In this document: positions 1 through 64,000 of the stretch, one piece after another
Layout: every line of letters starts with the position of its first letter
Numbering within the stretch: the stretch's first letter is position 1
IMG/VR virus record: IMGVR_UViG_3300032242_000738
Coordinates: 20,220-84,219 of that record
Source of the DNA: a virus
Direction: 5' to 3' (one strand)
DNA length: 64,000 bases
Made by a program: the position numbers and the translations under genes
The notes under the pieces: model-generated
What the model was told of the DNA's origin: nothing
Databases searched by the model: none
What the model saw: the letters and a program-made list of their open reading frames with translations, nothing else

Positions 1-286
1 TAACATACTTAAACATGCTGTGGCCTGGTGTACATTTGACAAAAGAAACATGATATCTCAAGCAAATAGAATATTAAAATTGGATAATTTATTAGCAGGA
101 TTGGATGTGGATATATCCATACATAGTAAAATCTTCAAAAATTCTAAAAATAGTGAGGATCGGTTGATCGTTCTAGCCAAATTAAGTGAAGATAAACTGA
201 AAAAACGACAGATTACACAAGAATTAAACATGTATATTAATGATTCTAAGAGATGGCAAAATAATAGATTTAACACAAAACCTTAA
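1..286 (+). CDS. hypothetical phage protein, 5'-truncated by window edge
   Basis: Frame is open from position 2 (aac ata ctt aaa cat gct gtg...) to TAA at 286; no recognisable motif. Confidence 0.6.
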   Translation, partial: NILKHAVAWCTFDKRNMISQANRILKLDNLLAGLDVDISIHSKIFKNSKNSEDRLIVLAKLSEDKLKKRQITQELNMYINDSKRWQNNRFNTKP

Positions 287-301
287 CAATAATACAAAAA
301 A

Positions 302-309
302 GATAAATA
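302..309 (+). promoter_or_regulatory. T4-late-like promoter GATAAATA
   Basis: (GA)TAAATA recurs just upstream of about 20 genes in the window; resembles the T4 gp55 late promoter TATAAATA. Confidence 0.65.
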
Positions 310-335
310 CTTTATATTAGTCTTGGAATATAACT

Positions 336-1070
336 ATGAAACTAACTGAATTTGACAACAAAAAAATATCAACTGCCGCTAAAGCGTTGAATGAACACTA
401 TTCTCTTCCGTTCAATACAAAGAGAATGACCGTTACGGAAACTAAGTCTATGCTTAGTAAAGTTCGTGGATTGATTAATGAAACTAAATCATCTGCTGAA
501 TTTTATCAAAGCCAGACTAGTCCATCATACATGAAACTAGTGTTTATGGAACAAGCATTAGCTGACCATTTTAGCTACTTACAGTCACTACCTAAAACAC
601 GTATCGTTATTGAGAACGAAGAAGTTGAGAAGTCACAGGTTGTTCTTGCAGCCCAAGACATGGTAGACCAAGTACAGAAGATGGTTGAAGAAGTATCTGA
701 TATGCTAGTAAAAGAATTACCAGCATTGACATCTGGTGTACAAAGCGAGATTGGTGTTAACGAAAGTGAATCTTTCAATCAACAAGTTACTGAAGCATTA
801 ACTTCATTACAAGCCGCATTGACACAAAGTAAGGGAACATTGCAATCTGCATTGAACGGTATTACTGGTCAGGGTGGTGACATGATGGGTGGCAATACAG
901 CAGATGATGCATTTGGTGATGACGGTGATGTATCTGCCGATTTAGATATGGACATGTCTGGTGATCTAGCCGGTGACGGTGAAGATGATTTCAGTGTTGA
1001 TGATGACATTTCTGTTGAAGAACCAGAAGAAGAAGTTCCTGTAGCTGGTGCTGGCCGCGCAAAGAGATAA
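336..1070 (+). CDS. probable prohead core/scaffold-like protein
   Basis: MKLTE leader, helical core, very acidic C-terminal tail, late promoter upstream. Confidence 0.45.
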   Translation: MKLTEFDNKKISTAAKALNEHYSLPFNTKRMTVTETKSMLSKVRGLINETKSSAEFYQSQTSPSYMKLVFMEQALADHFSYLQSLPKTRIVIENEEVEKSQVVLAAQDMVDQVQKMVEEVSDMLVKELPALTSGVQSEIGVNESESFNQQVTEALTSLQAALTQSKGTLQSALNGITGQGGDMMGGNTADDAFGDDGDVSADLDMDMSGDLAGDGEDDFSVDDDISVEEPEEEVPVAGAGRAKR

Positions 1071-1393
1071 TGCGTTTATTTGAACTATCTAATCCAAACC
1101 CACTATTAGTAAGATTAGTTGCTGTAACAAGTCAGTTAACTAGTGATATTGATAGTGGTGTTGAGCATTCGGATTGGACAGTTGATGAATTATTAAACTA
1201 TTACAAAGATAATGATATCATATTAGCCAAAGATGATTTGTATGATATGATTAAAAAACCACCATTGAAGAATAAAATCTCAAACATTCAAGGTGATAAG
1301 GTTATATTTAAAGGGCAAGAAACACCAGTTGAGCCTGAAATAGATGATAGTAAAAAAGTTGTCAAGCAAATGGCACAAAAAGCAATGAAGTAA
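1070..1393 (+). CDS. hypothetical protein, MRLFE leader (possible head protein)
   Basis: 107-aa ORF coupled by TAATG overlap to the upstream gene. Confidence 0.6.
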   Translation: MRLFELSNPNPLLVRLVAVTSQLTSDIDSGVEHSDWTVDELLNYYKDNDIILAKDDLYDMIKKPPLKNKISNIQGDKVIFKGQETPVEPEIDDSKKVVKQMAQKAMK

Positions 1394-1394
1394 G

Positions 1395-1721
1395 ATGATT
1401 ACGATCACCGAAAAAGCTTCCAATAAAATAAAACAAATAATAACAAAACGTGGTAAGGGTCTAGGAATACGAATAGGCGTCAAGACCACAGGTTGTAGTG
1501 GTTTGGCATATGTATTAGAATATGTTGATGAATATAGTTATGATGAATCTACCATAAATTATGCACAAGATACATTTATTGTGTTAGTGGATAAGAAGCA
1601 TGATGTATATTTAAAGAACATGATTGTAGATTATGTGCGTAATGGACTAAATGAAGGTTTTGAGTTCAGCAACCCAAATGAACGTGACCGATGTGGTTGC
1701 GGAGAGAGCTTTAGAGTTTAA
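1395..1721 (+). CDS. iscA: Fe-S cluster assembly A-type carrier IscA/HesB
   Basis: GVKTTGCSGLAY and C-terminal NPNERDRCGCGESF motifs. Confidence 0.95.
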   Translation: MITITEKASNKIKQIITKRGKGLGIRIGVKTTGCSGLAYVLEYVDEYSYDESTINYAQDTFIVLVDKKHDVYLKNMIVDYVRNGLNEGFEFSNPNERDRCGCGESFRV

Positions 1722-1730
1722 CCTAAATAC

Positions 1731-1759
1731 TTGTATTGTGTTATATAATATATTATAAT
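1731..1759 (+). promoter_or_regulatory. sigma70-like promoter TTGTAT-N17-TATAAT
   Basis: -35 at 1731-1736, -10 at 1754-1759; ATG 6 nt downstream. Confidence 0.65.
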
Positions 1760-1765
1760 AGCTAA

Positions 1766-2452
1766 ATGTACATTCCAAACAAATATAACTATGTCCCTAT
1801 GAGCCGTGTAGAAATTGACGGCAAACGCAGATATGCTACACCAGATGGCGAAAAACTCCCTAGTGTTACAACTATTTTAGATGCTACTAAAAGCGAAGAA
1901 TCTAAGAAAGCATTACACGAATGGCGGAAACGTGTCGGTGTTCAGAAAGCACAAGAAATCACTACAGAAGCCGCAGGACGTGGAACACGTATGCACAAGT
2001 GGCTTGAGAACTATATTAAAACAGGAGAAACAGGTGAGCCCGGAAGCAATCCGTATAGCATCCAAAGCCATAAAATGGCACAATCTATCATTAGTCAAGG
2101 TCTTGTCAAATGTAATGAATACTGGGGCACAGAAGTTCCCCTTTACTACCCTAAAGTATATGCCGGAACAACTGACTTGGTTGGCGTACATGATGGTATT
2201 CCTGCTATCATGGATCACAAACAGTCTAACAAACTAAAAAAGCGTGAGTGGATTGAAGATTACTTTGTTCAATTAGCCGCATATGCTAATGCACACAATG
2301 AAGTACATGGTACGAATATCCGTAAAGGTGTTATTTTTATGTGTACAGCAGACAATGTATATCAGGAATTCATTATTGAAGGTAATGAATTTGATAGTTG
2401 GACTGATCGTTGGTTCAAGCGTGTTGAGAAGTATTACGAACAGTTCTTGTAA
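1766..2452 (+). CDS. PD-(D/E)xK exonuclease (Cas4/RecB-like phage exonuclease)
   Basis: LPSVTTIL, RGTRMH, E-x-PL...YAGTTDLVG...IMDHKQS, YFVQLAAYA motifs. Confidence 0.85.
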   Translation: MYIPNKYNYVPMSRVEIDGKRRYATPDGEKLPSVTTILDATKSEESKKALHEWRKRVGVQKAQEITTEAAGRGTRMHKWLENYIKTGETGEPGSNPYSIQSHKMAQSIISQGLVKCNEYWGTEVPLYYPKVYAGTTDLVGVHDGIPAIMDHKQSNKLKKREWIEDYFVQLAAYANAHNEVHGTNIRKGVIFMCTADNVYQEFIIEGNEFDSWTDRWFKRVEKYYEQFL

Positions 2453-2496
2453 GAAATAATGATAAATAAGTATAAATCTATTAAAGAATTATACTT

Positions 2497-4323
2497 ATGG
2501 CCATTATACAGATATCTAAAATCCAACAACGTTCAGGTAACCTTGTAGACCTGCCACAATTAGACCAAGCTCAATTGGGCTGGGCCAATGATGCTAAACG
2601 TCTTTTTATAGGAACTACTAGTCCTAATCCAAATGAAAATGTTGAAGTATTAACAGCATATTCAACTATTACCTTTAGTCAAATTTCAGGTGGTGAGGGT
2701 AATTTAAACATCTCTAATTCTCAGAATGGGCAAATATTAACTTATGTTAGTAGTACCGATACCTGGGAAAACTATACAGGAAATTCTGTCCAACTAGGTG
2801 GACATAAACTTCAGCTTGGTAATGTAGCAAATATATCCATGACCGGTGGTGCCATTGGATATGTATTAGAAACAGACGGATTGGGTAATCTAAGTTGGAC
2901 ATCTAAATCAACAATTACTGCATATATCAGTGCAGTATCAAAAGCTAATCCTGGGGTAGTAACTACCACAGTTCCTAATTTCTTTACAGCCGGTGCATTA
3001 GTAACCATTACCGATGTTGTTGGTATGACTCAGCTTAATGGTAACAGTTATTATGCGAAGATATTAACATCTAATACGTTCTCATTATATTCTGATTCTG
3101 GGTTAACTACGCCGGTTGATACAAGTGGCTATACTACATATACTAGTGGTGGTAGAGTAATTTCTTCAGTAGGAGGATCTGGATCAAGTGCGGCAGCTGG
3201 TAGTAATACCACAGTACAATTTAATGATAACAATGTTCTTCAAGGTAGTGCAGGATTTACCTTTAATAAACTATCAGGAGTTTTAACAGCACCAAATCTT
3301 GCAGGTGATGGCGGTAGATTATCAAATATTGCTGGTGCTAATATTACAGGTTCAATACCTCTTGCTACATATGCAACAACTGCAAATAGTGTAGCTGGTG
3401 CTAATGTTTCAGGTGCAGTAGCATACGCAACAACAGCTAATAATGTAGCCGGTGCTAATGTGTCAGGTCAAGTCAGTTATGCGGCTGTAGCCAATAGTGT
3501 AGCAGGAGCCAATGTTTCAGGTACAGTAGGTCTTGCTACATATGCAACAACTGCAAATAGTGTTGCTGGCGCTAATATAAGCGGCGCTGTAGGTCTTGCT
3601 ACATATGCGACAACAGCTAATAGTGTAGCCGGTGCTAATGTTTCTGGTGCAGTCAGTTATGCAACAACAGCTAATAGTGTAGCAGGTGCTAATGTTTCTG
3701 GTGCAGTTAGTTATGCAACAACCGCTAATAGTGTAGCAGGTGCGAATGTAAGTGGTACTGTAAGTAGTGCAACTACAGCAGGTACTGTAACAACCGCGGC
3801 ACAGCCAAATATCACAAGTGTTGGTACATTAACTTCATTAAATGTAAGTGGTCAAATAACGAATAATAATATTACAACGGGTGCTAGTTCAACACCGGGC
3901 AATCTTACTGGTGCTTGGACATTAAGTAGCGGTTCAACACTACAAGCCACATATGCTGACTTAGCAGAATATTATGAATCTGATAATATCTATGAACCAG
4001 GTACTGTATTAGCATTTGGTGGTGATAAAGAAGTTACCATAGCAGAAGATGCCACTACAAAAGTTGCAGGTATTGTTTCTACCAATCCAGCATATGTAAT
4101 GAATAGTGCATGTGAAGGTGAACATATTGTAGCATTAGCATTACAAGGTCGTGTTCCGTGTAAAGTACGTGGAAATATTAAAAAGGGTGATATGTTAATA
4201 AGTGCAGGATATGGCTTTGCTCGTCCAGCATCATTCCCTGTATTGGGTACAGTCATCGGTAAATCATTAGAAAACTTTGATGGTGTAGAAGGTATCATTG
4301 AAGTAGCAGTCGGCAGACTTTAA
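2497..4323 (+). CDS. tail fibre/baseplate-associated structural protein with repeats and conserved C-terminal chaperone/autoprocessing-like domain
   Basis: YATTANSVAGANVSG repeats; AVSKANPGVVT...GMTQLNG segment; C-terminal ADLAEYY...GRVPCKV...KGD...VIGK...IIEVAVGR shared with 27273..35192. Confidence 0.7.
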   Translation: MAIIQISKIQQRSGNLVDLPQLDQAQLGWANDAKRLFIGTTSPNPNENVEVLTAYSTITFSQISGGEGNLNISNSQNGQILTYVSSTDTWENYTGNSVQLGGHKLQLGNVANISMTGGAIGYVLETDGLGNLSWTSKSTITAYISAVSKANPGVVTTTVPNFFTAGALVTITDVVGMTQLNGNSYYAKILTSNTFSLYSDSGLTTPVDTSGYTTYTSGGRVISSVGGSGSSAAAGSNTTVQFNDNNVLQGSAGFTFNKLSGVLTAPNLAGDGGRLSNIAGANITGSIPLATYATTANSVAGANVSGAVAYATTANNVAGANVSGQVSYAAVANSVAGANVSGTVGLATYATTANSVAGANISGAVGLATYATTANSVAGANVSGAVSYATTANSVAGANVSGAVSYATTANSVAGANVSGTVSSATTAGTVTTAAQPNITSVGTLTSLNVSGQITNNNITTGASSTPGNLTGAWTLSSGSTLQATYADLAEYYESDNIYEPGTVLAFGGDKEVTIAEDATTKVAGIVSTNPAYVMNSACEGEHIVALALQGRVPCKVRGNIKKGDMLISAGYGFARPASFPVLGTVIGKSLENFDGVEGIIEVAVGRL

Positions 4324-4340
4324 AATAATAGGAAAATAAA

Positions 4341-4628
4341 ATGGCATCAACAATTTACACAGCAAACGGCACCAGTCAACGTACATCAGCTAGTACTACA
4401 GACAAAGTTCGTATTGCTACTACAACATCAGCAATTGCAATATCTTCAGGCAATTCAAGTGTTACTACTGATTTAACAAACGGTACAATTATACCAGCAA
4501 ATACAGTAAACAACAACTTTTTAGTTGGTCAAGGTAATTACATTGCTTATATTAATGTAGCCGGAACAGCAGGTGCATTCAGTATTAGCACATTGGGGGC
4601 AAATCACGCTAATACAGGTACTCAATAA
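4341..4628 (+). CDS. small Thr/Ala/Ser-rich virion protein
   Basis: SD AGGA upstream; beta-strand-like composition; structural-gene context. Confidence 0.55.
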   Translation: MASTIYTANGTSQRTSASTTDKVRIATTTSAIAISSGNSSVTTDLTNGTIIPANTVNNNFLVGQGNYIAYINVAGTAGAFSISTLGANHANTGTQ

Positions 4629-4639
4629 TAGAGTTTTAA

Positions 4640-4711
4640 GATAAATATATAATACACTTGCATTCGGCAAGTTTATGCAGTAACCCACTGCGTAGCGTCT
4701 AGAACACGCTA
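4640..4711 (+). promoter_or_regulatory. late promoter followed by a three-hairpin 5' leader
   Basis: GATAAATA 4640-4647; stems ACTTGC/GCAAGT, TATGCAGT/ACTGCGTA and TAGCGT/ACGCTA. Confidence 0.55.
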
Positions 4712-4731
4712 ATTTTATAAAGGAAAATCAA

Positions 4732-6126
4732 ATGGGACGTCCTCTAAAAATCGCAAAGGCTCAAGCAGTCTTAACAATTACTGATACAGCACAAACAGGC
4801 AGTATCGTTACAATATCAGGTGGTAATCTAACAACTAACCCAACTGTTGGTGTAGCAGAAGGTATGAAATTTGTAGTTGCAACTACAGTTGGTGGTTTAG
4901 TTGCTGGCACAACATATTATGTTAATGTAGTATTATCAAATACTACATTTAGTGTTTCAGCTACACAAAAAAGTGTACAACCGCAAGTTATGGCACCGAT
5001 GACAGATACCACTGGTCAATCTGTTAGTGCAACATTTAATGGTGTTGATTCATATTTTAACAATCCAGTATCTGGTACAGGTTATCCAGCAACAAATACA
5101 GCAACATACGGTGTAGTTGGTGGAAATACTGCTATCTACGGTAAGCAAGTATTATGTAATGTAGCATTTGGTGTTCAGGGTACAGGTACTGTATTCGCAA
5201 GCACAAGTAGCAACAATGTAGTTGGTCTTGGTACTGACTTTGCTAACGTAGCTACAGGTTCAATATTATTTGCTCAATGGGGTAATGACCCAAATGTAGC
5301 AATGTTATTAGGTACTACAACTAGTACTAAGGGTAATTTGAGTGTAGTTGTTGCTAACACAACAGTATCAGGTAGTATCATTGGTACTTCTGGAAATGCA
5401 CAAACATTGACAGTAAATACTCCAGTAGTGTTTGATTCTACATTTGGTAGTTTGACAGCAGGTACAACATACTTTGTTAAGACTATTGCTAATGCAGCCG
5501 CATTTACTGTTTCTACTACACCTGGTGGTGCAGTAAAAACATTGACAGCAAATGCTAGTGTTACTGGTAACGCAATTCAGAACCGTGTTGTATTAGGTGC
5601 TGTATCAGCAAATAACGCAACTGGTGCTACTAGTTATGGTGATCCATTCGTTCAAGCATTACCAGAAGCAGGTTATATTGTTCGTCAAAAAGGCAAAACA
5701 AAGTATTTGGTAACAGGTACAGTTACAGGTTTGACAGGTGCAGTATATACAGCTAATGTTGCTAACACAGCATTAACACCAAACACAATGAGTATTATTG
5801 CTACTAATGCAGCCTCTGGTACACAATATGTTTCAAGTGTAAATGACTATCAAACAGAATTGTTCCCAACAACAGTTGCCCCAGGAGCATTAAGTGTAGG
5901 TACATTGTATACAATTTATCAATCAGGAACAACAGATTGGACAGCATGTGGTGCAGCAAGTAACTTAACAGGTGTTACATTTACTGCTACTGCTACAGGT
6001 AGTGGTACAGGTCTTGCAGTATTGAATACAGTTAATCCTGATGTGATTTCTTCATTCAATGCGGCTGCCGCAGCTAATGCTAACCCAGGTCAGCCTAACC
6101 CAATCGTAACTATTGCTAATGCTTAA
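4732..6126 (+). CDS. virion structural protein (Thr/Gly/Ala-rich)
   Basis: MGRPLK N-terminus; two copies of a GxLxAGTTY(Y/F)V...F(S/T)VS module; strong SD AAGGA. Confidence 0.6.
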   Translation: MGRPLKIAKAQAVLTITDTAQTGSIVTISGGNLTTNPTVGVAEGMKFVVATTVGGLVAGTTYYVNVVLSNTTFSVSATQKSVQPQVMAPMTDTTGQSVSATFNGVDSYFNNPVSGTGYPATNTATYGVVGGNTAIYGKQVLCNVAFGVQGTGTVFASTSSNNVVGLGTDFANVATGSILFAQWGNDPNVAMLLGTTTSTKGNLSVVVANTTVSGSIIGTSGNAQTLTVNTPVVFDSTFGSLTAGTTYFVKTIANAAAFTVSTTPGGAVKTLTANASVTGNAIQNRVVLGAVSANNATGATSYGDPFVQALPEAGYIVRQKGKTKYLVTGTVTGLTGAVYTANVANTALTPNTMSIIATNAASGTQYVSSVNDYQTELFPTTVAPGALSVGTLYTIYQSGTTDWTACGAASNLTGVTFTATATGSGTGLAVLNTVNPDVISSFNAAAAANANPGQPNPIVTIANA

Positions 6127-6128
6127 TC

Positions 6129-6440
6129 ATGTCACGAACTATTAATATGCCAGCACAGACTACAAAAACTGATATCGCTGTACTTCAAGTTCAAGTTAAA
6201 AACATTGAACAAGATGTCAGCGAGATCAAAAGTAGTCTTAAAGAGATGCATGAATGTCTTGACCGTAACGCACATGAAACAAGAGAAATGTTGAAAGAAA
6301 TGCGTGAGGAAGATATTAAGGCACACAAAGAACTAGGATCAAAAGTCTCTGCATTAGAAAAGTGGAGATGGATGATGATGGGTGCAGGCGTAGTAATAGG
6401 GTCATTAGGTTTTGATACATTAGCAAAACTACTGAAATAA
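6129..6440 (+). CDS. coiled-coil protein with C-terminal hydrophobic segment (possible lysis/membrane protein)
   Basis: Heptad-like helix followed by LEKWRWMMMGAGVVIGSLGF. Confidence 0.55.
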   Translation: MSRTINMPAQTTKTDIAVLQVQVKNIEQDVSEIKSSLKEMHECLDRNAHETREMLKEMREEDIKAHKELGSKVSALEKWRWMMMGAGVVIGSLGFDTLAKLLK

Positions 6441-6465
6441 AAAAACGGTCTTAGGACCGTTTTTT
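6440..6465. terminator. bidirectional intrinsic terminator
   Basis: AAAAAACGGTC-TTAG-GACCGTTTTTT between convergent genes. Confidence 0.8.
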
Positions 6466-6867
6466 CGTAAGTGCTTTTAATTTCTTCTGTACAACATCAA
6501 AGTTTACTGTACTAAATAACCCAGGATGTAATGGTTTAGGATATTGATTGTCCCCTACCCAAGCATACCCGCAATGTTCATAGTTTAATAACGGGATAAA
6601 TTCTTCATCTATTGCACAAAAGAATGTATGATATGTAAATGTGTTATTGACAAATTTTTGTATTGGAACTAGTTTTGGATTTTTAGGAAAGTATCCAATT
6701 TCTTCATTACATTCTCTAGCGATACCAACTAATAATGTCTCGCCGTTTTCTATTTTACCACCTGGTATACCCCAGTTACCCGGATTTTTATTGTCCGTTC
6801 TAAGTAGGTATAAGAATCGTTGTGTTTTTTTAGCGTAAAAGAATACGCCTGCGGATATATTTGACAT
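6451..6867 (-). CDS. Nudix hydrolase
   Basis: Nudix box GGKIENGETLLVGIARECNEEIG. Confidence 0.9.
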   Translation of the reverse strand: MSNISAGVFFYAKKTQRFLYLLRTDNKNPGNWGIPGGKIENGETLLVGIARECNEEIGYFPKNPKLVPIQKFVNNTFTYHTFFCAIDEEFIPLLNYEHCGYAWVGDNQYPKPLHPGLFSTVNFDVVQKKLKALTKKRS

Positions 6868-6895
6868 ATGCTAATATATTATAGCATAAAGTAAA

Positions 6896-8272
6896 TCAGA
6901 TTACAATACTATAATCGCCCTGGCCATACCAGCCTTCCCAACTTTTCATCCAAGCTCCTTCGGTATTAACGTAACGATATTGTACGGTTGTTGTTAAATT
7001 GGTAACATATTCTACTGTAGTGGCTGTTGCGCTATCAAATGACACAAACCATTCACCAGTACCACTATCATATTCAATAATGTCATTAGCATATGCTATA
7101 ACATTTCCCCATGCTATGGTTGAATCACCTGTACTACCGATATGATCTACTATAAGATATCTCATACCATTTTCGGCTGGAGGTAACCCTGCATTTGGTC
7201 CTGTGACTAATGGGTTAATCACGCTGTCTACAGGAGCCAATGTATTTTGAGGCAGGGTATCTGGGTCAATATCATATATCAATAATCTATCATCAACTGG
7301 GTCAGGTACAATCGTACCCACAATCTCTGTATTCATATATGGATTTTGTAACCATATCTGACTAATACCCGGTCTTAATGTACCATATACATTTAATAAA
7401 CTACTCCAATATAAACTTGTATTAGGGTTAGGAGGTAATTCTAAATCTTCATTGTTTGGATAGAAATCCTGATCAGCTGGTAATAATTGTAAACTATTAC
7501 CTATTAGTAATAACTTATATCCATATGGTGTAATCTTTTGTCTAGTACCTAATAACAAATCATCATTCTGTATATCATCAAGTGCCTTACCAGAAAATAT
7601 ACTTGCAATAATCTTTTCAATAACACCCATCTTTTTAAGTTTAGCCGCATTGCTAATCCATATAGGCATATAGAATTTCCAACTCATTACATCAATTGGA
7701 TTTTGTGTACCTTGTGGTATACTACGACTACTAAATGTTAATCCATCTTGATATACAACGCTTAAACTTGTCCAATCAATAAAGTTATCAGTACTTTGTA
7801 TTTCTAAAGATGGATTGAATAATGTACCTAGTTGTTCTATCAATTGTAATTTTTGATTATAATTAGTTGTCCAAAAATCTACACTAATACGTAATGTATA
7901 GGGCACTGGCATTAATCGTTCTACTGTAAATGCTTGTCCTTGTACTGATTCATAACTTTGTGTTTCACTATTATATGTACGTTGACGAACTTGAATCTTA
8001 TCAATAAATGTAGGATCTTGTGTACGTCTTTGATCGTATTCTAAACCAGTAATGTAATAGGTAATTAGTGGGGCACTAGGTGTATTGCTAGCACTGTTAT
8101 TAGCAATAATTGTAGCAGCCTGTCTACTACTATCGCCATACATAACTGGTACACGTACAAGTATTTCATTACCGTTAGGATCTTTACCTTTAGTAACATA
8201 CCAATTACTAAAGATTTTTCCAAATTGAATTAGAAATCTGCGTACCTGATTATCATAGAAAAATTGTGCCAT
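6896..8272 (-). CDS. tail sheath stabiliser/tail terminator, T4 gp15-like
   Basis: FFYDNQVRRF...FGKIFSN...VPVMYG and MPVPYTL...QLIEQ...FNPS motifs. Confidence 0.75.
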   Translation of the reverse strand: MAQFFYDNQVRRFLIQFGKIFSNWYVTKGKDPNGNEILVRVPVMYGDSSRQAATIIANNSASNTPSAPLITYYITGLEYDQRRTQDPTFIDKIQVRQRTYNSETQSYESVQGQAFTVERLMPVPYTLRISVDFWTTNYNQKLQLIEQLGTLFNPSLEIQSTDNFIDWTSLSVVYQDGLTFSSRSIPQGTQNPIDVMSWKFYMPIWISNAAKLKKMGVIEKIIASIFSGKALDDIQNDDLLLGTRQKITPYGYKLLLIGNSLQLLPADQDFYPNNEDLELPPNPNTSLYWSSLLNVYGTLRPGISQIWLQNPYMNTEIVGTIVPDPVDDRLLIYDIDPDTLPQNTLAPVDSVINPLVTGPNAGLPPAENGMRYLIVDHIGSTGDSTIAWGNVIAYANDIIEYDSGTGEWFVSFDSATATTVEYVTNLTTTVQYRYVNTEGAWMKSWEGWYGQGDYSIVI

Positions 8273-9991
8273 TTAAATTACCGGTGGTATTGAATTTGGT
8301 GATAATGTTAAGATAGTTGACAGACCTTGTTTCTGAGGTATAGTTGTTCCATCTGTAGTTATTGTCACATTGCTGTTATTTATGAAGCTAGATTGTTGTG
8401 ACAAATCTCCTTCAGTGAATCCTGTTTGTGTTCTTACATTCTTAGATATACGAACCCATATTCTACCGTCCCAGCGATAGAGAATTTGTGGTAGATAATC
8501 TGTACGTAAGAAATATGCACCTACTTGTGGGTTTTGCGGGAAACTTATTCCTGCACCAGTTGGGAATCCATTTGGCGCTTCGCCTGTACCATCTAAGTAT
8601 CCTGTGGTATATCCAAAGCTTCTTGGGCTACTACGTGCAATGAATTGGAATCTTGGATCACAATCAGCACGATAGTCCATAGTATCTGGACCATATGGTT
8701 GTGTACCTGTAAAGCCCGGAGCTACTGGATTTTGATCTGCAGTGGCATATGTATTATCTGCTGTACCATATGGACCAGTGACCGGACCTGTCGGCAATGC
8801 CGTTAATACTATTTCTCCTTGTACAGGACCAGATCCATTACCTATAAGTGTTGGTGCAATTGTTGTTGTTTCTAAGTTTACTTGCCTACTATTTTGTAAT
8901 GGCTCAATAAACATATCTATTGTCATGTCCCAAATACTTTGTACAGTTGATTTTGGAATACGTAATACTGGACTTGGGTTTTTATATTTAGGGTTATGAA
9001 CCATTGCAACAGAGGCTCTGGCTACAACCGGTGCACCATTATTATTGGCTATAACATTTACTGGTGGTGCAGGTTGATTATATTTACCTGATAGTTCAGT
9101 ATTAGTTTCAAATGTACCATAAGTAGGAACAATATATAATTTACTCTTATCATAACCTGATTTAGGTACTAATCTATTAGCTTCTTCAATAATAGAATTA
9201 TTGATTTGTAGATTTTTATTATATGTAGCAAGAATATCTTTAAGATTTTGATTAGGATCAAGTTCCCAGAAAGTATCATTAGGTGGTATAATACCAATTG
9301 GTACATCCTGTTTAGCTAGATAATTCTTATCACCATATGTAATAACATAACCAGCTGGATATGTTTTATTAGCTTCCCATAATCCAAGATAATTATCTGT
9401 GTTAATTGGTTGTTCTAATATCTGACTAAATTCTTGGCTATCAACTAATGGTTCACATTTAATACGCCATAAATGCGGATACCAAGTTGGGCTAAATCCT
9501 TCACTTGCAAAATTACCATCAGTAATTTGATAAAATCTTTTTAATGCAACTGGTATAGTTTCTTTTAATGGATTATAATCTAGTAGATGAGGTAATTCTA
9601 ATACATCACCTACCATTAACTTACGACCAACTAAATCAATCATATCATTATAATGAACGGTAATAAAGATAATGTCATTGTTTAAGAATAATCCAAATTG
9701 ACTTAAATCAAAATCTAAATTCTGTACATTATAATGTCCACGTAATCTATAAATACTGGTATCATATGTTCTATCTCTATTTTCTAAAAACAATAAATCT
9801 TGTATATTAGTAGGATCTAACGCATCATATTGTGGTTGAGTATAATCAATACTAGGACCTTGATTAGTTGGTCCTAAATATTTGTGTATATATAAATCAG
9901 TTGCGCCAACAGTAAACATCTCTGATATTGTTCTATCAAAGAAACGATAATCATTTGATTTCGTGGGGTGATATAATGAGAGTCTAGGCAT
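8273..9991 (-). CDS. neck/head-closure protein, T4 gp14-like, with C-terminal extension
   Basis: DLLFLENRDR...LSQFGLF...GDVLELP...W..KCEP; adjacent to the gp15-like gene. Confidence 0.65.
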   Translation of the reverse strand: MPRLSLYHPTKSNDYRFFDRTISEMFTVGATDLYIHKYLGPTNQGPSIDYTQPQYDALDPTNIQDLLFLENRDRTYDTSIYRLRGHYNVQNLDFDLSQFGLFLNNDIIFITVHYNDMIDLVGRKLMVGDVLELPHLLDYNPLKETIPVALKRFYQITDGNFASEGFSPTWYPHLWRIKCEPLVDSQEFSQILEQPINTDNYLGLWEANKTYPAGYVITYGDKNYLAKQDVPIGIIPPNDTFWELDPNQNLKDILATYNKNLQINNSIIEEANRLVPKSGYDKSKLYIVPTYGTFETNTELSGKYNQPAPPVNVIANNNGAPVVARASVAMVHNPKYKNPSPVLRIPKSTVQSIWDMTIDMFIEPLQNSRQVNLETTTIAPTLIGNGSGPVQGEIVLTALPTGPVTGPYGTADNTYATADQNPVAPGFTGTQPYGPDTMDYRADCDPRFQFIARSSPRSFGYTTGYLDGTGEAPNGFPTGAGISFPQNPQVGAYFLRTDYLPQILYRWDGRIWVRISKNVRTQTGFTEGDLSQQSSFINNSNVTITTDGTTIPQKQGLSTILTLSPNSIPPVI

Positions 9992-9997
9992 ATCTAT

Positions 9998-10005
9998 TAT
10001 TTATC
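9998..10005 (-). promoter_or_regulatory. late promoter GATAAATA for the minus-strand neck operon
   Basis: TATTTATC on + strand, 6 nt from the start codon at 9991. Confidence 0.65.
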
Positions 10006-10054
10006 GTTTATCCATTGCCCGTCAAATACATGTAAATTTGGGTCAATAGAAAAG

Positions 10055-10083
10055 TTGACAATAAACTAAACATATGCTATAAT
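10055..10083 (+). promoter_or_regulatory. consensus sigma70 promoter TTGACA-N17-TATAAT
   Basis: Perfect -35/-10 with 17-bp spacer; SD AGGAG downstream. Confidence 0.9.
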
Positions 10084-10115
10084 ACACAAATGAAGTACAA
10101 TTCTAGGAGAAACTA

Positions 10116-11309
10116 ATGGCAACACGTAAACCCATAAAGAAAATCATTAAAGCTAGTGATTATTCACAGGTTAAGACACTTAACCCTAAAGACCCGGATA
10201 CAGAATATTTAGGTCCTGAACCTATGTTTGCCGTACAGCCCGATGCAGATAGACGCCGAGTAGCACTTATGCGTAGTTTTACTTGGTATGGACGTTTTTA
10301 TGGTAAGAAAGATGCTAAAGAATTCTTAGCACAATACTTAGACCTACGTGACCGCCCACAAGAAGCTAAAATCATGCGTAAGATTGATGAGAAAGAATGT
10401 ATCAATACACTATGCTGGTTAGCACGTATGGAATTGCGTGGATTAGAACTGTCCGAAACAGAATCAGATACACTACAAAACGAAATTGTACGATTGCTTG
10501 AAACTATTAATAAGCCACAAGTAGTTGAAGCTTCAATTACCGGTGCACCTGAAGTTCCCACAAGACCTAATATTCAGGAAATTCTTAAAGATAAAGCACG
10601 TGAAGCCGGTGGTGAACTTGAAGGACTGTTTGATGAATATATTACATCAGGCGCCGGAACAAAACATACATTACGTCCAATTGACGAAGTGGCTAAAAAG
10701 AATGTAATGCCACAACATATCAGTATGTTGACCGAAGTATGGAAAAAGAAATTGAATGAGATTGAAGAGGTACTGAAAGGTACGGATAGTCAATTGGTTC
10801 AGGGATATCAGCATCTATCCAAAACACAACTAAAGAATGTTGTAAAGTTTATTGAATTGGTCATCAATGATTTAAACAGTTATATTAGTGTTAAGAAAGC
10901 GGCAAAAGCACCACGTGCCCGAAAAGCTGTTCCTGTAGAGAAACAGGTGGCAAAATTGAAATATCTGAAAACATTTGTAGATACTGCAAATAAGCTTGAT
11001 TTAGTAAGTGTCAGTCCTATCAAACTACATGGTGCAAGTGAAGCTTGGGTATATGATACCGCAAAGCGTAAACTACATCATTATGTTGCAGATGAATATA
11101 GCAAAACATTTACTGTTAAAGGTAGCACATTGTTAGGTTTTGATACTGCACAAAGTGAAACTAAGACATTGAGAAAGCCGAGTGAACAGATTAAAGAAGT
11201 TATGGGTAGCAAGCCGGCTGCACGTAAATTCTACAAAGATATTAAAGCAGTTAGCACAACACCTAATGGTCGCTTTAATGAGAATATGATTATACTGAAA
11301 GCATTTTAA
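10116..11309 (+). CDS. conserved T4-superfamily phage protein of unknown function (early)
   Basis: 397-aa ORF with strong SD; C-terminal WVYDT...KTLRKP...NGRFNE motif. Confidence 0.6.
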   Translation: MATRKPIKKIIKASDYSQVKTLNPKDPDTEYLGPEPMFAVQPDADRRRVALMRSFTWYGRFYGKKDAKEFLAQYLDLRDRPQEAKIMRKIDEKECINTLCWLARMELRGLELSETESDTLQNEIVRLLETINKPQVVEASITGAPEVPTRPNIQEILKDKAREAGGELEGLFDEYITSGAGTKHTLRPIDEVAKKNVMPQHISMLTEVWKKKLNEIEEVLKGTDSQLVQGYQHLSKTQLKNVVKFIELVINDLNSYISVKKAAKAPRARKAVPVEKQVAKLKYLKTFVDTANKLDLVSVSPIKLHGASEAWVYDTAKRKLHHYVADEYSKTFTVKGSTLLGFDTAQSETKTLRKPSEQIKEVMGSKPAARKFYKDIKAVSTTPNGRFNENMIILKAF

Positions 11310-11743
11310 TGAGTAATATTGATTTAAACAGATACAAAGATTTTGTAGAACAAGTAACTAGTCAACCTAGTGATGATTTGACTACATTCATAAACCGTCT
11401 TGATGAACTTGATGGTAATTACATTGGTGATGGTGTTCATGGACCTAATATCAATGTACCATTATTATTGACTGCATGTTTAGGACTTGCAGCCGAAAGT
11501 GGCGAATTCATTGAAGTGCCCAAGAAGATGTTTTTTCAGGGTAAACCGCTCAATGAAGAAAATCTATTTCACATGAAACGTGAATTAGGTGACATTATGT
11601 GGTATTGGATCAATGCATGTAGAGCATTGAATCTTGATCCAAATGATGTTATTGATGAGAATGTGCGTAAATTAGAAAGTCGCTATCCCGGTGGCTCGTT
11701 TGATGCACATTATAGTGAAAATCGTAAAGAAGGTGACTTATGA
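11309..11743 (+). CDS. mazG: MazG-like nucleotide pyrophosphohydrolase
   Basis: GLAAESGEF...KRELGDIMWY...NVRKLESRYP. Confidence 0.9.
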   Translation: MSNIDLNRYKDFVEQVTSQPSDDLTTFINRLDELDGNYIGDGVHGPNINVPLLLTACLGLAAESGEFIEVPKKMFFQGKPLNEENLFHMKRELGDIMWYWINACRALNLDPNDVIDENVRKLESRYPGGSFDAHYSENRKEGDL

Positions 11744-12336
11744 AAGCTAAAATTAAATCTCTAAAAGTAAATTTATCTGAGGTGGATTTTGTAGATCCAT
11801 CAAAGGTAAATGATGGTACTAATGGTAAAATCCTTGAACAAGCAATGATTGAACAAGGATTCCCTGTAGACACACAAGGAACAGTAGATTTGCCGGGTGT
11901 TGAAGTTAAAAGCAGGAAAGCAACTACAAATTGTATGCATACAGTTGGTACTATGACATATGATGATATCATTAACACACCCTGGGATCAAATTCCTTTG
12001 AAAGATAAGCTACAAAAACAATATCGTGTTACTATTGATAAGGATGAAACAACAGATACAATTAATGCCACCGGCAAAGTTGTAGATTTAACTGATCCGG
12101 AGATTCAAGAAAGATTTAAAGAGGCATATGAAAAGAATCGTGCAGTACTTATTGCACAAGGTAAAATTCATAAAGGTCAAACTATCACTGCCGGTGGACA
12201 GTATGGCGCATTAGAACATAAACCTACTAAAACCGGTAAAGGTAAAAGTTATGCAATACGTATTCCAAATTCAGGTATGAAAAAAGTACTTAATATTGCC
12301 AATAGTACATACTCTACTTTGTTTGAAGAAGTCTAA
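11740..12336 (+). CDS. putative PD-(D/E)xK restriction-like endonuclease
   Basis: GKILE...VDLPGVEVKSR resembles the (P)D...(E/D)xK catalytic pattern. Confidence 0.5.
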   Translation: MKAKIKSLKVNLSEVDFVDPSKVNDGTNGKILEQAMIEQGFPVDTQGTVDLPGVEVKSRKATTNCMHTVGTMTYDDIINTPWDQIPLKDKLQKQYRVTIDKDETTDTINATGKVVDLTDPEIQERFKEAYEKNRAVLIAQGKIHKGQTITAGGQYGALEHKPTKTGKGKSYAIRIPNSGMKKVLNIANSTYSTLFEEV

Positions 12337-12337
12337 T

Positions 12338-12379
12338 CATATATGTTTCCTGATAAATATAAGTTAGGAAACATATATG
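12338..12379 (+). promoter_or_regulatory. late promoter inside a perfect 14-bp RBS/ATG-sequestering hairpin
   Basis: CATATATGTTTCCT-(GATAAATA in loop)-AGGAAACATATATG. Confidence 0.8.
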
Positions 12380-13345
12380 TCAATAACAATTACAGGTGGA
12401 ATAACTTTTGGTAGTGTAGGTGGTGTAAGTATTATTGCACCGCCCGGTGGCACTCAAAAGGCTATATTTGGATATGGTGCAAATTCTGGTGCCATAGCTG
12501 TTAAAATAACTAACTTAGTAAGTAATACCGGTGTTGTTGCTACGGATACCGCAGGCGCAGGTACAGCTAGGCTTTCTCTATCAGCCTCTATATACGGCGG
12601 TGATAAAGCTGTATTTGGGTATGGTGCGGATACCGGCGGAGGTGCATTATCAATGACCAATCTAGTAAGTAATACAGGTGTGGTAGCGACAGATACAACC
12701 GGTGTTGGTATTACTAGGTTTTCATTAGCCGCGGCAGGCTATGGCACAGATAAAGCTATATTTGGATATGGCGCAAATTCTGGTGCTACGTCAATATCAA
12801 TAACCAACTTAGTATCAAATGCCGGTGTAGTAGCTACAGATACAACAGGTGTTGGTACTGCTAGACGATATCTTGCTGCCGCCGGCTATGGTACAGATAA
12901 AGCTATATTTGGATATGGTGAAGATAGCGGTGGCGGTACATTGTCAATGACTAACTTAGTAAATAATACCGGTGTTGTTGCTACAAATACCACAGGTGTC
13001 GGCACTGATAGAAGTCACCTTGCAGCCACAGGATATGGTAGTTCAGGACAGGCTATATTTGGATATGGATCAAATTCCGGCGGTATTGGAGTAAAAATAA
13101 CCAACCTAATAAGTAATACCGGTGTTGTTGCTACTGATACTACAGGAGTAGGCTCTGCTAGGCTTTCTCTATCAGCCTCTATATACGGCGGTGATAAAGC
13201 TGTATTTGGGTATGGTGCGGATACCGGCGGAGGTGCATTATCAATGACCAATCTAGTAAGTAATACAGGAGTAGTTGCTACAGATACAGCTGGTGTAGGT
13301 ACTGCTAGATATGGATTAGCAGCCGCAGGGTATTCATTAACCTAA
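12377..13345 (+). CDS. six-repeat (about 49 aa) beta-propeller-like virion accessory protein
   Basis: Repeats of KAIFGYG...TNLVSNTGVVATDTTGVGTAR..LAA. Confidence 0.7.
   Translation: MSITITGGITFGSVGGVSIIAPPGGTQKAIFGYGANSGAIAVKITNLVSNTGVVATDTAGAGTARLSLSASIYGGDKAVFGYGADTGGGALSMTNLVSNTGVVATDTTGVGITRFSLAAAGYGTDKAIFGYGANSGATSISITNLVSNAGVVATDTTGVGTARRYLAAAGYGTDKAIFGYGEDSGGGTLSMTNLVNNTGVVATNTTGVGTDRSHLAATGYGSSGQAIFGYGSNSGGIGVKITNLISNTGVVATDTTGVGSARLSLSASIYGGDKAVFGYGADTGGGALSMTNLVSNTGVVATDTAGVGTARYGLAAAGYSLT
12566..13269 (+). repeat. identical 113-bp direct repeat within the propeller gene
   Basis: 12566-12678 is identical to 13157-13269. Confidence 0.85.
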
Positions 13346-13401
13346 AAATCATAATTATTATCTATAGTTTCCTGATAAATACAATATACAGGTAAACAAC
13401 T

Positions 13402-14199
13402 ATGACAATATCATCAACAGCAAATATCCTATCTACACCATCTGGTCTACGACTAGATGAACTAAAACAGGCACTATTCCAAAACATTAGATATCGTCTA
13501 GGTGATGGTATCATTGACTTAGAATTAGATCCTCAACACTATGAGGCTGCTTATAACTATGCTATTAAAGTATATCGTCAAAGAGCACAAAACGCTACAT
13601 CAGAATCTTATACTCTTTTTACAATAGAAAAAAACGTAGATACTTATACACTTCCTAGTGAATTCATCAATGTACGCTGTTTATATCGTAGAACAGTTGG
13701 TCTTGAAACAGGGCCAGGTTCTAGCAGTTTTGATCCATTCAGTAGTGCTATTCTTAATACATACTTACTAAACTATAACTATGCAGGTGGTATGGCAACA
13801 TATGACTTTTATGCTGGTTATGTTGAATTAGCCGCACGTATGTTTGGTGGTTATGTTGTATATACATTTGATCCAGTAACAAAAGTTTTACGTATAGTTC
13901 GTGATCCAAAAGGTAGTGGTGAACGTGTTCTTATTTGGGCAGACATACAACGAACAGAAGAAGTATTATTACAGGATCCGGGCGCTGGTGTTTGGATTGG
14001 CGACTTTGTGTTAGCTAATCTTAAAGTAATTATCGGTGAAGCACGTGAGAAATTTGCTAGTATTGCAGGGCCAGGTGGTGGAACAAGTTTAAATGGTGCA
14101 GCCATGAAAGCTGAAGGAAAGGCTGCAATGGAACTATGTATTGACGAACTCAAACGTTATGTAGATTATAGTCAACCACTAACTTGGGTACAGGGCTAA
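13402..14199 (+). CDS. neck protein, T4 gp13-like
   Basis: RLGDGIIDLELD and GEAREKFASIAGPGGGTSLNG motifs; late promoter at 13374-13381. Confidence 0.8.
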   Translation: MTISSTANILSTPSGLRLDELKQALFQNIRYRLGDGIIDLELDPQHYEAAYNYAIKVYRQRAQNATSESYTLFTIEKNVDTYTLPSEFINVRCLYRRTVGLETGPGSSSFDPFSSAILNTYLLNYNYAGGMATYDFYAGYVELAARMFGGYVVYTFDPVTKVLRIVRDPKGSGERVLIWADIQRTEEVLLQDPGAGVWIGDFVLANLKVIIGEAREKFASIAGPGGGTSLNGAAMKAEGKAAMELCIDELKRYVDYSQPLTWVQG

Positions 14200-15369
14200 A
14201 TGAGAGCCAATGAATTCATAACAGAAGTCAGAGATCGGATGTATCAATACATCCGAAGCATTGTTCCTACATGGCCAGAATATGTTGTGCAAGACTTGTT
14301 GTATAAAGGTCGCGGTAAAAATAAAAATTATAATGTCAATAGTGATGTCAAAGGCGAAATCCTTGAAATGATTGCGGACGCAGGACTAAGTCCCAACACT
14401 AACCCTTGGCAACTTGTGCCCAACATGAAGTTTACCATGGATATGTTTACTCCAAAGACCAAACAGAATTTAATAGCAAGGGCTGGCGGAAAAAGTGATT
14501 TAGGTATGGGCATACCAAAAGATGCTGAAAGACATGCTACACAAGCCGCACTTGTTCAACAAGTAGGTGTGAGTAAAGAACCAGTGATCTTAATAAAAAC
14601 ACCACACGGATATGCTCTACCAGAAGGTTGGCACAGAACTATACAACACTTTGCCAAGTATCCTGACGGATATACGGGTCCTGCTTATGTAGCAGTGGCA
14701 CATGGTCAGAACAGTTTGGAGGAAGGCTTGGAAGATTATGAAGGTATAAAAATCAAGTTCAGCAAAGATTCTAATGGAGTAGCAATCAAAGCATTATCAA
14801 ATGACAGCAACAAAGTATTAGGAAGTGTTGAACTATTTTTCAACGAAAAGGGACAGTTAGAACCGCAAGACCTTTGGGTCAATGATCGTTATCAAGGACA
14901 AGGCATTGCTAAAGCAATGTATGACTTTTTAAAAAATAAAGGCTACACTATTATTAGAAGTTGGGATCAAACTGACGCAGGTGCAGGATTTTGGAACAAG
15001 CACAAAGGCACAGGGGTCAATGTCTGGGAACAAGGTGTGGCGGAAGGCATCTCAAACGACATGTCTACAAAAGATATGATTGCATATCTAAGACAACACC
15101 ATGATACAAATCTACATCAAGATTATCTAAATCACATAAACACATTTAGCAAGTTTGTGTTACAAAATGTTCCTGTAAATTCAATCAAAACAAATTTGCC
15201 TAAACTAGATCCTGCAAAAGTAGAACAATACAAACAAATGGATTTTAGTAAGGCTCCTCCTATTGTAATGGGCGGGGGATATATTTTAGATGGTTACCAC
15301 AGAGCCAACGTAGCAAAAGCATTGGGTATTCCTACTATTAAAGCCTATGTTGGTATCACAACAAAATAA
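14200..15369 (+). CDS. modular polyprotein: ParB/Srx-like + GNAT-like + ParB/Srx-like
   Basis: Leader MRANEFITE; EPVILI...LPEGWHR; linker NSLEEG; LWVNDRYQGQGIAKAMY (GNAT motif A); linker EQGVAEG; PPIVM...ILDGYHRA. Confidence 0.75.
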   Translation: MRANEFITEVRDRMYQYIRSIVPTWPEYVVQDLLYKGRGKNKNYNVNSDVKGEILEMIADAGLSPNTNPWQLVPNMKFTMDMFTPKTKQNLIARAGGKSDLGMGIPKDAERHATQAALVQQVGVSKEPVILIKTPHGYALPEGWHRTIQHFAKYPDGYTGPAYVAVAHGQNSLEEGLEDYEGIKIKFSKDSNGVAIKALSNDSNKVLGSVELFFNEKGQLEPQDLWVNDRYQGQGIAKAMYDFLKNKGYTIIRSWDQTDAGAGFWNKHKGTGVNVWEQGVAEGISNDMSTKDMIAYLRQHHDTNLHQDYLNHINTFSKFVLQNVPVNSIKTNLPKLDPAKVEQYKQMDFSKAPPIVMGGGYILDGYHRANVAKALGIPTIKAYVGITTK

Positions 15370-15378
15370 CCTAATCTC

Positions 15379-15421
15379 TTTACTTTATAGCTCTCCTGTA
15401 GTATAATATGTATTACAGGAG
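15379..15421 (+). promoter_or_regulatory. sigma70-like promoter within an SD-sequestering hairpin
   Basis: TTTACT-N17-TATAAT (15379-15407); CTCCTGTA (15393-15400) pairs with TACAGGAG (15414-15421). Confidence 0.7.
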
Positions 15422-15428
15422 TTACCAT

Positions 15429-16061
15429 ATGATTATTGGAATTACGGGACTAATTTCGAGCGGCAAAGACACTATTGCCGACTATCTTTGCACATTTCAC
15501 GGGTTCAAGCGTGTTAGTTTTGCGGCATCATTGAAAGATGCAGTAGCAGCCGTCTTTGGTTGGGATAGAGAATACTTAGAAGGTTCAACTAAAAAAAGCA
15601 GAGAATGGCGAGAACAAAAAGACCAATGGTGGAGTGATCGTTTAGGAATGAATATTACACCAAGATGGGTATTACAATACTGGGGAACAGAGGTATGTCG
15701 TAATAACTTTCACAATGATATTTGGGTAGCTAGCGTAGAGAATAAATTACGTCAAACCACTGATAATATTGTAATTACCGATTGTCGTTTTGCTAATGAA
15801 GTAAGTGCAATTAAGAATGCCGGCGGAATTACTATGCGTGTTAGTCGTGGTCTACGTCCAGAATGGTATAGTGCGGCAGTTGATTACAATAATGAACCTG
15901 CAGGTAGCGAATCACATCAAAAAGCTATGGTAGAATTAGCTAATTATGCAGTACATGCCAGTGAATATAGCAGTATTGGATTATTGTATGACCATTATAT
16001 TGATAATAATGGATCAATTGATGATTTGCACAAGCAAGTCAACTCAGTAGTCAACTTGTAA
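15429..16061 (+). CDS. deoxynucleoside monophosphate kinase (T4 gp1-like)
   Basis: MIIGITGLISSGKDT P-loop, TPRWVLQYWGTE, VITDCRF.NE, HASE; start reassigned to the ATG at 15429 after SD AGGAG. Confidence 0.9.
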   Translation: MIIGITGLISSGKDTIADYLCTFHGFKRVSFAASLKDAVAAVFGWDREYLEGSTKKSREWREQKDQWWSDRLGMNITPRWVLQYWGTEVCRNNFHNDIWVASVENKLRQTTDNIVITDCRFANEVSAIKNAGGITMRVSRGLRPEWYSAAVDYNNEPAGSESHQKAMVELANYAVHASEYSSIGLLYDHYIDNNGSIDDLHKQVNSVVNL

Positions 16062-16388
16062 GTCACCACGTTTCCAAGTAACTTCTTTCTTTTTAACTAC
16101 TTCTACACAGTTAAGACATATACTACGTAAGTTAACCAAGTCAGCATTTTCTAAATTACCGTCAATATGAAAGACGGTAATCTGACTTGGGAATAGACTT
16201 TTGAAACCGCATAAATCACATGCGGTTTTTTTCTTATATCCTTTAGTTTTCCATTTAGGATTTCTAGGTTTAAGTTTGTTTTTCTTTCTACCACACTCAT
16301 CACACAAGCTTCTATAGTGTGTTATACCTAGCCGTTTATAGTTAACAGCACAGTGGTTCTTTCCGCAAGTATTACATATAGGTCGCAT
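16044..16388 (-). CDS. Zn-ribbon / HNH-like small protein
   Basis: CxxC pairs and VFHIDGNLEN...NLRSICLNC; start reassigned to MRPIC at 16388, just after TAAATA. Confidence 0.7.
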   Translation of the reverse strand: MRPICNTCGKNHCAVNYKRLGITHYRSLCDECGRKKNKLKPRNPKWKTKGYKKKTACDLCGFKSLFPSQITVFHIDGNLENADLVNLRSICLNCVEVVKKKEVTWKRGDLQVDY

Positions 16389-16508
16389 GATGTATTTACT
16401 CACGGAACCTTCAAAGGCACGGTAAGACTGTCTTTTTAAAGGTATTTGATAAATATTAATATGCAATCAGGTAGTAAACCTCAAAATTTTACATAAAGGA
16501 AATATAAA

Positions 16509-19500
16509 ATGGCATTAACATCTCCAGGCGTAGAAGTACAAATCATTGACCAGAGTCAATACCTTCCAGCCCCAACGAATTCAGTCCCACTTATTTTAGT
16601 AGCAACAGCACAAAACAAAGCTGATGCATCTGGAACAGGTGTAGCAGCCGCGACAACAGCAGCTAACGCAAACAAATTATTCCAAGTAACAAGTCAGAGA
16701 GACTTAGTAAACTTGTATGGTACACCGTTCTTCTATACAACGACAAATGGTACACCAATACAGGGTTATGAGTTAAATGAGTATGGTTTATTAGCAGCCT
16801 ACAGTACATTAGGTGTAACAAATCGTTGTTATGTCTTACGTGCTGATATTGATCTAGCAAGTTTAGTAGGTCAAACAGGTCGTCCAACAGGTAGCCCAGA
16901 CAGTGGTACATATTGGTTAGATACTACAACTAGTACATGGGGTATATATGAATTTAATCAAACTACTGGTCAATTCATGTTACAGAATCCTATTGTTATT
17001 ACAATGGATAGTGATTTAACAGCAGGTGTACCAAACAATAGTATTGGTAATATCGGCGATTATGCTGTAAATGCTATGCAAGCCATGAGTGACCCTGAAG
17101 CGTTAAATGATAGAACATATTTTTACAAAACATCATCAAATGCATGGACAATATTAGGTTCAAGTGCTTGGAAATTAGATGTTCCTACAATACAAGCAAC
17201 ACAATCTAATCCAACATTAGGTGCAGGTGTATTCACTATCAATTTATCTGGTACATCAGGCGTTACTGCAACTATTAATGTTTCTAGTGGCAACACTGTT
17301 GATAATGTTGCATCTACTATTAATGGTTTTGGATGGGCTGGTATGTATGCTGAAGTTCGTAGTGGTAAATTATGTATTTTCAGTAATCAATTTGGCAATG
17401 GTTCTTGTTTAATTATTGCTAATGTATCTGGTACTGCACTTGCAGATATAGGTATTGCAACTGGTCGTTATAATCAGCCTGCATTTGTATATGGTACAAG
17501 TGCCCAAATGCCATTATGGAACACAAGTCAAACAACTCCTCGTCCAACAGGTAGTGTATGGTTAAAAGTTGGATCAGCTGGTACTGGTTTAAGTCCAGCA
17601 CTTTCTGTATACAACGGTGCTACAAATTCTTGGTCAGCTAAGAATGTATCTTTAGCAACAAGTGATTGGGTAGCAAGCGCAAACTTAGATGCTACTGGTG
17701 GTAAAGCAATACTTCCGGGAACTGTATATTGCCAATATGCATTTGATGCAACAGGTGTTAATCCAAGTCAGACTGCTCCTATTTACATGTGGGAAAGAAT
17801 AGCGACAGGTGAAACAGTAGTTACAGGTAATGTAAGTAATCCAATGTTTAATCTTGGTCCATATTACATGGAAGTATCTGTAAGTGTTCCTGGAAGCACA
17901 ACTTTAGACGGTCCATATTATTTTGAATTAGACGATAATAGTGATGCAGTTGATTTTGTAACAGCATGGCAAGCAGCTGGTATATCTTATACAACTGCAA
18001 TGGTAACAACAGACGGTGCTATTCAATTAACACATACTGAAGGTGGTGAAATCATATTAAATGACTTTGTTAATAGCTCATTTACTAATACAAATGCTTC
18101 TAATGGATTAATTGCCGCAGCTGGATTTGTTATAGATACAACATCTGGAGTAAAATATGGTCCTTCTAATACAACATATTTGAATGTTACTGGCACAGGT
18201 GGTACTGGATCAGGAGCTACTTATGACATTCTAGTAACTGCTGGAGTATATATAGTACATAATGCTGGCATAACAAGTCCAGGTGCAGGTGGTTATACAT
18301 TGGGTGATCAAATTACTATACCAGGTACACAACTTGGTGGAACTAGCCCAGCAAATAATTTAGTTGTTGAAATAACATCAGTATCAGTAGGTGGTAACCC
18401 AACATCAATTACTTATGTATCAGGTAATCCTACACATACATATCTAACACAGTTAAGTAACTGGAGAGAGTTCACTTATATTGCTAATGAAGGTGCGCCA
18501 GCAATGGCTCCTGCGAATGATACTAACTGGTTCTATAGTGTAGTAGATCAAGTTGATATTATGGTAAACTTCAGTGGTAACTGGTATGGTTATGGTAATC
18601 GTAACTATGATAGTAACGGATTCCCATTACCAACATTCAGTACATCAGCTACTAATCCAACTGGTCCATTAATTAGTGCAACTGCACCAACAACACAAAG
18701 TGATGGTACTAATTTAGTATACGGTGATATTTGGATTGACACTAGTGATTTAGAAAATTATCCAATTATTAATCGTTGGCAAAGTGTTAATGGTATAAAT
18801 CAATGGGTATTACTTGATAATACAAATCAAACAAGTAGTACAGGTGTAGTATTTGCTGACGCACGTTGGTCAAGTAATCAAAACACTATTAGCCCAGTTG
18901 ATGATCCTATACCAACAATCACTGGCTTATTAGCTAGTAACAACCTTGATTTAGATGCACCTGATCCAACATTATATCCTTCTGGTATGTTGTTATTCAA
19001 CACACGCCGTAGTGGTTATAACGTAAAACAGTTCAGAACTAACTACTTCAATGGTACTAGTTTCCCTGATACACAATTACCATATTACAAAGATACTTGG
19101 GTAACAGTAAGTGGTAATCAAGCAACAGGTGCACCTTACATGGGTCGTAAAGCACAACGTGCAATGGTTGTACAATCATTGAATATGGCAATTGCTACTA
19201 ACACAGCAATACGTGATGAAGATAACTTCTTCAACTTGTTAGCAACACCAAACTATCCAGAACTACAACCTGGTATGATTACATTAAATAATGACCGTGG
19301 TCAAACTGGTTATATTTTAGGTGACACACCGTTGCGTTTACCTGATAGTGCTACTGCAATTCAAGCATGGGCTAACAATGAAGCTGGCGCAGCAAGTACA
19401 GGTGAAGAAGGTTTAGTAACACGTGATACATATATGGGTCTATTCTATCCAAGTGGATTAGCAACTGACTTACAAGGTAATCAAGTTGCAGTACCAGCAT

Positions 19501-20084
19501 CATATATGATGTTGCGTACATTCTTACGTAATGATACGATTAGTTATCCTTGGTTAGCGGCAGCTGGTACTCGTCGTGGTACAATTGACAATGCATTAAG
19601 TATTGGTTACGTTGATAATATGACTGGTGAGTTTATGCCGATCAAGACACGTTTAGGTATACGTGATGTATTGTATATCAATTTCATTAATCCTTTAGTA
19701 TTCTTTACTGGTGTAGGACTATTGAATTATGGTAACAAGACTAGCTTTAATAGTCAAAGTGCGTTAGATAGAACTAACGTTGCACGATTGATTGCTTATA
19801 TACGTAGACAATTAACATTAGCAGCAAGACCGTTTGTATTTGAACCTAACGATGCATTGACACGTAATCAAATCGCAGGTGTTGTACAGTCATTGATGGT
19901 TGATTTAGTTGCTAAACGCGGTCTATACGATTATCTTGTAGTATGTGACGAAAGTAACAATACGCCAGCAAGAATTGATAGAAGTGAACTATGGATAGAT
20001 GTTGCAGTTGAACCTGTTAAGGCAGCTGAATTTATCTATATCCCAGTTCGTATAATGAACACGGGCGCTATTGGTGCTCAATAA
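16509..20084 (+). CDS. contractile tail sheath protein (T4 gp18-like), enlarged
   Basis: N-terminal LTSPGVEV; C-terminal PWLAAAGTRRG, INPL, YGNKT, ALDRTNVARL, FEPND, CDESNNTP, PVKAAEFIYI; late promoter at 16448. Confidence 0.95.
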   Translation: MALTSPGVEVQIIDQSQYLPAPTNSVPLILVATAQNKADASGTGVAAATTAANANKLFQVTSQRDLVNLYGTPFFYTTTNGTPIQGYELNEYGLLAAYSTLGVTNRCYVLRADIDLASLVGQTGRPTGSPDSGTYWLDTTTSTWGIYEFNQTTGQFMLQNPIVITMDSDLTAGVPNNSIGNIGDYAVNAMQAMSDPEALNDRTYFYKTSSNAWTILGSSAWKLDVPTIQATQSNPTLGAGVFTINLSGTSGVTATINVSSGNTVDNVASTINGFGWAGMYAEVRSGKLCIFSNQFGNGSCLIIANVSGTALADIGIATGRYNQPAFVYGTSAQMPLWNTSQTTPRPTGSVWLKVGSAGTGLSPALSVYNGATNSWSAKNVSLATSDWVASANLDATGGKAILPGTVYCQYAFDATGVNPSQTAPIYMWERIATGETVVTGNVSNPMFNLGPYYMEVSVSVPGSTTLDGPYYFELDDNSDAVDFVTAWQAAGISYTTAMVTTDGAIQLTHTEGGEIILNDFVNSSFTNTNASNGLIAAAGFVIDTTSGVKYGPSNTTYLNVTGTGGTGSGATYDILVTAGVYIVHNAGITSPGAGGYTLGDQITIPGTQLGGTSPANNLVVEITSVSVGGNPTSITYVSGNPTHTYLTQLSNWREFTYIANEGAPAMAPANDTNWFYSVVDQVDIMVNFSGNWYGYGNRNYDSNGFPLPTFSTSATNPTGPLISATAPTTQSDGTNLVYGDIWIDTSDLENYPIINRWQSVNGINQWVLLDNTNQTSSTGVVFADARWSSNQNTISPVDDPIPTITGLLASNNLDLDAPDPTLYPSGMLLFNTRRSGYNVKQFRTNYFNGTSFPDTQLPYYKDTWVTVSGNQATGAPYMGRKAQRAMVVQSLNMAIATNTAIRDEDNFFNLLATPNYPELQPGMITLNNDRGQTGYILGDTPLRLPDSATAIQAWANNEAGAASTGEEGLVTRDTYMGLFYPSGLATDLQGNQVAVPASYMMLRTFLRNDTISYPWLAAAGTRRGTIDNALSIGYVDNMTGEFMPIKTRLGIRDVLYINFINPLVFFTGVGLLNYGNKTSFNSQSALDRTNVARLIAYIRRQLTLAARPFVFEPNDALTRNQIAGVVQSLMVDLVAKRGLYDYLVVCDESNNTPARIDRSELWIDVAVEPVKAAEFIYIPVRIMNTGAIGAQ

Positions 20085-20089
20085 AATAT

Positions 20090-20109
20090 GATACCCCGAA
20101 AGGGGTATC
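20090..20109 (+). terminator. GAAA-tetraloop hairpin between sheath and tube genes (terminator or processing/stability stem)
   Basis: GATACCCC-GAAA-GGGGTATC, weak U-tract. Confidence 0.6.
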
Positions 20110-20147
20110 TATTTCTAATAGATAAATATTAATAACAGGAGAAAAAA

Positions 20148-20786
20148 ATGGCAACAGCCTCACAATCATTGTTTAACATGACAGTAGCGTCAGATAACTC
20201 TGGCGGAAATCAGGGCTTGCTAATGCCCAAACTACAATATCGTTTTAGAGTTAATTTTCTAAACTTTGGAGTTAGTAATGCCACTAATGAATTAACTAAG
20301 CAAGTTATTGACGTAACACGCCCATCAGTTAGTTTTGGTGAAATTAACATACCAGTTTATAACTCTACTATGTATTTGGCAGGTAGACATGAATGGCAAC
20401 CACTAACGGTTAATGTTCGTGATGATGCATCCGGTAGTGTTTCAAAATTAGTTGGACAACAGTTACAGAAACAAATGGACTTTGTTGAACAAGCTTCAGC
20501 CGCAACAGGTCAAGATTATAAGTTTCAAACAAATATTGAAATACTAGACGGTGGTAACGGTACTGCTACTCCAGTTGTATTAGAAACATGGGAAGTATAT
20601 GGTTGCTTCTTGCAGGCAGCTAATTACAATAACCTAGCTTATAGTTCTAACGAAGTTGTAACAATACAATTATCAATTCGCTTTGACAATGCAATTCAAT
20701 CACCATTGAGTTCTGGAGTTGGTACAAGTGTTGGTCGTGCCTTAGGTGGTAAATCAACTACAGGTATTGGTTCTGGTCAAGCTTAA
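20148..20786 (+). CDS. tail tube protein (T4 gp19-like)
   Basis: Directly after sheath; PKLQYRFRV...RPSVSF...LAGRHEW...ILDG...ETW...IRFDNA. Confidence 0.85.
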   Translation: MATASQSLFNMTVASDNSGGNQGLLMPKLQYRFRVNFLNFGVSNATNELTKQVIDVTRPSVSFGEINIPVYNSTMYLAGRHEWQPLTVNVRDDASGSVSKLVGQQLQKQMDFVEQASAATGQDYKFQTNIEILDGGNGTATPVVLETWEVYGCFLQAANYNNLAYSSNEVVTIQLSIRFDNAIQSPLSSGVGTSVGRALGGKSTTGIGSGQA

Positions 20787-20804
20787 TATATTTTAATATA
20801 TTAA

Positions 20805-21992
20805 ATGTCTGGATTTTTTCAGAACTTATTAACAGACACTGCCGCGGGATTCTTCGGCAGTGAATACCTTCGTGATTATACTCATGCTAGTAAAACATTT
20901 AGACCTAATGCATATCAATATGCACCTAAGTTTAAGTTTCTGTTTCATGTATATTTTGAAATCAATCAAAGTGCATATGCTGTGGGATTACCACAAGGTG
21001 CAAATTTTGGTCTAGCAGTTAAATCTGTAAAATTACCAAGCTATAGTTTTGATACACATACGATGAATCAATATAATCGTAAACGTATCGTGCAAACAAA
21101 AATAAAATATGATCCAATTGATATTAATTTCCATGATGACAATGGAAATTTAATACGTAACATGTGGTATAACTACTATACATATTACTATAAAGATGCA
21201 AGTATTCCAGTAGCATCAGTATCAGGCCGTCAAGCACAACAAACAGGTAATGGTAGTACAAATAGTCCCAATAATGCAAACTATAACCTACGCAACATAT
21301 ATTCACAATCTATTACCGGTGACACAGATTGGGGCTATATAGGTGAAACATCAAGTACGCCTGCAACTAACATACAAGCAGGTAATGGACAAACCAAAAT
21401 TCCATTCTTTAAAAATGTTACAATATTTGGTTTCAATCAACATAAGTATGTAGCTTATACATTAATTAATCCTATCATTAATAGATTTGCACATGATACA
21501 TACAATTATGCCGAAGGTAATGGTACTATGGAAAATACAATGACGTTGGATTATGAAACTGTTAAGTATTTCCAAGGTGCTATTAGTGGCAAAGAACCTA
21601 GTAACATTGTTGCTGGTTTTGGTCTAGATCAAAATTATGATAGAATAGTTAGTCCTATTAGTAGACCGGGTAGTCAGGCTAGTATATTAGGTCAAGGCGG
21701 ACTAGTTGACGGTGTTAATGGTGTCATTGATGATTTATCAGGATCTAATAAAAATATATTAGGTGCTATACAAAAAGCTGGTGCAACATATAATACTCTT
21801 AAAAATATCAATTTAAAACAAGCAATTAAGAGTGAAGTAACTGCAGGTATTACTAATGCTATTATGAATCCATTAAATAATACTGGAAGAAATGTATTGT
21901 TTAATTTACCTATATTTGGTAGTACCCCGAATCAAGCAGCACAAGCAAATGGTAGAAACGTACTTCCTCCGGATATAAATATAGGGGGATAA
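20805..21992 (+). CDS. tail-tube-related baseplate/tube initiator protein (gp48/gp54-like)
   Basis: Tube-fold motifs VKSVKLPSY...NQYNRK...YDPIDINFHDD...LDYE. Confidence 0.6.
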   Translation: MSGFFQNLLTDTAAGFFGSEYLRDYTHASKTFRPNAYQYAPKFKFLFHVYFEINQSAYAVGLPQGANFGLAVKSVKLPSYSFDTHTMNQYNRKRIVQTKIKYDPIDINFHDDNGNLIRNMWYNYYTYYYKDASIPVASVSGRQAQQTGNGSTNSPNNANYNLRNIYSQSITGDTDWGYIGETSSTPATNIQAGNGQTKIPFFKNVTIFGFNQHKYVAYTLINPIINRFAHDTYNYAEGNGTMENTMTLDYETVKYFQGAISGKEPSNIVAGFGLDQNYDRIVSPISRPGSQASILGQGGLVDGVNGVIDDLSGSNKNILGAIQKAGATYNTLKNINLKQAIKSEVTAGITNAIMNPLNNTGRNVLFNLPIFGSTPNQAAQANGRNVLPPDINIGG

Positions 21993-21995
21993 ATT

Positions 21996-22358
21996 ATGGC
22001 AAGAATTATAGACGAAAGAACATCAACTGATTTAACAGTTAAAATATTTGACGATTTCTACGCATTTAACATGGTAGTAAATAGCAATGAATTTGACATT
22101 GTTAATGGATATTTTAATTCTGTATGTGATACTAAAGCTATTGCGGGAAACTTTACAACGTTTTTATTTAGAATATCACAAGAAACAGGAATACCTGTAT
22201 TAGATTTGTTAGGACAAATTCAAGGTACAGGTAGTAAGTTGCAAATGAATCAAATCATAACATACTATCTAAACAGTTTTAAATCTAAAACAAGTTTATA
22301 TGGTGTAAGTACTGTACCACAATCTAATCAACCTGTAGCACGTAATATCGTGCAATAA
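21996..22358 (+). CDS. hypothetical protein in tail operon
   Basis: 120-aa ORF, closely packed in operon. Confidence 0.6.
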   Translation: MARIIDERTSTDLTVKIFDDFYAFNMVVNSNEFDIVNGYFNSVCDTKAIAGNFTTFLFRISQETGIPVLDLLGQIQGTGSKLQMNQIITYYLNSFKSKTSLYGVSTVPQSNQPVARNIVQ

Positions 22359-22360
22359 TC

Positions 22361-22798
22361 ATGGCTAAGTTTGCTCAAGGTACATTTGTCCCCAAAAATA
22401 CTCAAAAATATGTAGGTAAACATACCCCAAGATATCGTAGTGGATGGGAACTAACATTTATGATGTTCCTGGATTCTAATTCAAACATAATTCAATGGGC
22501 AAGTGAATCTATTAGAATTCCATATAGAAATCCCTTAACCGGAAAAGCTAGCATATATGTCCCGGATTTTTTAGTTTTATATGAAAATAAGTATAAGAAG
22601 CAAATAGCTGAACTTGTTGAAATCAAACCAAAAAAACAATCACTAATTGAAAGTAAAACAGCTAGTGCTAGAGACCAAGCTATTGTAGCAGTTAATCACG
22701 CTAAATGGGCATCCGCACGTGCATGGTGTTCTCAGAACGGTTTAACTTTTAGAGTAATTAATGAAAATGATCTTTTCTATAATGGGCGAAGCAAGTAA
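22361..22798 (+). CDS. head completion nuclease, T4 gp4-like (TnsA-type)
   Basis: YRSGWE..FM..LD...WASE...IPY.NP...YVPDF...EIKP...N.AKW. Confidence 0.85.
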   Translation: MAKFAQGTFVPKNTQKYVGKHTPRYRSGWELTFMMFLDSNSNIIQWASESIRIPYRNPLTGKASIYVPDFLVLYENKYKKQIAELVEIKPKKQSLIESKTASARDQAIVAVNHAKWASARAWCSQNGLTFRVINENDLFYNGRSK

Positions 22799-22810
22799 CT
22801 AAATACTTGT

Positions 22811-23296
22811 ATGACAAAAAAATTAACCGAATTGTTTGAGCTACCACAAGATGAGATTGACAGCTTGCATGTTCCTATTCCGGAAAATGCCAATGAAATA
22901 ACAAGTGATGCATTAAGTGCGTTAGAAAAGATTGACCAAGCATTGCCACAAGTACGTGGATTAGATGCAAGTGATAGTGAGTTAGATGAATTAGCACAGA
23001 TGGCTGTAGATAGTTTTAAGGATCTAAGTGATTTGGGTATGCAAGTTGATAGTAGATTTAGTAGTGAGATTTTTAGTGTTGCTAGTAATATGTTAGGACA
23101 TGCTATTACAGCAAAGACTGCTAAATTAAATAAGAAGTTAAAGATGATTGATTTACAGCTTAAGAAAGCACAATTAGACCAGAAATTATCTAGTAAAGCA
23201 GAAGAAATAGAGAACACACCAGTTGGTGAAGGTAAAGCATTAGACCGTAATGAATTATTGAAGATGTTGGCTAATAAAGAACCGTCTGATAAATAA
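22811..23296 (+). CDS. probable terminase small subunit (gp16-like)
   Basis: Helical protein with SRFSSEIFSVA...KLKMIDLQLKK...DRNELLKML pattern; size and context fit. Confidence 0.45.
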   Translation: MTKKLTELFELPQDEIDSLHVPIPENANEITSDALSALEKIDQALPQVRGLDASDSELDELAQMAVDSFKDLSDLGMQVDSRFSSEIFSVASNMLGHAITAKTAKLNKKLKMIDLQLKKAQLDQKLSSKAEEIENTPVGEGKALDRNELLKMLANKEPSDK

Positions 23297-23314
23297 TAGT
23301 ATAGGAATAAAGAT

Positions 23315-24286
23315 ATGTCAGTAACATTTAGTGGAGCATTTACATTTGGTGGTGGTGGATTTACTGCTACTTTGGCACCACCCTCAACACCCACAGCAGG
23401 TTGGTTTAGTACAGGTGCATATCTATCAACCGTAGATAGAATGATATTTGCAACTGACACCGCAGCAGTATCTGTTCGTGGACCAATTAGTGTAGTTAAA
23501 AATGGCGCAGCCGCATTTGGCTCAAATACTTATGGATATAATACTGCAGGATACAATAGCCCAGCAGGTGTAATGTCATCAGTTGATAGAATAACATATG
23601 CGACAGACACAGCAACATCAAGTGTACGTGGTCCATTAGTAACAGCTAGATGGAGACATGGCACAACAAGTGACACTACAACATATGGTTGGGCTGCTAC
23701 AGGAGATAGTGTAAATTCATCAGTGGATCGTGTTACTTTTGCAGCCGACACTGCAACTGCTAGTGTACGCGGTCCATTAAGTTTGGCTAGATATGGATTA
23801 GGATCAACCGGGACAAATAGTTATGGATGGTTTATAGGTGGGCGATATGATAATCCAACTGCTGTAGTTGTTTCTACCATTGACCGCATTACATATGCAT
23901 CTGACACTGCAACTGCTAGTGTACGTGGACCATTAAACTCAGTTAGATATTATGGTGTGGGAGCAGTCACAGACTATAATACGTATGGCTGGTACGGTGG
24001 AGGTAACCCACTAGGCCCAGTCACGTCTGCAATTAGTCGTATTACTTATGCAAATGATACAGCAACTACTACTGTTAGAGGTTCATTATCAAACACCTAC
24101 CTACAAGGCGGTGCAACCGGAGCGAGCGATACAACATATGGTTGGTGGGGAGGTGGTAATGCAGGAGGATCACCGACGTCTATTATTACCCGTATTACAT
24201 TTGCAACTGATACTGATATTACAACTAATAGAACCGTGTTGTCATCAACTAGATATCAAATTGCAACAACTTCAGGTATCCAATAA
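23315..24286 (+). CDS. repeat (beta-propeller-like) virion accessory protein
   Basis: About six repeats of YGW..GG...S.VDRITYA.DTATASVRGPL. Confidence 0.7.
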   Translation: MSVTFSGAFTFGGGGFTATLAPPSTPTAGWFSTGAYLSTVDRMIFATDTAAVSVRGPISVVKNGAAAFGSNTYGYNTAGYNSPAGVMSSVDRITYATDTATSSVRGPLVTARWRHGTTSDTTTYGWAATGDSVNSSVDRVTFAADTATASVRGPLSLARYGLGSTGTNSYGWFIGGRYDNPTAVVVSTIDRITYASDTATASVRGPLNSVRYYGVGAVTDYNTYGWYGGGNPLGPVTSAISRITYANDTATTTVRGSLSNTYLQGGATGASDTTYGWWGGGNAGGSPTSIITRITFATDTDITTNRTVLSSTRYQIATTSGIQ

Positions 24287-24357
24287 CTCCCCAAGCATTT
24301 TACGAAATGCAAATAAAAATCATAAATAGATAAATATATATAAGAAAAAGGATACCT

Positions 24358-24987
24358 ATGCGTAGTCTAAAACAATACATAACCGAAAGTCTTAAAAGTT
24401 ACAATTATACTATAAAGATTGCTGGTGATGTGGATAAAAACTTCTTAGATATGTTTAAATACAATCTAAACAAGTTTGACCCGATCAGAATCAGCGAGCC
24501 AACTAAAACACCTATACAGAAAGATCCGTATGGATTTCCTAATTTAAATAATCAATCTGTAACTATTATTAAAGCTGATTTTAGATATCCAGCTACTGAG
24601 CCAATGATACAACAAATTGCTCAATTATTGGGCTATAATGTTAACATGGTTCGTGTTATTAGTAGCCATTATGATGATAGCATTAATAGTGAGGCTGAAG
24701 GCTATGCTAATGAAATGAAAGATAGTCCAATACTTACACATGAAGAAATGGGTGAGCAACCTGGTGCTAAAGAAGCTGCCAAACAATATGGTGATAGTTA
24801 TTTAACTAGTATTAAAGATCAAATGAAGGGTTCAACTATTGATATTCCTTATGCAGGTCAAAAGACTCCTGATGCGTTTGATCCATTCAAGCCATATTTG
24901 GATGATAAAAAAATGGGCGATAAGAGTCCAATGAGTACAATTAAACGCCCACCAAAGCCAGCAACTGGCGCTAGCGTATCAAAATAA
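24358..24987 (+). CDS. head-associated protein with MRSLKQYITE leader
   Basis: Late promoter at 24329; leader resembles T4 internal-protein capsid-targeting sequences. Confidence 0.55.
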   Translation: MRSLKQYITESLKSYNYTIKIAGDVDKNFLDMFKYNLNKFDPIRISEPTKTPIQKDPYGFPNLNNQSVTIIKADFRYPATEPMIQQIAQLLGYNVNMVRVISSHYDDSINSEAEGYANEMKDSPILTHEEMGEQPGAKEAAKQYGDSYLTSIKDQMKGSTIDIPYAGQKTPDAFDPFKPYLDDKKMGDKSPMSTIKRPPKPATGASVSK

Positions 24988-24999
24988 AAGGAACATAAA

Positions 25000-27177
25000 A
25001 TGGATTTCAAAAGTTTATTATCACAACTAGACCAGTTGAACGAAGCAAAAGAAAAAACTAAAACTGGATTAAAGCATACTGCTGAGCCAGGTGGTTACGG
25101 CCGTAAAGACGATGAAGATGACGAGGGTCATAAAGTTAAAGCCACTAGTGTCAAAAAAGGCAAGGGTCGTCCTAAGAAAGATGCAGATGATTCAGGTGAA
25201 ACTAAAAAGTATGACTTTAGTGCATTTGGTGTTAAGTCTGGTAAAGATGTTAAGTTACCTAAACATGATAAGAAGAAAACTACAGTAGTTAAAGGTAAAT
25301 CACAAAGCCATGCCTCTAATAAAGTAGATGACGGTACTGATCCAGGAGAAGAACCTAAAACAAAGAAAAAAGGTCTAAAAGAATATTTTGATTCATTGGA
25401 TAAAGCATTGAACGAAGCTGAACAGATTGTAATCAAACCAGCAAGTCAAATGCCTAAACAACCTGGACAAACATCAATGGGTCAGAAGCCAGCAGTTCCT
25501 GGTCAGCAACAACAAGTTGCAGGTCAGCCACAAAAAGATACACAAGTTATTGCTCAAGGTAATAAGACATTAGGTACAGTTGACAATCCACAATTAGCAC
25601 AACAGATTAAACAAAGTATCGGTAAAGGCGAAATGACTTTGATGCCTGATCAAATGCACGAAGAAATGGACGAAGATAGTAACTACAGTGCAAAAGACGC
25701 ACGTGCAGGTAAAGATATTGGTAAGCCAGGCAAATCATTTAGTAAAATTGCAAAATCTGCAGGTGAAAGATATGGTAGTAAAGCAGCCGGTCAACGTGTT
25801 GCAGGTGCAGTATTAGCTAAACTACGTAAAACAAATGAAGCCGATCAACCACCAAACGATAGTTTGTTAAGCCCAATGAGTGAAGTCAAGAAGCCAGATG
25901 CTAACAAGAATGGTATCCCTGACTATGCTGAAGATGGTAAGGGTAAAAACGATTTGAAGAAAAAGAAAGTTAAAGAAGGTATGGAACATAAATTAAAAGC
26001 AGCTCGCCATACGGGTAAGGCACATGCTTTAGCTAAAGAAAGTTATAACTGCCGTTATGATGATATGGAAGAAGCAAGACATTACCATGAAGGCTATAAA
26101 GAAGGTCTAGATGAATGCTATGGTCAAATGCCAATTCAAGGTTATGTTGGTGAAACTGGTAATGAATTAGGAAATATGGCTAGTTATGGTGCACATACTC
26201 CTACAATGGAAGATGATTTGGATGAAGTAAGCCGCGGTGAGTACATGAAGCAAAAAGCAAAAAGCACACCGGGCGATACATTTAAAGCATTTGGACAAAC
26301 TTTCCAAGACAAAGAAGTATTAGAAGATAATCCATTCTTTGAATCATTTGAAAAGCAATTAAATTCACTATTAGAAAGTGAAGAAGTTACTGAAGGTATG
26401 ACTGTTTCTATCAGTAAAGGTCAGCAAGGTAGTCCTGATTCAGTAAGTGTTTCAGCACAAGATGGTGAAGCCGATCAGTTGTTATCATTAATCAAATCTG
26501 CTGGTTTAGGATTATTTGGTGGTGATGAACAAGCAGTATCAACTGGTTCACAACCAATGAGTGTTGCAGTTGACGGTGAAACTACACCTGCTGATATAGA
26601 AGTTGTTGACGACCATGATGATATGTTATCATTGATCCGTAAGATGACTGGTCAAGGCCCTGCAGTAGCAGCCGGTGATTATGAAGAAGAAGGTGGTGAA
26701 CCAGCACATGGTCAACATGGACATGAAGAACATGAAGAACATGAAGAAAATTGCAATGAATGCGGTATGGCTTATGAGTCATGTGGTTGTGATGACAACG
26801 CAGTAGAAGAAAATGAGTCAATGGATCAACGTGAATATGAAGTAGCTGAAGCCGCCGTAGAGACTGATGCTGAAGCTGATGAAAATGCAGAGGCTGCAGA
26901 AGACCAAGCACTAGCTACAGTAGATGCCGCACAAGATGAAAGTCAAGTTGATGAAGAAGAAAAAGTAGAAGAATCATATGCTAATGGTGATGATGATACA
27001 TTTGAATCTGATATTGATTTTATGACTAATGTTATTAGTGGTGGTTTAAACAAGCGTAAATCTACTGGTCAGTCAACAATTCCAGTTGTATCTACACAAG
27101 TAAATCGTTTAGGTAGTCCAATGAAAGAATCTACAGATTTATTAACAGATTGGCGTAAACTAAGCGGTATTAAGTAA
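25000..27177 (+). CDS. large acidic/basic low-complexity prohead core-like protein
   Basis: Leader MDFKSLLSQLDQLNE; many hydrophobic-x-E sites; K-rich and E/D-rich blocks; C-terminal WRKLSGIK. Confidence 0.55.
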   Translation: MDFKSLLSQLDQLNEAKEKTKTGLKHTAEPGGYGRKDDEDDEGHKVKATSVKKGKGRPKKDADDSGETKKYDFSAFGVKSGKDVKLPKHDKKKTTVVKGKSQSHASNKVDDGTDPGEEPKTKKKGLKEYFDSLDKALNEAEQIVIKPASQMPKQPGQTSMGQKPAVPGQQQQVAGQPQKDTQVIAQGNKTLGTVDNPQLAQQIKQSIGKGEMTLMPDQMHEEMDEDSNYSAKDARAGKDIGKPGKSFSKIAKSAGERYGSKAAGQRVAGAVLAKLRKTNEADQPPNDSLLSPMSEVKKPDANKNGIPDYAEDGKGKNDLKKKKVKEGMEHKLKAARHTGKAHALAKESYNCRYDDMEEARHYHEGYKEGLDECYGQMPIQGYVGETGNELGNMASYGAHTPTMEDDLDEVSRGEYMKQKAKSTPGDTFKAFGQTFQDKEVLEDNPFFESFEKQLNSLLESEEVTEGMTVSISKGQQGSPDSVSVSAQDGEADQLLSLIKSAGLGLFGGDEQAVSTGSQPMSVAVDGETTPADIEVVDDHDDMLSLIRKMTGQGPAVAAGDYEEEGGEPAHGQHGHEEHEEHEENCNECGMAYESCGCDDNAVEENESMDQREYEVAEAAVETDAEADENAEAAEDQALATVDAAQDESQVDEEEKVEESYANGDDDTFESDIDFMTNVISGGLNKRKSTGQSTIPVVSTQVNRLGSPMKESTDLLTDWRKLSGIK

Positions 27178-27193
27178 TTAATACTATTCAAAG

Positions 27194-27221
27194 AATACCC
27201 GAGTTTATCGGGTATTTTTTT
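27194..27221 (+). terminator. intrinsic terminator
   Basis: AATACCCGA-GTTTA-TCGGGTATT followed by T-run. Confidence 0.85.
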
Positions 27222-27272
27222 GGTTATAGTGTTTATAGGAAAACGATAAATACTAAATAAGGTAATATAGTT

Positions 27273-30200
27273 ATGAGCCAACAAAATATAGATTTCGGTG
27301 CTTTTCCGGATGATCCTCAAGCAGATGCTATAAGAATAGCGTTTCAAAAAGTACAAAATAACTTTGACCAGTTATTTTCAACTGCATCCGTAGGCGTAGT
27401 TACATCAGTAAATCAAAATGCCGGTGCCGGCATACAAGTTAATACACCTACCGGTAACGTAATTGTTAGTGCTAATATTGCTTGTGTTCAAGTTGCTACT
27501 AGTTCATTAAGTATTGGTCAGGGTGGTAATGGTGGAACTTCTGCAACTATTACACAATCTAGTCAAACACTGGTAGTTGATATTAATCCAGCAAACGTAT
27601 TTTCAAACAATTTTGCGGCTGTGGGTGGCGGATTAGCCAATATAACAGGTACACTAACTGCATCCGCTTCAGCACAACCTAATATTACTACTGTAGGAAC
27701 ATTGGGTAATTTAGTAGTAACCGGTGATACTACTTCAGGTAATGTATATGCTAATTCAGGAACAGTAGTAGCAAGTATACTAACTGGAACACTAACCACA
27801 AACGCACAACCAAATATTACTAGTGTTGGTACATTAAGTAGTTTAACAGTTACAGGTACTATTACTAGTGGTAATGCTACTTTAGGTAACACAGCTAATG
27901 CTAATTATTTTGTTGGTGATGGTAGTCAATTAACTAATATTCGTGCTGATGGTGGTACATCAACTATATTATCTAACGGTACTAGTAATGTAAACATTCC
28001 AGTAGTTAGTAGCAATGTTACGATAGGTGTTAGTGGTACTGCTAACACAGTTGTTTTTACTACAACAGGTGTTAATGTAAGTGGATACTTAAATGCAAAT
28101 AGATTAATATCTACTGTTGCCACAGGTACAGCACCGTTAACAGTAACATCTACTACTCAAGTTGCAAACTTAAATGCAGCTACTGCAGGTCTTGCTACAT
28201 ACGCCACTACAGCAAATAGTGTAGCAGGTGCAAATGTTTCAGGAGCAGTACCTTATGCAACTACAGCAAATAGTGTTGCCGGTGCTAACGTAAGTGGTGC
28301 TGTTGGTAGTGCAACTAATGCATCTGCAGTATTAAATAGCACACAAACGACAGGAACATATTATCCTGCATTCGTTTCATCAACAGTAACCGGTAATTAT
28401 GCTTTAGCATCTAATACAGCATTTAGTGCTAACTTAGCTAATGGATCATTAACAGCAACAACTTTCATTGGTAATGTTCAGGGTAATGTAAATGGTAATA
28501 TTTCTGGTAACATTAATGTAAGTGGTAGCAATACACAGGTGTTGTTCAATGATTCAGGTAATGCTAACGCTACTGCAGGTTTTACATTTAACAAATCATC
28601 AAATCTAGTAACAATGGCTGGTAACTTAATTACAGCTAATGCTAATTTGGGTAATGCCGCATCAGCTAATTATTTTATTGGAAGCGGTAATAATTTAAGT
28701 AATATTCAAGGTGCTAACGTTTCTGGTGCTGTACCTTATGCAACAACAGCTAATAATGTAGCTGGTGCTAATGTAAGTGGTATTGTAGCTAATGCCACAT
28801 ATGCGACAAATGCCGGATCAGCAACGACAGCTGGTACAGTAACAACAGCCGCACAACCAAATATCACAAGTGTTGGTACACTATCTTCATTAATTGTTAG
28901 TGGCAATATTAATGCCGGCAATCTTAGTGCAAATAACTTTACAGTTAATAATGCTAATATATCAGGTCAATATATAACAACACTAACTACAGGTACTGCA
29001 CCATTAGTAGTATATTCAACTACACAAGTGGCTAACTTAAATGCAGCTACAGCAGGTCTTGCTACATATGCTACAACCGCAAACGCAGTAGCTGGCGCAA
29101 ATGTTTCAGGTGCAGTAGCTTATGCAACCACAGCTAATAGTGTGGCTGGTGCTAATGTCAGTGGTGCTGTTGCTAGTGCTACTAATGCATCTGCAGTATT
29201 GCAAAACACATCAACTGCTACTACAGCTTATCCTACATTCACTACATCATCTGCTAATGGTAACTCATCAATAGTAATTAATACTAGTATTAATGCTAAT
29301 TTATCTAATGGTGCATTAACTGCAACAACATTTATAGGTAACTTCCAAGGTAATATTTCTGGTAATATTAGTGTAGGTGGCAGTAATACACAAGTATTGT
29401 TTAATGATTCAGGTAATGCTAATGCTACTGCAGGATTTACATTTAATAAATCATCAAACCTTGTTACATTATCAGGTAATTTAATAGCAGCAAATGCTAA
29501 TTTAGGTAATGCCGCAACAGCTAATTACTTTATTGGTAACTTCTATGGTTTGGCTAATAACTCAACAACAGCAGGTACAGTAACCTCTAACGCACAACCA
29601 AATATCACTAGTTTGGGTACATTAAGTAGTTTATCAGTAACTGGCAATATATCATCAGGTAATGCTAGTTTAGGAAATAGTGTATCAGCTAATTACTTTG
29701 TTGGTTCAGGTAATAACTTAAGCAATATACAGGCTGCTAATATTACAGGAGCAATTCCATATGCTAATATCGCAAATAATGTAGCCGGCGCAAATGTCTC
29801 TGGACAAGTAGGTAATAGTTTAATTGCAAGTACAGTTTATACTAATGCACAGCCAAACATAACTAGTGTAGGTACACTAACTGGTTTAACTGTATCTGGG
29901 TCAACGAATTTGGGTAATGTAGGCAACGTTACAATTACTGGAGGTAGTGCAAACTATTTCTTAATGACAAATGGTTCTGGTGCATTAACTTGGACTAATG
30001 CCGCATTATCGCCTGTACCAGGTTCTAATACACAAGTTATCTTTAATGACGGTAGTGCGTACGGAGCAAATAGTAATTTAACATTTAATAAATCAACAGG
30101 AGCATTAAGTGCTACATTACTAACCGGTACATTAACAACAGCGGCTCAACCAAATGTTACAAGTGTTGGTACATTAACTTCATTGATTGTTAGTGGTAAT

Positions 30201-33200
30201 ATCAATGCAGGTAACGTTACTGGTGGTAATGTAGTTAGCGCAAATTATTTAACTGGTAACTTAACAACAGCGGCTCAACCTAATATAACAAGTGTTGGTA
30301 CATTAACAAGTTTAGGTGTTAATGGTACAGTGACCGCAGTGGCATTTACTGCTAATACAGGTGTGTTCACTGGTAATGGTGCTGGATTAACTAACTTAAA
30401 TGGTGCAAATGTATCTGGTTCTATTGCTAATGCAACATATGCACTAAGTGCAAATACAGCAAACACTGCAATTACTGTAACAGGTAATAGTCAACCAAAT
30501 ATAACTAGTGTTGGTACGTTAACTTCATTGATTGTTAGTGGTAATATTAATGCCGGCAATGTCAGTGGTGGTAATGCAGTATCAGCTAATTATCTTATAG
30601 GTAACTTATATGGTACAGCTAATTTAGCTACATATGCAACAACTGCTAATAGTGTTGCCGGTGCTAATGTCTCTGGTCAAGTGGCTAACAGTTTGGTTGC
30701 AGGCACAGTATATACAAATAGTCAGCCAAATATTACAAGTGTTGGCACATTAACTAGCTTAACAGTATCTGGTACAACTAATTTAGGTGCCGTAGGTAAT
30801 GTTACAATTACTGGTGGTACTAGTGGTTATTATTTACAGACAAATGGATCAGGCACACTAACTTGGGCAGCTATCCCAGTTGGTTCAGGTATAAGTAATG
30901 GTAATAGTAATGTAAATATTCCTAGTAGTAATGGTAATGTTAATATCAGTGCTGTGGGTAACGCCAATGTACTAATAGTTACAGGCACAGGGATTAATGT
31001 AGCTGGCACACTAAATGCTACAGGCAATGCAAACGTAGGTAATATAGGTGCTACTAATGGCGTATTTACTAATGTTAGTGGTAACGGATCAGCATTAAGT
31101 TCTATTACAGGTGCTAACGTAACTGGTACAGTCGCCAACGCAACAAATGCAACTAGTGCAACAAATGCGGCTGCGTTATTACAAAACACATCAAGTGCTA
31201 CAACAGTTTATCCAACATTCACTACTAGTAGTGCTAATGGAAACTCATCAGCAGTAATTAATACTAGCATCAGTGCTAATTTAGCCAATGGATCATTAAC
31301 TGCAACAACATTTATAGGTAATGTTTCAGGTAACATCTCTGGAAATATTGCAGTAAGTGGTAGTAATACACAAGTGTTGTTTAATGATTCTGGCAACGCT
31401 AATGCTACAGCAGGATTTACATTTAACAAATCATCAAACTTAGTAACAATGACAGGCAATTTAGTAACTGCTAATGCTAATTTAGGTAATGCCGCAACAG
31501 CTAATTACTTCATTGGTAACTTCTATGGAACTGCTAACTTAGCTACATATGCAACTACAGCTAATAGTGTCGCTGGTGCTAATGTCTCTGGTCAAGTGTC
31601 TAATAGTTTAGTTGCAGGTACTGTATATACGGCAGCTCAGCCAAATATTACGTCAGTTGGTACACTAAGTAGTTTAACTGTAACAGCTAACACAACTAGT
31701 GGTAACTTAGTAACCGGTGGAGTAATAACAGTTAGTGGTACAGGCGTAAGTTCTATTAACGGTAATTTGAACATGAACAGCAAATATGTTGTTTCTGTGT
31801 CTGATCCAGTTAATGCACAAGATGTTGCAACAAAGAACTATGTAGATGGTTTGGTAGCCACTGGATTAGCATATCATACAGCAGTAGTAGCAGCCACAAC
31901 TACTACATTAGCAATTACTACAGGTGGTACAGTAACATATAACAATGGTGCATCAGGTGTTGGTGCAAATCTTGTAACAACAGGTTCATTTAATCTAATT
32001 GATACTGCAAACGTACAGACGGTAGGTACTCGTATCTTAGTTAAAGATGAAGCCAACGGAGCTTGGAATGGTGTTTATACATGGGCTAATGCTACTACTA
32101 TTGTACGTTCAACTGATACCAATAGTTATGGTCCGGGTACAACTCAATTAAGCGAAAACGATTATTTCTTTGTAAGTAGTGGTAGTGTTAATAAAGGATC
32201 TGCTTGGGTTGTAACTACTGCAGGTACAATTACTTTTGGTACAACTAATATTATTTTTAGTCAGTTTAGTAGCTCACAGACTTATAATGCTGGTACTGGT
32301 TTAACACTAGCTAGTACAACATTTAGTATTAGCAATACGGCAGTAACGGCAGGTTCATATGGCAATGGTGATCGTGTTTCAACATTTACAGTAAATAATC
32401 AAGGTCAATTAACTGCCGCAAGTAATACTGCTATAACTGCTAATGCGGCTAACTTGACAGGTACTACTCTTGCTTCAAGTGTTGTAACATCAAGTTTAAC
32501 TACAGTAGGAAATGTAACAGCAGGTATCTGGAATAACAACATTGGTTTAAGTGCAACATTTGCCGCAGGACTGTCAGGTGCAAACTTAGCAAGCATCACT
32601 GGTGCTAACGTAACTGGACAAGTTGGTAACAGCTTAGTTGCAGGTACAGTATACACAAATGCACAACCTAATATTACAAGTGTTGGTACACTAACAAGTT
32701 TAGGTGTTAATGGTACTGTAACTGCTGTAGCATTTACTGCTAATACAGGAATATTTACAGGTAATGGTTCTGGATTAACTAACATTAATGGTGCTAACGT
32801 AACTGGCTCTGTATCAACTACTGTAAGTGCAACAAATGCATCTGCGTTATTACAAAATACATCAAGTGCTACAACGGTATATCCAACATTTACTACTAGT
32901 AGTGCAAATGGAAATTCACAAGCAGTATTCAATACTTCTATCAGTTCTAATTTAGCTAATGCATCTATTACTGCTACCACGTTTGTTGGTGCATTAAGTG
33001 GTACTGCTAGTTTAGCTACATATGCAACAACTGCTAATAGTGTTGCCGGCGCTAACGTAAGCGGTGCAGTAGCATACGCAACCACAGCTAATAGTGTAGC
33101 AGGTGCTAATGTCTCCGGGGCTGTCACATATGCAACAACTGCTAATAGCGTAGCAGGTGCTAATGTAAGCGGTACCGTAGCTAATGCAACATATGCAGTA

Positions 33201-35192
33201 ACAGCAGGAACAGCATATTCAGTAAGTGCAGGAAATATTTCTGGTACAGTCAATCTTGCCAATTATGCAACCACAGCTAACAGTGTTGCTGGTGCTAATG
33301 TAAGTGGTGCGGTATCATACGCAACAACAGCCAACAGTGTCGCTGGTGCTAACGTAAGTGGTGCTGTAGCGTATGCAACCACTGCTAATAGTGTAGCCGG
33401 TGCTAATGTTTCTGGTGCTGTAGCAAGTGCAACTAGTGCAACAAATGCAGCCGCATTATTACAAAATACATCTAGCGCAACGACTGTATATCCAACATTC
33501 ACTACTAGTAGTGCAAATGGAAATTCACAAGCAGTATTCAATACTTCTATCAGTTCTAATTTAGCCAATGCATCTATTACTGCTACAACATTTGTAGGTG
33601 CATTGAGTGGTACGGCAAGTTTAGCGACATATGCAACAACTGCTAATAGTGTAGCTGGTGCTAATGTATCCGGAGCAGTAAGCTATGCAACAACAGCCAA
33701 TAGTGTAGCCGGTGCTAATGTAAGTGGTACAGTAGCCAATGCAACATATGCTACTAGTGCAGGCAGTGCAAGTTCAGCAAGTAGCGCAACTACTGCAGGA
33801 AGTGTAACTAACGCAGTAACATTCAACAATGGTGGAACAGGCGACGTATCAGGAACTACATACAACGGTGGTGCTGCAAGAACTGTTTCATATAATACAG
33901 TTGGTGCTCCAAGTACTACAGGTACGAATGCCAGTGGTACATGGAATATTAATGTTACAGGTAGTGCAGGTAGTGCAAGCACAGCCGGTAGTGCTACTAC
34001 AGCCGGTAGTGCTACTACAGCAGGAAGCGTAACTAATTCTGTAACATTCAATAGTGGTGGTGCAGGAGACGCATCAGGTACTACATTCAATGGCGGCGCC
34101 GCAAGAACAGTTTCATATAATACAGTAGGTGCGCCTAGTACTACTGGCACAAATGCTAGTGGTACATGGAGTATTAATGTTACCGGTAGTGCAGGTAGTG
34201 CAGGTAGCGCATCCAGTGCAACCACTGCAGGTAGTGTAACAAACTCAGTTACATTTAGTACTTCAGGAGGTGCTGCAGCCGGAACGACATTTAACGGAGG
34301 TGCTGCTAGAACTGTTGATTATAGTACAGTAGGTGCGCCTAGTACTACTGGTACAAATGCTAGTGGTACATGGAGTATTAATGTTACCGGTAGTGCAGGT
34401 AGTGCAAGTACAGCAGGTACTGTAACAACTGCGGCACAACCAAACATTACTAGCGTTGGTACATTGAGTAGCTTATCTGTATCTGGTAACATTAGTGGTG
34501 GTAACGTTGGGGGTATTATTAGACCTACTGCAGGTAGTGGTACAGCTGGTATTATATTCCCTGCAGACCCCGGAGGCGGATCCGGCGATTTGGCAACAAT
34601 CAAATATTATGCAATAACAGGTGAAACAACTGTATTAGAATTAACTGTAACTAATGATGCTGATGATACTATTAAGTTAAATGCCAGTGGCGGAACAACT
34701 ATTACAAACACATTAACTACTACATCTATAAGTGCAGGATCTAGTGGCACAGCCGGTACTATTACTGGCAACTGGTCACTAAGTGGTGGTTCACGCTTAA
34801 ATGCAACATATGCTGACTTAGCAGAATATTACAAATCTGATACTGAACTTGTTGCGGGTGACGTAGTTGTACTAGGTGGTGATTTTGATGTAACACTAAC
34901 AGATGAATCACACGACCACAGAGTTGCAGGTATTGTTAGTACTGATCCAGCATATTTAATGAATCGCAAAGAAGATGATACAGGATATGTTGCTGTTGCA
35001 CTAACAGGACGAGTACCATGCAAAGTAAATGGACCAGTAAGAAAAGGTGATTTATTAGTAAGCTCATCACAAAAAGGTGTAGCACAAAAATTAGATAATA
35101 CAAAATGGGTACCAGGTTGTGTTATAGGTAAAGCTATGGAAAACGTTGATGAAGGGCTACATATCATTGAAGTAGCAGTCGGTCGTTTCTAA
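27273..35192 (+). CDS. giant (2639 aa) long tail fibre/appendage protein
   Basis: N-terminal DDPQADAIRIAFQKVQNNF; many YATTANSVAGANVSG and AQPNITSVGTL repeats; DPVNAQDVATKNYVD; C-terminal ADLAEYY...GRVPCKV domain. Confidence 0.85.
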   Translation: MSQQNIDFGAFPDDPQADAIRIAFQKVQNNFDQLFSTASVGVVTSVNQNAGAGIQVNTPTGNVIVSANIACVQVATSSLSIGQGGNGGTSATITQSSQTLVVDINPANVFSNNFAAVGGGLANITGTLTASASAQPNITTVGTLGNLVVTGDTTSGNVYANSGTVVASILTGTLTTNAQPNITSVGTLSSLTVTGTITSGNATLGNTANANYFVGDGSQLTNIRADGGTSTILSNGTSNVNIPVVSSNVTIGVSGTANTVVFTTTGVNVSGYLNANRLISTVATGTAPLTVTSTTQVANLNAATAGLATYATTANSVAGANVSGAVPYATTANSVAGANVSGAVGSATNASAVLNSTQTTGTYYPAFVSSTVTGNYALASNTAFSANLANGSLTATTFIGNVQGNVNGNISGNINVSGSNTQVLFNDSGNANATAGFTFNKSSNLVTMAGNLITANANLGNAASANYFIGSGNNLSNIQGANVSGAVPYATTANNVAGANVSGIVANATYATNAGSATTAGTVTTAAQPNITSVGTLSSLIVSGNINAGNLSANNFTVNNANISGQYITTLTTGTAPLVVYSTTQVANLNAATAGLATYATTANAVAGANVSGAVAYATTANSVAGANVSGAVASATNASAVLQNTSTATTAYPTFTTSSANGNSSIVINTSINANLSNGALTATTFIGNFQGNISGNISVGGSNTQVLFNDSGNANATAGFTFNKSSNLVTLSGNLIAANANLGNAATANYFIGNFYGLANNSTTAGTVTSNAQPNITSLGTLSSLSVTGNISSGNASLGNSVSANYFVGSGNNLSNIQAANITGAIPYANIANNVAGANVSGQVGNSLIASTVYTNAQPNITSVGTLTGLTVSGSTNLGNVGNVTITGGSANYFLMTNGSGALTWTNAALSPVPGSNTQVIFNDGSAYGANSNLTFNKSTGALSATLLTGTLTTAAQPNVTSVGTLTSLIVSGNINAGNVTGGNVVSANYLTGNLTTAAQPNITSVGTLTSLGVNGTVTAVAFTANTGVFTGNGAGLTNLNGANVSGSIANATYALSANTANTAITVTGNSQPNITSVGTLTSLIVSGNINAGNVSGGNAVSANYLIGNLYGTANLATYATTANSVAGANVSGQVANSLVAGTVYTNSQPNITSVGTLTSLTVSGTTNLGAVGNVTITGGTSGYYLQTNGSGTLTWAAIPVGSGISNGNSNVNIPSSNGNVNISAVGNANVLIVTGTGINVAGTLNATGNANVGNIGATNGVFTNVSGNGSALSSITGANVTGTVANATNATSATNAAALLQNTSSATTVYPTFTTSSANGNSSAVINTSISANLANGSLTATTFIGNVSGNISGNIAVSGSNTQVLFNDSGNANATAGFTFNKSSNLVTMTGNLVTANANLGNAATANYFIGNFYGTANLATYATTANSVAGANVSGQVSNSLVAGTVYTAAQPNITSVGTLSSLTVTANTTSGNLVTGGVITVSGTGVSSINGNLNMNSKYVVSVSDPVNAQDVATKNYVDGLVATGLAYHTAVVAATTTTLAITTGGTVTYNNGASGVGANLVTTGSFNLIDTANVQTVGTRILVKDEANGAWNGVYTWANATTIVRSTDTNSYGPGTTQLSENDYFFVSSGSVNKGSAWVVTTAGTITFGTTNIIFSQFSSSQTYNAGTGLTLASTTFSISNTAVTAGSYGNGDRVSTFTVNNQGQLTAASNTAITANAANLTGTTLASSVVTSSLTTVGNVTAGIWNNNIGLSATFAAGLSGANLASITGANVTGQVGNSLVAGTVYTNAQPNITSVGTLTSLGVNGTVTAVAFTANTGIFTGNGSGLTNINGANVTGSVSTTVSATNASALLQNTSSATTVYPTFTTSSANGNSQAVFNTSISSNLANASITATTFVGALSGTASLATYATTANSVAGANVSGAVAYATTANSVAGANVSGAVTYATTANSVAGANVSGTVANATYAVTAGTAYSVSAGNISGTVNLANYATTANSVAGANVSGAVSYATTANSVAGANVSGAVAYATTANSVAGANVSGAVASATSATNAAALLQNTSSATTVYPTFTTSSANGNSQAVFNTSISSNLANASITATTFVGALSGTASLATYATTANSVAGANVSGAVSYATTANSVAGANVSGTVANATYATSAGSASSASSATTAGSVTNAVTFNNGGTGDVSGTTYNGGAARTVSYNTVGAPSTTGTNASGTWNINVTGSAGSASTAGSATTAGSATTAGSVTNSVTFNSGGAGDASGTTFNGGAARTVSYNTVGAPSTTGTNASGTWSINVTGSAGSAGSASSATTAGSVTNSVTFSTSGGAAAGTTFNGGAARTVDYSTVGAPSTTGTNASGTWSINVTGSAGSASTAGTVTTAAQPNITSVGTLSSLSVSGNISGGNVGGIIRPTAGSGTAGIIFPADPGGGSGDLATIKYYAITGETTVLELTVTNDADDTIKLNASGGTTITNTLTTTSISAGSSGTAGTITGNWSLSGGSRLNATYADLAEYYKSDTELVAGDVVVLGGDFDVTLTDESHDHRVAGIVSTDPAYLMNRKEDDTGYVAVALTGRVPCKVNGPVRKGDLLVSSSQKGVAQKLDNTKWVPGCVIGKAMENVDEGLHIIEVAVGRF

Positions 35193-35206
35193 TAAAAGGA
35201 AAATAA

Positions 35207-35827
35207 ATGGTAACAATAGAATTATTAACAGCAATGTGTCCAAAAACAAAACGCTCTATATTAGAGGGTTATGTTGAGCCACTAAACACAGTAGCAGAAT
35301 ACTATGAGATGTTTGACAACCCAAAACGTGTTGCAGGCTTCTTAGCACAAGTAGCACATGAAAGCGGTGGGTTTAATGCTACAGTTGAAAACTTAAATTA
35401 TAGTGCTAAGGGATTGATGGGTACTTTTAAAAAGTATTTCCCGTCAGAAGATATCGCTAAACAATATGAACGTAAGCCAGAAATGATTGCTAATCGTGTT
35501 TATGCTAATCGTATGAAAAATGGTGATGAACATAGTGGTGATGGCTACAGATTTAGAGGGCGTGGATTAATACAATTGACCGGTCGTGATAACTATACCA
35601 AGTTTGCTGAAGCATTAGATATGAGTATTGAAGATACAGTAGCATATTTAGAAACACCAAATGGTGCTGTTGCGAGTGCCGGTTGGTTCTGGGATAACAA
35701 TAAACTAAATCAATACTGTGACCGTGATGATTTTGTTACATTAACAAAACGTATTAATGGTGGTACTATTGGTTTGGAAGATAGACAACATCACTATCAT
35801 ATTGCATTACAATATTTAGGCGCATAA
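35207..35827 (+). CDS. glycoside hydrolase family 19 endolysin
   Basis: FLAQVAHESGGF, ENLNYS, YRFRGRGLIQLTGRDNY, TKRINGG. Confidence 0.92.
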   Translation: MVTIELLTAMCPKTKRSILEGYVEPLNTVAEYYEMFDNPKRVAGFLAQVAHESGGFNATVENLNYSAKGLMGTFKKYFPSEDIAKQYERKPEMIANRVYANRMKNGDEHSGDGYRFRGRGLIQLTGRDNYTKFAEALDMSIEDTVAYLETPNGAVASAGWFWDNNKLNQYCDRDDFVTLTKRINGGTIGLEDRQHHYHIALQYLGA

Positions 35828-35829
35828 TA

Positions 35830-38211
35830 ATGGCACAACCAATTTGGAATACCCCAGCTGGCTCTTTAGGTAGATATCCTGCTACAATAGCATTGGCAAC
35901 ACAATTATCAGCTACAGCCGTATCTCCTGCAACTACCGTCACTTATAAAGTATTAAGTGGCAAATTGCCATCTGGAATTAGTATCAGTTCTAATGGATTA
36001 ATTAGTGGTACTCCTACATTGGTTACGTCAGATACAACTAGTTCTTTTACTATTAGAGCTACTGATAATTTGTCTAATATACGTGATAGAACTTTCTCAA
36101 TGACAATATCTGGTTTAGCTATACCAAGGTTTACTACGCCAATTGGTAGCATATTAAACACGTTAGATAGTTTATGGATTTCATTACCTATAACATATTC
36201 AAATCCAGTAAGCACAAATAAAATTGTAGTAGAATTACAAGAGGGCACATTGCCACCTGGATTAGAAATAAATAGTCAAGGATTGATTAGAGGATATCCA
36301 AATCCTCCTACAGTAAATGTTACTTTAAATCAAGTAACCACAGTAGCAACATTATCAGATACTACTAATTTGATAACATGTACTAGTACTACACAATTTA
36401 CAGTAGGCAGACCAGTAGTTTTTACAGGTACAACATTTGGTGGTATAGTTAGCGGTACTACATATTATATAAAGACCATTAATAGTAATACTACTTTTAC
36501 TATATCAGCTACTCAGTACGGTAATGTATTTACGTTAACGTCCGGATCAGGATCAATGACTGTTACTTTACCTGCAACATCGGTAGGTCAACCAACAATA
36601 CGTACATATTCATTCGTACTTAGACTATCAAGTCTATTAGGTGGAGATACCGCAAATTATACAATTACAGTAGTAAATCAAAATACACCTGTTAATCAAG
36701 GTGGTCCAGGTAATGTTTCTAATTCACGTACCCCTACAATACTTAACACTAGACCTAGAACATTTGTAATACCAAATAGCGACCCCTATCAAGGATATTA
36801 TATATTACCACCTGTTAGTCCTTCTGTAAATGCATTTATAGGCACCATAAAAAGTGGAGAATACTTTACTTTTAAAGTAATAGGTTATGATTTTGATGGT
36901 AATTCACTAACATATCACTATACAAATTTACCTACAGGATTAACAGGAGATACTGTTACTGGTTGGATAACAGGTACACCTACACTAAGTTCAAATGGAT
37001 TAAGTACCTTTAGTTTTTCTGTAAATGTATATAAAACAAATAACAGTAGTATAACTTCTACTAACTTTAATTATAGTTATAATGTAAGTAAAGTAATTAC
37101 TGATACCGTAATATGGATAACTCCATCAGATTTGGGAACAATATCTAATAGTACAGTAAGCACATTAAGTGTATTTGCTGAAGCAGATACTACTTTAAAT
37201 TATAGAATAACTAGTGGTTTATTGCCCAATAATCTTATACTACTAGACAACGGTGAAATAACCGGTAGAGTAGCGGATCAACCTACTAGTACACTATTAG
37301 CACAAAACAGTGAAACAGTTTTTACATTTACAATACAAGCCTATTCAGAACTATATCCAGGAGTAGAGTCTAGTAAGACATTTACAGTAACAGTATTACA
37401 GCAATATGCTAGACCAACTGATACGCTTTATATTAAGGCAACTCCTAGTGTAGATGATAGAAATATTATCAATAGTTTATTGACAAATACTACATTAATT
37501 CCTGATGAGTATGTATATAGACTTGATGATATATATTTTGGAAAAGCAACTGATGTAATATATGAACACGCATATGGTATATATGCAAGTGATATAGGTG
37601 AGTATTTGGCAGCGGTCACCGAAAATCATTATTGGAGAAATATTACATTAGGTGAGATAAAAACTGCAGTAGCAAAAAATAGTGCAGGCGATGTAATTTA
37701 TGAAGTAGTATACAGCGAAGTTATTGACGATCTGGTTAATCCATCAGGTATTAGCGTACAACAAGAGATATATTGGCCTAGACCAATAGATTTAAACCCG
37801 GGTACTGTAAGAACATTATACCCAAACAGTTTATTTAATATGCGTAATCGTGTAGCACAAGTTGTTGGACAAGAATATGACAGTGGATTGTTACCTTTGT
37901 GGATGACCAGTCAACAGTCAAATGGTGGTATATTGGGCTATACACAAGCTTGGGTAATATGTTATACTAAACCGGGATTTGCTAATAAAATTAAACAAGA
38001 TATACAAGATACGTGGCCATATACATTAAATCAAATTAATTTTAAAATTGACAGATTTACTGTAGATAAGAGTGAAACATATAATTATGATAAGAACTTA
38101 ACTCCGGCAGCTTGGACAGGATTACCCAGTGCAAGTCCTGTACCCGATCCATTGGACAGTAAGGATTTCTATGTATTGTTCCCTAGACAAACAATTTTAC
38201 CAAACCAATAA
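35830..38211 (+). CDS. baseplate/structural protein with Ig-like repeats
   Basis: Repeated SG.LP.G..I...G.I.G.P...F(T/S)(I/V) modules; C-terminal LPLWMTSQQ...WVICYTKPG. Confidence 0.65.
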   Translation: MAQPIWNTPAGSLGRYPATIALATQLSATAVSPATTVTYKVLSGKLPSGISISSNGLISGTPTLVTSDTTSSFTIRATDNLSNIRDRTFSMTISGLAIPRFTTPIGSILNTLDSLWISLPITYSNPVSTNKIVVELQEGTLPPGLEINSQGLIRGYPNPPTVNVTLNQVTTVATLSDTTNLITCTSTTQFTVGRPVVFTGTTFGGIVSGTTYYIKTINSNTTFTISATQYGNVFTLTSGSGSMTVTLPATSVGQPTIRTYSFVLRLSSLLGGDTANYTITVVNQNTPVNQGGPGNVSNSRTPTILNTRPRTFVIPNSDPYQGYYILPPVSPSVNAFIGTIKSGEYFTFKVIGYDFDGNSLTYHYTNLPTGLTGDTVTGWITGTPTLSSNGLSTFSFSVNVYKTNNSSITSTNFNYSYNVSKVITDTVIWITPSDLGTISNSTVSTLSVFAEADTTLNYRITSGLLPNNLILLDNGEITGRVADQPTSTLLAQNSETVFTFTIQAYSELYPGVESSKTFTVTVLQQYARPTDTLYIKATPSVDDRNIINSLLTNTTLIPDEYVYRLDDIYFGKATDVIYEHAYGIYASDIGEYLAAVTENHYWRNITLGEIKTAVAKNSAGDVIYEVVYSEVIDDLVNPSGISVQQEIYWPRPIDLNPGTVRTLYPNSLFNMRNRVAQVVGQEYDSGLLPLWMTSQQSNGGILGYTQAWVICYTKPGFANKIKQDIQDTWPYTLNQINFKIDRFTVDKSETYNYDKNLTPAAWTGLPSASPVPDPLDSKDFYVLFPRQTILPNQ

Positions 38212-38243
38212 CAATACTAAATATATAACGGAACAAAAAGAAT

Positions 38244-39641
38244 ATGAGTACAATTAACACAAACGGTATCAATGTAAATTACCCTGTACCAGGGGTGAAT
38301 AACAATAGTCAAGGATTCAGAGATAACTTTGCATCTATTAGAACTAATTTAAATACAGCTGCCAATGAAATCACTGACCTACAAAATAAAGTTGTAGTTA
38401 AATCTGCACTGGCTAACTCTATTGTTAATAACGACATGGCTAATACTCTTATTAGTAATGCATTAACACGTAGTTTTCGTGCTAGTACTTATAATTTGGG
38501 CGGCGCACTATCTGGTATCGTGTCAGTTAATGTATCATTAGGTGATGTACAATATGGTACAATCGCAGGTAATACTACCATTCAATTTACAGGATGGAGT
38601 CCAACTGGTACTCAAAGTAATGTACAATTACAACTAGCAGTATCAAATAACTTAGCAACAATTTCATTACCAGCAGAAGTTACAACTGGTGTAACATCAT
38701 TAGAAAACTATGCAAATGTTGCTAATACTACTACCATTACAGTACCGTATGGTGTAACACAATTAGATTATAGATTTAGTACAATTGATTGTGGTAATAC
38801 AATAGTTGTAGAACCATATAATAATAGTAGAGTAGCATCACAAGTTCAAAGTCGCACACCATCTCCAACTGGTTCGCAAGGTGATGTAGCCGGTGATGTT
38901 GCTGTAGATGCAAATTACATTTACGTTTGTACTGGTTCATTTGATTCAAATGTAGCAAATACTATATCTATACCCAGTATTACATCAACATATGCAGGTA
39001 ATTTAATAGACTGTGTTACTACTAGTAGTTTAAGAGTAAATTCACCAATCATATTTAATGGAACTACTTGGGGAAATATTGTTGCAAATACAGTTTATTA
39101 TATCAAAACAATACCTGACTCTGCTAATATAACAATTAGTGCTACTGGTTTTAGTGGTATTGCTGGATCAACATTTGTTATTAGTGCTGGCACCGGTGCT
39201 ATGGCAGCGAATAGTTATAACGGTACAGCTATATGGAAAAGTATTGAATTGGCTGGTTTGGGTAGTGCTAATCAAACAATTCAGGGTAGTTTAACAGTGG
39301 GTGGACTATTAGCAGTAAGTTCTAGTGATACTGTTACCGCAGCCGGAACTTTCCAATCAAATGCTACATTATTGTCAAATAATATTAATATTGTAACCAC
39401 TGCACCAACTAGTTCAGGTGTAAAATTACCAATAGCAGTTGCTGGATATAGAATAATCATAAGAAATAATACAGCTAATACAATAAATGTATATCCAAAT
39501 ACAGGATCTGAGATTAACGGCGGATCTATCAATGTTCCAGTAACACTAGGTGCTTCATCCTCAACAGAATATTTCTGTTCTACCAGTGCTATCTCTAATG
39601 TAGGTGGACATTGGTATACATTAAATTCTACTTACGCATAA
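38244..39641 (+). CDS. virion structural (fibre-like) protein
   Basis: YPVPGVNNNSQGFRDNF N-terminus; T/S/N/G-rich; TAAATA promoter at 38218. Confidence 0.6.
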   Translation: MSTINTNGINVNYPVPGVNNNSQGFRDNFASIRTNLNTAANEITDLQNKVVVKSALANSIVNNDMANTLISNALTRSFRASTYNLGGALSGIVSVNVSLGDVQYGTIAGNTTIQFTGWSPTGTQSNVQLQLAVSNNLATISLPAEVTTGVTSLENYANVANTTTITVPYGVTQLDYRFSTIDCGNTIVVEPYNNSRVASQVQSRTPSPTGSQGDVAGDVAVDANYIYVCTGSFDSNVANTISIPSITSTYAGNLIDCVTTSSLRVNSPIIFNGTTWGNIVANTVYYIKTIPDSANITISATGFSGIAGSTFVISAGTGAMAANSYNGTAIWKSIELAGLGSANQTIQGSLTVGGLLAVSSSDTVTAAGTFQSNATLLSNNINIVTTAPTSSGVKLPIAVAGYRIIIRNNTANTINVYPNTGSEINGGSINVPVTLGASSSTEYFCSTSAISNVGGHWYTLNSTYA

Positions 39642-39676
39642 AAATATCAAGGACATATTATCCGATAAATATTTGA

Positions 39677-39910
39677 ATGGAACATCCCTTCATCTCATCA
39701 CTATCGGATAAGACATTAGAAGAACTACAAACTTCTATTTCTGAACTAACCAAAAAACTTAACTTTGCATATCGTATGCAGAATGGAGCAATGATCCATC
39801 AATTAAATATGGTAATAGAAAGTTACCGAAAAGAATACGGTCGCAAAATGGATGAGTTACTCAAAAAGCAAGGTGACCGTACACAAATTAACATTCAAAA
39901 AGAAAGCTAA
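39677..39910 (+). CDS. small hypothetical protein
   Basis: 77-aa helical ORF 5 nt after GATAAATA. Confidence 0.65.
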   Translation: MEHPFISSLSDKTLEELQTSISELTKKLNFAYRMQNGAMIHQLNMVIESYRKEYGRKMDELLKKQGDRTQINIQKES

Positions 39911-39912
39911 AA

Positions 39913-40515
39913 TTGACCACACGTATACAAAGAGACTTTTCATTTCAAGCAGGTGTTTATTTTAAAGAAGAATTTTTAATGAGCCTCTATACTATAACAT
40001 GTTACATGGAAGTAGAAACTGAATCTATCAGAGAACAAAACGTAGCAATGGAACGAATAAAGTATTTCTTAAACGAATGTTTAGACAATTGTTTTTTTGT
40101 TCAGGATATTGAACATAAAGTGATTGAGAAATACATGTCATGTGGTTTTAAAGTGTGTACCGTACCAGAAGAACCCTATGACCAAATTGTTGCACTATTA
40201 CTATTAACTAAACTTAACAGTATAACTGAAGGTAGGTTGGTTATTACTGACCTAACATTAGGTTCACGTATAAGTGATGAAGTTAAGTTTATATGTGATA
40301 TTGAAAGTCCTCTTGGTCCATTGGAAGCACCAGGTTGGTGGACAGATAACGGAACATCAATCTCTAACCCTATTAAAAAATCAGTAAAAAAAGATAAAAT
40401 AGTTAAACTATTTAAAACTACAACAACAGATTGGGCAGACTATAATTTAGTTTGGAAAGAAAAAGACCCATTGTCTAAGTGTGAAATTGTTTTTACAACT
40501 GAACAAGAAAAATAA
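39913..40515 (+). CDS. hypothetical phage protein
   Basis: 200-aa ORF, TTG start. Confidence 0.6.
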   Translation: MTTRIQRDFSFQAGVYFKEEFLMSLYTITCYMEVETESIREQNVAMERIKYFLNECLDNCFFVQDIEHKVIEKYMSCGFKVCTVPEEPYDQIVALLLLTKLNSITEGRLVITDLTLGSRISDEVKFICDIESPLGPLEAPGWWTDNGTSISNPIKKSVKKDKIVKLFKTTTTDWADYNLVWKEKDPLSKCEIVFTTEQEK

Positions 40516-40528
40516 GTATCCAAAATTA

Positions 40529-40557
40529 TTGTATTACAATACCATTTGTGATATAAT
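40529..40557 (+). promoter_or_regulatory. sigma70-like promoter TTGTAT-N17-TATAAT
   Basis: -35 at 40529-40534, -10 at 40552-40557; ATG 6 nt downstream. Confidence 0.7.
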
Positions 40558-40563
40558 AAACAA

Positions 40564-41070
40564 ATGAAAACAGACAAATACGGACAATTAATATATAATC
40601 AAGATGATTTATGTAATCTGTTTTTACAAGATCCAACACGCACTATCAGTAACGCCTTAGTAGATAGACCAATAGAATTTAATGGGTTTCTATCATTAGA
40701 AAACGTTCCAAATTTAAAAGAATATGTTAATTCAACGTTATCTTTAGAAAAATTTGATAAAATAAATCAATCAAACTGGCATATGCCCATAGAATACTAT
40801 GAGCTAGATATTGCTAAATGGGTGTTAGATCAATGTAAAGATGAAAGTGAATTGCAACGTGCAGGTGATGAACTGATTAAGTTCCAAGAACGTAATATGT
40901 TTGTATTGCTTCAATATTTAAAATATTTGGTTGATACAATGCGTAAACATAACATAGTATGGGGTGTAGGTCGCGGTAGTAGTGTAGCAAGTTTTGTATT
41001 GTTTATTATAGGAATACACCGTATAAATAGTTTATATTACCAATTAGATATTGGTGAGTTTTTAAAATAA
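40564..41070 (+). CDS. dnaE: stand-alone fragment of DNA polymerase III alpha (family C), N-terminal palm part
   Basis: R..DEL..F...LKYLVD.MRK.NIVWGVGRGSSVASFVLF.IGIHRIN.L.Y.L...EFL matches the DnaE GxGRGS region; stops before the catalytic PDIDID motif. Confidence 0.8.
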   Translation: MKTDKYGQLIYNQDDLCNLFLQDPTRTISNALVDRPIEFNGFLSLENVPNLKEYVNSTLSLEKFDKINQSNWHMPIEYYELDIAKWVLDQCKDESELQRAGDELIKFQERNMFVLLQYLKYLVDTMRKHNIVWGVGRGSSVASFVLFIIGIHRINSLYYQLDIGEFLK

Positions 41071-41079
41071 GGAAATAAT

Positions 41080-41460
41080 ATGGCTAATTACAGAACAGCA
41101 ATGGGTAAAAACGTTGACATGGCAGCACTAACTGCTAAAAATGAAAAAACCAGAGCAGTGGGAAATATGAAAGTTAATGCACGTGGTGATTCTATTGATG
41201 CAAATGGACATATTGTGCAAACTGCAACAACTAAGGTCAATAATGCATATAACAGAACTGTGGGCAATCGTTCAGCACAACCTGTACGAGCAAGACCATC
41301 AGCTCCGGCTCCTACGCCACCTAAGCCGTCAATTGATTTGTCACAACTAAATGAAATTGAACGTGAACTAGAAGAATCATTGGAAGATGATTTGGAAATT
41401 GAAAAGATCAAAGCACAAGAAGTTGAAAAAATTAAAACACAGGAAAACAAAAAGAAATGA
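41080..41460 (+). CDS. hypothetical protein
   Basis: YRTAMGK.VDM...AVGNMKVNARGD motif; Pro-rich linker; SD AAGGA. Confidence 0.65.
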   Translation: MANYRTAMGKNVDMAALTAKNEKTRAVGNMKVNARGDSIDANGHIVQTATTKVNNAYNRTVGNRSAQPVRARPSAPAPTPPKPSIDLSQLNEIERELEESLEDDLEIEKIKAQEVEKIKTQENKKK

Positions 41461-41834
41461 GTGATTACAGTAAACCGGCATTTAGCCCCACCAAAGTTGA
41501 TAAATTAACATTCTTCAATAAAGATATCATTGTAACTGATATGAAGTTTGACCAACGTGTAACTTCAGGTGGTATTATATTGTTGGACGATGACAAGAAA
41601 AGTTCGGGTATTCGTCCAAGATGGGCTAAGATTTATGGTTTGGGTCCAGAACAAGATGACCCACAATTAAGTATTGGAAAATATATCCTTATCAGTCACG
41701 GTCGTTGGACACGTGGAATTACTGTTGAAACACCAGAGGGCAAATTGACGTTGCGAAAAGTAGATCCTAATGATATACTACTAGTATCGGATGAGCCGAT
41801 GGACGATGAAACATTAAGCGATAAGGTATACTAA
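41457..41834 (+). CDS. groES: GroES-like co-chaperonin (gp31 analogue)
   Basis: TSGGIILL mobile-loop-like segment, YGLGPE, IG..ILISHGRW, NDILLV. Confidence 0.7.
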   Translation: MSDYSKPAFSPTKVDKLTFFNKDIIVTDMKFDQRVTSGGIILLDDDKKSSGIRPRWAKIYGLGPEQDDPQLSIGKYILISHGRWTRGITVETPEGKLTLRKVDPNDILLVSDEPMDDETLSDKVY

Positions 41835-42127
41835 TGAAAAGCTGGATTAGACAAAAATTACATAATTTTATATTCCCACACGATAATGAGGTTGTGGAAA
41901 CTAAAACTCATAGAAGAGGTGCTATTGTTTCTTCTAGATCCTCACATATTGATAGTAGAGGTATGAACTTTACAATACATATGGCTAATGGCGGGTATGT
42001 GTTAGAGTACTCAACATACAATGAAAAAACAGACAGGCACGATACCGCACTACACATCATTACTTCTGATACAGATTTGGGTCAAGGTATTGCACACGTT
42101 ATCACACTAGAAATGCTAAGAAAATGA
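41834..42127 (+). CDS. hypothetical protein
   Basis: 97-aa ORF with overlapping start/stop junctions. Confidence 0.6.
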   Translation: MKSWIRQKLHNFIFPHDNEVVETKTHRRGAIVSSRSSHIDSRGMNFTIHMANGGYVLEYSTYNEKTDRHDTALHIITSDTDLGQGIAHVITLEMLRK

Positions 42128-43047
42128 ACAAGAAACTTTGGGTAGAATCATACAGACCACAAACAGTACAAGATTATGTATTTGTGGATGATAGACAAAA
42201 AGATCAGGTAGAAGGTTGGGTACGTGATGGTAGTATTCCACATCTGTTACTATCAGGTGATCCGGGTACTGGTAAAACAACACTTGCTAAAGTATTGATA
42301 CATGAACTTGATGTAAGTGAATATGATGTATTAGAAATCAATGCAAGTCGTGAGAATAGCGTTGATGTTGTGCGTAATAAGATTGTTAACTTTGTACAAA
42401 CAATGCCCTTTGGTAATTTCAAAGTGGTATTACTAGATGAAGCAGATTATTTGACACCAGCTGGTCAAGCGGCATTGCGTAACGATATGGAAGCATATCA
42501 CATGACCGCACGATTTATATTAACTTGTAACTATCAACATAGGATTATCCCTGCATTGAAGTCACGCTGCCATGAGTTTCACATTACAAAAACAGATAAA
42601 ACAGAGTTCACTGCGAGAGCGGCAACTGTGTTAGTAAGTGAAAACATTGAGTTTGATTTAGATGATTTAGATAGTTATGTTCGTGCTACATATCCAGACT
42701 TACGTAAATGTCTAAATCAATTACAAGTTAATAGTAGTACAGGTAAACTATTACCACCACAAACACAAGGTAGTAGTGAAGATGAGTTATTAGTAGAAGC
42801 AACTAATCTATTCAAAGCAGGTAAGATACTTGAAGGTAGACAGCAACTATTGCAATATATTGCATTGTATCCTACACGTATTGAAGATACATATGCATGG
42901 ATGTATCAGAATTTAGATTTGTGGGGTAAGTCTAATGAAAAGCGTGATGCCAGTATTATTGTTATTAGAAATGGTTTAGCTAATCTAAGCTTAGTGGGTA
43001 TTCCCGAGATAAGTTTGGCAGCCACATTGGTAGAATTAACAAGTTAA
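42124..43047 (+). CDS. sliding-clamp loader ATPase subunit (T4 gp44/RFC-like)
   Basis: LWVESYRP, GDPGTGKTT, INASRE, LLDEAD, ALKSRC, YPDLRK. Confidence 0.92.
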   Translation: MNKKLWVESYRPQTVQDYVFVDDRQKDQVEGWVRDGSIPHLLLSGDPGTGKTTLAKVLIHELDVSEYDVLEINASRENSVDVVRNKIVNFVQTMPFGNFKVVLLDEADYLTPAGQAALRNDMEAYHMTARFILTCNYQHRIIPALKSRCHEFHITKTDKTEFTARAATVLVSENIEFDLDDLDSYVRATYPDLRKCLNQLQVNSSTGKLLPPQTQGSSEDELLVEATNLFKAGKILEGRQQLLQYIALYPTRIEDTYAWMYQNLDLWGKSNEKRDASIIVIRNGLANLSLVGIPEISLAATLVELTS

Positions 43048-43057
43048 AGGAAACAAA

Positions 43058-44134
43058 ATGATTAAAAATATATTAATAGGAATATTGATTAGTGTAGCAT
43101 TGATAGCTAAGGCAGAAGATGCACCAACAACATTACTAAACTCTGGTACTATAAGCCCTTATAAGGCTCATCGTGGTGGAATATTCTTAGCACCAGACTT
43201 TCTAGCTATTATTCCAGGAGATACAAAACTTGACATAAGTACTCAGTCTTGGGTAGATTCTTCAAACAATACAATTGTTCTTTCAAAGATGCCATATGTC
43301 AGTGGTACTAAGTATGCTAAAGACTATGCAAAAGAAGGCAGTGTTTTTACTGTAACCACTGATAACAGGTATCGTTATTTTAAAGGTAACGGATTACCAT
43401 CAACACCAATGGGAGAGTATCCTGTACAACAAGGTACCGAAGCATATAAGTATTATAGTGTTGCACCCGGTGGACATGATTTTAGAACAGGCATTCCTGG
43501 TTCAGACTATTCTAGTGCTGCCGCTATTGGCATTAGTCCTTATAACTTAACAGTTCAATTACCAAAACATCCTAAGGCAGCTATTACCCCAAATCCAATT
43601 GCTTCATTGCCAATTGGTGTAACACTAACTGGTACTGTGTGGCATTTTGAACTAGCAAATGCTAGCGGTACTGCATGGTATAATCCAACTTCATTATTGC
43701 CAATTGACCAATGTTGGGGGCATCCTTATGCTCAACAATATCACCTACATGGCTATTCATGGAAGTGTTTCCCTAATCAAGGAACAGAAGGACATTCACC
43801 ATTGTTTGGTTATGCATTTGATGGATTTGGCATTTATGGCCCTAGAGGTGATGACGGTGTGATGGTTACTAACGAACAACTAGATGAATGTCATGGACAC
43901 ACTCATCCAGTACTATGGGACGGTAAAATGAAAAACATCTATCACTATCATCTGAACAATGAGTATCCATATAGTATTGGTTGTTTTAGGGGTAAAGTTA
44001 ACTATGCTGAAGCATTAGGATCACCTGATATGAAGGCACATGGTAAAATGGTTCATGGTACAATGGGACATAAACACACAGAAGATAAAAATCTACCGGA
44101 TATTATGATTATTCCAAGGAAACCGTTTCAATGA
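43058..44134 (+). CDS. secreted YHYH-domain protein
   Basis: Signal peptide MIKNILIGILISVALIAKA; D.CWGHP...YHLH, SPLFGYAFDGFGIYGP, LDECHGH, YHYH. Confidence 0.8.
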   Translation: MIKNILIGILISVALIAKAEDAPTTLLNSGTISPYKAHRGGIFLAPDFLAIIPGDTKLDISTQSWVDSSNNTIVLSKMPYVSGTKYAKDYAKEGSVFTVTTDNRYRYFKGNGLPSTPMGEYPVQQGTEAYKYYSVAPGGHDFRTGIPGSDYSSAAAIGISPYNLTVQLPKHPKAAITPNPIASLPIGVTLTGTVWHFELANASGTAWYNPTSLLPIDQCWGHPYAQQYHLHGYSWKCFPNQGTEGHSPLFGYAFDGFGIYGPRGDDGVMVTNEQLDECHGHTHPVLWDGKMKNIYHYHLNNEYPYSIGCFRGKVNYAEALGSPDMKAHGKMVHGTMGHKHTEDKNLPDIMIIPRKPFQ

Positions 44135-44397
44135 GATATTTACTGATTACATTTATGAGAAAGCCTAACGGGCAAATTGATGAACAAGTTGCAGTATCTA
44201 AGAAAGTTAAACCTAGCGATTACCAAACTTGCAATGTTATATTAGATTATGCTAATAAAAAAATAGATAAGTGTGTAATTGAGGGTAAGGCTCTAGATAG
44301 AGAGTGGGATAAAATGCATGAATATTATGTAAGAATTTATCCTAATCTTATTGCACAACTTGAAAAAGAAGCTAGTATTACTGCCAAAGCAGAATGA
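44131..44397 (+). CDS. hypothetical protein
   Basis: 88-aa ORF, ATGA overlap. Confidence 0.6.
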   Translation: MRYLLITFMRKPNGQIDEQVAVSKKVKPSDYQTCNVILDYANKKIDKCVIEGKALDREWDKMHEYYVRIYPNLIAQLEKEASITAKAE

Positions 44398-45308
44398 AAT
44401 TTCTAGTTAATTTTTCTAATAACATATCTATAACATATGATTTAGTAGATGAACCCATAGTGTATACGTGGGCTGAAGCAATTAAACATAAAACAGTTGA
44501 TAATTTACGTAAGATTAATCATTATGTGGGATATGCAGATGAAAATTTAATACACAGTCATATACAAAGATTATATGAGTTGGCTGATAAAATTAACCTG
44601 CGTATCCCTAATAGAGTTATTAAGAAAGAGATAACTAAAGATACTTGGAAAGAAGCATTACATGTAATGCATGTTCATTTTCCTGAGTTTAGAAATCATG
44701 AGGATTACCGTGACATTTGGGAATATCTTAGTGATTACAATGATATAATACATTGGTTAGAAGTAATATTATATAATGTTTGGTCTGATAATTCTCCATT
44801 AGAATCAATATCTAGTTTATTTCGTATCACATTGGTTTTTAAGAGTACATTACAAGACTTCTTAACTATTCCTGAAGAAGCATATAAGTTATTTGACCCC
44901 ACTACAAATTTTGGTGATCTATCATTACAATATGTACATGTGGGTAAATATGCTTGGGAACTATTTACGGTTAATGATTTAACCTGCCCACCATCACAAT
45001 TTATACCACAAACACAATTTACAGCATCATGTAGGTTAATATTTACTGATTATTTTCACAATACTGAAATAAAGAAAGAGTTACTACAGCAACGATGGGA
45101 AAAGTTTTATGTAGATCGTGGTGGGTATGAGTTTTGGGGTTATGATATAGATGATCCTAGATTATCATTTGGTCATTTAAAAATAGGACAACTATCTAAT
45201 ATTTCTATTGATGGTGTAGATATACCTATACCAGTAACGATAGATGAGTTATGTGATTTTAGAAAACAATTAGTATTGACTAATGTTATTAATTGGGAGA
45301 TAATTTAA
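44394..45308 (+). CDS. hypothetical protein
   Basis: 304-aa ORF, ATGA overlap; LHVMHVHF and NDIIHWLE motifs, unassigned. Confidence 0.6.
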   Translation: MKFLVNFSNNISITYDLVDEPIVYTWAEAIKHKTVDNLRKINHYVGYADENLIHSHIQRLYELADKINLRIPNRVIKKEITKDTWKEALHVMHVHFPEFRNHEDYRDIWEYLSDYNDIIHWLEVILYNVWSDNSPLESISSLFRITLVFKSTLQDFLTIPEEAYKLFDPTTNFGDLSLQYVHVGKYAWELFTVNDLTCPPSQFIPQTQFTASCRLIFTDYFHNTEIKKELLQQRWEKFYVDRGGYEFWGYDIDDPRLSFGHLKIGQLSNISIDGVDIPIPVTIDELCDFRKQLVLTNVINWEII

Positions 45309-45327
45309 ATGGGGCCGTAGCCCCATT
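45308..45327. terminator. hairpin between convergent genes (probable bidirectional terminator)
   Basis: AATGGGGC-CGTA-GCCCCATT. Confidence 0.7.
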
Positions 45328-45331
45328 ATTG

Positions 45332-46114
45332 TTAACTATATAAGTTAAGCACATGTTCAATTATGCGATGACGTTGAACATCTTTTAGTTCAAACTTGCA
45401 TAACTGCAATCCCGGAATCACCCCCTTCCTCAACCTATTTTGTAAATCTAATAGCCCGTTGTCGGCTGTTTTACGATCGGCTTGTTCAATATCGCCAGTA
45501 ATTACAATTTTACTACCGACGCCGATTCTGGTCATAATCATTTTGAGTTGACCCGGGGTTGCGTTTTGTGCCTCGTCTAATACTACCCAACTATTTTTGA
45601 AATTTCGTCCTCGACAAAATGCTAGAGGTGCAATTTCCACTATCTGTTCTTCTAGCATGTGGGTTATTTCCTTTGTGGTATAGTATTCACGCAGAACGTC
45701 TAATAACGGTCTAGTCCATGGTTCCATCTTTTGGTTGATATCACCGGGTAAGAAACCGTGCTTCTCATCATCAACACCTACTGCAGGTCTGGATAATATA
45801 ATTCTATCACATTCACCATTACGCATAGCTTTAATCGCCGCTAGCATTGCTAAGTAAGTTTTACCAGTACCCGCAGGACCTGTGACTACGACAATATCTG
45901 TCTGTTCATCCAGTAGTGCGAGGATATAATTTTCTTGGTTAACTGACTTTGGGACTAGTTGTACAGGCTTTTTATTTACCCTAATTTCCCTTTGTGCTTG
46001 TGCGAAATCTATTGTTTTTGATCCATGTGTATAGAAAGTTTGATTATCTTGCTTTTTATTGTGTGAAAACCGTGTGTCTTGTGTACGTAATGCGCTAGTT
46101 TTTCTTTTGCTCAA
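45332..46114 (-). CDS. phoH: PhoH-family ATPase
   Basis: GPAGTGKTYLA, LSRPAV, GFLPGD, IAPLAFCRGRNF, LDEAQN, TRIG, GDIEQAD. Confidence 0.95.
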   Translation of the reverse strand: MSKRKTSALRTQDTRFSHNKKQDNQTFYTHGSKTIDFAQAQREIRVNKKPVQLVPKSVNQENYILALLDEQTDIVVVTGPAGTGKTYLAMLAAIKAMRNGECDRIILSRPAVGVDDEKHGFLPGDINQKMEPWTRPLLDVLREYYTTKEITHMLEEQIVEIAPLAFCRGRNFKNSWVVLDEAQNATPGQLKMIMTRIGVGSKIVITGDIEQADRKTADNGLLDLQNRLRKGVIPGLQLCKFELKDVQRHRIIEHVLNLYS

Positions 46115-46285
46115 GTTAATTCTCCTTTGTAGAGCGGTGAGTTCTCATAACACTCAAATCTATTTAAGGTCAATATAATCAGTCATAATAGCATACTTAT
46201 TGTGCAAAGTTTTATGATAAATATTAGGCTACGGTGTGTATCATTGTTATTTGATATATTCAAACTACAAAAGATAAATATATAT

Positions 46286-46894
46286 ATGAAAACCGCAGAC
46301 GAATTTTTTGACAACGTTGATTATGTAAGTATAATTGACACCGTAAAAGGTATATTTACCAGTGACGGATCTATGGCTGTATTACTAGACTATGAACGAG
46401 TACTAGATGAAGCCGACTTATATGCATTTAAAAACTGGGAATTGGGAGAATTAGTCCAAGGTCCTGATGTTAAACGCTATACAGTAGCATGTATATTCAT
46501 GTACCCATACAAATTAATGCCCGACCCACGTGGTGCTAAACGACTAGCTAGTGTAGGATGCAAAATAAAGTTCAAAAAAACTAAAATCAAAGTACCAGTT
46601 GCAGTTGAAAACCCAGATGATTATATACCAGGCACACGTTATCCAAAGACTGCTATGCGTGAAGTATGGTTAGTTTATATAGAAATGCCTAAAGAATTGA
46701 TGGATGATATACGTGAAGGTTCAATTGATTTAGCAGGTCAAAATATTGACTTAAATGAATTAGATGACGCATATGATGATGATTTAGATAAAGAAGATAC
46801 CGGTGAAGCTGACGACCAAGAACAAGATATGATGGATCAAACTGGTACAGCAGCACCGGGATTAGGTGCACCTCCCCCATTACCACAAATGTAA
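46286..46894 (+). CDS. conserved hypothetical protein with acidic tail
   Basis: Start reassigned to MKTADEFF (46286), 5 nt after GATAAATA; ERVLDE.DLYAFKNW..GE...GP, MPDPRGA. Confidence 0.65.
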   Translation: MKTADEFFDNVDYVSIIDTVKGIFTSDGSMAVLLDYERVLDEADLYAFKNWELGELVQGPDVKRYTVACIFMYPYKLMPDPRGAKRLASVGCKIKFKKTKIKVPVAVENPDDYIPGTRYPKTAMREVWLVYIEMPKELMDDIREGSIDLAGQNIDLNELDDAYDDDLDKEDTGEADDQEQDMMDQTGTAAPGLGAPPPLPQM

Positions 46895-46895
46895 T

Positions 46896-47453
46896 ATGAC
46901 TAATAAAACTATATTAAACGAAGGCTTAGATTATCATGACCTAGAAGGGCAAATGATACCTACAGTAACGGTAGATGAATATGCCGCACACATGGGTACC
47001 GACAGTGAAATTGTAACATTAGCATTTACTATTAAAAGTGAAGCAGCCGGTAATGATTTAGTTGATTGGTTTGAGCGTGGTTATGATTTTGTATTAGATG
47101 CACAAGTAAGTGAAGGTGAAGTTAAGCCTGGACGATATCTAGTGTTTGTAGAAATGAATCGTAGAACTAGTGTACCAAAACGTATAATAGAATTATTAGA
47201 TGATTTAGAGACATTAACAGCTATACCAGTTAAAGATTGGACAATTATAGTTGATGATGAAGAATATCCACCTGAAGAAGATATATTAAAGCAAGTTATT
47301 ACTATCAGTCCACATGATTATCGTGAGACTGAAGAAGTTGAAGAAGAAGAAATAAATGAAATGCGTGAACGTGCTGGACTAGAAGTTAAAGCTATTCATT
47401 CAGATAAACAAGATGCTGATATTAAAGCATACAAATCAATGGCAGGACTATAA
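46896..47453 (+). CDS. hypothetical protein with MTNKTILNE leader
   Basis: Start reassigned to 46896; C-terminal MRERAGL / YKSMAGL motifs. Confidence 0.6.
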   Translation: MTNKTILNEGLDYHDLEGQMIPTVTVDEYAAHMGTDSEIVTLAFTIKSEAAGNDLVDWFERGYDFVLDAQVSEGEVKPGRYLVFVEMNRRTSVPKRIIELLDDLETLTAIPVKDWTIIVDDEEYPPEEDILKQVITISPHDYRETEEVEEEEINEMRERAGLEVKAIHSDKQDADIKAYKSMAGL

Positions 47454-48103
47454 TGGCAACTATATTACCAAAAAAAGCAGGATACGAAAACCCAATAGCA
47501 ACTGATGATGATCACCATGAAGCATTAGCGGCTGACCCTACGATAAGTCAATTCCCACAAGGAAGTACATTTGGAGATAATAATGGTTTCAACACATCAT
47601 CAAGCGGGCCTTCAGCATTTGGCTCATCTACAGCAGGAGGCTTCGGATCAGCCGGCACTTTTGGTTCATCAGCTACAGCAGGCTTTGGTTCAAGTTCAGG
47701 GTTTGGAGCACCAGCGAGTTCGTTTGGCGGAACAACCAATAACATGGGATCCACCGGCACAAGCAACATGAATATGAGTGTTGGCAATCAGCCTGTACTT
47801 ACTGGTGCAGGATCTAATGCCGCACAAGGTGCAGATGTGTTAGTAGCAAATGATAACACAGATTGGATCAACAAAAAATGGCGTCCTGTTATGGGCTGGG
47901 TTTATATGATGACATGTACATGTGACTTTGTTATATTCCCCGTATTATGGAGCTTATTACAGGCAATGAGTAAGGGTAGTGTTACTAGTCAATGGCAACC
48001 ACTAACATTACAGGGTGCTGGATTATACCACATCGCTATGGGTGCTGTACTTGGTATCGCAGCTTACGGGCGAACAAAAGAAAAAATTGAAGGTAAATCA
48101 TAA
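47453..48103 (+). CDS. 3-TM holin-like membrane protein with FG/Ser-rich N-terminal low-complexity region
   Basis: WINKKWRPVMGW...DFVIFPVLW...WQPLTLQG.GLYH.AMGAVLG.AAYGRT.EK. Confidence 0.65.
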   Translation: MATILPKKAGYENPIATDDDHHEALAADPTISQFPQGSTFGDNNGFNTSSSGPSAFGSSTAGGFGSAGTFGSSATAGFGSSSGFGAPASSFGGTTNNMGSTGTSNMNMSVGNQPVLTGAGSNAAQGADVLVANDNTDWINKKWRPVMGWVYMMTCTCDFVIFPVLWSLLQAMSKGSVTSQWQPLTLQGAGLYHIAMGAVLGIAAYGRTKEKIEGKS

Positions 48104-48109
48104 TAAATA

Positions 48110-48138
48110 TTGACTTAACACACTAACTGTGTTATATT
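48110..48138 (+). promoter_or_regulatory. sigma70-like promoter with palindrome in spacer
   Basis: TTGACT-N17-TATATT; TAACACA-CTAAC-TGTGTTA at 48116-48134. Confidence 0.55.
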
Positions 48139-48145
48139 TGATATT

Positions 48146-48952
48146 ATGACAGACTACTATTCAACTTTAGGTGTTGGTAAAAATGCTAACGCCGATGAAA
48201 TTAAACAAGCATATAGAAGATTAGCAGGTAAACATCACCCGGATAAAGGTGGTGATACCGCTACATTTCAAAAGATAGAAGAAGCATATCGCATTCTTAG
48301 TGATCCACAACAACGTCAACAATATGATAATCCAATTAATCAGGGTAATCCCTTCCAAGGATTTCCGGGAGGTGGATTCCAATTCAATATGAATGGATTC
48401 AATATGGATGAAATATTTGGACAAATGTTCAGACAACAACATAATAATCCATTTAATCAACAAAACACATATAGAACTACATATTGGATTAGTTTAGAAC
48501 ATGTGTATAATGGCGGTGAAGAAGTATTGAAATTACAAACTCCCACCGGAGCACATATGGTTAAAGTAAATATTCCAAAAGGAATACAAGATGGTGGACA
48601 GGTTCGCTATGAAAAAGTTATTGATTCTAGTGATTTAATTGTAGAATATAGAATTCACCCACATTTAAAATATGAAAGAAGAATCAATGACTTGTATAGT
48701 AATCATCCTATATCTGTATTAGATTTAATTGTGGGTAGTACTTTTGAATTTGTTACTATCAGTGGTAAAAAATTAGAAGTAACTGTACAGCCCAACACAC
48801 AACCATATATGCATCTGAAACTAAACAATCAAGGACTTCCAATACAGGGAACTAATATATTTGGTGACCAAATCATCTTGCTAAAACCCTTTATTCCTGA
48901 TAATATAGACAGTCGTATAACTGATAGCATTTTGCTATCTAAAGCACAGTAA
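48146..48952 (+). CDS. dnaJ: DnaJ/CbpA-like co-chaperone (J domain + C-terminal domain, no Zn finger)
   Basis: DYYSTLGV...IKQAYRRLA.KHHPDKGG...AY.ILSDP. Confidence 0.9.
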   Translation: MTDYYSTLGVGKNANADEIKQAYRRLAGKHHPDKGGDTATFQKIEEAYRILSDPQQRQQYDNPINQGNPFQGFPGGGFQFNMNGFNMDEIFGQMFRQQHNNPFNQQNTYRTTYWISLEHVYNGGEEVLKLQTPTGAHMVKVNIPKGIQDGGQVRYEKVIDSSDLIVEYRIHPHLKYERRINDLYSNHPISVLDLIVGSTFEFVTISGKKLEVTVQPNTQPYMHLKLNNQGLPIQGTNIFGDQIILLKPFIPDNIDSRITDSILLSKAQ

Positions 48953-48976
48953 ATATTATTTTAAAAGGAAATACTA

Positions 48977-51253
48977 GTGAATAATTCACCCGAAATTGAA
49001 GCTATCATTGAACAGGCTATTGAGTTTTCTAAACAACGAAAACATCAATATTGCACTATTGAACATTTGTTATTATCGCTTATAACACATACTCCATTTA
49101 AAAAATGTTTAGATAGTTTTGGTTGTGAAACACAAACTATGATTCAGGAAGTTACTTCATATATTGATAGCTTACACGCTATCGTAGCAAAAGTAGACCC
49201 TGAAGTGGAAGTACAACCCAAAAAGACAAATAGCTTAGAACGTGTAATGAATCGTAGTGTAACACAAGTTCTATTCACAGGACGTAGACAAGTAACTACC
49301 ATTGACTTGTATCTAAGTATCTCAAGTGAGGGCAATAGTCATGCACATTACTTCTTGTTGAAATATGGTATCAATAAAAATGACTTTGTACCACATTGGC
49401 AAAAAACATACAAGGGTGCAGAATTTACTACTAAATTGTCTGAAAGTCAAGCAGATGAGATACTTGAAGAATATACTACTAATCTCAGTCAATTAGCACG
49501 TCAAGGTAAACTTGAACCACTAATTGGACGCACTAAAGAACTTGATGACATTATCAATGTACTTGCTAAACGATTTAAGAGTAATGTATTGATGGTAGGT
49601 GATCCAGGTGTGGGTAAAACAGCTATTGCAGAAGGTCTTGCACAAACAATCGCACTAGGTGATTGTCCTGAATTCATTATTAACCACGATGTATATAGTC
49701 TTGAAATAGGTGCATTGCTTGCTGGTAGTAAATATCGCGGTGACTTTGAAGAAAAAGTTAAAGCTGTATTAGACGCATTGAATACTAAAAAGAAAGCAAT
49801 ATTGTTCATTGATGAAGCACATACCATGAAGGGTAGTGGTTCTTCAACTAGTGGATCTATTGATTTTGCCAACATGATTAAACCTGCAATTACTAAAGGT
49901 ACACTTAAAGTTATTGCTAGTACTACTTGGGAAGAATACTACGAAAGCTTTGAGAAAGACCGTGCATTGATGCGTAGATTCTATCGTGTATCAGTGGATG
50001 AACCATCACATGATAGTACAATTCGCATTCTTAGTGGATTAAGCACACGATTGAATGACTTTCATGAAGTAGAAATCAGTGAAGAAGCAGTAACGGCAGC
50101 GGTAGAAATGTCAGCACGATATATTCACGACCGTAAGAATCCAGATAAATCTATTGACCTACTTGATGCGGCTTGTGCTAAACAACGTGTTGCAGGTAAT
50201 AAAGGTATAATCATTACTAAAGACTTGATCCACGAGCAAGTTGAGAAATTCACCGGCGTCCCTGCTGATAAGCTTAATGGTGATAACTATGACCGTATCA
50301 ATAATCTTGAGATTAACATCAAGGGTAAATTGTATGGACAAGATGAAACAGTTGAACAAGTATTAGAACGTATCTATGTTAGCTTTGCTGGCATTGGTAA
50401 TGAATCTAAGCCTACAGCAAGTTTTATCTTCTTAGGCCCAACTGGTACAGGTAAAACAGAATTGGCTAAGTTGTTAAGTAAAAACCTTGATATGCCATTA
50501 CTCAAGTATGATATGAGTGAATATAGTGAGAAACATTCAGTATCAAGTTTGATTGGTCCTCCCCCTGGCTATGTTGGCTTTGGTGATAGTCAAGTTGGTG
50601 GTGGACGATTAATCAATGACTTAAGCAAGAACCCACATAGTATTTTGTTATTTGATGAGGTTGAGAAAGCACATCCAGATATCTTTAATATCTTCTTACA
50701 GATGTTAGATGAGGGTCGTATTACTGGTAGTAATGGTAAAGAAGTTAACTGTAAAAATACCATCATTATTATGACAAGTAACTTGGGTAGTAGTGATAGT
50801 GAGAAAAACAATATTGGATTCGGTAGCCAAGAAAAGATTGGTGAGGATGACAAAGCAATTAAAGAATTCTTTAAACCAGAATTTAGAAATCGTGTTGATT
50901 TGATTTGTAAGTTTGGTAAACTAGATACATTAGCTATTAAGAAGATTGTTGTTAAGTTTACAGAAGATTTGAAGAAATCATTGGTTGAGAAGCATAATAT
51001 CAGTTTGAATCTAAGTGAGCCAGTTGTTGATTATCTAGCTGATAAGGGTTATGATAAGAAAATGGGTGCTCGTCCATTAGGTCGTAAGATTGATGAATTG
51101 ATTCGTGTACCATTGAGTAAGAAAATATTGTTTGAACGTATTAAAAATGCTACAGTAACATGTGTATTGGTAGATAATAATATTGAATTTAATGTAGTTC
51201 AAAAATCAATTGCGAAAGTAGGATCAGATGGCATTATTGAAATCAGTAACTAA
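48977..51253 (+). CDS. clpA: ClpA-type ATP-dependent Clp protease ATPase
   Basis: N-domain TIEHLLL; AAA1 GDPGVGKT, GSKYRGDFE, FIDEAH; AAA2 GPTGTGKT, PPGYVG, FDEVEKAH; IGF loop; no ClpB middle domain. Confidence 0.92.
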   Translation: MNNSPEIEAIIEQAIEFSKQRKHQYCTIEHLLLSLITHTPFKKCLDSFGCETQTMIQEVTSYIDSLHAIVAKVDPEVEVQPKKTNSLERVMNRSVTQVLFTGRRQVTTIDLYLSISSEGNSHAHYFLLKYGINKNDFVPHWQKTYKGAEFTTKLSESQADEILEEYTTNLSQLARQGKLEPLIGRTKELDDIINVLAKRFKSNVLMVGDPGVGKTAIAEGLAQTIALGDCPEFIINHDVYSLEIGALLAGSKYRGDFEEKVKAVLDALNTKKKAILFIDEAHTMKGSGSSTSGSIDFANMIKPAITKGTLKVIASTTWEEYYESFEKDRALMRRFYRVSVDEPSHDSTIRILSGLSTRLNDFHEVEISEEAVTAAVEMSARYIHDRKNPDKSIDLLDAACAKQRVAGNKGIIITKDLIHEQVEKFTGVPADKLNGDNYDRINNLEINIKGKLYGQDETVEQVLERIYVSFAGIGNESKPTASFIFLGPTGTGKTELAKLLSKNLDMPLLKYDMSEYSEKHSVSSLIGPPPGYVGFGDSQVGGGRLINDLSKNPHSILLFDEVEKAHPDIFNIFLQMLDEGRITGSNGKEVNCKNTIIIMTSNLGSSDSEKNNIGFGSQEKIGEDDKAIKEFFKPEFRNRVDLICKFGKLDTLAIKKIVVKFTEDLKKSLVEKHNISLNLSEPVVDYLADKGYDKKMGARPLGRKIDELIRVPLSKKILFERIKNATVTCVLVDNNIEFNVVQKSIAKVGSDGIIEISN

Positions 51254-51953
51254 TGTACCGGGTATTGATTATTACGATTACCGAGATAGTGACTATTACA
51301 ACAAGTACATTTATCGGGTAAGATTCAAAATGCCTAGTATTAGGTATATAATCAATGAAACGTCTGTTGATGGTTTGATGAAGCGGTATAATGCTACCAG
51401 TGGATGGAGAGTTATTAAAGATACCGATCGTCCAGAAGTTACAGCAGATTTAGAAGCACTTAAACAATTAATAGAATTACGTAAATCATTTAAAAAAGAT
51501 GGCTCAGCAATTATTCGTTTAGAATGGCATACAGCATCAATTTTTAGTAATGATTTATCTTTACTGAAACGTATTGAAAATATCAAGCCTGAATTAGATT
51601 ATGATTATACCCAAGTACAGACAAATAATTTTGTAGGGGTAAAATCATTTGCTAAAGAGCCTAAACATAAGTTTAGAGTATATTTAAAATCTAAGATAGT
51701 TAAAGGTGGTTTAGTAGAACAGCTTGATGAATTATTAAAACGTACCCCTAGCTTATATCCCTGTAATTCATTAAAATATTGGTTATTGGGTGCAGTTCTT
51801 ACTAAAAATCAATATAGTTGGAGATATCGTTTTACCAGCCCTATACATTTCATTGATTATGATGATGAAAGTACATTAAGTTATCTAGCATTAATGCATG
51901 GGGAATATCTTGGAAAACGCTATAAATTAGAAAAACGCCTTGAACCTATCTAA
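51228..51953 (+). CDS. hypothetical protein
   Basis: 241-aa ORF overlapping the end of clpA. Confidence 0.6.
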   Translation: MALLKSVTNVPGIDYYDYRDSDYYNKYIYRVRFKMPSIRYIINETSVDGLMKRYNATSGWRVIKDTDRPEVTADLEALKQLIELRKSFKKDGSAIIRLEWHTASIFSNDLSLLKRIENIKPELDYDYTQVQTNNFVGVKSFAKEPKHKFRVYLKSKIVKGGLVEQLDELLKRTPSLYPCNSLKYWLLGAVLTKNQYSWRYRFTSPIHFIDYDDESTLSYLALMHGEYLGKRYKLEKRLEPI

Positions 51954-51988
51954 AATGATAAATACTCTAATAAAATGGAGTATTTACC

Positions 51989-52153
51989 ATGGCAAAGATT
52001 GTAACAGAATCAATCGTAATCACGTTTAGTAAGATAGTAAAAGATACTGAGCAGGGAGCTAGTATTACTAGTCCTGAGATAGAAGCGGCTTTAGAACAAG
52101 TTGCCCAAGAATTAATTGGCGATAGTGTAGTTGTTGAGGTTGTAAAAGCATAA
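51989..52153 (+). CDS. small hypothetical protein (54 aa), missing from the ORF track
   Basis: MAKIVTESIVITFSKIVKD...VVVEVVKA*; SD GGAG; late promoter at 51957; TAATG overlap with next gene. Confidence 0.75.
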   Translation: MAKIVTESIVITFSKIVKDTEQGASITSPEIEAALEQVAQELIGDSVVVEVVKA

Positions 52154-52539
52154 TGAGCCAAACAACCACACTTATATTATTGCCACAAACAGCTTATGTT
52201 AATCCAGGCAATGCCGCACCCTATACCGTAACGGGTAATAGCCAACCCGGTGCATCATATATTATAGCCCCTAGATCACTACAAACAGTTAATATTAACT
52301 TGACAAATTGTACTGGTAATATTACAATAGAAGCTAGTTTAGCTACCACGCCTGCCGACGGTGATTGGTTTAAGGTATATGAACTAGAAGCCAATGCAAA
52401 TGCGGCATCAAACTCCGCCCCGCAAATTGCAAGTAATGCATCTGTATATACAAATATAGATGGTAACTTTGTATATATGAGAGCTAAAGTTGTTGACTTT
52501 AACGGTGGATTAGTTAATTTTGTAAAGCTAAGTTATTGA
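52153..52539 (+). CDS. small beta-rich virion-like protein
   Basis: G.ITIEASLA..P...DWF...GNFVYMRAKV. Confidence 0.55.
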   Translation: MSQTTTLILLPQTAYVNPGNAAPYTVTGNSQPGASYIIAPRSLQTVNINLTNCTGNITIEASLATTPADGDWFKVYELEANANAASNSAPQIASNASVYTNIDGNFVYMRAKVVDFNGGLVNFVKLSY

Positions 52540-52540
52540 T

Positions 52541-53530
52541 ATGAGATATATTGTTGTCATGCCGGGAGGCTTTCACCCATTTCATGCTGGACATGCCGCA
52601 TTGTATCAGAGTGCAGTAAAAGCATTTCCCGGTGCCGACGTTTATGTGGCTGCAACTAATGACACAAAGACACGTCCGTTTCCGTTTGCTATTAAAGAGA
52701 AACTAGCAAAACTTGCAGGTGTAGCTGATAAACACTTTGTACAAGTTAAAAGTCCATTTCAACCTAGAGAAATAACCGATCACTATAACCCTGCAGAAGA
52801 TGTATTAATCTTTGTACGTAGTGAAAAGGATCGTAATGAAAGCCCTAAACCAGGTGGTACAAAGAAAGATGGTAGTCCTGCTTATTTTCAACCATGGACA
52901 GGTAAAAATGTACAGCCATTTGGTAAACAAGCATATATTGCTTATCTGCCGACAGTAGAGTTTGGCCCTGGCATTACTAGTGCAACAGAGATACGTAATG
53001 CATGGCCTACATTGAATGATAAACGTAAGACAGCGATGGTTATGAGTTTATATCCTGTAACACAAAAGAATCCTAAACTAGCCGCTAATGTTGTTAAGAT
53101 GTTAGATATGGGTATGGGTAGTGAACTGTCGGAGGGCGAAATTATCCCATTCAAACAACCATCAAAAACATTAACATGGCAACAAGTACCTAGAGATATT
53201 TTGTTACTAGCCAATGATTGGTTTTGGGCAAGTGAAGATAACTCAGGTCTTGCCGCTACTATAGATCCTGAGGGTTTTGGTAATGGTACTGCTAATGATG
53301 TAAAATATTTAACAGCAAAACTTCAACAAAAAGGCTGGACAATTGATTTTAATGATGAATATGATGGTCCGGGAGAATACAATCTAAGACTTACTAACAA
53401 ACGTGGACAAACGGTATTATTGTCTATTGAGGATGCTCAGACATTTACCGGTTGGGCAAAGGGTACTAGTCAATATGATTTAGAAGAAACTACTGTTACC
53501 GAAAACTTAGATTACCTAGAAGAAAAATAA
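52541..53530 (+). CDS. HxGH cytidylyltransferase-like nucleotidyltransferase with appended C-terminal module
   Basis: MPGGFHPFHAGH and TSATEIRN; linker SELSEG then an unrelated module of about 125 aa. Confidence 0.8.
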   Translation: MRYIVVMPGGFHPFHAGHAALYQSAVKAFPGADVYVAATNDTKTRPFPFAIKEKLAKLAGVADKHFVQVKSPFQPREITDHYNPAEDVLIFVRSEKDRNESPKPGGTKKDGSPAYFQPWTGKNVQPFGKQAYIAYLPTVEFGPGITSATEIRNAWPTLNDKRKTAMVMSLYPVTQKNPKLAANVVKMLDMGMGSELSEGEIIPFKQPSKTLTWQQVPRDILLLANDWFWASEDNSGLAATIDPEGFGNGTANDVKYLTAKLQQKGWTIDFNDEYDGPGEYNLRLTNKRGQTVLLSIEDAQTFTGWAKGTSQYDLEETTVTENLDYLEEK

Positions 53531-53581
53531 TTTGATCACCTTGTTTTGATGTAAATAATACTATCTTAACAAGAGGATCAA

Positions 53582-54562
53582 ATGGCAACAAAGAAAACAA
53601 CCGAAAAGGCAGCAGAGAAACCTGCAAAAGCCGCAACAAAAACAACTGCTACTAAAGCACCAGCAAAAACAAAAGCTACTAAAGAACCTAAAACAGTTCC
53701 TGTAGAAAAGGTACAAGAAATAGCTGAACAGGCTGCACAAGAAGCTGCACAAGCTCCGGCAGCACCTTCTCCCGGACAAGTACAAGTTAACGTAGATTTT
53801 CTAAAAACTACTAAAGTACATATCGCTATGCCATGTTATGGGGGTATGCTTACCGAATCTACATTCATGAGTTTCATTAAGTGGGCCAACACAGCTCGTC
53901 AACTTGGTATTGATTGGACATTAGAAACAATGGTTAATGAATCACTTATTAGCCGAGCACGTAATACACTAACTGCTAAGTTCTTAGACATGCCAGACGC
54001 AACACACTTATTCTTTGTTGATGCTGACATTGGTTGGGAGCCATGGCACTTGTTAGTACTATTAAACCGTGACGTTGATGTTATTGGTGGATTGTACCCA
54101 ATGAAGACTATGCCAATCAAATGGGTAGTTAACGGATTTGAAGGTGCAGAAGAAGGCACTGATGGCTTACAAGAAGTAAGTAAAGCAGGTACAGGTTTCT
54201 TATTGATGAAGAAACATGTATTTGAGAAAATGAAATCTCACCCAGCTGTTAAACAGTATAAGAATGATATTGGTTTAGATCCAAAGTTTGACCAACACTT
54301 AAAGACCTATTTTGATACAGCAGTACGTCAGAATCGTTATTATAGTGAAGACTGGACATTCTGTGAAAACTGGCGTGACTTAGGTGGACGTATTTGGGTT
54401 GACAAACGTGTATTACTACGTCACAGTGGTAGTTATGTATTCTGTATGGAAAATCAGGAACATCTATTGAAAACAGTTGGACCTATGTTCCTACAAGAAC
54501 AGCAAGAAAAACATGGAATAAAGATTCTTGATAAAGATGGTAATGAAATAAAGAAACCATAA
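53582..54562 (+). CDS. GT-A-fold glycosyltransferase-like protein with Lys/Ala/Thr-rich N-tail
   Basis: IAMPCYGG, ESLISRARN, FFVDADIGW, GGLYP.K, GTGFLL, YSEDWTFC. Confidence 0.75.
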   Translation: MATKKTTEKAAEKPAKAATKTTATKAPAKTKATKEPKTVPVEKVQEIAEQAAQEAAQAPAAPSPGQVQVNVDFLKTTKVHIAMPCYGGMLTESTFMSFIKWANTARQLGIDWTLETMVNESLISRARNTLTAKFLDMPDATHLFFVDADIGWEPWHLLVLLNRDVDVIGGLYPMKTMPIKWVVNGFEGAEEGTDGLQEVSKAGTGFLLMKKHVFEKMKSHPAVKQYKNDIGLDPKFDQHLKTYFDTAVRQNRYYSEDWTFCENWRDLGGRIWVDKRVLLRHSGSYVFCMENQEHLLKTVGPMFLQEQQEKHGIKILDKDGNEIKKP

Positions 54563-54565
54563 AAC

Positions 54566-54590
54566 AAAGGCCCCGAAAGGGGCTTTTTTA
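54566..54590 (+). terminator. intrinsic terminator
   Basis: AAAGGCCCC-GAAA-GGGGCTTTTTT. Confidence 0.9.
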
Positions 54591-54607
54591 ATGGCATAAT
54601 GTCCATT

Positions 54608-54625
54608 TTGTCACATTATTGACAC
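54608..54625 (+). promoter_or_regulatory. Pho-box-like direct repeat
   Basis: TTGTCAC-ATTA-TTGACAC, 11-bp period. Confidence 0.45.
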
Positions 54626-54688
54626 ATATTATCAATTAAATAATAGTGTGCCATGGTGGCACAAAAACTAACCCACAAGGAGAGACCC

Positions 54689-55336
54689 ATGAGATTAGAA
54701 GATTTGGCCGCAAGATTAGTAGCTGTAGAAGCTAAGTTAGCCAGTTTAACTGGTGTAGCAGTTAACACAGACAATGCCACAAGTATTGAAGAATTAGATG
54801 CAAGATTATCAGTCGTTGAAGTTCAAGTTGACCAATTAATTGCAGAAAAAACAGAAAGCCACATTGATGCTATTGTTGCCGCAGTTGCAAATGATGCACC
54901 GGTTGATGTAGCAGAAGTAGTTGCATTATCACCAAGTGCTGAACATGTAGAAGCTTCTGAAATCGTTGCTGATGTTGTTACAGCACAATTAGAAGCAGAA
55001 CCTGTTGCCCACGCAGAAGTTGCTGAAATTGTTGCAGCCGCAATCTCTGCTGTTGTTACAGCAGAGCCAGAAGTTGTTGTTGACCCTGTAGCAATTACAG
55101 CCGCAATCATGGTGGCAGTTGCTGATATGCCCGCACCCGCACCTGAAGTTGCAGAAGTAGTTGCAGCCGCAGTTGCTGAAGTAATTGCTACAGCTACAGG
55201 TGTTGAAGAAGTTTCTCCTGAAGTAACACAACAAATCGCTGAAGCAGTTTCAACTCCAGCTGATCCTGCATTAGATATAATTGAAGAACGTCTAAACGTC
55301 GCAGAAGCAAAAGTTGATTTTTTATTGGGAAAGTGA
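54689..55336 (+). CDS. acidic Ala/Val/Glu-rich helical protein; probable -1 frameshift extension to 55389
   Basis: Start reassigned to 54689 after SD AAGGAG; three (L/I)xxRLxxxE heptad motifs; ends at G_GGA_AAG TGA. Confidence 0.75.
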   Translation: MRLEDLAARLVAVEAKLASLTGVAVNTDNATSIEELDARLSVVEVQVDQLIAEKTESHIDAIVAAVANDAPVDVAEVVALSPSAEHVEASEIVADVVTAQLEAEPVAHAEVAEIVAAAISAVVTAEPEVVVDPVAITAAIMVAVADMPAPAPEVAEVVAAAVAEVIATATGVEEVSPEVTQQIAEAVSTPADPALDIIEERLNVAEAKVDFLLGK

Positions 55337-55358
55337 TAACTGGCGTTAAACGCTGGTT
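55327..55358 (+). other. programmed -1 ribosomal frameshift signal
   Basis: Slippery GGGAAAG at 55327-55333 in frame G_GGA_AAG, then hairpin AACTGGCGT-TAA-ACGCTGGTT at 55338-55358. Confidence 0.7.
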
Positions 55359-55418
55359 CATAAACCTCTTTAGATCGGACACAAAATAGCGTGTCGCTGG
55401 ATTTGCGTAACCAGTACT

Positions 55419-55441
55419 AAGAGCCTAAAAGGCTCTTTTTT
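55419..55441 (+). terminator. intrinsic terminator
   Basis: AAGAGCC-TAAAA-GGCTCTTTTTT. Confidence 0.85.
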
Positions 55442-55451
55442 AATGGACTTA

Positions 55452-55469
55452 CTGTCACATATTTGTCAT
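55452..55469 (+). promoter_or_regulatory. Pho box (PhoB-binding direct repeat)
   Basis: CTGTCAC-ATAT-TTGTCAT: two TGTCA units 11 bp apart with A/T spacer, upstream of the plcP-like gene. Confidence 0.7.
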
Positions 55470-55490
55470 AATATTATAAATAAATACAAG

Positions 55491-56240
55491 ATGAAGACAT
55501 ACCGCTCTATATTTGTTAGTGATGTTCATCTTGGTACTAAAGATAGCCAAGCAGATAAGTTAAATAATTTTCTTAAACATAACACCTGTGACACATTATA
55601 TCTTGTAGGTGATATTATAGATGCATGGCGTATACAACAAAACAAATGGAGATGGAAACAAAGTCATACCAATGTAGTTCGTAGAGTATTAGGTCATGCT
55701 AAACGTGGAACTAAAGTTATATATATTGCAGGCAATCATGATGAATTCTTACGACCTATGATACCATATGGATTTAGTTTTGGTCTTATAGAGATACATA
55801 ATCAGATTGAACATATAGGTGTAGACGGTAAACATTATTTGGTAGTGCATGGTGACTTATTTGATGGTATAACACGATTAGCACCATGGTTAAGTTTTTT
55901 AGGAGATAAAGCATATGATTTCATTTTATCGTTTAATAGTAAATTCAATTGGATCCGTCATCGCATGGGTTTTGGGTACTTTAGTATTAGTAAATATCTT
56001 AAACACAAAGTAAAAAAAGCTATAGATTTTATATTTCAGTTTGAGAAAAATATTACCGCTTATTGTAAAAAGCGCGGTTTTGATGGTGTTATCGTAGGTC
56101 ATATTCACTCAGCCGAAATAAAAGAAATGGATGGCATAATCTACATGAATGATGGTGACTGGGTTGAATCGTGTACCGCATTAGTAGAACATCATGACGG
56201 TAAGTGGGAAATAATCACCTGGACTAAAGAACACGATTAA
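55491..56240 (+). CDS. plcP: calcineurin-like metallophosphoesterase, PlcP (phospholipase C)/LpxH-like
   Basis: YRSIFVSDVHLG, LYLVGDIIDAW, YIAGNHDEFLR, VHGDLFD, GHIH, NDGDWVESCTALVE; start reassigned to 55491. Confidence 0.75.
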   Translation: MKTYRSIFVSDVHLGTKDSQADKLNNFLKHNTCDTLYLVGDIIDAWRIQQNKWRWKQSHTNVVRRVLGHAKRGTKVIYIAGNHDEFLRPMIPYGFSFGLIEIHNQIEHIGVDGKHYLVVHGDLFDGITRLAPWLSFLGDKAYDFILSFNSKFNWIRHRMGFGYFSISKYLKHKVKKAIDFIFQFEKNITAYCKKRGFDGVIVGHIHSAEIKEMDGIIYMNDGDWVESCTALVEHHDGKWEIITWTKEHD

Positions 56241-56285
56241 AACACAATATATGTTCACATATTACATCGTGGGCATAAATACAAT

Positions 56286-57113
56286 ATGATGAACTTGCTA
56301 GGACTTAAACATTACCTAATTAATACTATCTACGGGTCAGATGGAAAAATATCCACAGGGAAATTTAAAAGCCTACCGATAGAAGTTAAAAATAGTATTT
56401 TACATTTTACCAATAAATGCCAATCAGATAAGTTATCCGAACGGATTTACTGGATACTAAACGATTTACAAGATTATCCTGCTAAATGTAAATACTCTGC
56501 CTGTGATAACCCACTGAGATTTAAAGGTGGTTATCAAGGAGTATTCTGTTCATATAGTTGTAATTCAAAATACCAATTGTCAGTGTTGCCGAATCCTTTT
56601 AGTGGACTATTAGGAATACAGCGTAGGAAAAATGGGATGATGAAAAAATATGGTGTAGACCATAATATGAAGACTAAAGAAAGTCTTGTTAAACGACAAC
56701 AAACTTATATTGACAACTATGGTGTTGACCATCCATTGAAATCAAAAGAGATTATAGATAGCGTAAGAAAGAAAAATGAAGATGCTGGCAGATGGACTCC
56801 TGAAGAACAAATGGAAGAATTTTATCTGTATAGACGAAAGGTATGGCACTATACTAATCAGCAACCGATTGAAACTCTGCCTAACTATACCCTACGGGGA
56901 CACGCAAGTAATAAAACCGCCTACTCATTGGATCATAGATTTTCTTGCCACGAAGGGTTTATGAAAAACATCCCTCCGGAAATAATAGGGAACATATCAA
57001 ATCTTGAGTATATACCTAACGTACAGAATTCAAGCAAGAAGACTGCTTGCTCACTAACCAAAGAAGAATTGTATGAAAGATATAACAGCTCAAATACAAA
57101 AATAACAGAATAA
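56286..57113 (+). CDS. putative free-standing HNH homing endonuclease
   Basis: CxxxxC...CSYSC, repeated YGVDH, and YSLDHRFS...IGNISNLEYIP...NSSK HNH-like motif; sits between plcP and GT2. Confidence 0.7.
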   Translation: MMNLLGLKHYLINTIYGSDGKISTGKFKSLPIEVKNSILHFTNKCQSDKLSERIYWILNDLQDYPAKCKYSACDNPLRFKGGYQGVFCSYSCNSKYQLSVLPNPFSGLLGIQRRKNGMMKKYGVDHNMKTKESLVKRQQTYIDNYGVDHPLKSKEIIDSVRKKNEDAGRWTPEEQMEEFYLYRRKVWHYTNQQPIETLPNYTLRGHASNKTAYSLDHRFSCHEGFMKNIPPEIIGNISNLEYIPNVQNSSKKTACSLTKEELYERYNSSNTKITE

Positions 57114-57140
57114 ATATAAGATAAGAATATAGTAACTACT

Positions 57141-57212
57141 ATGACAAATAAATCGCTTAGAGATTACATCAATTTAATAGAATCAAACGAGCAAGGTTTG
57201 GCGGGCAAATGA
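57141..57212 (+). CDS. 23-aa 'empty' leader+linker ORF (MTNKSLRDYINLIESNEQGLAGK), possibly a remnant
   Basis: Below ORF-track cutoff; TAAATA at 57111-57116; leader like other head-cargo proteins; ends in linker-like GAGCAAGGTTTGGCGGGC. Confidence 0.5.
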   Translation: MTNKSLRDYINLIESNEQGLAGK

Positions 57213-57224
57213 CCAACGACAATC

Positions 57225-57935
57225 ATGAAATTCAGTGATAAAATTACTATTGTTATTCCTTGCAAAAATGAAGAAAACTATATTCATCATTTATTAGAAT
57301 CACTACGTTTACAATACATAGGTGATACTAGGATTATCATTGCAGACTGTTCCACTGACAATACTAGAAAAGTCATAAAGGATAATAGTTATTCATTGAA
57401 CGTAGAAATCATTGATGGTGGTCCTGTTAGTATTGCCAAGAATAATGGTGCCAAATTAGTCACAACACCATATATACTATTCATTGATGCTGATGTACGT
57501 TTCTTTAAAAATAATGTAATTCATGATGCGGTTAAAGAAATAGAAGCTAAACGATTGGATCTTGTTGGATTGAACATTAAATCTTATGATAATGATCCAA
57601 GAGCAATGATTAGCTTTGCTATTTTTAATACAATCAATCATACATTGAAATATTTTAGTCCATTTGCTGTTGGGGCATTTATGTTAACACGCACAGACAA
57701 GTTTATGGAATATGGTGGATTTCCAGAAAAGTTTGCAACATCAGAGGACTATTTCTTATCTAGGAAATATAGCCCTAGAAAATTTAAAATTGTTAAACAT
57801 CATTTTGGTCAAGATAGCCGTAGATTTAAAAGAATGGGATATCTAGGTATGGCTAAATATCTGGTCAAGAATTTTGTCAATCGTAACAACAAACAATATT
57901 GGGATAAACTAGATTCATCTAAATATTGGAGTTGA
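57225..57935 (+). CDS. family 2 glycosyltransferase
   Basis: TIVIPCKNEE, IIADCSTDNT, AKNNGA, ILFIDAD, GGF.E...SEDY. Confidence 0.9.
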   Translation: MKFSDKITIVIPCKNEENYIHHLLESLRLQYIGDTRIIIADCSTDNTRKVIKDNSYSLNVEIIDGGPVSIAKNNGAKLVTTPYILFIDADVRFFKNNVIHDAVKEIEAKRLDLVGLNIKSYDNDPRAMISFAIFNTINHTLKYFSPFAVGAFMLTRTDKFMEYGGFPEKFATSEDYFLSRKYSPRKFKIVKHHFGQDSRRFKRMGYLGMAKYLVKNFVNRNNKQYWDKLDSSKYWS

Positions 57936-57985
57936 TAACGGTTCTTTTTATTCAGTACTAATGACTTGTTACTGATAAATACTCT

Positions 57986-60169
57986 ATGGACCTAAAAGAA
58001 CTACACTCCTTCAAATTGTCAGATGCTGTGACATTTCACGATCACCTAAATCCTAAACTATTTCGTGGTCAACATCTACAACCTGAAGTAGAACTACAAC
58101 TAAAAACAATTGCAAAAGATTTCCTACAAGAGATGGGAATACATGATTTAGATGTACGTGATATTACTATATCCGGAAGTAATGCAGCCTATAGCTATAC
58201 AGACCATAGCGACTTAGATTTACATATTCTAGTTAATATGAGTGATTTACCTAACGATGAAATATACCGTGAATTGTTTACAGCTAAAAAAGACTTATAT
58301 AATGATTCACATGATATTACTATTCACGGAATTCCAGTAGAATTATATATACAAGATGCATCAGAACCTGTAGTTAGTTTAGGTGAGTATAGTATTAAAG
58401 ATAACAAATGGTTACGTTTACCTACAAAACGTAGAGCAAACTTTGACCAAACAGCTACTAAAGCAAAATATAATAAGTTATTAGATGTAATTGAGAAAAC
58501 ACTACAAACTGATAATATAGCCAAAGTATCAAAAGTATTGAAGAAAATCAAACAATATCGTCAAGCTGGATTAGATAAAGGTGGAGAGTTTGGCCCTGAA
58601 AACTTAGCATATAAAATGTTGCGTAGCCAAGGTTATATTACAAAATTATATGATTTGCGTGATAAGTTACATAGCAAAATATTAAGTTTGAATGGTATGT
58701 ATTCTAATGTACTTGATGAAATTATAGATATGCCTCCAATTACTAGGCGTATGGATATACAATCAATGTATAATGATGTACAGACTAAACTTAAATATCA
58801 TCAGGCAACTAAGTTAACATCTATTAATTTTCCTATGAAAAATCAAGTATTTCGTGAAGATAATTATGGATATAAGTTTTTCTTATTTAACAAAGAGAAT
58901 AAACCAGTGTTTTATCTTGGTATAAGTAAGTTTCATGATGGTTACAAAACAGGTGCGGTTGCGGGTGAAAGTGAAGTTAGTGGACAGGGTTTAGGATGGA
59001 AGTTATATAAAGCAGTAAGTGATTATTTAAATGTACCTTTATATAGTGATAGCACACAAACATCTGATAGTAAGAAGGGTATTTGGCAAAAACTAATACA
59101 TAATTATCCTAAACAAGTGGTAGGATATGACCAAATATCACGTAAGGATGTACCCATTAAAAACATATATCAACCATTACCACAAGATCAGTTACGACAT
59201 GTAGATGATGATACCAGAAGAAATACATTGTTATTAAAGTTTCTACCAGCTGTAGTACAAGAAGATTTAAATGAATCATTTGGTATAGGTCCACTACAAG
59301 TAGGTGATATGTGGTTTGATATTAGAAAACATGCATTAGAGAGATTAGAAGAACGTAGGGTACCTATATCTACTGCAAAAGAATTGTTACGTAGAATTTC
59401 ATTAATGAAGAATAAAATTCAACAAATGGATGCGGGACAGGCTTTTTGGGTTCATGATCCTAGTTTAGGTATTTCAATGGGTATGAGGTTATTGGGCAGT
59501 GGTAAAGTTCAATGGGCTACTACTATTATAGGTGAACCTAGAAACCGTGATGCTAATAATCCAATAATTGATATCAATGAAGCTTTTCATAAGCCATATT
59601 CATTTAAATGGGAAAAGAGTGAGTACGGTGATTATGATGCATTAGCAAAACTACCAGACGACACAAACTTAAGCATTATGTTTAATCTAGCCGATATGTC
59701 AGATAATAACTGGGGGGTTGAATTTTATAGAAACAATAGTCAATCGGTCACCGGGGAAGGTGATGCTCAACGAGTATTTGCTACAGTACTAAATGCTATT
59801 AGTCAATTTATTAAAAAGAAAAAACCTAATACTCTATTTTTTACCACTGTAAAAGAAGAAGATCCTACTGGCAGCAGAACAAAACTATACGATAGATTAG
59901 CTCAACGATATGCTACTGGGTTAGGTTACGATTTAAAAAAAGTAGAATATCCTGAACAAATAGGATATAAGTTAACACGCAACGAACAAAAAGTAACAGA
60001 AGCCTCTGGTTATATTCCTAGCGAAAAAGAAAAGAATGACCCACGTTACAAGACAGCATTAACTGTGGATGTACATCCAGATAGTATCAAAAAGAACGCT
60101 AAATCCTTCTATTGGAAGACTAATAGAGCTGGAATTCCACCAACAGCTAATCCTTCAGGCAAAATCTAA
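57986..60169 (+). CDS. modular polyprotein: Pol-beta-type nucleotidyltransferase + GNAT-like + further modules
   Basis: ISGSNAAYSY...SDLDLHI...PVELY (GS..DxD..E); modules begin after VLDE, DLNE, DINE and KVTE; GQGLGWKLY...LYSDSTQT is GNAT-like. Confidence 0.75.
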   Translation: MDLKELHSFKLSDAVTFHDHLNPKLFRGQHLQPEVELQLKTIAKDFLQEMGIHDLDVRDITISGSNAAYSYTDHSDLDLHILVNMSDLPNDEIYRELFTAKKDLYNDSHDITIHGIPVELYIQDASEPVVSLGEYSIKDNKWLRLPTKRRANFDQTATKAKYNKLLDVIEKTLQTDNIAKVSKVLKKIKQYRQAGLDKGGEFGPENLAYKMLRSQGYITKLYDLRDKLHSKILSLNGMYSNVLDEIIDMPPITRRMDIQSMYNDVQTKLKYHQATKLTSINFPMKNQVFREDNYGYKFFLFNKENKPVFYLGISKFHDGYKTGAVAGESEVSGQGLGWKLYKAVSDYLNVPLYSDSTQTSDSKKGIWQKLIHNYPKQVVGYDQISRKDVPIKNIYQPLPQDQLRHVDDDTRRNTLLLKFLPAVVQEDLNESFGIGPLQVGDMWFDIRKHALERLEERRVPISTAKELLRRISLMKNKIQQMDAGQAFWVHDPSLGISMGMRLLGSGKVQWATTIIGEPRNRDANNPIIDINEAFHKPYSFKWEKSEYGDYDALAKLPDDTNLSIMFNLADMSDNNWGVEFYRNNSQSVTGEGDAQRVFATVLNAISQFIKKKKPNTLFFTTVKEEDPTGSRTKLYDRLAQRYATGLGYDLKKVEYPEQIGYKLTRNEQKVTEASGYIPSEKEKNDPRYKTALTVDVHPDSIKKNAKSFYWKTNRAGIPPTANPSGKI

Positions 60170-60224
60170 TAAGTTTCCATATTACGGTATTTTGATAAAT
60201 ACACTATTAGTATGGGAATCCTTT

Positions 60225-61145
60225 ATGAAAATCAGTCAAATCATCAGTGAAACAACTACAGCAGGCTCAATAGCTACTGTAGACACAGCTTTAGGTGCTA
60301 CACAATCTAGGGGTAATCCTAGCATATATGGCAATAAGAAAGTTGGTAACCTTTTTAAAGGCAAGAAAACAAAAGCTCCATACGCTAATAGCATCAATGA
60401 AAGTGCTGAAATTAGCGAACAAGATTTAAGTGAACAAGATTTAATTGTTGTTCCTGGTCAGGGGCGTAGTCTTAAAACTGGATTTGTCAAACATGATCCT
60501 GATCGTGCAGAACATGAAGGACAAACATTAAAGAATAGTTTACATACTATTATTCGTGTAGCAAAACATTTGGATCAAGAATTATCAACAAGAGATGACT
60601 TCCCTGAGTGGGTTTCAGAGAAAATTGGTGCTACAAAGAGCATGATGGTATCTGTTATGGATTATTTAATTAGTGCAAAAGAAATGAATCATGATCCAGA
60701 TGCGGTTGATGAAAGTATAGAAAATAATCCAGTTGCAAATGCAATCATAAGTCATGTTATGAAATATCGTCCTGATTTATTAAAACATGGTGCTGACCGT
60801 GTAGGTGATGCTATTGATAGAATTGTAAGTCGTGTAGGTAATGTTAAATATATCAGTCCTGATAACTTAAACAAATTGATAAAACAAGTTGAATACTATG
60901 TTACATCTAATAACCATGACATGTATGAAGGTAAACCTAATACAAAATGTGTATGCAAAACAATGGGCCAAGATCAATGTCCAGTACATGCTCCATTAGA
61001 TGAAGGTGCTAAAGTAGACCGTATGGTTAAGCATGTTGCACAATCAGAAAAGAAACTTGGTCACAGTAAAAAAGAAGCAGAGAACATTGCTTGGGCTACA
61101 GCCAACAAGCGTGGCATGTTAGACAATAAAAACAAGAAGAAGTAA
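60225..61145 (+). CDS. modular head-cargo-like protein with MKISQIISE leader
   Basis: Start reassigned to 60225; ETTTAGSIA, FPEWVSEKI, IAWATANK modules separated by xxE sites. Confidence 0.65.
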   Translation: MKISQIISETTTAGSIATVDTALGATQSRGNPSIYGNKKVGNLFKGKKTKAPYANSINESAEISEQDLSEQDLIVVPGQGRSLKTGFVKHDPDRAEHEGQTLKNSLHTIIRVAKHLDQELSTRDDFPEWVSEKIGATKSMMVSVMDYLISAKEMNHDPDAVDESIENNPVANAIISHVMKYRPDLLKHGADRVGDAIDRIVSRVGNVKYISPDNLNKLIKQVEYYVTSNNHDMYEGKPNTKCVCKTMGQDQCPVHAPLDEGAKVDRMVKHVAQSEKKLGHSKKEAENIAWATANKRGMLDNKNKKK

Positions 61146-61146
61146 T

Positions 61147-64000
61147 ATGAGTAATATTCTTAAAGGTATATTAAACGAATCTAATCCTTTTTATGGACAT
61201 AATGATCCAGCAAAAGAATACGGAGCTGATGCACCCACATATCGTAAACGTGGCCCTTATTCACATACAGATGATGATGAAGATGTTAATCCATTTGCTG
61301 AATATGAACGTCAGCAAAAAGACTTTGCTATTGGTCGTGCAAAGAAAGCGGCAGCTGAAAAACAACAACGTGATAGTGACCATGATAGATTAGCTAGTGG
61401 TACAAATGAAAGTATGGATGATCCATGGGGACCACAAGGTAACTTTGCAGGTGATACGCCAGTCAATTTAGGTGGTGTGTCTATGAAGATCATACAAGTA
61501 GGTGATACTGTTAAGTATTTTGGATACCCTGCTAAAGTAGTTGATATGAGTAAGGATCGTAAGTATTCACGCATTACAATTACTAAAGGGATGGGTAGTG
61601 TTACACAAGATGTATTAACAAGTGATTTACAACAATTAGGTCGTGGTAAAGAAGTACGAGAAGATAATAATACTAGAATGAAAATGGATCAGTATTATGA
61701 ATTAGCAGATGCTATTCAAGAAAAACTCAGAAACGCAATACAGTTTGGTGATAAAGAACTTATAAAAAAATTAAACAAAGAACGTGAAGAATTAGATGCA
61801 CGTGTTAAACAACATGGATTGATGCCCGAATCAGAACAACTAGATGAAATCTCTAATGAGAAACTAGCACAATATAAAACAGCTGCCGCTGCCGATGCAG
61901 GCAAAGCTGATAGTGAAGGTGATTACAAACGTGGTGATAAACGTTTCAGTGGTATTGTTCGTGCAACTAAAAAACAATTTGCTAATGATGCAAAGAAATC
62001 TGCTATTAGTCAAGGTATAAATGAATTTTCTGTAAATCCTACTGGTCCTAAAGGTCCTAAAGATTACGGTCAACCAAATAGTTCACGTTATATAGGTGGT
62101 AACAAGTTTGTAGTAGGTACTACTAACAACTATGTGTTAACTGCAACAATAGACAAATGGGGATTAGAATGGGATGAGGATGATGAAGTATGGTTCTTAG
62201 ACAGTCCTGGTGCCGCACATATTGCTGATGCAAGTGAAGGTGAAATAGAATTGCCCCCACCACGTGAACAGAGATATCAAATACATGATTTAGTAACTGA
62301 TTATCTCAATAGTAAAAATTTAGCAGATTTACAAAAAGTAGCCAAATACTATGGTCATAGTGATGACGGTGAAATGGCAACAAATGAAGAATATAGACCT
62401 ACAACTGGTCAAGCTAATAATATACGTAAACAAACTGCACAGAAAATGAATCCAGGCAGTAGTAAATTTGTTTGGAAAAGACCTAATCAAATAAGTGGTA
62501 GTCATACTGAACAAGAATTACTATCAATGGGTTTTCGTAAATCTACAAAGAGTAACGTATGGGGCGGTACACAAGATATGTGGAATCGTTTATCAGAATC
62601 ATTATATGAATTTGCACCAAATAATGATGATGACGATTCAGATGACTATCAGATGTTAAGAAAACTAGCGTCACAATGGTATAATGGATCTGATGACCAA
62701 ATGTTAAAGATTGAACATGTGTTATCTACCATGGGTTGGGAAATAGGTGAAGATGAATCTGGTGAACCAGATGCAGGTGTATTTGTAATACGCACCGGTG
62801 ATATCAATGGTGATACATATATTGCTTTCCCCGAAAGTGAATTAAATTTAAATGAAAACTTAGGTGATCAATTAAAATCTACATCATTAGATGCATTGAT
62901 TCAAGCTAAACTAGCTATAGAGAAACAACGTGAAGCTGACATAGAAGCTTGGAGACAGGATTTTGAAAAGAATACTGTACAAAAAGCACAACAAGGTTTA
63001 CGTAGACAATTTGAACCAACACCAGTATCACAGCCTGGCGAGAAGCATTCAGTATTAAAGAATAGATTAATGCAATTGAATAGTGCTATAGAGAAACAAG
63101 AAATAGTAGATAAGTTAGTTGATAGATTAGAACGTAAGGGTTTAATGACTCCTGCAATGAAGAATGATACTGATACAAGAATGCATGTTAGATATGGTGC
63201 AAAAGATAACTATCAATCATTAAATCAGAAATTGGATAATGCTATTAATATGTTAAAACATAGATTGGCAATGCGTAAGATTTCTGGATTGAAGGAAAGC
63301 AATGATGAAGAACAATTAGATGAATTAAGTTGCTGGTCTGGTTATCATAGAGTTGCTGGTACCAAAGCAGGCTTTCCAGGTAGTTGTGAAAAAAACAAAA
63401 CTAATGAAGATCACACCGAGAAATGCCCGCACTGTGGTGGCGAATTGGTCAGTGAAGAATTGATGAATGAAAAGAAAGATGCTTGCTACTATAAAGTTAA
63501 GAGCCGTTATAAAGTATGGCCAAGTGCTTATGCTAGTGGTGCGTTAGTTAAGTGCCGCAAGAGCCATGGTAGTTGGGGCAATGGTGGAAAGAAGAATGAA
63601 AGTTCTATACTAGAAGGCATTGAAAGAGCAGATGAGAACTTACACCAATGGTTCAAAGAAAAGTGGGTACGTTTTGGTCCTGATGGAAAGATTCGTGGTG
63701 ACTGTGCTAGAGGTGATGATAGTGAAGGTAAGCCAAAGTGTTTACCACAAAGTAAAGCACAAAATTTAGGTAAGAAGGGTCGTGCAAGTGCTGCTGCACG
63801 TAAGCGTAGAGAAGATCCTAATCCAGAACGTAGTGGTAAAGCCATCAATGTTAACACCAAAAAGAAGTCTAACGAAGGTGTGGCGGAAGGCTCTAACGCC
63901 GGAGATATTGAATTATCACATAGTATGTCTCCTGATATGTTGTATGTACACGCTACATCAGATGGAACAGATGTAGGTGGCGCAAGATTTAAAAAAATAG
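61147..64000 (+). CDS. large modular polyprotein (at least 951 aa), 3'-truncated, missing from the ORF track
   Basis: Frame open from ATG 61147 (MSNILKGILNE) to the window end; modules include KKDACYYKVKSRYKVWPSAYASGALVKCRK and LHQWFKEKWV...GKPKCLP; linker NEGVAEG at 63871-63891. Confidence 0.85.
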   Translation, partial: MSNILKGILNESNPFYGHNDPAKEYGADAPTYRKRGPYSHTDDDEDVNPFAEYERQQKDFAIGRAKKAAAEKQQRDSDHDRLASGTNESMDDPWGPQGNFAGDTPVNLGGVSMKIIQVGDTVKYFGYPAKVVDMSKDRKYSRITITKGMGSVTQDVLTSDLQQLGRGKEVREDNNTRMKMDQYYELADAIQEKLRNAIQFGDKELIKKLNKEREELDARVKQHGLMPESEQLDEISNEKLAQYKTAAAADAGKADSEGDYKRGDKRFSGIVRATKKQFANDAKKSAISQGINEFSVNPTGPKGPKDYGQPNSSRYIGGNKFVVGTTNNYVLTATIDKWGLEWDEDDEVWFLDSPGAAHIADASEGEIELPPPREQRYQIHDLVTDYLNSKNLADLQKVAKYYGHSDDGEMATNEEYRPTTGQANNIRKQTAQKMNPGSSKFVWKRPNQISGSHTEQELLSMGFRKSTKSNVWGGTQDMWNRLSESLYEFAPNNDDDDSDDYQMLRKLASQWYNGSDDQMLKIEHVLSTMGWEIGEDESGEPDAGVFVIRTGDINGDTYIAFPESELNLNENLGDQLKSTSLDALIQAKLAIEKQREADIEAWRQDFEKNTVQKAQQGLRRQFEPTPVSQPGEKHSVLKNRLMQLNSAIEKQEIVDKLVDRLERKGLMTPAMKNDTDTRMHVRYGAKDNYQSLNQKLDNAINMLKHRLAMRKISGLKESNDEEQLDELSCWSGYHRVAGTKAGFPGSCEKNKTNEDHTEKCPHCGGELVSEELMNEKKDACYYKVKSRYKVWPSAYASGALVKCRKSHGSWGNGGKKNESSILEGIERADENLHQWFKEKWVRFGPDGKIRGDCARGDDSEGKPKCLPQSKAQNLGKKGRASAAARKRREDPNPERSGKAINVNTKKKSNEGVAEGSNAGDIELSHSMSPDMLYVHATSDGTDVGGARFKKI

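Follow-up and report, generated by a model that had tools for sequence, protein, structure and literature searches.

The window analysed here, 64,000 nucleotides of an 84-kb contig, is part of the genome of an uncultured freshwater T4-related giant phage. The contig was rated 24% complete by CheckV, which implies a genome of approximately 350 kb. At least three genes of the window (P0001, P0003 and P0002) are members of a large family of modular cargo polyproteins (Table 1). P0001 is flanked by a head-tail adaptor-like gene and a dNMP kinase gene. An exact 17-mer, AAGGTGTGGCGGAAGGC, occurs twice on the + strand, at 15032-15048 in P0001 and at 63875-63891 in P0002.

Table 1. Polyprotein genes, modules and linkers in the window.
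Feature	Coordinates	Strand	Content or basis
P0001, 389 aa, three-module gene	14200..15369	+	Leader, ParB-like N-module, GNAT, ParB/Srx-like C-module (translation)
Leader MRANEFITE, T4 capsid-targeting-like, ends I-x-E	14200..14226	+	Translation; likeness to T4 IPII/IPIII
Degenerate linker N-S-L-E-E-G (AACAGTTTGGAGGAAGGC), N-module/GNAT	14710..14727	+	QGVAEG at same place in relatives
GNAT acetyltransferase module, type A	14728..15030	+	Pfam PF13508/PF00583
Canonical linker Q-G-V-A-E-G, CAAGGTGTGGCGGAAGGC (17-mer copy 1)	15031..15048	+	Exact repeat, codon counts
C-terminal ParB/Srx-like module (ISND...DGYHR)	15049..15366	+	HSP starts, Atlas structural match
Two adjacent genes, leader-like N-termini MRSLKQYITE and MDFKSLLSQLDQLNE	24358..27177	+	
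P0003, cytidylyltransferase-like module and unknown module	52541..53530	+	Pfam PF01467
Degenerate linker E-L-S-E-G in P0003	53123..53137	+	P0118 homologue reads Q-E-G-V-T-E-G
23-codon ORF MTNKSLRDYINLIESNEQGLAGK: leader, decayed linker (57189-57206), stop	57141..57212	+	Leader likeness
727-aa multi-module protein: weak Pol-beta-type nucleotidyltransferase-like N-module, DUF6934	57986..60169	+	
P0002, at least 951 aa, cut by contig end	61147..63999	+	Leader MSNILKGILNE, several modules, then Zn-ribbon/DUF5872
I-L-E-G junction, DUF5872 module/next module	63607..63618	+	HSP blocks break between 63560 and 63632
Canonical linker E-G-V-A-E-G, GAAGGTGTGGCGGAAGGC (17-mer copy 2)	63874..63891	+	Exact repeat
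Second, different GNAT-type module (type B), first 36 residues	63892..63999	+	Contig end

P0001 has 716 homologues with many architectures, and its leader pattern, M[RK]AxEF[ILV]xE, was matched by 26 relatives. The Pfam match of its GNAT module covers residues 188-267. In Atlas structural comparisons, stand-alone viral proteins aligned to residues 10-169 (TM 0.79-0.82) and to the C-module (residues 283/285-389, TM 0.78-0.82), the latter also aligning to ParB_N-carrying clusters at TM 0.55-0.64; these stand-alone matches to 10-169 and 283-389 suggest that the modules are independent folding units. The original prediction was that the motif may be a joint at which modules are added or swapped. 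Homology between P0001 and its relatives does break at both linkers: the matches of 48 loci end at 14690-14732, those of 6 loci start at 15029-15043, and one match (L062; 14722-15048, 88%) stops on the final base of the 17-mer. The P0001 junction reads [VLIM]-x-E in 25 of 30 distinct relatives (9 as GVAEG), and 23 different continuations follow. Five syntenic relatives keep both flanking genes around inserts of 260-925 nt, compared with approximately 640 nt in the window, and a relative of approximately 96% identity (2194-nt contig) has the same three modules as P0001. For metagenome contigs on 12400-17100, none of the 15 joints listed, out of 42, falls at a linker.

P0003 is 79% identical to P0118 over residues 1-199 only, up to the junction. 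In P0002 the DUF5872 module is followed by an SSILEG junction, a basic WFKEKWVRFGPDGK module, the linker and the start of a GNAT module; the two modules flanking the I-L-E-G junction occur apart, and in opposite order, in P0120. Past 63891 there were no HSPs from any locus. The contig ends 109 nt after the second 17-mer, and the module behind it is therefore incomplete; the middle module of P0009, located there between two QGVAEG linkers, is 82% identical to this type B GNAT start. The 23-codon ORF is probably the remnant of a cargo gene; P0031 begins MKTLRDYINLIESNKQGVAE, comparable to the leader of this ORF, and the same leader heads two ORFs in viral loci. The 727-aa protein probably belongs to the family, its membership being weaker than that of the other genes. 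It is without a canonical linker (candidate junctions LNE/S, INE/A and VTE/A), and its N-module is found again in two polyproteins, L011 and L002, preceding QQGVAEG in L011. The adjacent genes at 24358-27177, the second of which encodes a 725-aa acidic, low-complexity protein, gave no family match; they possibly encode head-core or internal proteins, and their membership is tentative.

The identical 17-mers 49 kb apart that had been reported from the sequence are both present, share codon offset 1, read (Q/E)-G-V-A-E-G and have flanks unrelated to each other. No further copy was found in the window when up to three mismatches were allowed. The three variant strings are likewise present letter for letter, and all five sites fall at junctions of unrelated modules as judged by homology, as had been claimed; three of the five are degenerate. 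Most junctions in the window have decayed to a looser hydrophobic-x-E (SLEEG, ELSEG, SSILEG, LSES, LNEN), and the canonical spelling is found only at two. A further GVAEG (4849-4863) belongs to an unrelated Thr/Ser/Gly-rich protein and is written in the common codons GGT GTA GCA GAA GGT.

The two 17-mers could have arisen by chance or be left over from a local duplication. With tail-fibre and early-promoter repeats excluded, the 17-mer is the longest exact distant direct repeat of the contig, which also has 7 repeated 16-mers and 17 repeated 15-mers, mostly AT-rich and chance-like. Its length alone is therefore weak evidence, and the case for it rests on composition, phase and context. The word has a G+C content of 65% in a genome of 36%; shuffled sequences gave 0.05 expected matches and never two or more copies (0/100); and this spelling of GVAEG has a chance of 1.8e-4 per copy under the codon usage of the 34 window ORFs. 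The exact 17-mer is present in at least 120 viral contigs, often two or three times within a few hundred nt, and among the matches listed 164 of 167 copies are in one phase. Bacterial genomes gave single matches, mostly in GC-rich taxa, in line with chance. The contig count, the single phase and the codon counts from 35 copies (below) refute a chance repeat, which we regard as having a negligible likelihood.

The original prediction also noted GC-rich codons in a genome preferring A/T-ending ones, and this is borne out: in the 34 window ORFs GC3 is 19.6%, and GTG, GCG and GGC make up 5.8% of Val, 4.6% of Ala and 12.2% of Gly codons, respectively. Conservation at synonymous positions, proposed as a check, was assessed in this genome and 58 loci, which together gave 35 distinct GVAEG copies, all found via other peptides and blind to the DNA. 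The codons were GGT in 34/35, GTG in 29/35, GCG in 31/35, GAA in 34/35 and GGC in 26/35, against backgrounds in the same ORFs of 50%, 17%, 8%, 80% and 22%. The silent positions of the linker are fixed to a degree well beyond what codon usage predicts. The linker consensus is Q-G-V-A-E-(G/N/S/A/D), most copies being spelled CAA GGT GTG GCG GAA GGC, and the core CAAGGTGTGGCGGAA is kept where D, A, N or S comes next. Among controls from these loci, Gly codons in the invariant EGWHRT motif follow background usage (GGT 17, GGC 7, GGA 7, GGG 1), and the leader is not fixed at silent positions (Ala: GCA 12, GCC 10, GCT 4, GCG 0). Information content is high across approximately 20 nt and close to zero in either flank, conservation stopping sharply at approximately 18-20 nt.

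Such codons might serve translation and not recombination, a G-rich, Shine-Dalgarno-like stretch slowing the ribosome and giving one module time to fold before the next is made. Clusters of rare codons where domains meet are an established idea, the GTG, GCG and GGC codons are rare in this genome, and the motif is confined almost entirely to one frame. However, the rarest synonyms are absent: GTC, with 10.5% of Val codons in the host ORFs, and GGG, with 6% of Gly codons there, were each used in 0/35 copies, and the commonest Gly codon, GGT, is the one fixed at the first Gly. One particular spelling is therefore kept, not rarity as such. The degenerate junctions of the window (SLEEG, ELSEG) also retain parts of the same DNA word, not other rare codons, and we consider the translational explanation unlikely.

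Among the matches listed, 122 ORFs carry linkers, with up to 7 linkers each and a median module of 78 aa. The expectation that orthologues would vary in domain content held, with 64 architectures among 121 proteins. Internal blastn HSP ends (n=3890) fell within 6 nt of a linker in 13.0% of cases, compared with 1.0% at random. The linker thus marks module boundaries, on either side of which relatives carry different modules in different order. The breakpoint pile-up is partly expected where modules differ and the linker is conserved, and it shows boundaries, not mechanism. As a recombination joint, the motif does have homology blocks beginning and ending on it; recombination itself we infer from these breakpoints and did not observe. 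A near-complete relative of 338 kb has approximately ten linkers in three genes only, so the linker system is small per genome.

The interpretation originally offered stands for the junctions, the silent-site fixation and the variable domain content; the wording 'integron-like' does not, except as an analogy. No integrase, dedicated recombinase or attC-like structure was found in the neighbourhoods of the window polyprotein genes or in the loci read, and the flanks carry no information, so there is no attC-like or inverted-repeat structure. The near-restriction to one frame, the stop of conservation and the small number of linkers in the 338-kb relative also speak against it. Integron cassettes are similar as a changing payload array bounded by a repeated sequence, but they need an integrase, attI and a folded attC and move whole promoterless genes, whereas here modules would be exchanged in frame inside a single gene. 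An enzyme dedicated to the 18-mer, such as a homing endonuclease or a recombinase, that drives cassette exchange as a true integron analogue would fit the sharp, recognition-site-like conservation edges. T4-type phages carry many homing endonucleases (segB is annotated in T4), and a gene at 56286-57113, labelled HNH-region in the first reading of the sequence and with a DUF7487 match, adjoins the leader-only ORF. With neither integrase or recombinase genes beside the polyprotein genes in the window and in the loci read, nor inverted repeats, we judge such an enzyme very improbable.

T4 gp21 is described as cleaving after L/I-x-E, and the N-terminal 10 residues of IPIII as sufficient for packaging (PMC9026906). 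T4 IPII and IPIII start MKTYQEFIAE, compared with MRANEFITE in P0001. Peptidase_S77 and Gp23 Pfam matches were present in three of five large 17-mer contigs, and Peptidase_S77 also in the relative G001; the search was blank in two of the five large contigs and in four of the five records of a separate set. The window's own contig gave no gp21 or gp23 match, and one blank record, G005, is rated 99% complete. The major capsid proteins of two 17-mer contigs have four [LI]-x-E-(G/N/S) sites in the first 45 residues. [VLI]-x-E is a short motif, common by chance, and late boxes (TATAAATA) were not enriched (4 found, 8 expected). Cleavage after Glu, capsid loading via the leader and release of separate proteins would be consistent with the motif likeness, the T4-like leader, the gp21 rule (PMC9026906) and the gp21/gp23 homologues in related contigs. 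The linker could instead be a flexible spacer in uncleaved 'polyvalent' proteins that act whole, packaged or not, its uniform spelling reflecting frequent recent exchange or gene conversion and no protease site. Phage polyvalent proteins with 2-15 domains, some packaged unprocessed, are described in PMC5512222; modules here vary freely, and cleavage is only predicted. A mere spacer, however, has no need of V-x-E, yet [VLIM]-x-E persists in the 25 relatives while other positions drift. The same P3-P1 pattern also ends the N-terminal leaders and is seen again in related contigs, in the N-termini of their capsid proteins, and we hold the spacer explanation to be a doubtful, minority one.

A literature search gave no paper on this linker system. 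The T4 internal proteins IPI, IPII, IPIII and Alt, as described in PMC9026906 and PMC3012670, share a conserved short N-terminal leader ending I/L-x-E with diverse, fast-changing cargo behind it. Relatives of the window phage encode a gp21-family protease, and the dNMP kinase gene beside P0001 recalls the position of ipI near gene 1 in T4. The T4 proteins differ in being single small proteins with one leader, whereas several unrelated modules and repeated internal sites are found here; their leader is not described in those sources as fixed at silent positions, and the one here is not fixed either. In T4 both packaging and cutting are proven; for the window proteins they are predictions. The polyvalent proteins of phages and conjugative elements (Iyer et al. 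2017, PMC5512222) resemble the window proteins in their 2-15 unrelated effector-type domains, ParB-like included, in very variable architectures, and in being thought to enter the host with the DNA. Their processing was proposed to occur via their own metallopeptidase domains, and the available text of that paper describes no shared junction motif, capsid-targeting leader or DNA-level conservation, the word 'linker' appearing 0 times. Core and ejection proteins of T4, phiKZ and SPN3US are cut repeatedly after Glu (L/I-x-E, A-x-E, S/A/G-x-E; PMC5694885, PMC9026906), but the cuts described there remove propeptides or fragment the scaffold; they do not part folded enzyme modules unrelated to each other, and one repeated DNA word for the sites is not described. 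Short conserved DNA motifs flank variable segments, with exchanges there, in PeSL cassettes (PMC2839356) and in the glycine-rich motifs of the gp38 adhesin (PMC3157838). PeSLs are described as intergenic promoter-terminator units moving whole genes; the gp38 motifs, in frame and inside a gene as here, build the structural core of a single domain and lie between variant forms of the same loops. The window linker, in contrast, joins unrelated domains in many genes and, from its sequence, may double as a protease site.

We favour, at a probability of roughly 0.6, a reading in which leader-led cargo polyproteins are cut at the linker and exchange modules at the linker DNA. In this reading each polyprotein has a short N-terminal leader of T4 capsid-targeting type, and behind it independently folding modules such as ParB-like, GNAT, nucleotidyltransferase and DUF5872, joined by one shared linker. 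The 18-20 nt of identical in-frame DNA would be a site at which co-infecting relatives, or copies within one genome, recombine by a general homologous or short-homology route, although this length is short for efficient homologous recombination, which counts against the step. Modules would be exchanged with the frame unbroken, and repeated exchange or gene conversion would keep the linker spelling uniform. The leader would load each polyprotein into the prohead, where a gp21-type prohead protease would cut after the Glu of V-A-E and after the leader I-x-E, and separate small proteins would travel with the DNA.

The original prediction had placed one 17-mer, AAGGTGTGGCGGAAGGC, at two sites in otherwise unrelated genes of the window. 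Both copies were exact, they were the only two, and their flanks were unrelated, which confirms the linker word in this DNA (coordinates in the table). Shuffled sequences gave an expectation of 0.05 matches, and two copies occurred in 0 of 100 shuffles. The two copies sit at the same codon offset, reading Q-G-V-A-E-G in the modular, putative cargo protein P0001 and E-G-V-A-E-G in the open-ended P0002. The window is the final 64 kb of one 84,219-bp IMG/VR contig (24% complete by CheckV), and the second copy therefore lies only 109 nt from the contig end. Once two repeat families are set aside, no exact direct repeat between distant sites in the contig is longer than the 17-mer. Repeated 16-mers (seven) and 15-mers (seventeen) with ordinary AT-rich composition are present as well, so repeat length alone is weak proof.

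These two are the only canonical linkers in the window. The three variant strings named in the prediction were present (14710-14727, 53123-53137 and 57189-57206), and the remaining junctions are degenerate (SLEEG, ELSEG and SSILEG, plus LSES/LNEN as judged against the relative locus L064). Descent of the two 17-mers from a duplicated segment was considered and rejected, because the GNAT module that copy 1 closes differs from the one that copy 2 opens. The 36 residues that follow copy 2 share 82% identity with a GNAT-type module lying between two QGVAEG linkers in P0009, a homologous protein. A 23-codon ORF, made up of a cargo leader resembling the N-terminus of the homologue P0031, a decayed linker and a stop, is probably what remains of a lost cargo gene; it lies between a DUF7487 gene and, directly after it, a GT2 glycosyltransferase gene.

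Coordinates of the linkers, modules and neighbouring features in the window
Feature	Position	Remarks
P0001 gene	14200-15369 (+)	Leader and three modules
P0001 N-module	14227-14709	No match in Pfam, PHROGs or PDB sequence search
P0001 degenerate linker	14710-14727	Variant string
P0001 GNAT module	14728-15030	Excised: PF13508 28.2 bits (cut-off 27); PF00583 25.4 bits (cut-off 20.7)
17-mer, copy 1	15032-15048	Canonical linker
P0001 C-module	15049-15366	No match in Pfam, PHROGs or PDB sequence search
P0001 and adjoining dNMP kinase gene	14200-16061
P0002 gene	61147 to contig end	Open-ended
17-mer, copy 2	63875-63891	Canonical linker
P0003 gene	52541-53530
P0003 variant string	53123-53137
P0003 C-terminal tail	53486-53530	Common to P0118
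Third GVAEG	4849-4863	In-genome control
Probable cargo stump	57141-57212	Variant string at 57189-57206
Gly-rich structural ORF (322 aa)	12377-13345	113-nt exact direct repeat (12566, 13157); 21-26-nt repeats
608-aa gene	2497-4323
2639-aa gene	27273-35192	Internal repeats up to 65 nt
Candidate chaperone pair	48146-51253

Pfam placed the GNAT module between the two linkers of P0001. In the Atlas structural model of this protein, residues 10-169 and 283/285-389 align to stand-alone viral protein clusters with TM scores of 0.78-0.82, and the same residues align to clusters carrying ParB_N with TM scores of 0.53-0.64; PF02195 is present in some P0001 relatives. No match in the phage collection was obtained for 14200-20084 by megablast or for P0001 by tblastn, and PHROGs and Pfam returned nothing for 4732-6126, 20805-21992, 23315-24286, 25000-27177 and 38244-39641.

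The exact 17-mer occurs in at least 120 viral contigs, often with two or three copies per stretch. Among the matches listed, 164 of 167 copies share one phase, and the 167 fall in 122 ORFs with up to seven linkers each; the median length of a module is 78 aa. Matches listed for bacterial genomes were single and came mostly from taxa with high GC, the pattern expected by chance in 596 Gb. About 10 linkers, confined to three genes, were counted in a 338-kb relative that is 97% complete. A whole-record scan of the relative G001 (200 kb, 44% GC) found it almost devoid of canonical linkers, with two GVEEG sites; the linker is thus not shared by the whole group.

We then examined the silent positions. 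The predicted use of GC-rich codons in a genome preferring A/T-ending ones was borne out across 34 window ORFs, in which GC3 is 19.6% and GTG, GCG and GGC make up 5.8% of Val, 4.6% of Ala and 12.2% of Gly codons. At window codon usage the chance of this spelling for a GVAEG is 1.8e-4. A third GVAEG, in a 464-aa Thr/Ser/Gly/Ala-rich protein that has no family match and is unrelated to the cargo genes, uses common codons throughout (GGT GTA GCA GAA GGT). A degenerate DNA pattern for QGVAEGFSND matched 0 viral contigs, and the same pattern minus the Gln codon matched two, both known beforehand. Because this search was near-empty, an unbiased tally was built from loci found through other peptides: 35 distinct GVAEG copies, drawn from 58 loci retrieved by peptides other than the linker and from this genome. 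Among the 35, GGT was used in 34, GTG in 29, GCG in 31, GAA in 34 and GGC in 26, against backgrounds in the same ORFs of 50%, 17%, 8%, 80% and 22%, respectively. The preceding codon was CAA in 24 copies. Two controls from these loci, Gly in the invariant EGWHRT motif (GGT 17, GGC 7, GGA 7, GGG 1) and the leader Ala (GCA 12, GCC 10, GCT 4, GCG 0), both tracked background usage. Information content was high across about 20 nt and near zero on either side, and the core CAAGGTGTGGCGGAA was retained when the next residue was D, A, N or S. Linkers never used GTC or GGG, the rarest synonyms; it is thus one spelling that is conserved, and not rarity. The silent positions of the linker are constrained.

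The module content around the linker is highly variable. Among proteins of 213-681 aa, 716 are homologous to P0001 at E <= 0.001; many of these match only its first 46%, at 60-80% identity, and carry differing Pfam domains. In most of the best 120 of these, (Q)GVAEG stands at every junction and the N-terminus reads MRAxEF(I/L)xE. Splitting 121 proteins at the linker gave 64 architectures, a count taken from single-linkage clustering in which N- and C-modules were merged via unsegmented proteins. One polyprotein, from locus L011, consists of a nucleotidyltransferase, an unknown module, the P0001 C-module (86% identical), a module of the P0001 N-module type and a tail, with QGVAEG at all four joints. 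P0002 and its homologue P0120 have two modules in common, in reversed order.

Whether alignment breakpoints fall on the motif was tested by all-against-all blastn of the window and 177 fetched loci, with linker sites defined by at most two mismatches to a 15-base core. Of 3890 internal HSP ends, 13.0% lay within 6 nt of a linker, compared with 1.0% of random positions. First-module HSPs of 48 loci ended at 14690-14732, around the degenerate linker; one locus aligned over 14722-15048 (88%), ending at the final base of the 17-mer, and HSPs of six loci began at 15029-15043 and extended to the end of P0001. None of the HSPs between the 177 loci and the window crossed 63891 in P0002. Such a pile-up is partly expected wherever a conserved island parts different modules, and it fixes boundaries, not mechanism.

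Thirty distinct relatives were anchored at the end of the first module, and 25 of them had a [VLIM]-x-E junction within the next 18 residues (exactly GVAEG in nine); four others end at that point and one lacks the motif. Domain content was not fixed among orthologues, the 25 junctions leading to 23 different continuations. In five syntenic relatives both flanking genes are retained, with 70-80% of nucleotides identical, while the span from linker to next gene varies from 260 to 925 nt (about 640 in the window). With its conserved flanking genes and first module and a hypervariable tail from the linker onward, the P0001 locus is a clean test case. The putative cargo protein P0003 is 79% identical to its homologue P0118 over residues 1-199, up to ELSEG and GVTEG, respectively, and beyond this the two are unrelated save for a C-terminal tail of 14 residues (E-T-x-x-x-E-x-x-D-Y-x-E-E-K) after a V/M-x-E site, which may represent a mini-module or a tag conserved at the terminus. 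The linker is a module junction.

Sequencing runs with the P0001 region were labelled aquatic, freshwater or 'metagenome' and came from three studies, and none of those listed was an RNA data set; Logan contigs of four runs were compared. A relative about 96% identical carries the same three modules. None of the 15 joints listed, out of 42 from the contigs of these four runs, fell at a linker. Depth over the GNAT module was low in two runs (X5 and X6), and no contig spans the module.

The leader of P0001 may point to the capsid. Its N-terminus, MRANEFITE, resembles the capsid targeting sequence of T4 internal proteins IPII and IPIII (MKTYQEFIAE in the T4 record) and ends in I-x-E. An M[RK]AxEF[ILV]xE leader was found in 26 relatives, M[KR]xx[ED][LIF]xxE heads many 17-mer ORFs among the matches listed, and in some of the best 120 of 716 homologues the leader is joined directly to GVAEG. 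According to PMC9026906, the T4 prohead protease gp21 cleaves after L/I-x-E, IPIII residues 1-10 suffice for capsid targeting, and residues 8 and 10 govern processing; giant-phage gp21 homologues cleave after A-x-E or S/A/G-x-E (PMC5694885). Pfam found no Gp23 or Peptidase_S77 in this 24%-complete contig. Of five searched records only G001 had Peptidase_S77 (E 6.5e-26), and three of five large 17-mer contigs encode both Gp23 (E ~1e-98) and Peptidase_S77 (E 1e-25 to 1e-29) in the order protease-scaffold-capsid. In each of two related contigs, the first 45 residues of the major capsid protein include four [LI]-x-E-(G/N/S) sites. G005, a 342,865-bp record behind locus L115 that is rated 99% complete, has the 17-mer once and neither Gp23 nor Peptidase_S77 by Pfam at E 0.001, which points either to strongly diverged head genes or to a single match due to chance.

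Gene neighbourhood gives a weak hint in the same direction. A dNMP kinase gene adjoins P0001, and in T4 (L336, 73.5-75.4 kb) ipI is found two genes away from gene 1 (dNMP kinase), beside neck and tail-completion genes; this placement may be a conserved neighbourhood. Arguments from late promoters were abandoned, as the T4 late box TATAAATA was found 4 times against about 8 expected and is not enriched. We infer cleavage by the protease, delivery in the capsid and recombination at this word, and regard these inferences as well motivated.

Four known systems come closest: T4 internal proteins, with their targeting sequence and gp21 processing; polyvalent proteins, which join several unrelated effector-type domains per polypeptide in variable architectures, as is the case here; multiply cleaved core and ejection proteins; and T4-type motif-mediated shuffling, as described in PMC2839356 (PeSLs) and PMC3157838 (gp38 glycine-rich motifs). 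None describes one codon-locked in-frame linker common to unrelated modules in many genes. In Iyer et al. 2017 (PMC5512222), the signature domains of polyvalent proteins include a zincin-like metallopeptidase, proposed for self-processing, and the word 'linker' is absent. Pfam matched no peptidase family in P0001, P0002, P0003 or the 727-aa protein. The C-terminal module of a polyprotein in locus L009 contains an HExxH-like stretch, FHELTHH, and could be a zincin-type peptidase linked to polyvalent proteins. No published description of the linker was found in main texts, and full-text matches to 'GVAEG' did not concern phages. The original interpretation is partly supported. Its linker does sit at module junctions with a locked codon spelling, but the comparison with integrons found no support: no integrase was found among the window ORFs scanned, the linker flanks have no conserved sequence or structure, and no att-like (attI/attC) feature was seen. 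'Integron-like' is only an analogy.

Other features of the phage were recorded. Window genes include tail sheath, sheath-stabiliser-like, adaptor-like and virion proteins, and a 397-aa protein gave 24-30% tblastn identity to hypothetical proteins of distant T4-type phages such as phiM12, Cr30, DLP6, ACP17 and PA5oct. In the repeat-bearing Gly-rich ORF, metagenome contigs from three runs showed joints skipping 317-325 nt (12915/12918 to 13236/13240), which suggests repeat-number variants of this gene in natural populations. The 608-aa and 2639-aa genes have many 20-35-nt exact repeats in common and look like members of a fibre-type repeat family, between which segments could be swapped. About 14.8-15.9 kb upstream of the window start, AATTTGACAATAAATGG... 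occurs four times; one pair of copies, spaced 400 nt apart, matches exactly along 45 nt. The copies resemble early promoters of the sigma-70 type, and each precedes one small gene, in a PeSL-cassette-like arrangement. Behind a gene whose N-terminus reads as DnaJ J-domain-like comes one for a double AAA+ protein of the ClpB/Hsp104 type, with Pfam matches to AAA_2 (2e-53) and ClpB_D2-small; a chaperone pair of this kind would be unusual in a phage.

A more far-reaching reading, with a probability of roughly 0.3, is that the 18-nt word CAAGGTGTGGCGGAAGGC is dual-coded. As protein it would be a cutting site, from which one gene product yields several capsid-delivered effectors, and as DNA it would be a selected crossover point at which the frame is kept. 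This dual role would permit domain-level cassette exchange in giant T4-type phages, similar to exon shuffling without introns, and hence fast re-assortment of anti-host modules throughout an entire phage lineage. The linker's GC-rich codons, in a genome rich in AT, would then be the footprint of constant conversion at a hotspot. If this is true, these phages would have a general means of assembling sets of small enzymes, reshuffling them and delivering them to the host, resting on a single 18-base word that keeps frame at each exchange and also directs cutting by the head protease. The word would provide a sequence tag for candidate injected anti-defence proteins in metagenomes and a natural design for loading several cargoes into T4-type capsids, and it would account for the fast diversification of internal-protein and polyvalent-protein repertoires.

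Follow-up and report, generated by a model that had tools for sequence, protein, structure and literature searches.

The 64-kb window analyzed here, that is, the whole stretch of DNA under study, is part of the genome of an uncultured jumbo myophage from freshwater (a lake), and the genome record searched comprises 84 kb. A gene for a PlcP-type metallophosphoesterase and a gene for a GT2 glycosyltransferase lie in the same orientation behind a Pho-box-like direct repeat and a TAAATA promoter core, with an acidic-protein gene and a conserved structured element upstream (Table 1). The initial annotation had picked out the box, the TAAATA core, the phosphoesterase motifs, the GT2 gene and a phoH gene elsewhere in the window, and every one of these elements was found.

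Table 1. Coordinates of the features discussed, counted from the first nucleotide of the window
Feature	Position	Strand	Remarks
phoH-like gene	45332..46114	-	context only
Second composite site, TGTCAC-N5-TGACAC (1 mismatch), 11 nt, TAAATA	54609..54642	+	upstream of the acidic 227-aa gene
Acidic Ala/Val/Glu-rich protein gene, 227 aa from first ATG	54653..55336	+	homologues begin with the Met codon at 54689
Conserved structured element, two small hairpins then intrinsic terminator	55376..55443	+	3' end of the acidic-protein transcription unit
Pho-box-like direct repeat CTGTCAC-ATAT-TTGTCAT, 11-bp period	55452..55469	+	CTGTCAC 55452-55458, ATAT 55459-55462, TTGTCAT 55463-55469
TAAATA promoter core (late-type -10 element)	55481..55486	+	11 nt after the repeat, 4 nt before ATG
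PlcP-type metallophosphoesterase (LpxH-like fold), 249 aa	55491..56240	+	metal-binding motifs all intact
Inserted/replaced segment with DUF7487 homing-endonuclease-like ORF	56241..57224	+	ORF 56286-57113, 275 aa
GT2 (GT-A fold) glycosyltransferase, 236 aa	57225..57935	+	D-x-D motif D88/D90; pLDDT 95.5

The acidic protein matched no Pfam, NCBIfam or PHROG family, and in the Atlas it matched viral hypothetical clusters only. The structured element downstream of its gene, whose terminator hairpin (55419-55437) precedes the box, was found in 23 distinct copies and matched no Rfam family. Among 18 sequences of its hairpin 1, compensatory changes occurred in three of the four pairs and no pair was broken.

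A PlcP-type phosphoesterase and its glycosyltransferase partner

The three motifs that the initial annotation had named as PlcP-type are all there, SDVHLG at residues 10 to 15, GNHDEFLR at residues 81 to 88 and GDWVESCTALVE at residues 222 to 233, and their residues are invariant or near-invariant in a 17-sequence alignment, in which D11, H13, D41, N82, H83, H120, H204 and H206 are invariant. The protein matched the calcineurin-like family PF00149 with 46.1 bits and fell far below the cut-offs of the LpxH equivalog models, scoring 47.0 bits against 134 for NF003743 and 35.2 against 190.35 for TIGR01854. True LpxH exceeded the TIGR01854 cut-off in 27 of the 31 gammaproteobacterial genomes sampled (177 to 344 bits in the tabulated rows), whereas second paralogues in the same genomes scored 32 to 45 bits, such that the scores were bimodal.

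A phylogeny of PlcP versus LpxH, which had been proposed as a check, was run and put the enzyme on the PlcP side. In the 70-row tree, a branch of length 3.17 and 100% support divides 11 LpxH sequences from the remaining 59 rows, and the window enzyme fell inside a 29-row phage clade (99% support) nested among cellular proteins to which it is 50 to 60% identical. Directly after the genes for these cellular enzymes lies a GT4 glycosyltransferase gene in loci L006, L007, L010 and L019, and locus L018 encodes the enzyme as a fusion with a GT4. The sequence relationships thus place the enzyme on the PlcP branch of the LpxH-like metallophosphoesterases, with PlcP-type defined here by the operon context of the cellular homologues and not by assayed proteins; membership rests on these context-defined homologues because the tree includes no experimentally characterized PlcP sequence. 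In one further cellular locus, L024, the enzyme gene is followed by OlsB/OlsA-like acyltransferase genes, a pairing that is an observation of the present analysis and is not taken from Sebastian et al.

The initial annotation had placed a GT2 gene downstream once the segment between the two genes is skipped, and this gene proved to be a regular neighbor of the enzyme gene. Among 80 related phage loci, 63 have the GT2 directly 3' of the enzyme gene; the gap is -2 to 4 nt in 32 of these and 119 to 168 nt in the other 31. In the window, the two are separated by a 984-nt insertion. In another 14 loci, the position of the GT2 is taken by an Agt-like GT4 that shares 36 to 45% identity with the GT4 lying downstream of the cellular homologues, and the remaining 3 loci end before the partner position can be read. 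Both genes are under purifying selection, with a median dN/dS of 0.039 for the enzyme against its relatives and 0.078 for the GT2. Altogether, the results indicate that the GT2 is a conserved, co-inherited partner of the phosphoesterase.

Two glycosyltransferases have been named as partners of plcP, namely, Agt, a GT4 diacylglycerol glucosyl/glucuronosyl-transferase, and Pgt, a GT21 enzyme. The window GT2 protein matched PF00535 with 77.6 bits, and the family search returned no GT4 match. On the GT21 model PF13506 it scored 24.6 bits, 2.9 bits over the cut-off of 21.7, and the six distant relatives tested were divided, three scoring 35 to 42 bits, one 21.1 and two giving no match. By its family matches, it is neither Agt nor a clear Pgt.

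The segment that separates the pair in the window is an insertion between two conserved genes. Its ORF matched DUF7487 with 44.7 bits and PHROG 3339 (homing endonuclease) with an E value of 1e-8, and was present in none of the 80 related phage loci. By its alignment breakpoints, the segment stands in place of about 168 nt that, in the closest relatives, code for a C-terminal tail of the enzyme. Metagenome contigs that skip the ORF, joining about 56192-56231 to 57221-57236, come from four runs, and the insertion is thus polymorphic. The earlier description of an HNH segment holds with respect to an insertion of homing-endonuclease type, evident by the PHROG match, but the HNH assignment was confirmed by no family model. 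A free-standing homing-endonuclease-like gene would thus have landed between the pair, removing a dispensable C-terminal tail of the enzyme.

The names that databases give to close relatives of the phosphoesterase suggest a different role. JGI labels them "UDP-2,3-diacylglucosamine pyrophosphatase LpxH," phage records in GenBank carry the same name, and a table in a Lake Baikal viral metatranscriptome study puts lpxH under LPS biosynthesis (PMC9611531); the enzyme would then be an LpxH-type UDP-2,3-diacylglucosamine hydrolase, and the pair would modify lipid A or LPS synthesis. LpxH is also the nearest solved structure, evident by a PDB fold search in which the best 25 matches listed were all LpxH (E ≤ 3e-9; next family, 5e-7), and it shares with the window enzyme its fold class, a calcineurin-like core into which a helical region is inserted; in the predicted structure, the lid of the window enzyme (residues 126 to 170) has low confidence. 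However, identity to the solved LpxH proteins is only 16 to 20%, and the window motif reads GNHD where the aligned solved LpxH chains read GNRD, the variant of the GNH(D/E) motif that is characteristic of LpxH. In addition, homologues of the enzyme occur in 108 of the 301 sampled genomes of the class of genome G001, the source of the Sandarakinorhabdus locus L019, and this class uses LpxI in place of LpxH. Given the sub-cut-off and bimodal scores, the long and fully supported split in the tree and the GNHD motif, LpxH identity for the 249-aa enzyme was rejected as highly improbable.

A second alternative leaves the phosphoesterase as a phospholipid-cleaving enzyme and gives the GT2 an acceptor other than diacylglycerol, such as an envelope polymer, a polyprenol-linked sugar or a small molecule, with which it would, for example, alter the cell surface during infection. 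Its PHROG matches are to GtrB-like O-antigen conversion proteins and other glycosyltransferases (E values of 2e-6 and weaker), and in the PDB fold search it matched generic GT-A enzymes whose substrates are teichoic acid, polysaccharide or small molecules, the best being TarS, TarP, WrtF, AvpGT and a dolichyl-type mannosyltransferase; its top NCBIfam match is far under the cut-off, and no such GT2 adjoins plcP in any cellular plcP locus fetched. Set against these points are the tight coupling of the pair at short distances, the replacement of the GT2 at exactly the same position by an Agt-like GT4, the PF13506 matches to a lipid glycosyltransferase family in the window protein and in half of the distant relatives, and Atlas neighbors that include a cluster of carotenoid, i.e., lipid, glycosyltransferases. 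A conserved basic region of the predicted C-terminal helix (R199, R200) would also suit binding at a membrane interface. On balance, we regard a different acceptor as somewhat unlikely and favor diacylglycerol as the putative acceptor of the GT2.

A Pho-box-like repeat joined to a TAAATA core

The initial annotation had reported a Pho box about 20 nt upstream of the phosphoesterase gene, and the ATG at 55491 indeed lies 21 nt past it. Consisting of two direct repeats of 7 bp each in an 11-bp period, the box agrees with the published consensus CTGTCATNNNNCTGTCAT, as quoted in PMC8528852, at 12 of the 14 specified positions. Although it was the sole match with two or fewer mismatches in the 64-kb window, at least one match of equal quality arose in 42 of 100 shuffles of the window, and a looser pattern gave the same outcome; thus, the box alone is no better than chance. 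This differs from the composite of a repeat with no more than one mismatch and TAAATA exactly 11 nt downstream, which occurred twice in the 84-kb genome, while 100 shuffles averaged 0.03 occurrences and never gave more than 1. When TAAATA was not demanded, 11 repeat sites with no more than one mismatch were counted in the genome against 9.8 expected. No composite box was found near the phoH-like gene when the whole 84-kb genome was scanned.

TAAATA is the late-type promoter core of this phage, as (G)ATAAATA lies upstream of its structural genes; compared with the sigma-70 -10 hexamer it misses the T at the last position, which makes it a poor element of that kind. In E. coli, the Pho box takes the position of the -35 element, with the -10 element about 10 bp downstream, and PhoB acts through region 4 of sigma-70. 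The initial annotation had read the TAAATA core at 55481 as a sign of dual control. The core is there and is of late type, but one composite promoter fits at least as well as two independent controls because, in 49 of the 63 strict repeats found in 1.0 Mb of related loci, TAAATA is spaced exactly 11 nt from the box. With the ATG only 4 nt downstream of the core, the mRNA probably has almost no leader; among RNA runs, none was found holding the stretch.

The arrangement recurs in related phages whose flanking sequences otherwise differ. A box precedes the homologous enzyme gene in 39 of 80 phage loci, 34 with a strict repeat and 5 with one mismatch, while 40 of the 80 have no box (one mismatch or fewer) within 400 nt of the enzyme gene; in only three of these 40 does a pstS gene with a box of its own lie on the same strand, about 1.14 kb upstream. 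Of the 63 strict repeats, 34 are located before the enzyme gene, 15 before the acidic gene and nine before pstS (six with ATG and three with GTG starts); phage pstS is so preceded in 8 related loci and in one complete genome. The phage PstS proteins are equivalogs, scoring 386 to 392 bits against a cut-off of 339. Four near-complete related genomes of 345 to 525 kb hold seven composite sites, one or two in each, whose targets genome-wide are plcP (three sites), the acidic gene (three sites) and pstS (one site), with no others; the reversed control pattern gave none in these genomes. Homologues of the acidic gene are preceded by a composite site in three of the four, and by this comparison the acidic 227-aa gene is the third member of the box-controlled set. 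Across 38 distinct site sequences from the relatives, the half-sites are conserved and the spacing is fixed, while the spacers vary, and many half-sites read TGTAAY instead of TGTCAY. Pho-box-like repeats are also found upstream of the cellular homologues in loci L010 and L034. Altogether, the data support reading the box as a conserved site of regulation, one that in relatives also fronts pstS, the archetypal gene of the Pho regulon.

Chance resemblance in AT-rich intergenic DNA would account for the shuffle result with the box alone and for the near-expected number of repeats in the genome, yet it is extremely unlikely in view of the composite counts, the conservation of half-sites and spacing amid variable spacers, and the restriction of sites to three kinds of genes genome-wide. 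Nor are the related loci near-identical copies, as the median nucleotide identity in the enzyme gene is 80%. Given the comparative data, the composite site is far beyond chance. A different possibility is that the repeat is a real regulatory site bound by a factor other than PhoB, possibly of a different fold, either an activator or repressor encoded by the phage or a different response regulator of the host, which would coordinate a small set of phage genes at TAAATA promoters. Consistent with such a factor, the spacing is fixed to the late-type core of the phage and not to a sigma-70 -10 element, many half-sites depart from TGTCAY, and the acidic protein is a target with no known link to phosphate. 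The four near-complete genomes contain no PhoB/OmpR-type winged-helix domain (PF00486), which speaks against a phage-encoded regulator of this type, PF00486 being the sole DNA-binding family searched. A factor other than PhoB is further opposed by the agreement with the PhoB consensus and its 11-bp period, by the similar boxes at cellular homologues, and by targets that include pstS and plcP, the latter being induced by phosphate starvation in bacteria (PMC4796936, PMC8528852). We consider such a factor unlikely and retain host PhoB as the probable ligand of the repeat.

Relation to known systems

In bacteria, plcP has been described next to agt, other glycosyltransferase genes and btaAB by Sebastian et al. 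(PMC4796936). Named PlcP systems are SMc00171 of S. meliloti, MED193_17359 of Phaeobacter sp. MED193, PB7211_983/PB7211_960 of Pelagibacter HTCC7211 and PA3219/PA3218 of P. aeruginosa, and the named glycosyltransferase partners are Agt and Pgt (PMC4796936, PMC8528852). Like the bacterial PlcP-Agt operons, the phage locus has an LpxH-like metallophosphoesterase gene followed by a glycosyltransferase gene in the same orientation, with a Pho-box-like repeat upstream; the cellular homologues at 50 to 60% identity sit in plcP-GT4 operons, and the 14 sister phages noted above carry the Agt-like GT4 version. Unlike those operons, the phage version is encoded by a virus, has a small GT2 of the GT-A fold in place of the GT4 Agt, joins its box to a TAAATA core that lies 4 nt ahead of the start codon, and is split by a homing-endonuclease-like gene; the likeness is drawn through context-defined homologues. 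Pgt, a processive glycosyltransferase, is encoded beside plcP in certain bacteria (types 3 and 5 of PMC4796936, citing Devers et al. 2011). The window GT2 resembles it as a GT-A-type, putatively lipid-directed glycosyltransferase downstream of plcP, with a GT21 match that is marginal in the window protein and clear in three of six distant relatives, and the comparison was made by Pfam family.

Phage genes under host phosphate control have been described for cyanophages, in which pstS of P-SSM2 is under control of the host PhoBR system and genes of S-PM2d were tested by EMSA (PMC10976474). The same authors state that predicting Pho boxes bioinformatically in the genomes of phages is unreliable. 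As in the cyanophages, phosphate-stress genes of the window phage and its relatives, among them pstS in the relatives, carry Pho-box-like repeats of host type; by this comparison, the host two-component system would therefore switch them on. The boxes differ in type, being a proteobacterial-type CTGTCAT repeat here and the cyanobacterial PyTTAAPyPy(T/A) in the cyanophages (PMC10976474). The cargo is also new, i.e., a predicted phospholipase C, a glycosyltransferase and an acidic protein, and the carrier is an uncultured freshwater jumbo phage. The insertion resembles the free-standing homing endonuclease genes of T4-like phages in its place between two conserved genes and in its DUF7487 and PHROG matches; it is absent from all 80 relatives and polymorphic in metagenomes. 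A search of the literature found no description of such a lipid-swap cassette in a virus.

A candidate phosphate-starvation cassette

Our favored reading, which we hold to be moderately likely, is that the cassette is a phage-borne copy of the pathway by which phosphate-starved bacteria renovate their lipids, and that it is switched by PhoB: an enzyme and its sugar-adding partner lie behind an apparent phosphate-starvation switch of the host, and the phage probably mines the host membrane for phosphorus. Transcription would start after the terminator, at a composite promoter made of two TGT(C/A)A(C/T) half-sites 11 bp apart and 11 nt upstream of the phage TAAATA core. The repeat is most likely bound by the phosphorylated PhoB of the host, and the cassette would be switched on in phosphate-starved infected cells, together with phage pstS in relatives, the acidic 227-aa protein and the small structured RNA element. 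The enzyme most likely cleaves host phospholipids to diacylglycerol and the phospho-head group, and the co-inherited GT2 most likely adds sugar to the diacylglycerol, giving a glycolipid free of phosphorus. As GT2 enzymes are inverting, the product would probably be beta-linked.

In a wider and more tentative reading, a widespread lineage of giant freshwater phages may run a small phosphate-starvation regulon of its own, with pstS, plcP with a GT2 or GT4 partner, the acidic 227-aa protein and the small structured RNA element as candidate members, borrowing host PhoB at a T4-type TAAATA core. Such phages would strip phosphorus from the phospholipids of a phosphate-starved host to build genomes of about 350 kb, while the membrane would stay intact through patching with the GT2-made glycolipid, which, being probably beta-linked, may be foreign to the host. 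If this is true, a sigma-70-contacting activator working at a phage late-type core would represent a new mode of promoter control.

Organization and conservation of the phosphoesterase-glycosyltransferase cassette

The source virus record of the window is linear, 84,219 bp long and 24% complete by CheckV estimate. Among its products are tail sheath and tube proteins, PhoH, a clamp loader and a large ATP-dependent protease, and its relatives near completion measure 345-525 kb. Based on this gene content and the size of these relatives, we regard the record as a fragment of a jumbo myophage genome. No megablast match to window positions 54000-59000 was detected among GenBank phages. The initial annotation had described a Pho-box-like repeat (the box), a TAAATA motif, a PlcP-type metallophosphoesterase (the enzyme) and a GT2 glycosyltransferase, and all four were found at the reported place. 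The start of the enzyme was set at 55491, since the alignment with homologues begins there and an upstream ATG, at 55443, lies directly against the terminator.

Features of the cassette locus in the window and copies of the two-hairpin element in related phage loci
Feature	Position	Strand	Remarks
Acidic gene with its box and TAAATA promoter	54609-55336		227 aa; homologues begin at the Met codon at 54689
Composite site of the acidic gene	54609-54642
Two-hairpin element, ~45 nt	55376-55443
Intrinsic terminator	55419-55437	+	followed by a T run
Box	55452-55469	+	CTGTCAC-ATAT-TTGTCAT, followed by 11 nt
TAAATA core	55481-55486	+	followed by 4 nt, then ATG
Metallophosphoesterase gene	ATG at 55491, end at 56238-56240	+	249 aa; PF00149
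DUF7487 ORF	56286-57113	+	275 aa
GT2 gene	57225-57935	+	236 aa
Copies of the two-hairpin element	L099 7895-7973; L049, L095, L104; L046; L100, L101, L115		after pstS in L049, L095 and L104; after GT2 in L046; after GT4 in L100, L101 and L115

The enzyme's gene is abundant in viral and metagenome data: relatives are encoded on at least 594 IMG/VR stretches, and each of the 8000 metagenome candidates that were scored proved to be a match, with 85-92% identity in the 120 matches listed. We analyzed the best 80 of these at least 594 stretches (86-92% identity). GT2 lies directly downstream of the enzyme gene on the same strand in 63 of the 80, three end too early, and in 14 an Agt-like GT4 of ~335 aa occupies the position of GT2. 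The phage GT4 proteins are 36-45% identical to the GT4 downstream of cellular homologues. That GT2 and the classical partner can take each other's place in the cassette is the strongest argument at hand for a shared function. Weaker hints come from the match of the window GT2 to PF13506 (GT21; 24.6 bits, cut-off 21.7), from three of six distant GT2 relatives scoring 35-42 bits on the same model, and from one neighboring Atlas cluster annotated as carotenoid glycosyltransferase. The structural model of GT2 is confident (pLDDT 95.5), and its PDB matches are generic GT-A enzymes that give no indication of the acceptor. Purifying selection on both genes is strong, with a median dN/dS of 0.039 for the enzyme (50 of 80 pairs usable) and 0.078 for GT2 (44 of 59 usable), the remaining pairs being saturated.

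A 524-kb viral record, G306, contains both versions of the cassette (L133, G306:C1:82411-85444, and L137, G306:C1:183478-186511), arranged as phosphoesterase-GT4-[box]-acidic gene and [box]-phosphoesterase-GT2. The record either truly carries two cassettes or was assembled as a chimera.

The DUF7487 ORF between the two genes, which matches a homing-endonuclease PHROG weakly (E 1e-8), is present in none of the best 80 of the at least 594 related stretches. Homology to the closest relatives stops after the codons for ...TWTKE and restarts at the GT2 start; 984 nt in the window replace the ~168 nt that, in these relatives, encode a C-terminal enzyme tail of low complexity. In four runs from two studies, metagenome contigs join ~56192-56231 to 57221-57236, the joints coming from relatives of at least 85% likeness. 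The inserted segment had a depth of 22.8 in the run that is probably the source, ~5.6 in a further study and almost none in two runs. The insertion is polymorphic within the lineage. In the close relatives L041, L046 and L064 (8748-8915), the enzyme is longer by 30-45 low-complexity residues, reaching 281-295 aa. The tail is seemingly dispensable, as the window enzyme and relatives with abutting genes have none.

Relationship of the enzyme to PlcP and LpxH

Databases and GenBank phage records label the enzyme's gene lpxH. The best 25 PDB matches listed for its AlphaFold model (mean pLDDT 78.9, with an ill-defined inserted helical region at 126-170) are LpxH only, at E 5e-11 to 3e-9 and 16-20% identity, the first other family following at E 5e-7. 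All metal ligands are conserved in the alignment, with GNHD in the enzyme versus GNRD in solved LpxH. When scored on two LpxH equivalog models, the enzyme reached 47.0 and 35.2 bits against cut-offs of 134 and 190; the LpxH cut-off was passed by true LpxH in 27 of 31 sampled gammaproteobacterial genomes, with table rows at 177-344 bits and second paralogues from these genomes at 32-45 bits. Among these genomes, a Photobacterium encodes LpxH alongside a relative of the enzyme at 42% identity. We then placed these proteins in a maximum-likelihood tree of 70 rows, comprising the window enzyme, 23 phage representatives, 33 genome-contig loci, the phage Mosig homologue, S-SRM01 and 11 LpxH; phage rows with a likeness above 93% and rows of fewer than 200 residues were excluded. 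A fully supported branch (100%), 3.17 changes per column long, lies between LpxH and all other rows. Together, the scores far below the LpxH cut-offs and this split support the PlcP-like identity proposed in the initial annotation: the enzyme has the LpxH architecture but probably belongs to the branch termed PlcP in papers, a branch delimited here by the operon context of cellular homologues.

Within this tree, the window enzyme falls in a 29-row phage clade (99% support), which is closest to Robiginitomaculum (60% identity), to a MAG of the Holophagaceae and to Pelagibacter phage Mosig. The clade includes contigs binned to Haliscomenobacter, Polynucleobacter, Fischerella and a gammaproteobacterium, which most simply would be mis-binned phage contigs. 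The phage-clade cassette is present, at 74-85% identity, in six MAG contigs (L001-L005 and L035) labelled Haliscomenobacter, Polynucleobacter, Fischerella, Gammaproteobacteria and Chitinophagia. Of these, L001-L005 were long enough for the tree and nest within the phage clade, so the six are probably of phage origin and were placed in bacterial bins. The bin labels of the enzyme's homologues are mutually inconsistent as to host. A recent capture from SAR11 was rejected, as every homologue of at least 80% identity lies on a viral contig or on an odd MAG contig within the phage clade; the top cellular match is 60% identical.

Cellular relatives at 50-56% identity are common, and a homologue (E ≤1e-10) was found in 108 of the 301 genomes sampled from the class to which G001 belongs, the genome whose source locus L019 is Sandarakinorhabdus; this count includes one unpublished genome (G245). 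Among the cellular homologues, GT4 is directly downstream in L006, L007, L010 and L019, the phosphoesterase is fused to GT4 in L018, and OlsB- and OlsA-like acyltransferases lie in the neighborhood in L024. According to the available text of Sebastian et al. (PMC4796936), plcP occurs near agt, other glycosyltransferases or btaAB; the OlsB/OlsA pairing is our own observation. In Mosig (L117, 2903-4738), the 47.5%-identical homologue is annotated UDP-2,3-diacylglucosamine hydrolase and is divergent from an adjoining putative phosphate ABC transporter gene; the shared intergenic region contains a TTAACA-N5-TTAACA repeat near 3926-3942 and TAAATA.

The composite box-TAAATA site and its targets

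By itself, the box is not significant against chance in the window. The composite site was defined as a box with at most one mismatch followed by TAAATA exactly 11 nt downstream. The 84-kb genome contains two such sites against 0.03 expected; both sites lie just after terminators, one upstream of the enzyme gene and the other upstream of the acidic gene. The related loci contain 63 strict repeats in 1.0 Mb, of which 34 precede the enzyme gene, 15 the acidic gene, the second most frequent target, and 9 a phage pstS (starting with ATG in six cases and GTG in three); PstS identity was confirmed by scores of 386 and 392 bits (cut-off 339). Two further repeats precede an ORF-less stretch of ~85 nt with a terminal terminator, and another three, which lack TAAATA, are on the opposite strand. 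TAAATA follows at exactly 11 nt in 49 of the 63, most others being the upstream unit of a three-repeat array, and the relatives contain 38 distinct site sequences with variable spacers. A genome-wide search of four near-complete relatives found seven composite sites, one or two in each (three at the enzyme gene, three at the acidic gene and one at pstS), and none in the reversed control. These counts and targets indicate a rare, gene-specific site; a general phage promoter class is ruled out by the one or two sites per genome.

An OmpR/PhoB-type winged helix was found in none of the four near-complete relatives, while the control search was positive in 10 of 14 bacteria, which makes a host factor the simplest reader of the site; its pairing with pstS points to PhoB as the candidate. 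Host PhoBR logic has been shown experimentally for cyanophage pstS, as stated in the available text of PMC10976474, whose authors also caution that predicted phage Pho boxes often fail experimentally. At the sequence level, the Pho-type regulatory logic put forward in the initial annotation is supported by the excess of composite sites over expectation and by the sharing of the site with pstS. No box was found within 400 nt of the enzyme gene in 40 of the best 80 of the at least 594 related stretches, only 3 of these 40 having a boxed pstS upstream, nor was one found at phoH in the 84-kb genome.

In this phage, (G)ATAAATA lies upstream of structural genes and TATAAT upstream of early genes. 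TAAATA is the core of the phage's late-type promoter and is poor as a sigma-70 -10 element, which, like the relatives without a box, counts against the PhoB reading; the dual control of the enzyme gene suggested in the initial annotation is possible. TAAATA occurs within 12 nt of the start in 8 of 94 ORFs. It stands 4-6 nt before ATG without a Shine-Dalgarno sequence at window positions 56276-56288, 57976-57988, 39667-39679 and ~9992-10003 (minus strand), which suggests that such late mRNAs may be leaderless; other late genes have a 13-28-nt leader with AGGAG.

The acidic protein is Ala/Val/Glu-rich and phage-only; it had no match in family libraries, and the Atlas was uninformative. A conserved two-hairpin element is located at the 3' ends of box-controlled genes, with compensatory changes in hairpin 1, an invariant CTGG...CCAG stem in hairpin 2 and usually a terminator next. 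As it stands alone behind a box promoter in the related loci L098 and L099, it is a possible small RNA. An Rfam search of 54400-58100 returned three sub-threshold, implausible matches only, and the element has no Rfam family. No RNA run was listed as covering 54500-58000. In the related locus L135 (2649-3032), the ORF directly downstream of the boxed phage pstS encodes a signal peptide, begins like a porin and may specify a phosphate porin.

Proposed mechanism and relation to known systems

The DNA of jumbo phages places a large demand on phosphorus. We infer the chemistry and regulation of the cassette as follows. Under phosphate starvation, phosphorylated host PhoB would bind the repeat and recruit RNA polymerase to the TAAATA core, and the nearly leaderless mRNA would yield the PlcP-type enzyme, which would split phospholipids into diacylglycerol and a phospho-head group. 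GT2 would convert diacylglycerol to glycolipid, keeping the membrane intact, while host phosphatases would recover the phosphate and, in relatives, phage PstS would make its uptake more efficient. Membrane phospholipids typically hold ~20% of the phosphorus in heterotrophic bacteria, as given in the available text of PMC4796936.

The cassette most resembles the plcP-agt operons that PhoB regulates in bacteria and the cyanophage phosphate genes under PhoBR control; it differs in four ways, as it is viral, has GT2 in place of Agt, fuses the box to a phage promoter core and includes extra gene-set members. Full-text searches retrieved no paper describing a phage PlcP. Supplementary Table S2 of PMC4796936 may include GT2-type proteins among the partners of bacterial plcP. 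By term search, the available text of the Mosig genome announcement (PMC7892664) is silent on the gene, a paper on phosphorus genes of terrestrial phages (PMC10987575) contains none of the terms plcP, phospholipase and lipid, and the available text on Burkholderia cenocepacia PlcP (PMC13691135) has no motif or LpxH comparison. The available text of a Lake Baikal viral metatranscriptome study lists lpxH under LPS biosynthesis (PMC9611531); given this label, viral gene inventories would file the enzyme's gene under the wrong pathway.

If the proposed function is true, lipid remodelling would join pstS and phoA as a viral auxiliary function, possibly as a new class of viral metabolic genes, and some of the "non-phosphorus lipid" signal of phosphate-poor lakes could be virus-driven. 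The fixed box-TAAATA architecture offers a clean, testable case of phage capture of a host regulator beyond cyanophages.

Follow-up and report, generated by a model that had tools for sequence, protein, structure and literature searches.

Why would a phage genome carry a late-promoter-like motif, a leader and a linker with no cargo behind them? This question was raised by the initial annotation of the 64,000-nt stretch of viral DNA analysed here (hereafter referred to as the window), which described such an empty cassette and took it to be either a cargo-less acceptor site or a scar of recombination. Our analysis indicates that the mini-ORF at this site is probably the zero-cargo state of a cargo-expression slot of uncultured freshwater giant T4-type phages, its cargo having been lost by recombination at the linker.

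Anatomy of the mini-ORF and its locus

The mini-ORF (57141–57212; this and the other features of the locus are on the (+) strand) encodes 23 aa, MTNKSLRDYINLIESNEQGLAGK, between an ATG at 57141 and a TGA at 57210–57212. Since the region 52000–62000 contains 124 ORFs of ≥20 aa, length alone is no evidence for it. The TAAATA (57111–57116) reported ahead of this short ORF was found in the letters, as was the ORF in the ORF list; it overlaps the TAA stop (57111–57113) of the upstream endonuclease-like ORF and is part of an ATAAATA late-promoter-like motif (57110–57116), with which the conserved slot head begins on the left. In the 5′ untranslated spacer that follows (57117–57140), the GGA of the relatives' TATAGGAACTACT is GTA; TATAGGAA is present in 12 of the 13 other copies aligned, with A in L227 and T at the variant position only in the window. 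The leader (codons 1–16, MTNKSLRDYINLIESN; 57141–57188) is identical at the DNA level to those of L084, L222 and L207, and its residues 12–14 (57174–57182) read L-I-E, which fits the L/I-x-E rule of T4-type head proteases. A likeness of this leader to three other N-termini of the window had also been noted; those N-termini are real (at 24358, 25000 and 46896), but the likeness is only loose.

The ORF does end right after a copy of the linker DNA, as had been observed, although this copy is slightly decayed and the ending reads QGLAG-K-stop. Specifically, the linker (57189–57206) encodes E-Q-G-L-A-G versus E-Q-G-V-A-E-G, with one G>T change and one codon lost, and its DNA reads GGTTTGGCGG-GC versus the canonical GGTGTGGCGGAAGGC, i.e., one substitution and a 3-nt gap. 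With the canonical spelling absent, we file it as a decayed derivative of the codon-locked GVAEG cassettes described below. Two intact linker copies lie elsewhere in the window (15032–15048 and 63875–63891), and the slot linker has no second copy in the window at ≤3 mismatches. The Lys codon and TGA (57207–57212) are a probable remnant of the relatives' terminal KK-stop element, with which the window tail shares 17 of 21 aligned letters across two 3-nt gaps in our reading of the alignments. The last 10 nt of the spacer behind it (57213–57224) represent the native plcP/GT2 junction: 57215–57224 is an exact 10-nt match to the plcP 3′ end of one relative, and the tail scored a mean of 6.88 against 43 plcP ends versus 4.98 for random 36-mers (0/300 controls). 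Local alignment of 57205–57224 against all fetched loci had given chance-level matches only. An illegitimate join would also fit this right junction, with its 10 unmatched nucleotides (57205–57214) and the gapped 17/21 KK-stop alignment.

The mini-ORF had been placed at the right end of an insertion between plcP and GT2, and this position was borne out. The left neighbor is a plcP-like metallophosphoesterase gene (55443–56240; Pfam Metallophos, 1.3e-11) and the right neighbor is a GT2 glycosyltransferase gene (57225–57935; Pfam Glycos_transf_2, 1.4e-21), whose ATG lies 12 nt past the mini-ORF stop. Between them, and ahead of the mini-ORF, lies a free-standing homing-endonuclease-like gene (56286–57113; DUF7487, 1.9e-11; phrog_3339 "homing endonuclease," 1e-8), which has a second ATAAATA ahead of it at 56275. 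Among the loci of the best 80 of the 368 GT2 relatives in viral contigs, which we fetched, plcP was adjacent to GT2 in all 73 related loci holding both genes (gap, 0–168 nt) and the endonuclease insertion at this site in none of them. In one contig from this sample, position 56200 is joined to 57225. Orthologues of the endonuclease are present in L082, L083 and L246 (86%, 78% and 92% amino acid identity, respectively), and at the nucleotide level the gene is 84% identical to L082 and, in the 340 nt before the slot, 94% identical to L246. When sliding identity was calculated for plcP against L082 and insert-free relatives, it showed no switch near the 3′ end and thus no co-conversion tract, which is why we dropped evidence of that kind for recent homing.

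The slot head, its cargoes and the zero-cargo state

The promoter motif, 5′UTR, leader and linker make up a ~95-nt block common to the window and other metagenomic phage contigs. Over the 94 nt from −31 to +63 of the ATG, the window is 94% identical to 10 of the 13 loci compared and 83–90% identical to L084, L222 and L213, and 57135–57197 is identical to L084 across 63 consecutive letters. Most of the non-window loci are 97–100% identical to one another over the same block. In the flanks, upstream coding DNA is 84–86% identical where homologous and otherwise unrelated, and downstream identity is 58–81% wherever cargoes differ. In another study's sample, contigs leave the window homology at 57126 to continue into the gene of a different leader, and the match of one 280-nt contig is confined to 57110–57204 of the window. 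Judged from these alignments, the homology is far beyond chance and the mini-ORF is not a chance ORF. Altogether, the leader family was found at 39 viral-contig loci and 44 metagenome loci. It was not found in three records of the window's own lineage, namely, G001 (complete), G002 (95% complete) and G003 (79% complete), and its absence there marks the slot as foreign in that lineage, with an uncertain history.

A search for the same leader fused to cargo in relatives, proposed along with the initial annotation, was successful: L084 and 11 further metagenome loci carry MTNKSLRDYINLIE..QGVAEG followed by five different continuations. Across 14 loci of the MTNKSL subfamily, five different cargoes lie behind the same leader and linker, and the database proteins P0115 and P0120 contribute two more continuations, giving at least seven unrelated cargoes. 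A cargo in the slot is bracketed by two linker copies, the second of which is followed by KK-stop, and alleles with zero, one and two cargo modules exist. Pfam assigned no family at the default threshold to nine leader-cargo proteins (one sub-cutoff match), and no cultured relative carries the leader-cargo protein P0004, for which a search of 50,697 phage records gave no counterpart.

The linker is conserved in its DNA spelling as well as in its residues. Its canonical 15-mer occurs at 48 of the 67 GVAEG sites across the fetched loci, where Val is encoded by GTG at 65 sites (background, 17%) and Ala by GCG at 60 (background, 8%). At the protein level, we counted 131 GVAEG in 120 proteins (0.12 expected). 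More than 90 proteins contain, at many positions, modules with a linker on either side, and in these proteins unrelated enzymatic modules (GNAT, deaminase, ParB and nucleotidyltransferase) are strung together. A literature search of main texts returned no paper on the GVAEG linker, and a second one, covering internal proteins, capsid targeting and hyperplastic regions, likewise yielded no such linker.

The zero-cargo state accounts for 3 of the 10 complete ORFs of the MTNKSL subfamily: the window, L232 and L240. The latter two have the form leader-QGVAEG-KK-stop and end in linker-AAA-AAG-TAG, as do the filled L213, L207 and L222, with linker-AAAAAG-TAG-TAA closing empty and filled genes alike. 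Direct comparison of filled and empty alleles places the difference at the linker. L240 (empty) lacks 364 nt of cargo relative to L222 (filled), and the two parts of their alignment share 20 nt located on the linker; L232 (empty) lacks 493 nt relative to L207 (filled), with 23 nt of the linker shared. All aligned copies diverge directly after the linker. For the window, an insertion boundary had been predicted at 57195–57210. Homology to filled cassettes does stop there, at 57204–57206, inside the linker, but the boundary relative to the insertion-free plcP-GT2 lineage lies slightly to the right, at the native junction (57215–57224). The choice between acceptor site and scar thus resolves into a zero-cargo state that recurs in L232 and L240 and is slightly decayed in the window. 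L232 and L240 keep a perfect linker despite 77% identity of the genes that follow, a hint that empty slots may be preserved instead of decaying.

Origin of the empty slot

Taken together, these comparisons are best explained by a slot in which a late-promoter-like ATAAATA and a short 5′UTR precede a leader of 14–16 residues ending in L-I-E and a QGVAEG linker, followed by zero, one or two cargo modules, each closed by a further linker copy, and then by KK-stop. The linker spelling is fixed even at silent rare-codon positions, and exchange between two linker copies would remove or add whole modules in frame; with all modules gone, the product would be leader-linker-KK-stop. The window would hold such an emptied slot directly behind the homing endonuclease gene, within the insertion at the plcP|GT2 junction, and later drift would have changed Val to Leu, removed the Glu codon and one Lys codon, and altered the ribosome-site-like GGA. 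The anatomy of the slot, the points where homology ends, the alleles with and without cargo and the codon fixation are direct observations; the roles of recombination in cargo loss and gain, of ATAAATA as a promoter, and of the leader in head (capsid) targeting and protease cutting are all inferred from sequence. Exchange presumably proceeds by general homologous recombination. For the G/T-rich linker, Chi-like or ribosome-pausing activity was a further candidate role considered. No filled allele with GT2 downstream was found among the loci compared, so that the loss in the window lineage is not seen directly. The window mini-ORF itself is most likely dead as a protein gene, and its ATAAATA and stop, 12 nt before a GT2 start that has no Shine-Dalgarno-like run ahead of it, may now serve GT2.

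A more far-reaching proposal, which we put forward only tentatively, is that the codon-locked linker acts as a genuine site of recombination, in an in-frame cassette system working without a dedicated recombinase. Zero to n modules would be enclosed between a constant head, made up of late promoter, head-address leader and linker, and a constant tail of linker and KK-stop, breaks made by the adjacent homing endonuclease would drive exchange between co-infecting phages, and the empty slot would be a reusable landing site. Leader-cargo slots are accompanied by endonuclease genes, of two families, at plcP|GT and at the split nrdA, and this repeated pairing suggests a drive for cargo exchange.

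The possible service to GT2 could also be the reason why the mini-ORF is kept, with ATAAATA and translation of the mini-ORF co-opted as an expression module that gives GT2 late transcription and termination-reinitiation, GT2 having lost the ribosome site that lay inside the plcP 3′ end. This scenario, which is compatible with the mini-ORF being a relic of cargo loss, appears rather unlikely as the explanation of the site. AAGGAG stands 10 nt before the GT2 ATG in relatives and is absent in the window, and in L232 and L240 the next gene begins 7 nt past the stop of the empty ORF. ATAAATA is also strongly tied to gene starts: the window contains 26 copies on the (+) strand and 2 on the (−) strand, and for 16 of the 26 (+) copies a gene start follows within 40 nt (0.9 expected). 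Opposed to this are the mutated ribosome-site-like GGA of the mini-ORF itself, the absence of an unusual RNA fold in the region (z-score for the slot, 0.38) and the lack of an RNA run containing the stretch among the 20 runs listed, all but one of which contain only small shares of it.

One-sided homing, which we consider unlikely, would produce a scar of similar appearance if an endonuclease had arrived from a donor with endonuclease, leader and cargo in that order, with homologous repair on the plcP side and an illegitimate join in the linker truncating the donor's cargo gene. The mini-ORF abuts the endonuclease gene, native junction letters are back 2–3 nt past its stop, and in L088 a truncated leader ORF (21 aa) likewise lies directly behind an endonuclease gene, of the GIY-YIG type, in a split nrdA. 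However, the copy in L088 is no clean junction but a decayed pseudogene that retains remnants of cargo. The window endonuclease gene has diverged from its orthologues to about the same extent as the flanking plcP and is therefore not a recent arrival, plcP has no co-conversion tract, and the Lys-stop behind the linker agrees with the terminal element that belongs to the slot itself. We also considered a deletion with one end in the linker and the other in a duplicated 3′ end of plcP such as L082 and L246 retain; the similarity was too weak for a decision, and this idea is kept only as a variant of the homing scar.

That the slot is kept empty as a working acceptor site, ready to capture linker-flanked cargo in frame much as an integron attachment site does, is doubtful. 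Empty slots do recur in three contigs, two of them with a perfect linker despite downstream genes that are 77% identical, and two-linker modules are widespread among the linker proteins. Nevertheless, no recombinase is associated with the slot, the window linker, short of a codon and of one base of the 15-mer, offers less homology, and selection for future use does not qualify as a mechanism. Finally, a chance ORF or an assembly artefact at a repeat is extremely improbable, for although ORFs of this length are common and short repeats shared by co-occurring phages can mislead assemblers, the stretch matches L084 over 63 letters and most loci compared at 94% over 94 nt, its linker is unique within 3 mismatches and leaves no repeat to collapse, and a second assembly (a Logan contig from the same source sample, hence not independent DNA) spans 55904–57265 with 0 differences.

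Relation to known systems and phage context

T4 biology has established that nearly all kinds of protein can be loaded into the phage head by means of a short address tag, and that such cargo genes evolve fast. To the question of how phages acquire new cargo for the tag under natural conditions, the slot would provide a concrete answer, as its natural zero-, one- and two-module alleles differ exactly between linker copies, and the empty alleles (the window and its two intact counterparts) are the state predicted by repeat-to-repeat exchange. If the linker is also a cut site of the head protease, one element of 18 bases would both delimit the protein products and serve as the joint in the DNA. 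In practical terms, the head-plus-linker unit would be a natural design for protein loading into phage capsids.

In integron arrays, cassettes that each close with a repeat follow a promoter-proximal site in varying number, and an empty site is legitimate; the arrays depend on a tyrosine integrase and attI/attC sites. The slot shares the promoter-proximal start, the variable module number, the repeat closing each module and the empty state. In contrast, its repeats are 15–23 nt long, in frame and translated, with no attC-like folded site, and no integrase was found among the neighboring ORFs scanned with Pfam and phrog. Free-standing homing endonuclease genes of T4-type phages are known for co-conversion of flanking markers. 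The endonuclease-like gene of the window resembles them in being inserted between two conserved genes, missing in most relatives and surrounded by mosaic DNA, whereas a co-conversion tract was not detected here and the pairing of endonucleases with leader-cargo slots (two families, two loci) is not part of that picture.

The T4 internal proteins IPI, IPII, IPIII and Alt carry a capsid targeting sequence processed by gp21 (PMC9026906, PMC3012670), and T4-type head proteases cut by the L/I-x-E rule (PMC9026906). As far as the accessible portions of these sources describe them, the slot is similar in having a short conserved N-terminal tag ahead of diverse, fast-evolving cargo, a tag that ends in Glu in an L/I-x-E context (a likeness at the level of features), a gp21-family protease gene in related genomes and a T4-late-like A/T motif before genes. 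It differs by a linker of fixed spelling that brackets each cargo and recurs in long multi-module proteins, by closing with linker-KK-stop and by zero-, one- and two-module alleles. In PeSL cassettes of T4-type phages, short conserved border motifs are the cross-over points at which non-essential genes are gained, lost or replaced (Arbiol et al. 2010, PMC2839356). The slot likewise has short conserved DNA motifs at gene borders within variable surroundings; as portrayed in the accessible part of that paper, however, PeSLs are non-coding, with an early sigma-70-like promoter and a terminator stem-loop, whereas the slot joints are a late-type motif and an in-frame coding linker. Neither a terminator-like site nor an unusual fold was found at the slot; 56100–58100 contains no terminator-like site and 10 sigma-70 promoter-like matches versus 15.5 expected. 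Polyvalent proteins of phages and conjugative elements are multi-domain and have been proposed to enter the host with the DNA (Iyer et al. 2017, as cited in PMC7824862). Relatives of the slot similarly string unrelated enzymatic modules together, but the window ORF has no module at all, and a common leader, a fixed linker or a DNA-level joint is not mentioned in the portion of PMC7824862 available.

With respect to processing, PF03420 (gp21-family prohead protease) is present in the relatives G001, G002 and G003 and in the leader-bearing G004. It was not found in the window's own 84-kb record, which is 24% complete, or in four smaller leader-bearing records. [LI]xE occurs in residues 5–16 of 11 of the 53 window N-termini, versus a background of 7.2%. 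A blastn search of 55400–58000 against cultured relatives returned only a 155-nt match in plcP, from one Pelagibacter phage record. The tail sheath is 41.6% identical to that of PA5oct-like Pseudomonas jumbo phages.

A leader-linker slot and its copy in the window

The window derives from an uncultured giant phage and is included in an 84-kb viral contig (24% complete). Its tail sheath shares 41.6% identity with that of PA5oct-like Pseudomonas jumbo phages, and freshwater contigs as long as 524 kb are relatives of this phage (among the best 80 of 368 GT2 relatives). The relatives compared are metagenomic contigs throughout, and the only sequencing run containing the stretch is probably the window's own source. 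Upstream of the GT2 gene, which starts at 57225 (+), we found ATAAATA (57110–57116, +) followed by a mini-ORF that reads MTNKSLRDYINLIESNEQGLAGK (ATG at 57141, TGA at 57210–57212, +). Its length of 23 codons is uninformative, since 124 ORFs of at least 20 aa were listed in 10 kb of the window. In this phage, ATAAATA is a genuine signal, with 26 copies on the plus strand versus 2 on the minus strand; 16 of the 26 precede a gene start by no more than 40 nt, versus 0.9 expected. The motif looks like a late promoter.

The initial annotation regarded the mini-ORF as a leader and linker devoid of cargo and proposed a search of relatives for the same leader fused to cargo, which is indeed what they carry. 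Specifically, a codon-level pattern identified contig locus L084, where plcP is followed by a 5′ UTR and leader letter-for-letter equal to window 57135–57197, and the leader continues as QGVAEG and a cargo running off the contig end; further loci with MTNKSL leaders agree. A protein search with the L084 fragment returned 121 matches among 138 candidates, 10 of which begin with the MTNKSLRDYINLIE leader and have six different continuations behind it. A 128-residue module, sited between two GVAEG motifs, is common to ~90 of the protein matches and occurs at many positions in proteins with deaminase, GNAT, ParB, nucleotidyltransferase or chitinase domains. DYINLIE leaders with many cargoes were found at 39 loci in a looser scan of viral contigs, while a metagenome scan for the leader gave 44 loci, of which 12 form the MTNKSL subfamily together with L084 and the window. 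In this subfamily, the slot (ATAAATA, 5′ UTR, leader and QGVAEG linker, then zero to two cargo modules and KK-stop) is preceded by plcP or by the same endonuclease (92% at the amino acid level in L246) and followed by a GT4-like gene. None of the window-lineage records G001 (complete), G002 (95%) and G003 (79%) contains the leader, which argues for a foreign origin of the slot in this lineage.

All copies share a conserved block spanning ATAAATA to ..CAAGGTGTGGCGGAAGG (alignment A1), and every copy diverges right after it. From −31 to +63, identity is 97–100% among most loci, 94% between the window and 10 of 13 loci, and 90% between the window and L213; in comparison, it is 84–86% in the coding DNA upstream where homologous and 58–81% downstream, where cargoes differ. 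The linker is fixed even at silent positions: a single 15-mer encodes 48 of 67 GVAEG sites (distinct contexts), with GTG used at 65 (17% background), GCG at 60 (8%) and GGC for the last Gly at 52 (24%). A pattern admitting any synonymous codon found six linker sites in five other records, five of them with the same spelling. Within the window, an identical linker 17-mer recurs at 15032–15048 and 63875–63891, inside two otherwise unrelated long genes, with codons that make up only 4–12% of their families. The 120 database proteins contain 131 GVAEG motifs, versus 0.12 predicted from composition.

Filled and empty alleles

Two metagenome contigs (L232 and L240) carry leader-QGVAEG-KK-stop as a 25-codon ORF, and the GT4-like gene begins 7 nt further on; together with the window's copy, these empty ORFs account for 3 of the 10 complete MTNKSL-subfamily ORFs. 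The same linker-AAAAAG-TAG-TAA ends these alleles and the filled genes L213, L207 and L222, so that slot cargo is bracketed by two direct linker repeats; this type of end is also found in 4 of the 120 database proteins. In pairwise comparison, the two alignment pieces of L222 (one module) versus L240 (empty) overlap by 20 nt on the linker, with 364 nt of cargo absent from L240, and those of L207 (two modules) versus L232 (empty) overlap by 23 nt, also on the linker, with 493 nt of cargo absent from L232. Judged from these alignments, both pairs bear the signature of repeat-to-repeat gain or loss. The downstream genes of L232 and L240 share 77% identity over 298 nt and each is closer to that of its own filled partner, which suggests two separate events.

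After CAAGGT, the window reads TTGGCGG-GC-AAA-TGA and the empty alleles GTGGCGGAAGGT-AAA-AAG-TAG; in our alignment the two use different stop codons and are further distinguished by one G>T change, one T>C change and two 3-nt gaps. The slot's terminal element predicts such a Lys codon and stop right behind the linker, a combination that a random junction would seldom produce. Since its peptide would consist of tag and linker alone, the empty slot most likely has no function at the protein level. A role for GT2 is still possible, as the mini-ORF stop lies 12 nt upstream of the GT2 start (spacer 57213–57224). The ribosome-site-like GGA of the 5′ UTR reads GTA only in the window (alignment A1), and the AAGGAG inside the plcP 3′ end before GT2, carried by relatives, is absent in the window. 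As a side observation, the slot 5′ UTR (57117–57140) resembles, codon for codon, a decayed copy of the MRAQEFL.. leader type when set against L082 (4836–4860), which hints that one leader was placed behind remains of the other common type.

The plcP–GT2 insertion and homing endonucleases

In all 73 related loci with both a plcP end and a GT2 start, the two are 0–168 nt apart, and none holds the 828-nt gene that separates them in the window, a homing-endonuclease-like ORF (DUF7487, 1.9e-11; phrog_3339, 1e-8). A source-sample contig joins 56200 directly to 57225, indicating that an insert-free relative lives alongside the window phage; the last 10 nt before the window GT2 equal the native plcP|GT2 junction of a relative. 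The viral-contig search found an orthologue of the endonuclease in only two contigs. L082 carries, in this order, plcP, the endonuclease gene, a GNAT-like gene of 258 aa whose leader differs, and GT2; its DNA is homologous to the window up to 57126 and again from 57225. Contigs from samples X2 and X3 of another study likewise break at 57126 and continue with an L082-like leader, placing the variable piece at 57127–57224. A duplicated plcP 3′ end is kept behind the slot in L246 (1064–1162) and L082 (5613–5636), which points to insertion of an endonuclease-plus-slot unit into the plcP end with target duplication. The insertion in the window is not recent, because the endonuclease has diverged from its orthologues about as much as plcP and no co-conversion tract was found in the window plcP. 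In L232, ~900 nt without a long ORF (oriented 60–990) separate the plcP end from the empty slot; this stretch has a weak reverse-strand DUF7487 match (E = 8e-6) and possibly represents the remains of an endonuclease gene.

Another slot built in the same way occurs inside the split ribonucleotide reductase gene nrdA (L088, L125 and L164), where a MNKNIRDYINLIEN.. leader gene comes after one for a GIY-YIG homing endonuclease, so that two endonuclease families adjoin leader slots at two loci. DNA cleavage by these enzymes may promote the exchange of cargo. The cargo behind this leader differs between L125 and L164, and in L088 (minus strand, about 2430–2494) the leader gene has become a pseudogene of 21 codons, in which the linker is decayed and traces of cargo are left.

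Putative head-cargo function

According to PMC9026906 and PMC3012670, the T4 head protease gp21 cleaves after L/I-x-E, the 10 N-terminal residues of IPIII are enough to load foreign proteins into heads, and T-even phages carry diverse cargo behind that tag. The window leader has L-I-E at residues 12–14 and the linker contains V-A-E; gp21-family genes (PF03420) are present in G001–G003 and in the leader-bearing record G004; [LI]xE occurs in residues 5–16 of 11 of 53 window N-termini versus 7.2% background (P about 0.001); and a gene at 46896–47453 with a loosely similar leader matches a PHROG "virion structural protein" (1.2e-18). From these features and the T4 precedent we infer a head-cargo slot, in which the head protease would release the cargo modules and the linker DNA would double as a cross-over point.

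The nearest described systems are T4 internal proteins, which carry a targeting tag, and the PeSL shuffling cassettes, which are non-coding (PMC2839356); PeSL features a terminator and a sigma-70 promoter, whereas the window slot has neither. No description of the linker was found in the literature. New in this analysis are the zero-module state, the linker-KK-stop element that closes the slot, the two filled/empty pairs found in nature and the association with homing endonucleases, and for the linker, repeat-to-repeat loss is apparent from the compared alleles. Many leader proteins of the MTNKSI sister subfamily (L208–L250) have variable middles and a conserved C-terminal end (..ETSPEAIAKINQITRR-stop), so that both ends of these genes are fixed, in a different way from the MTNKSL slot.
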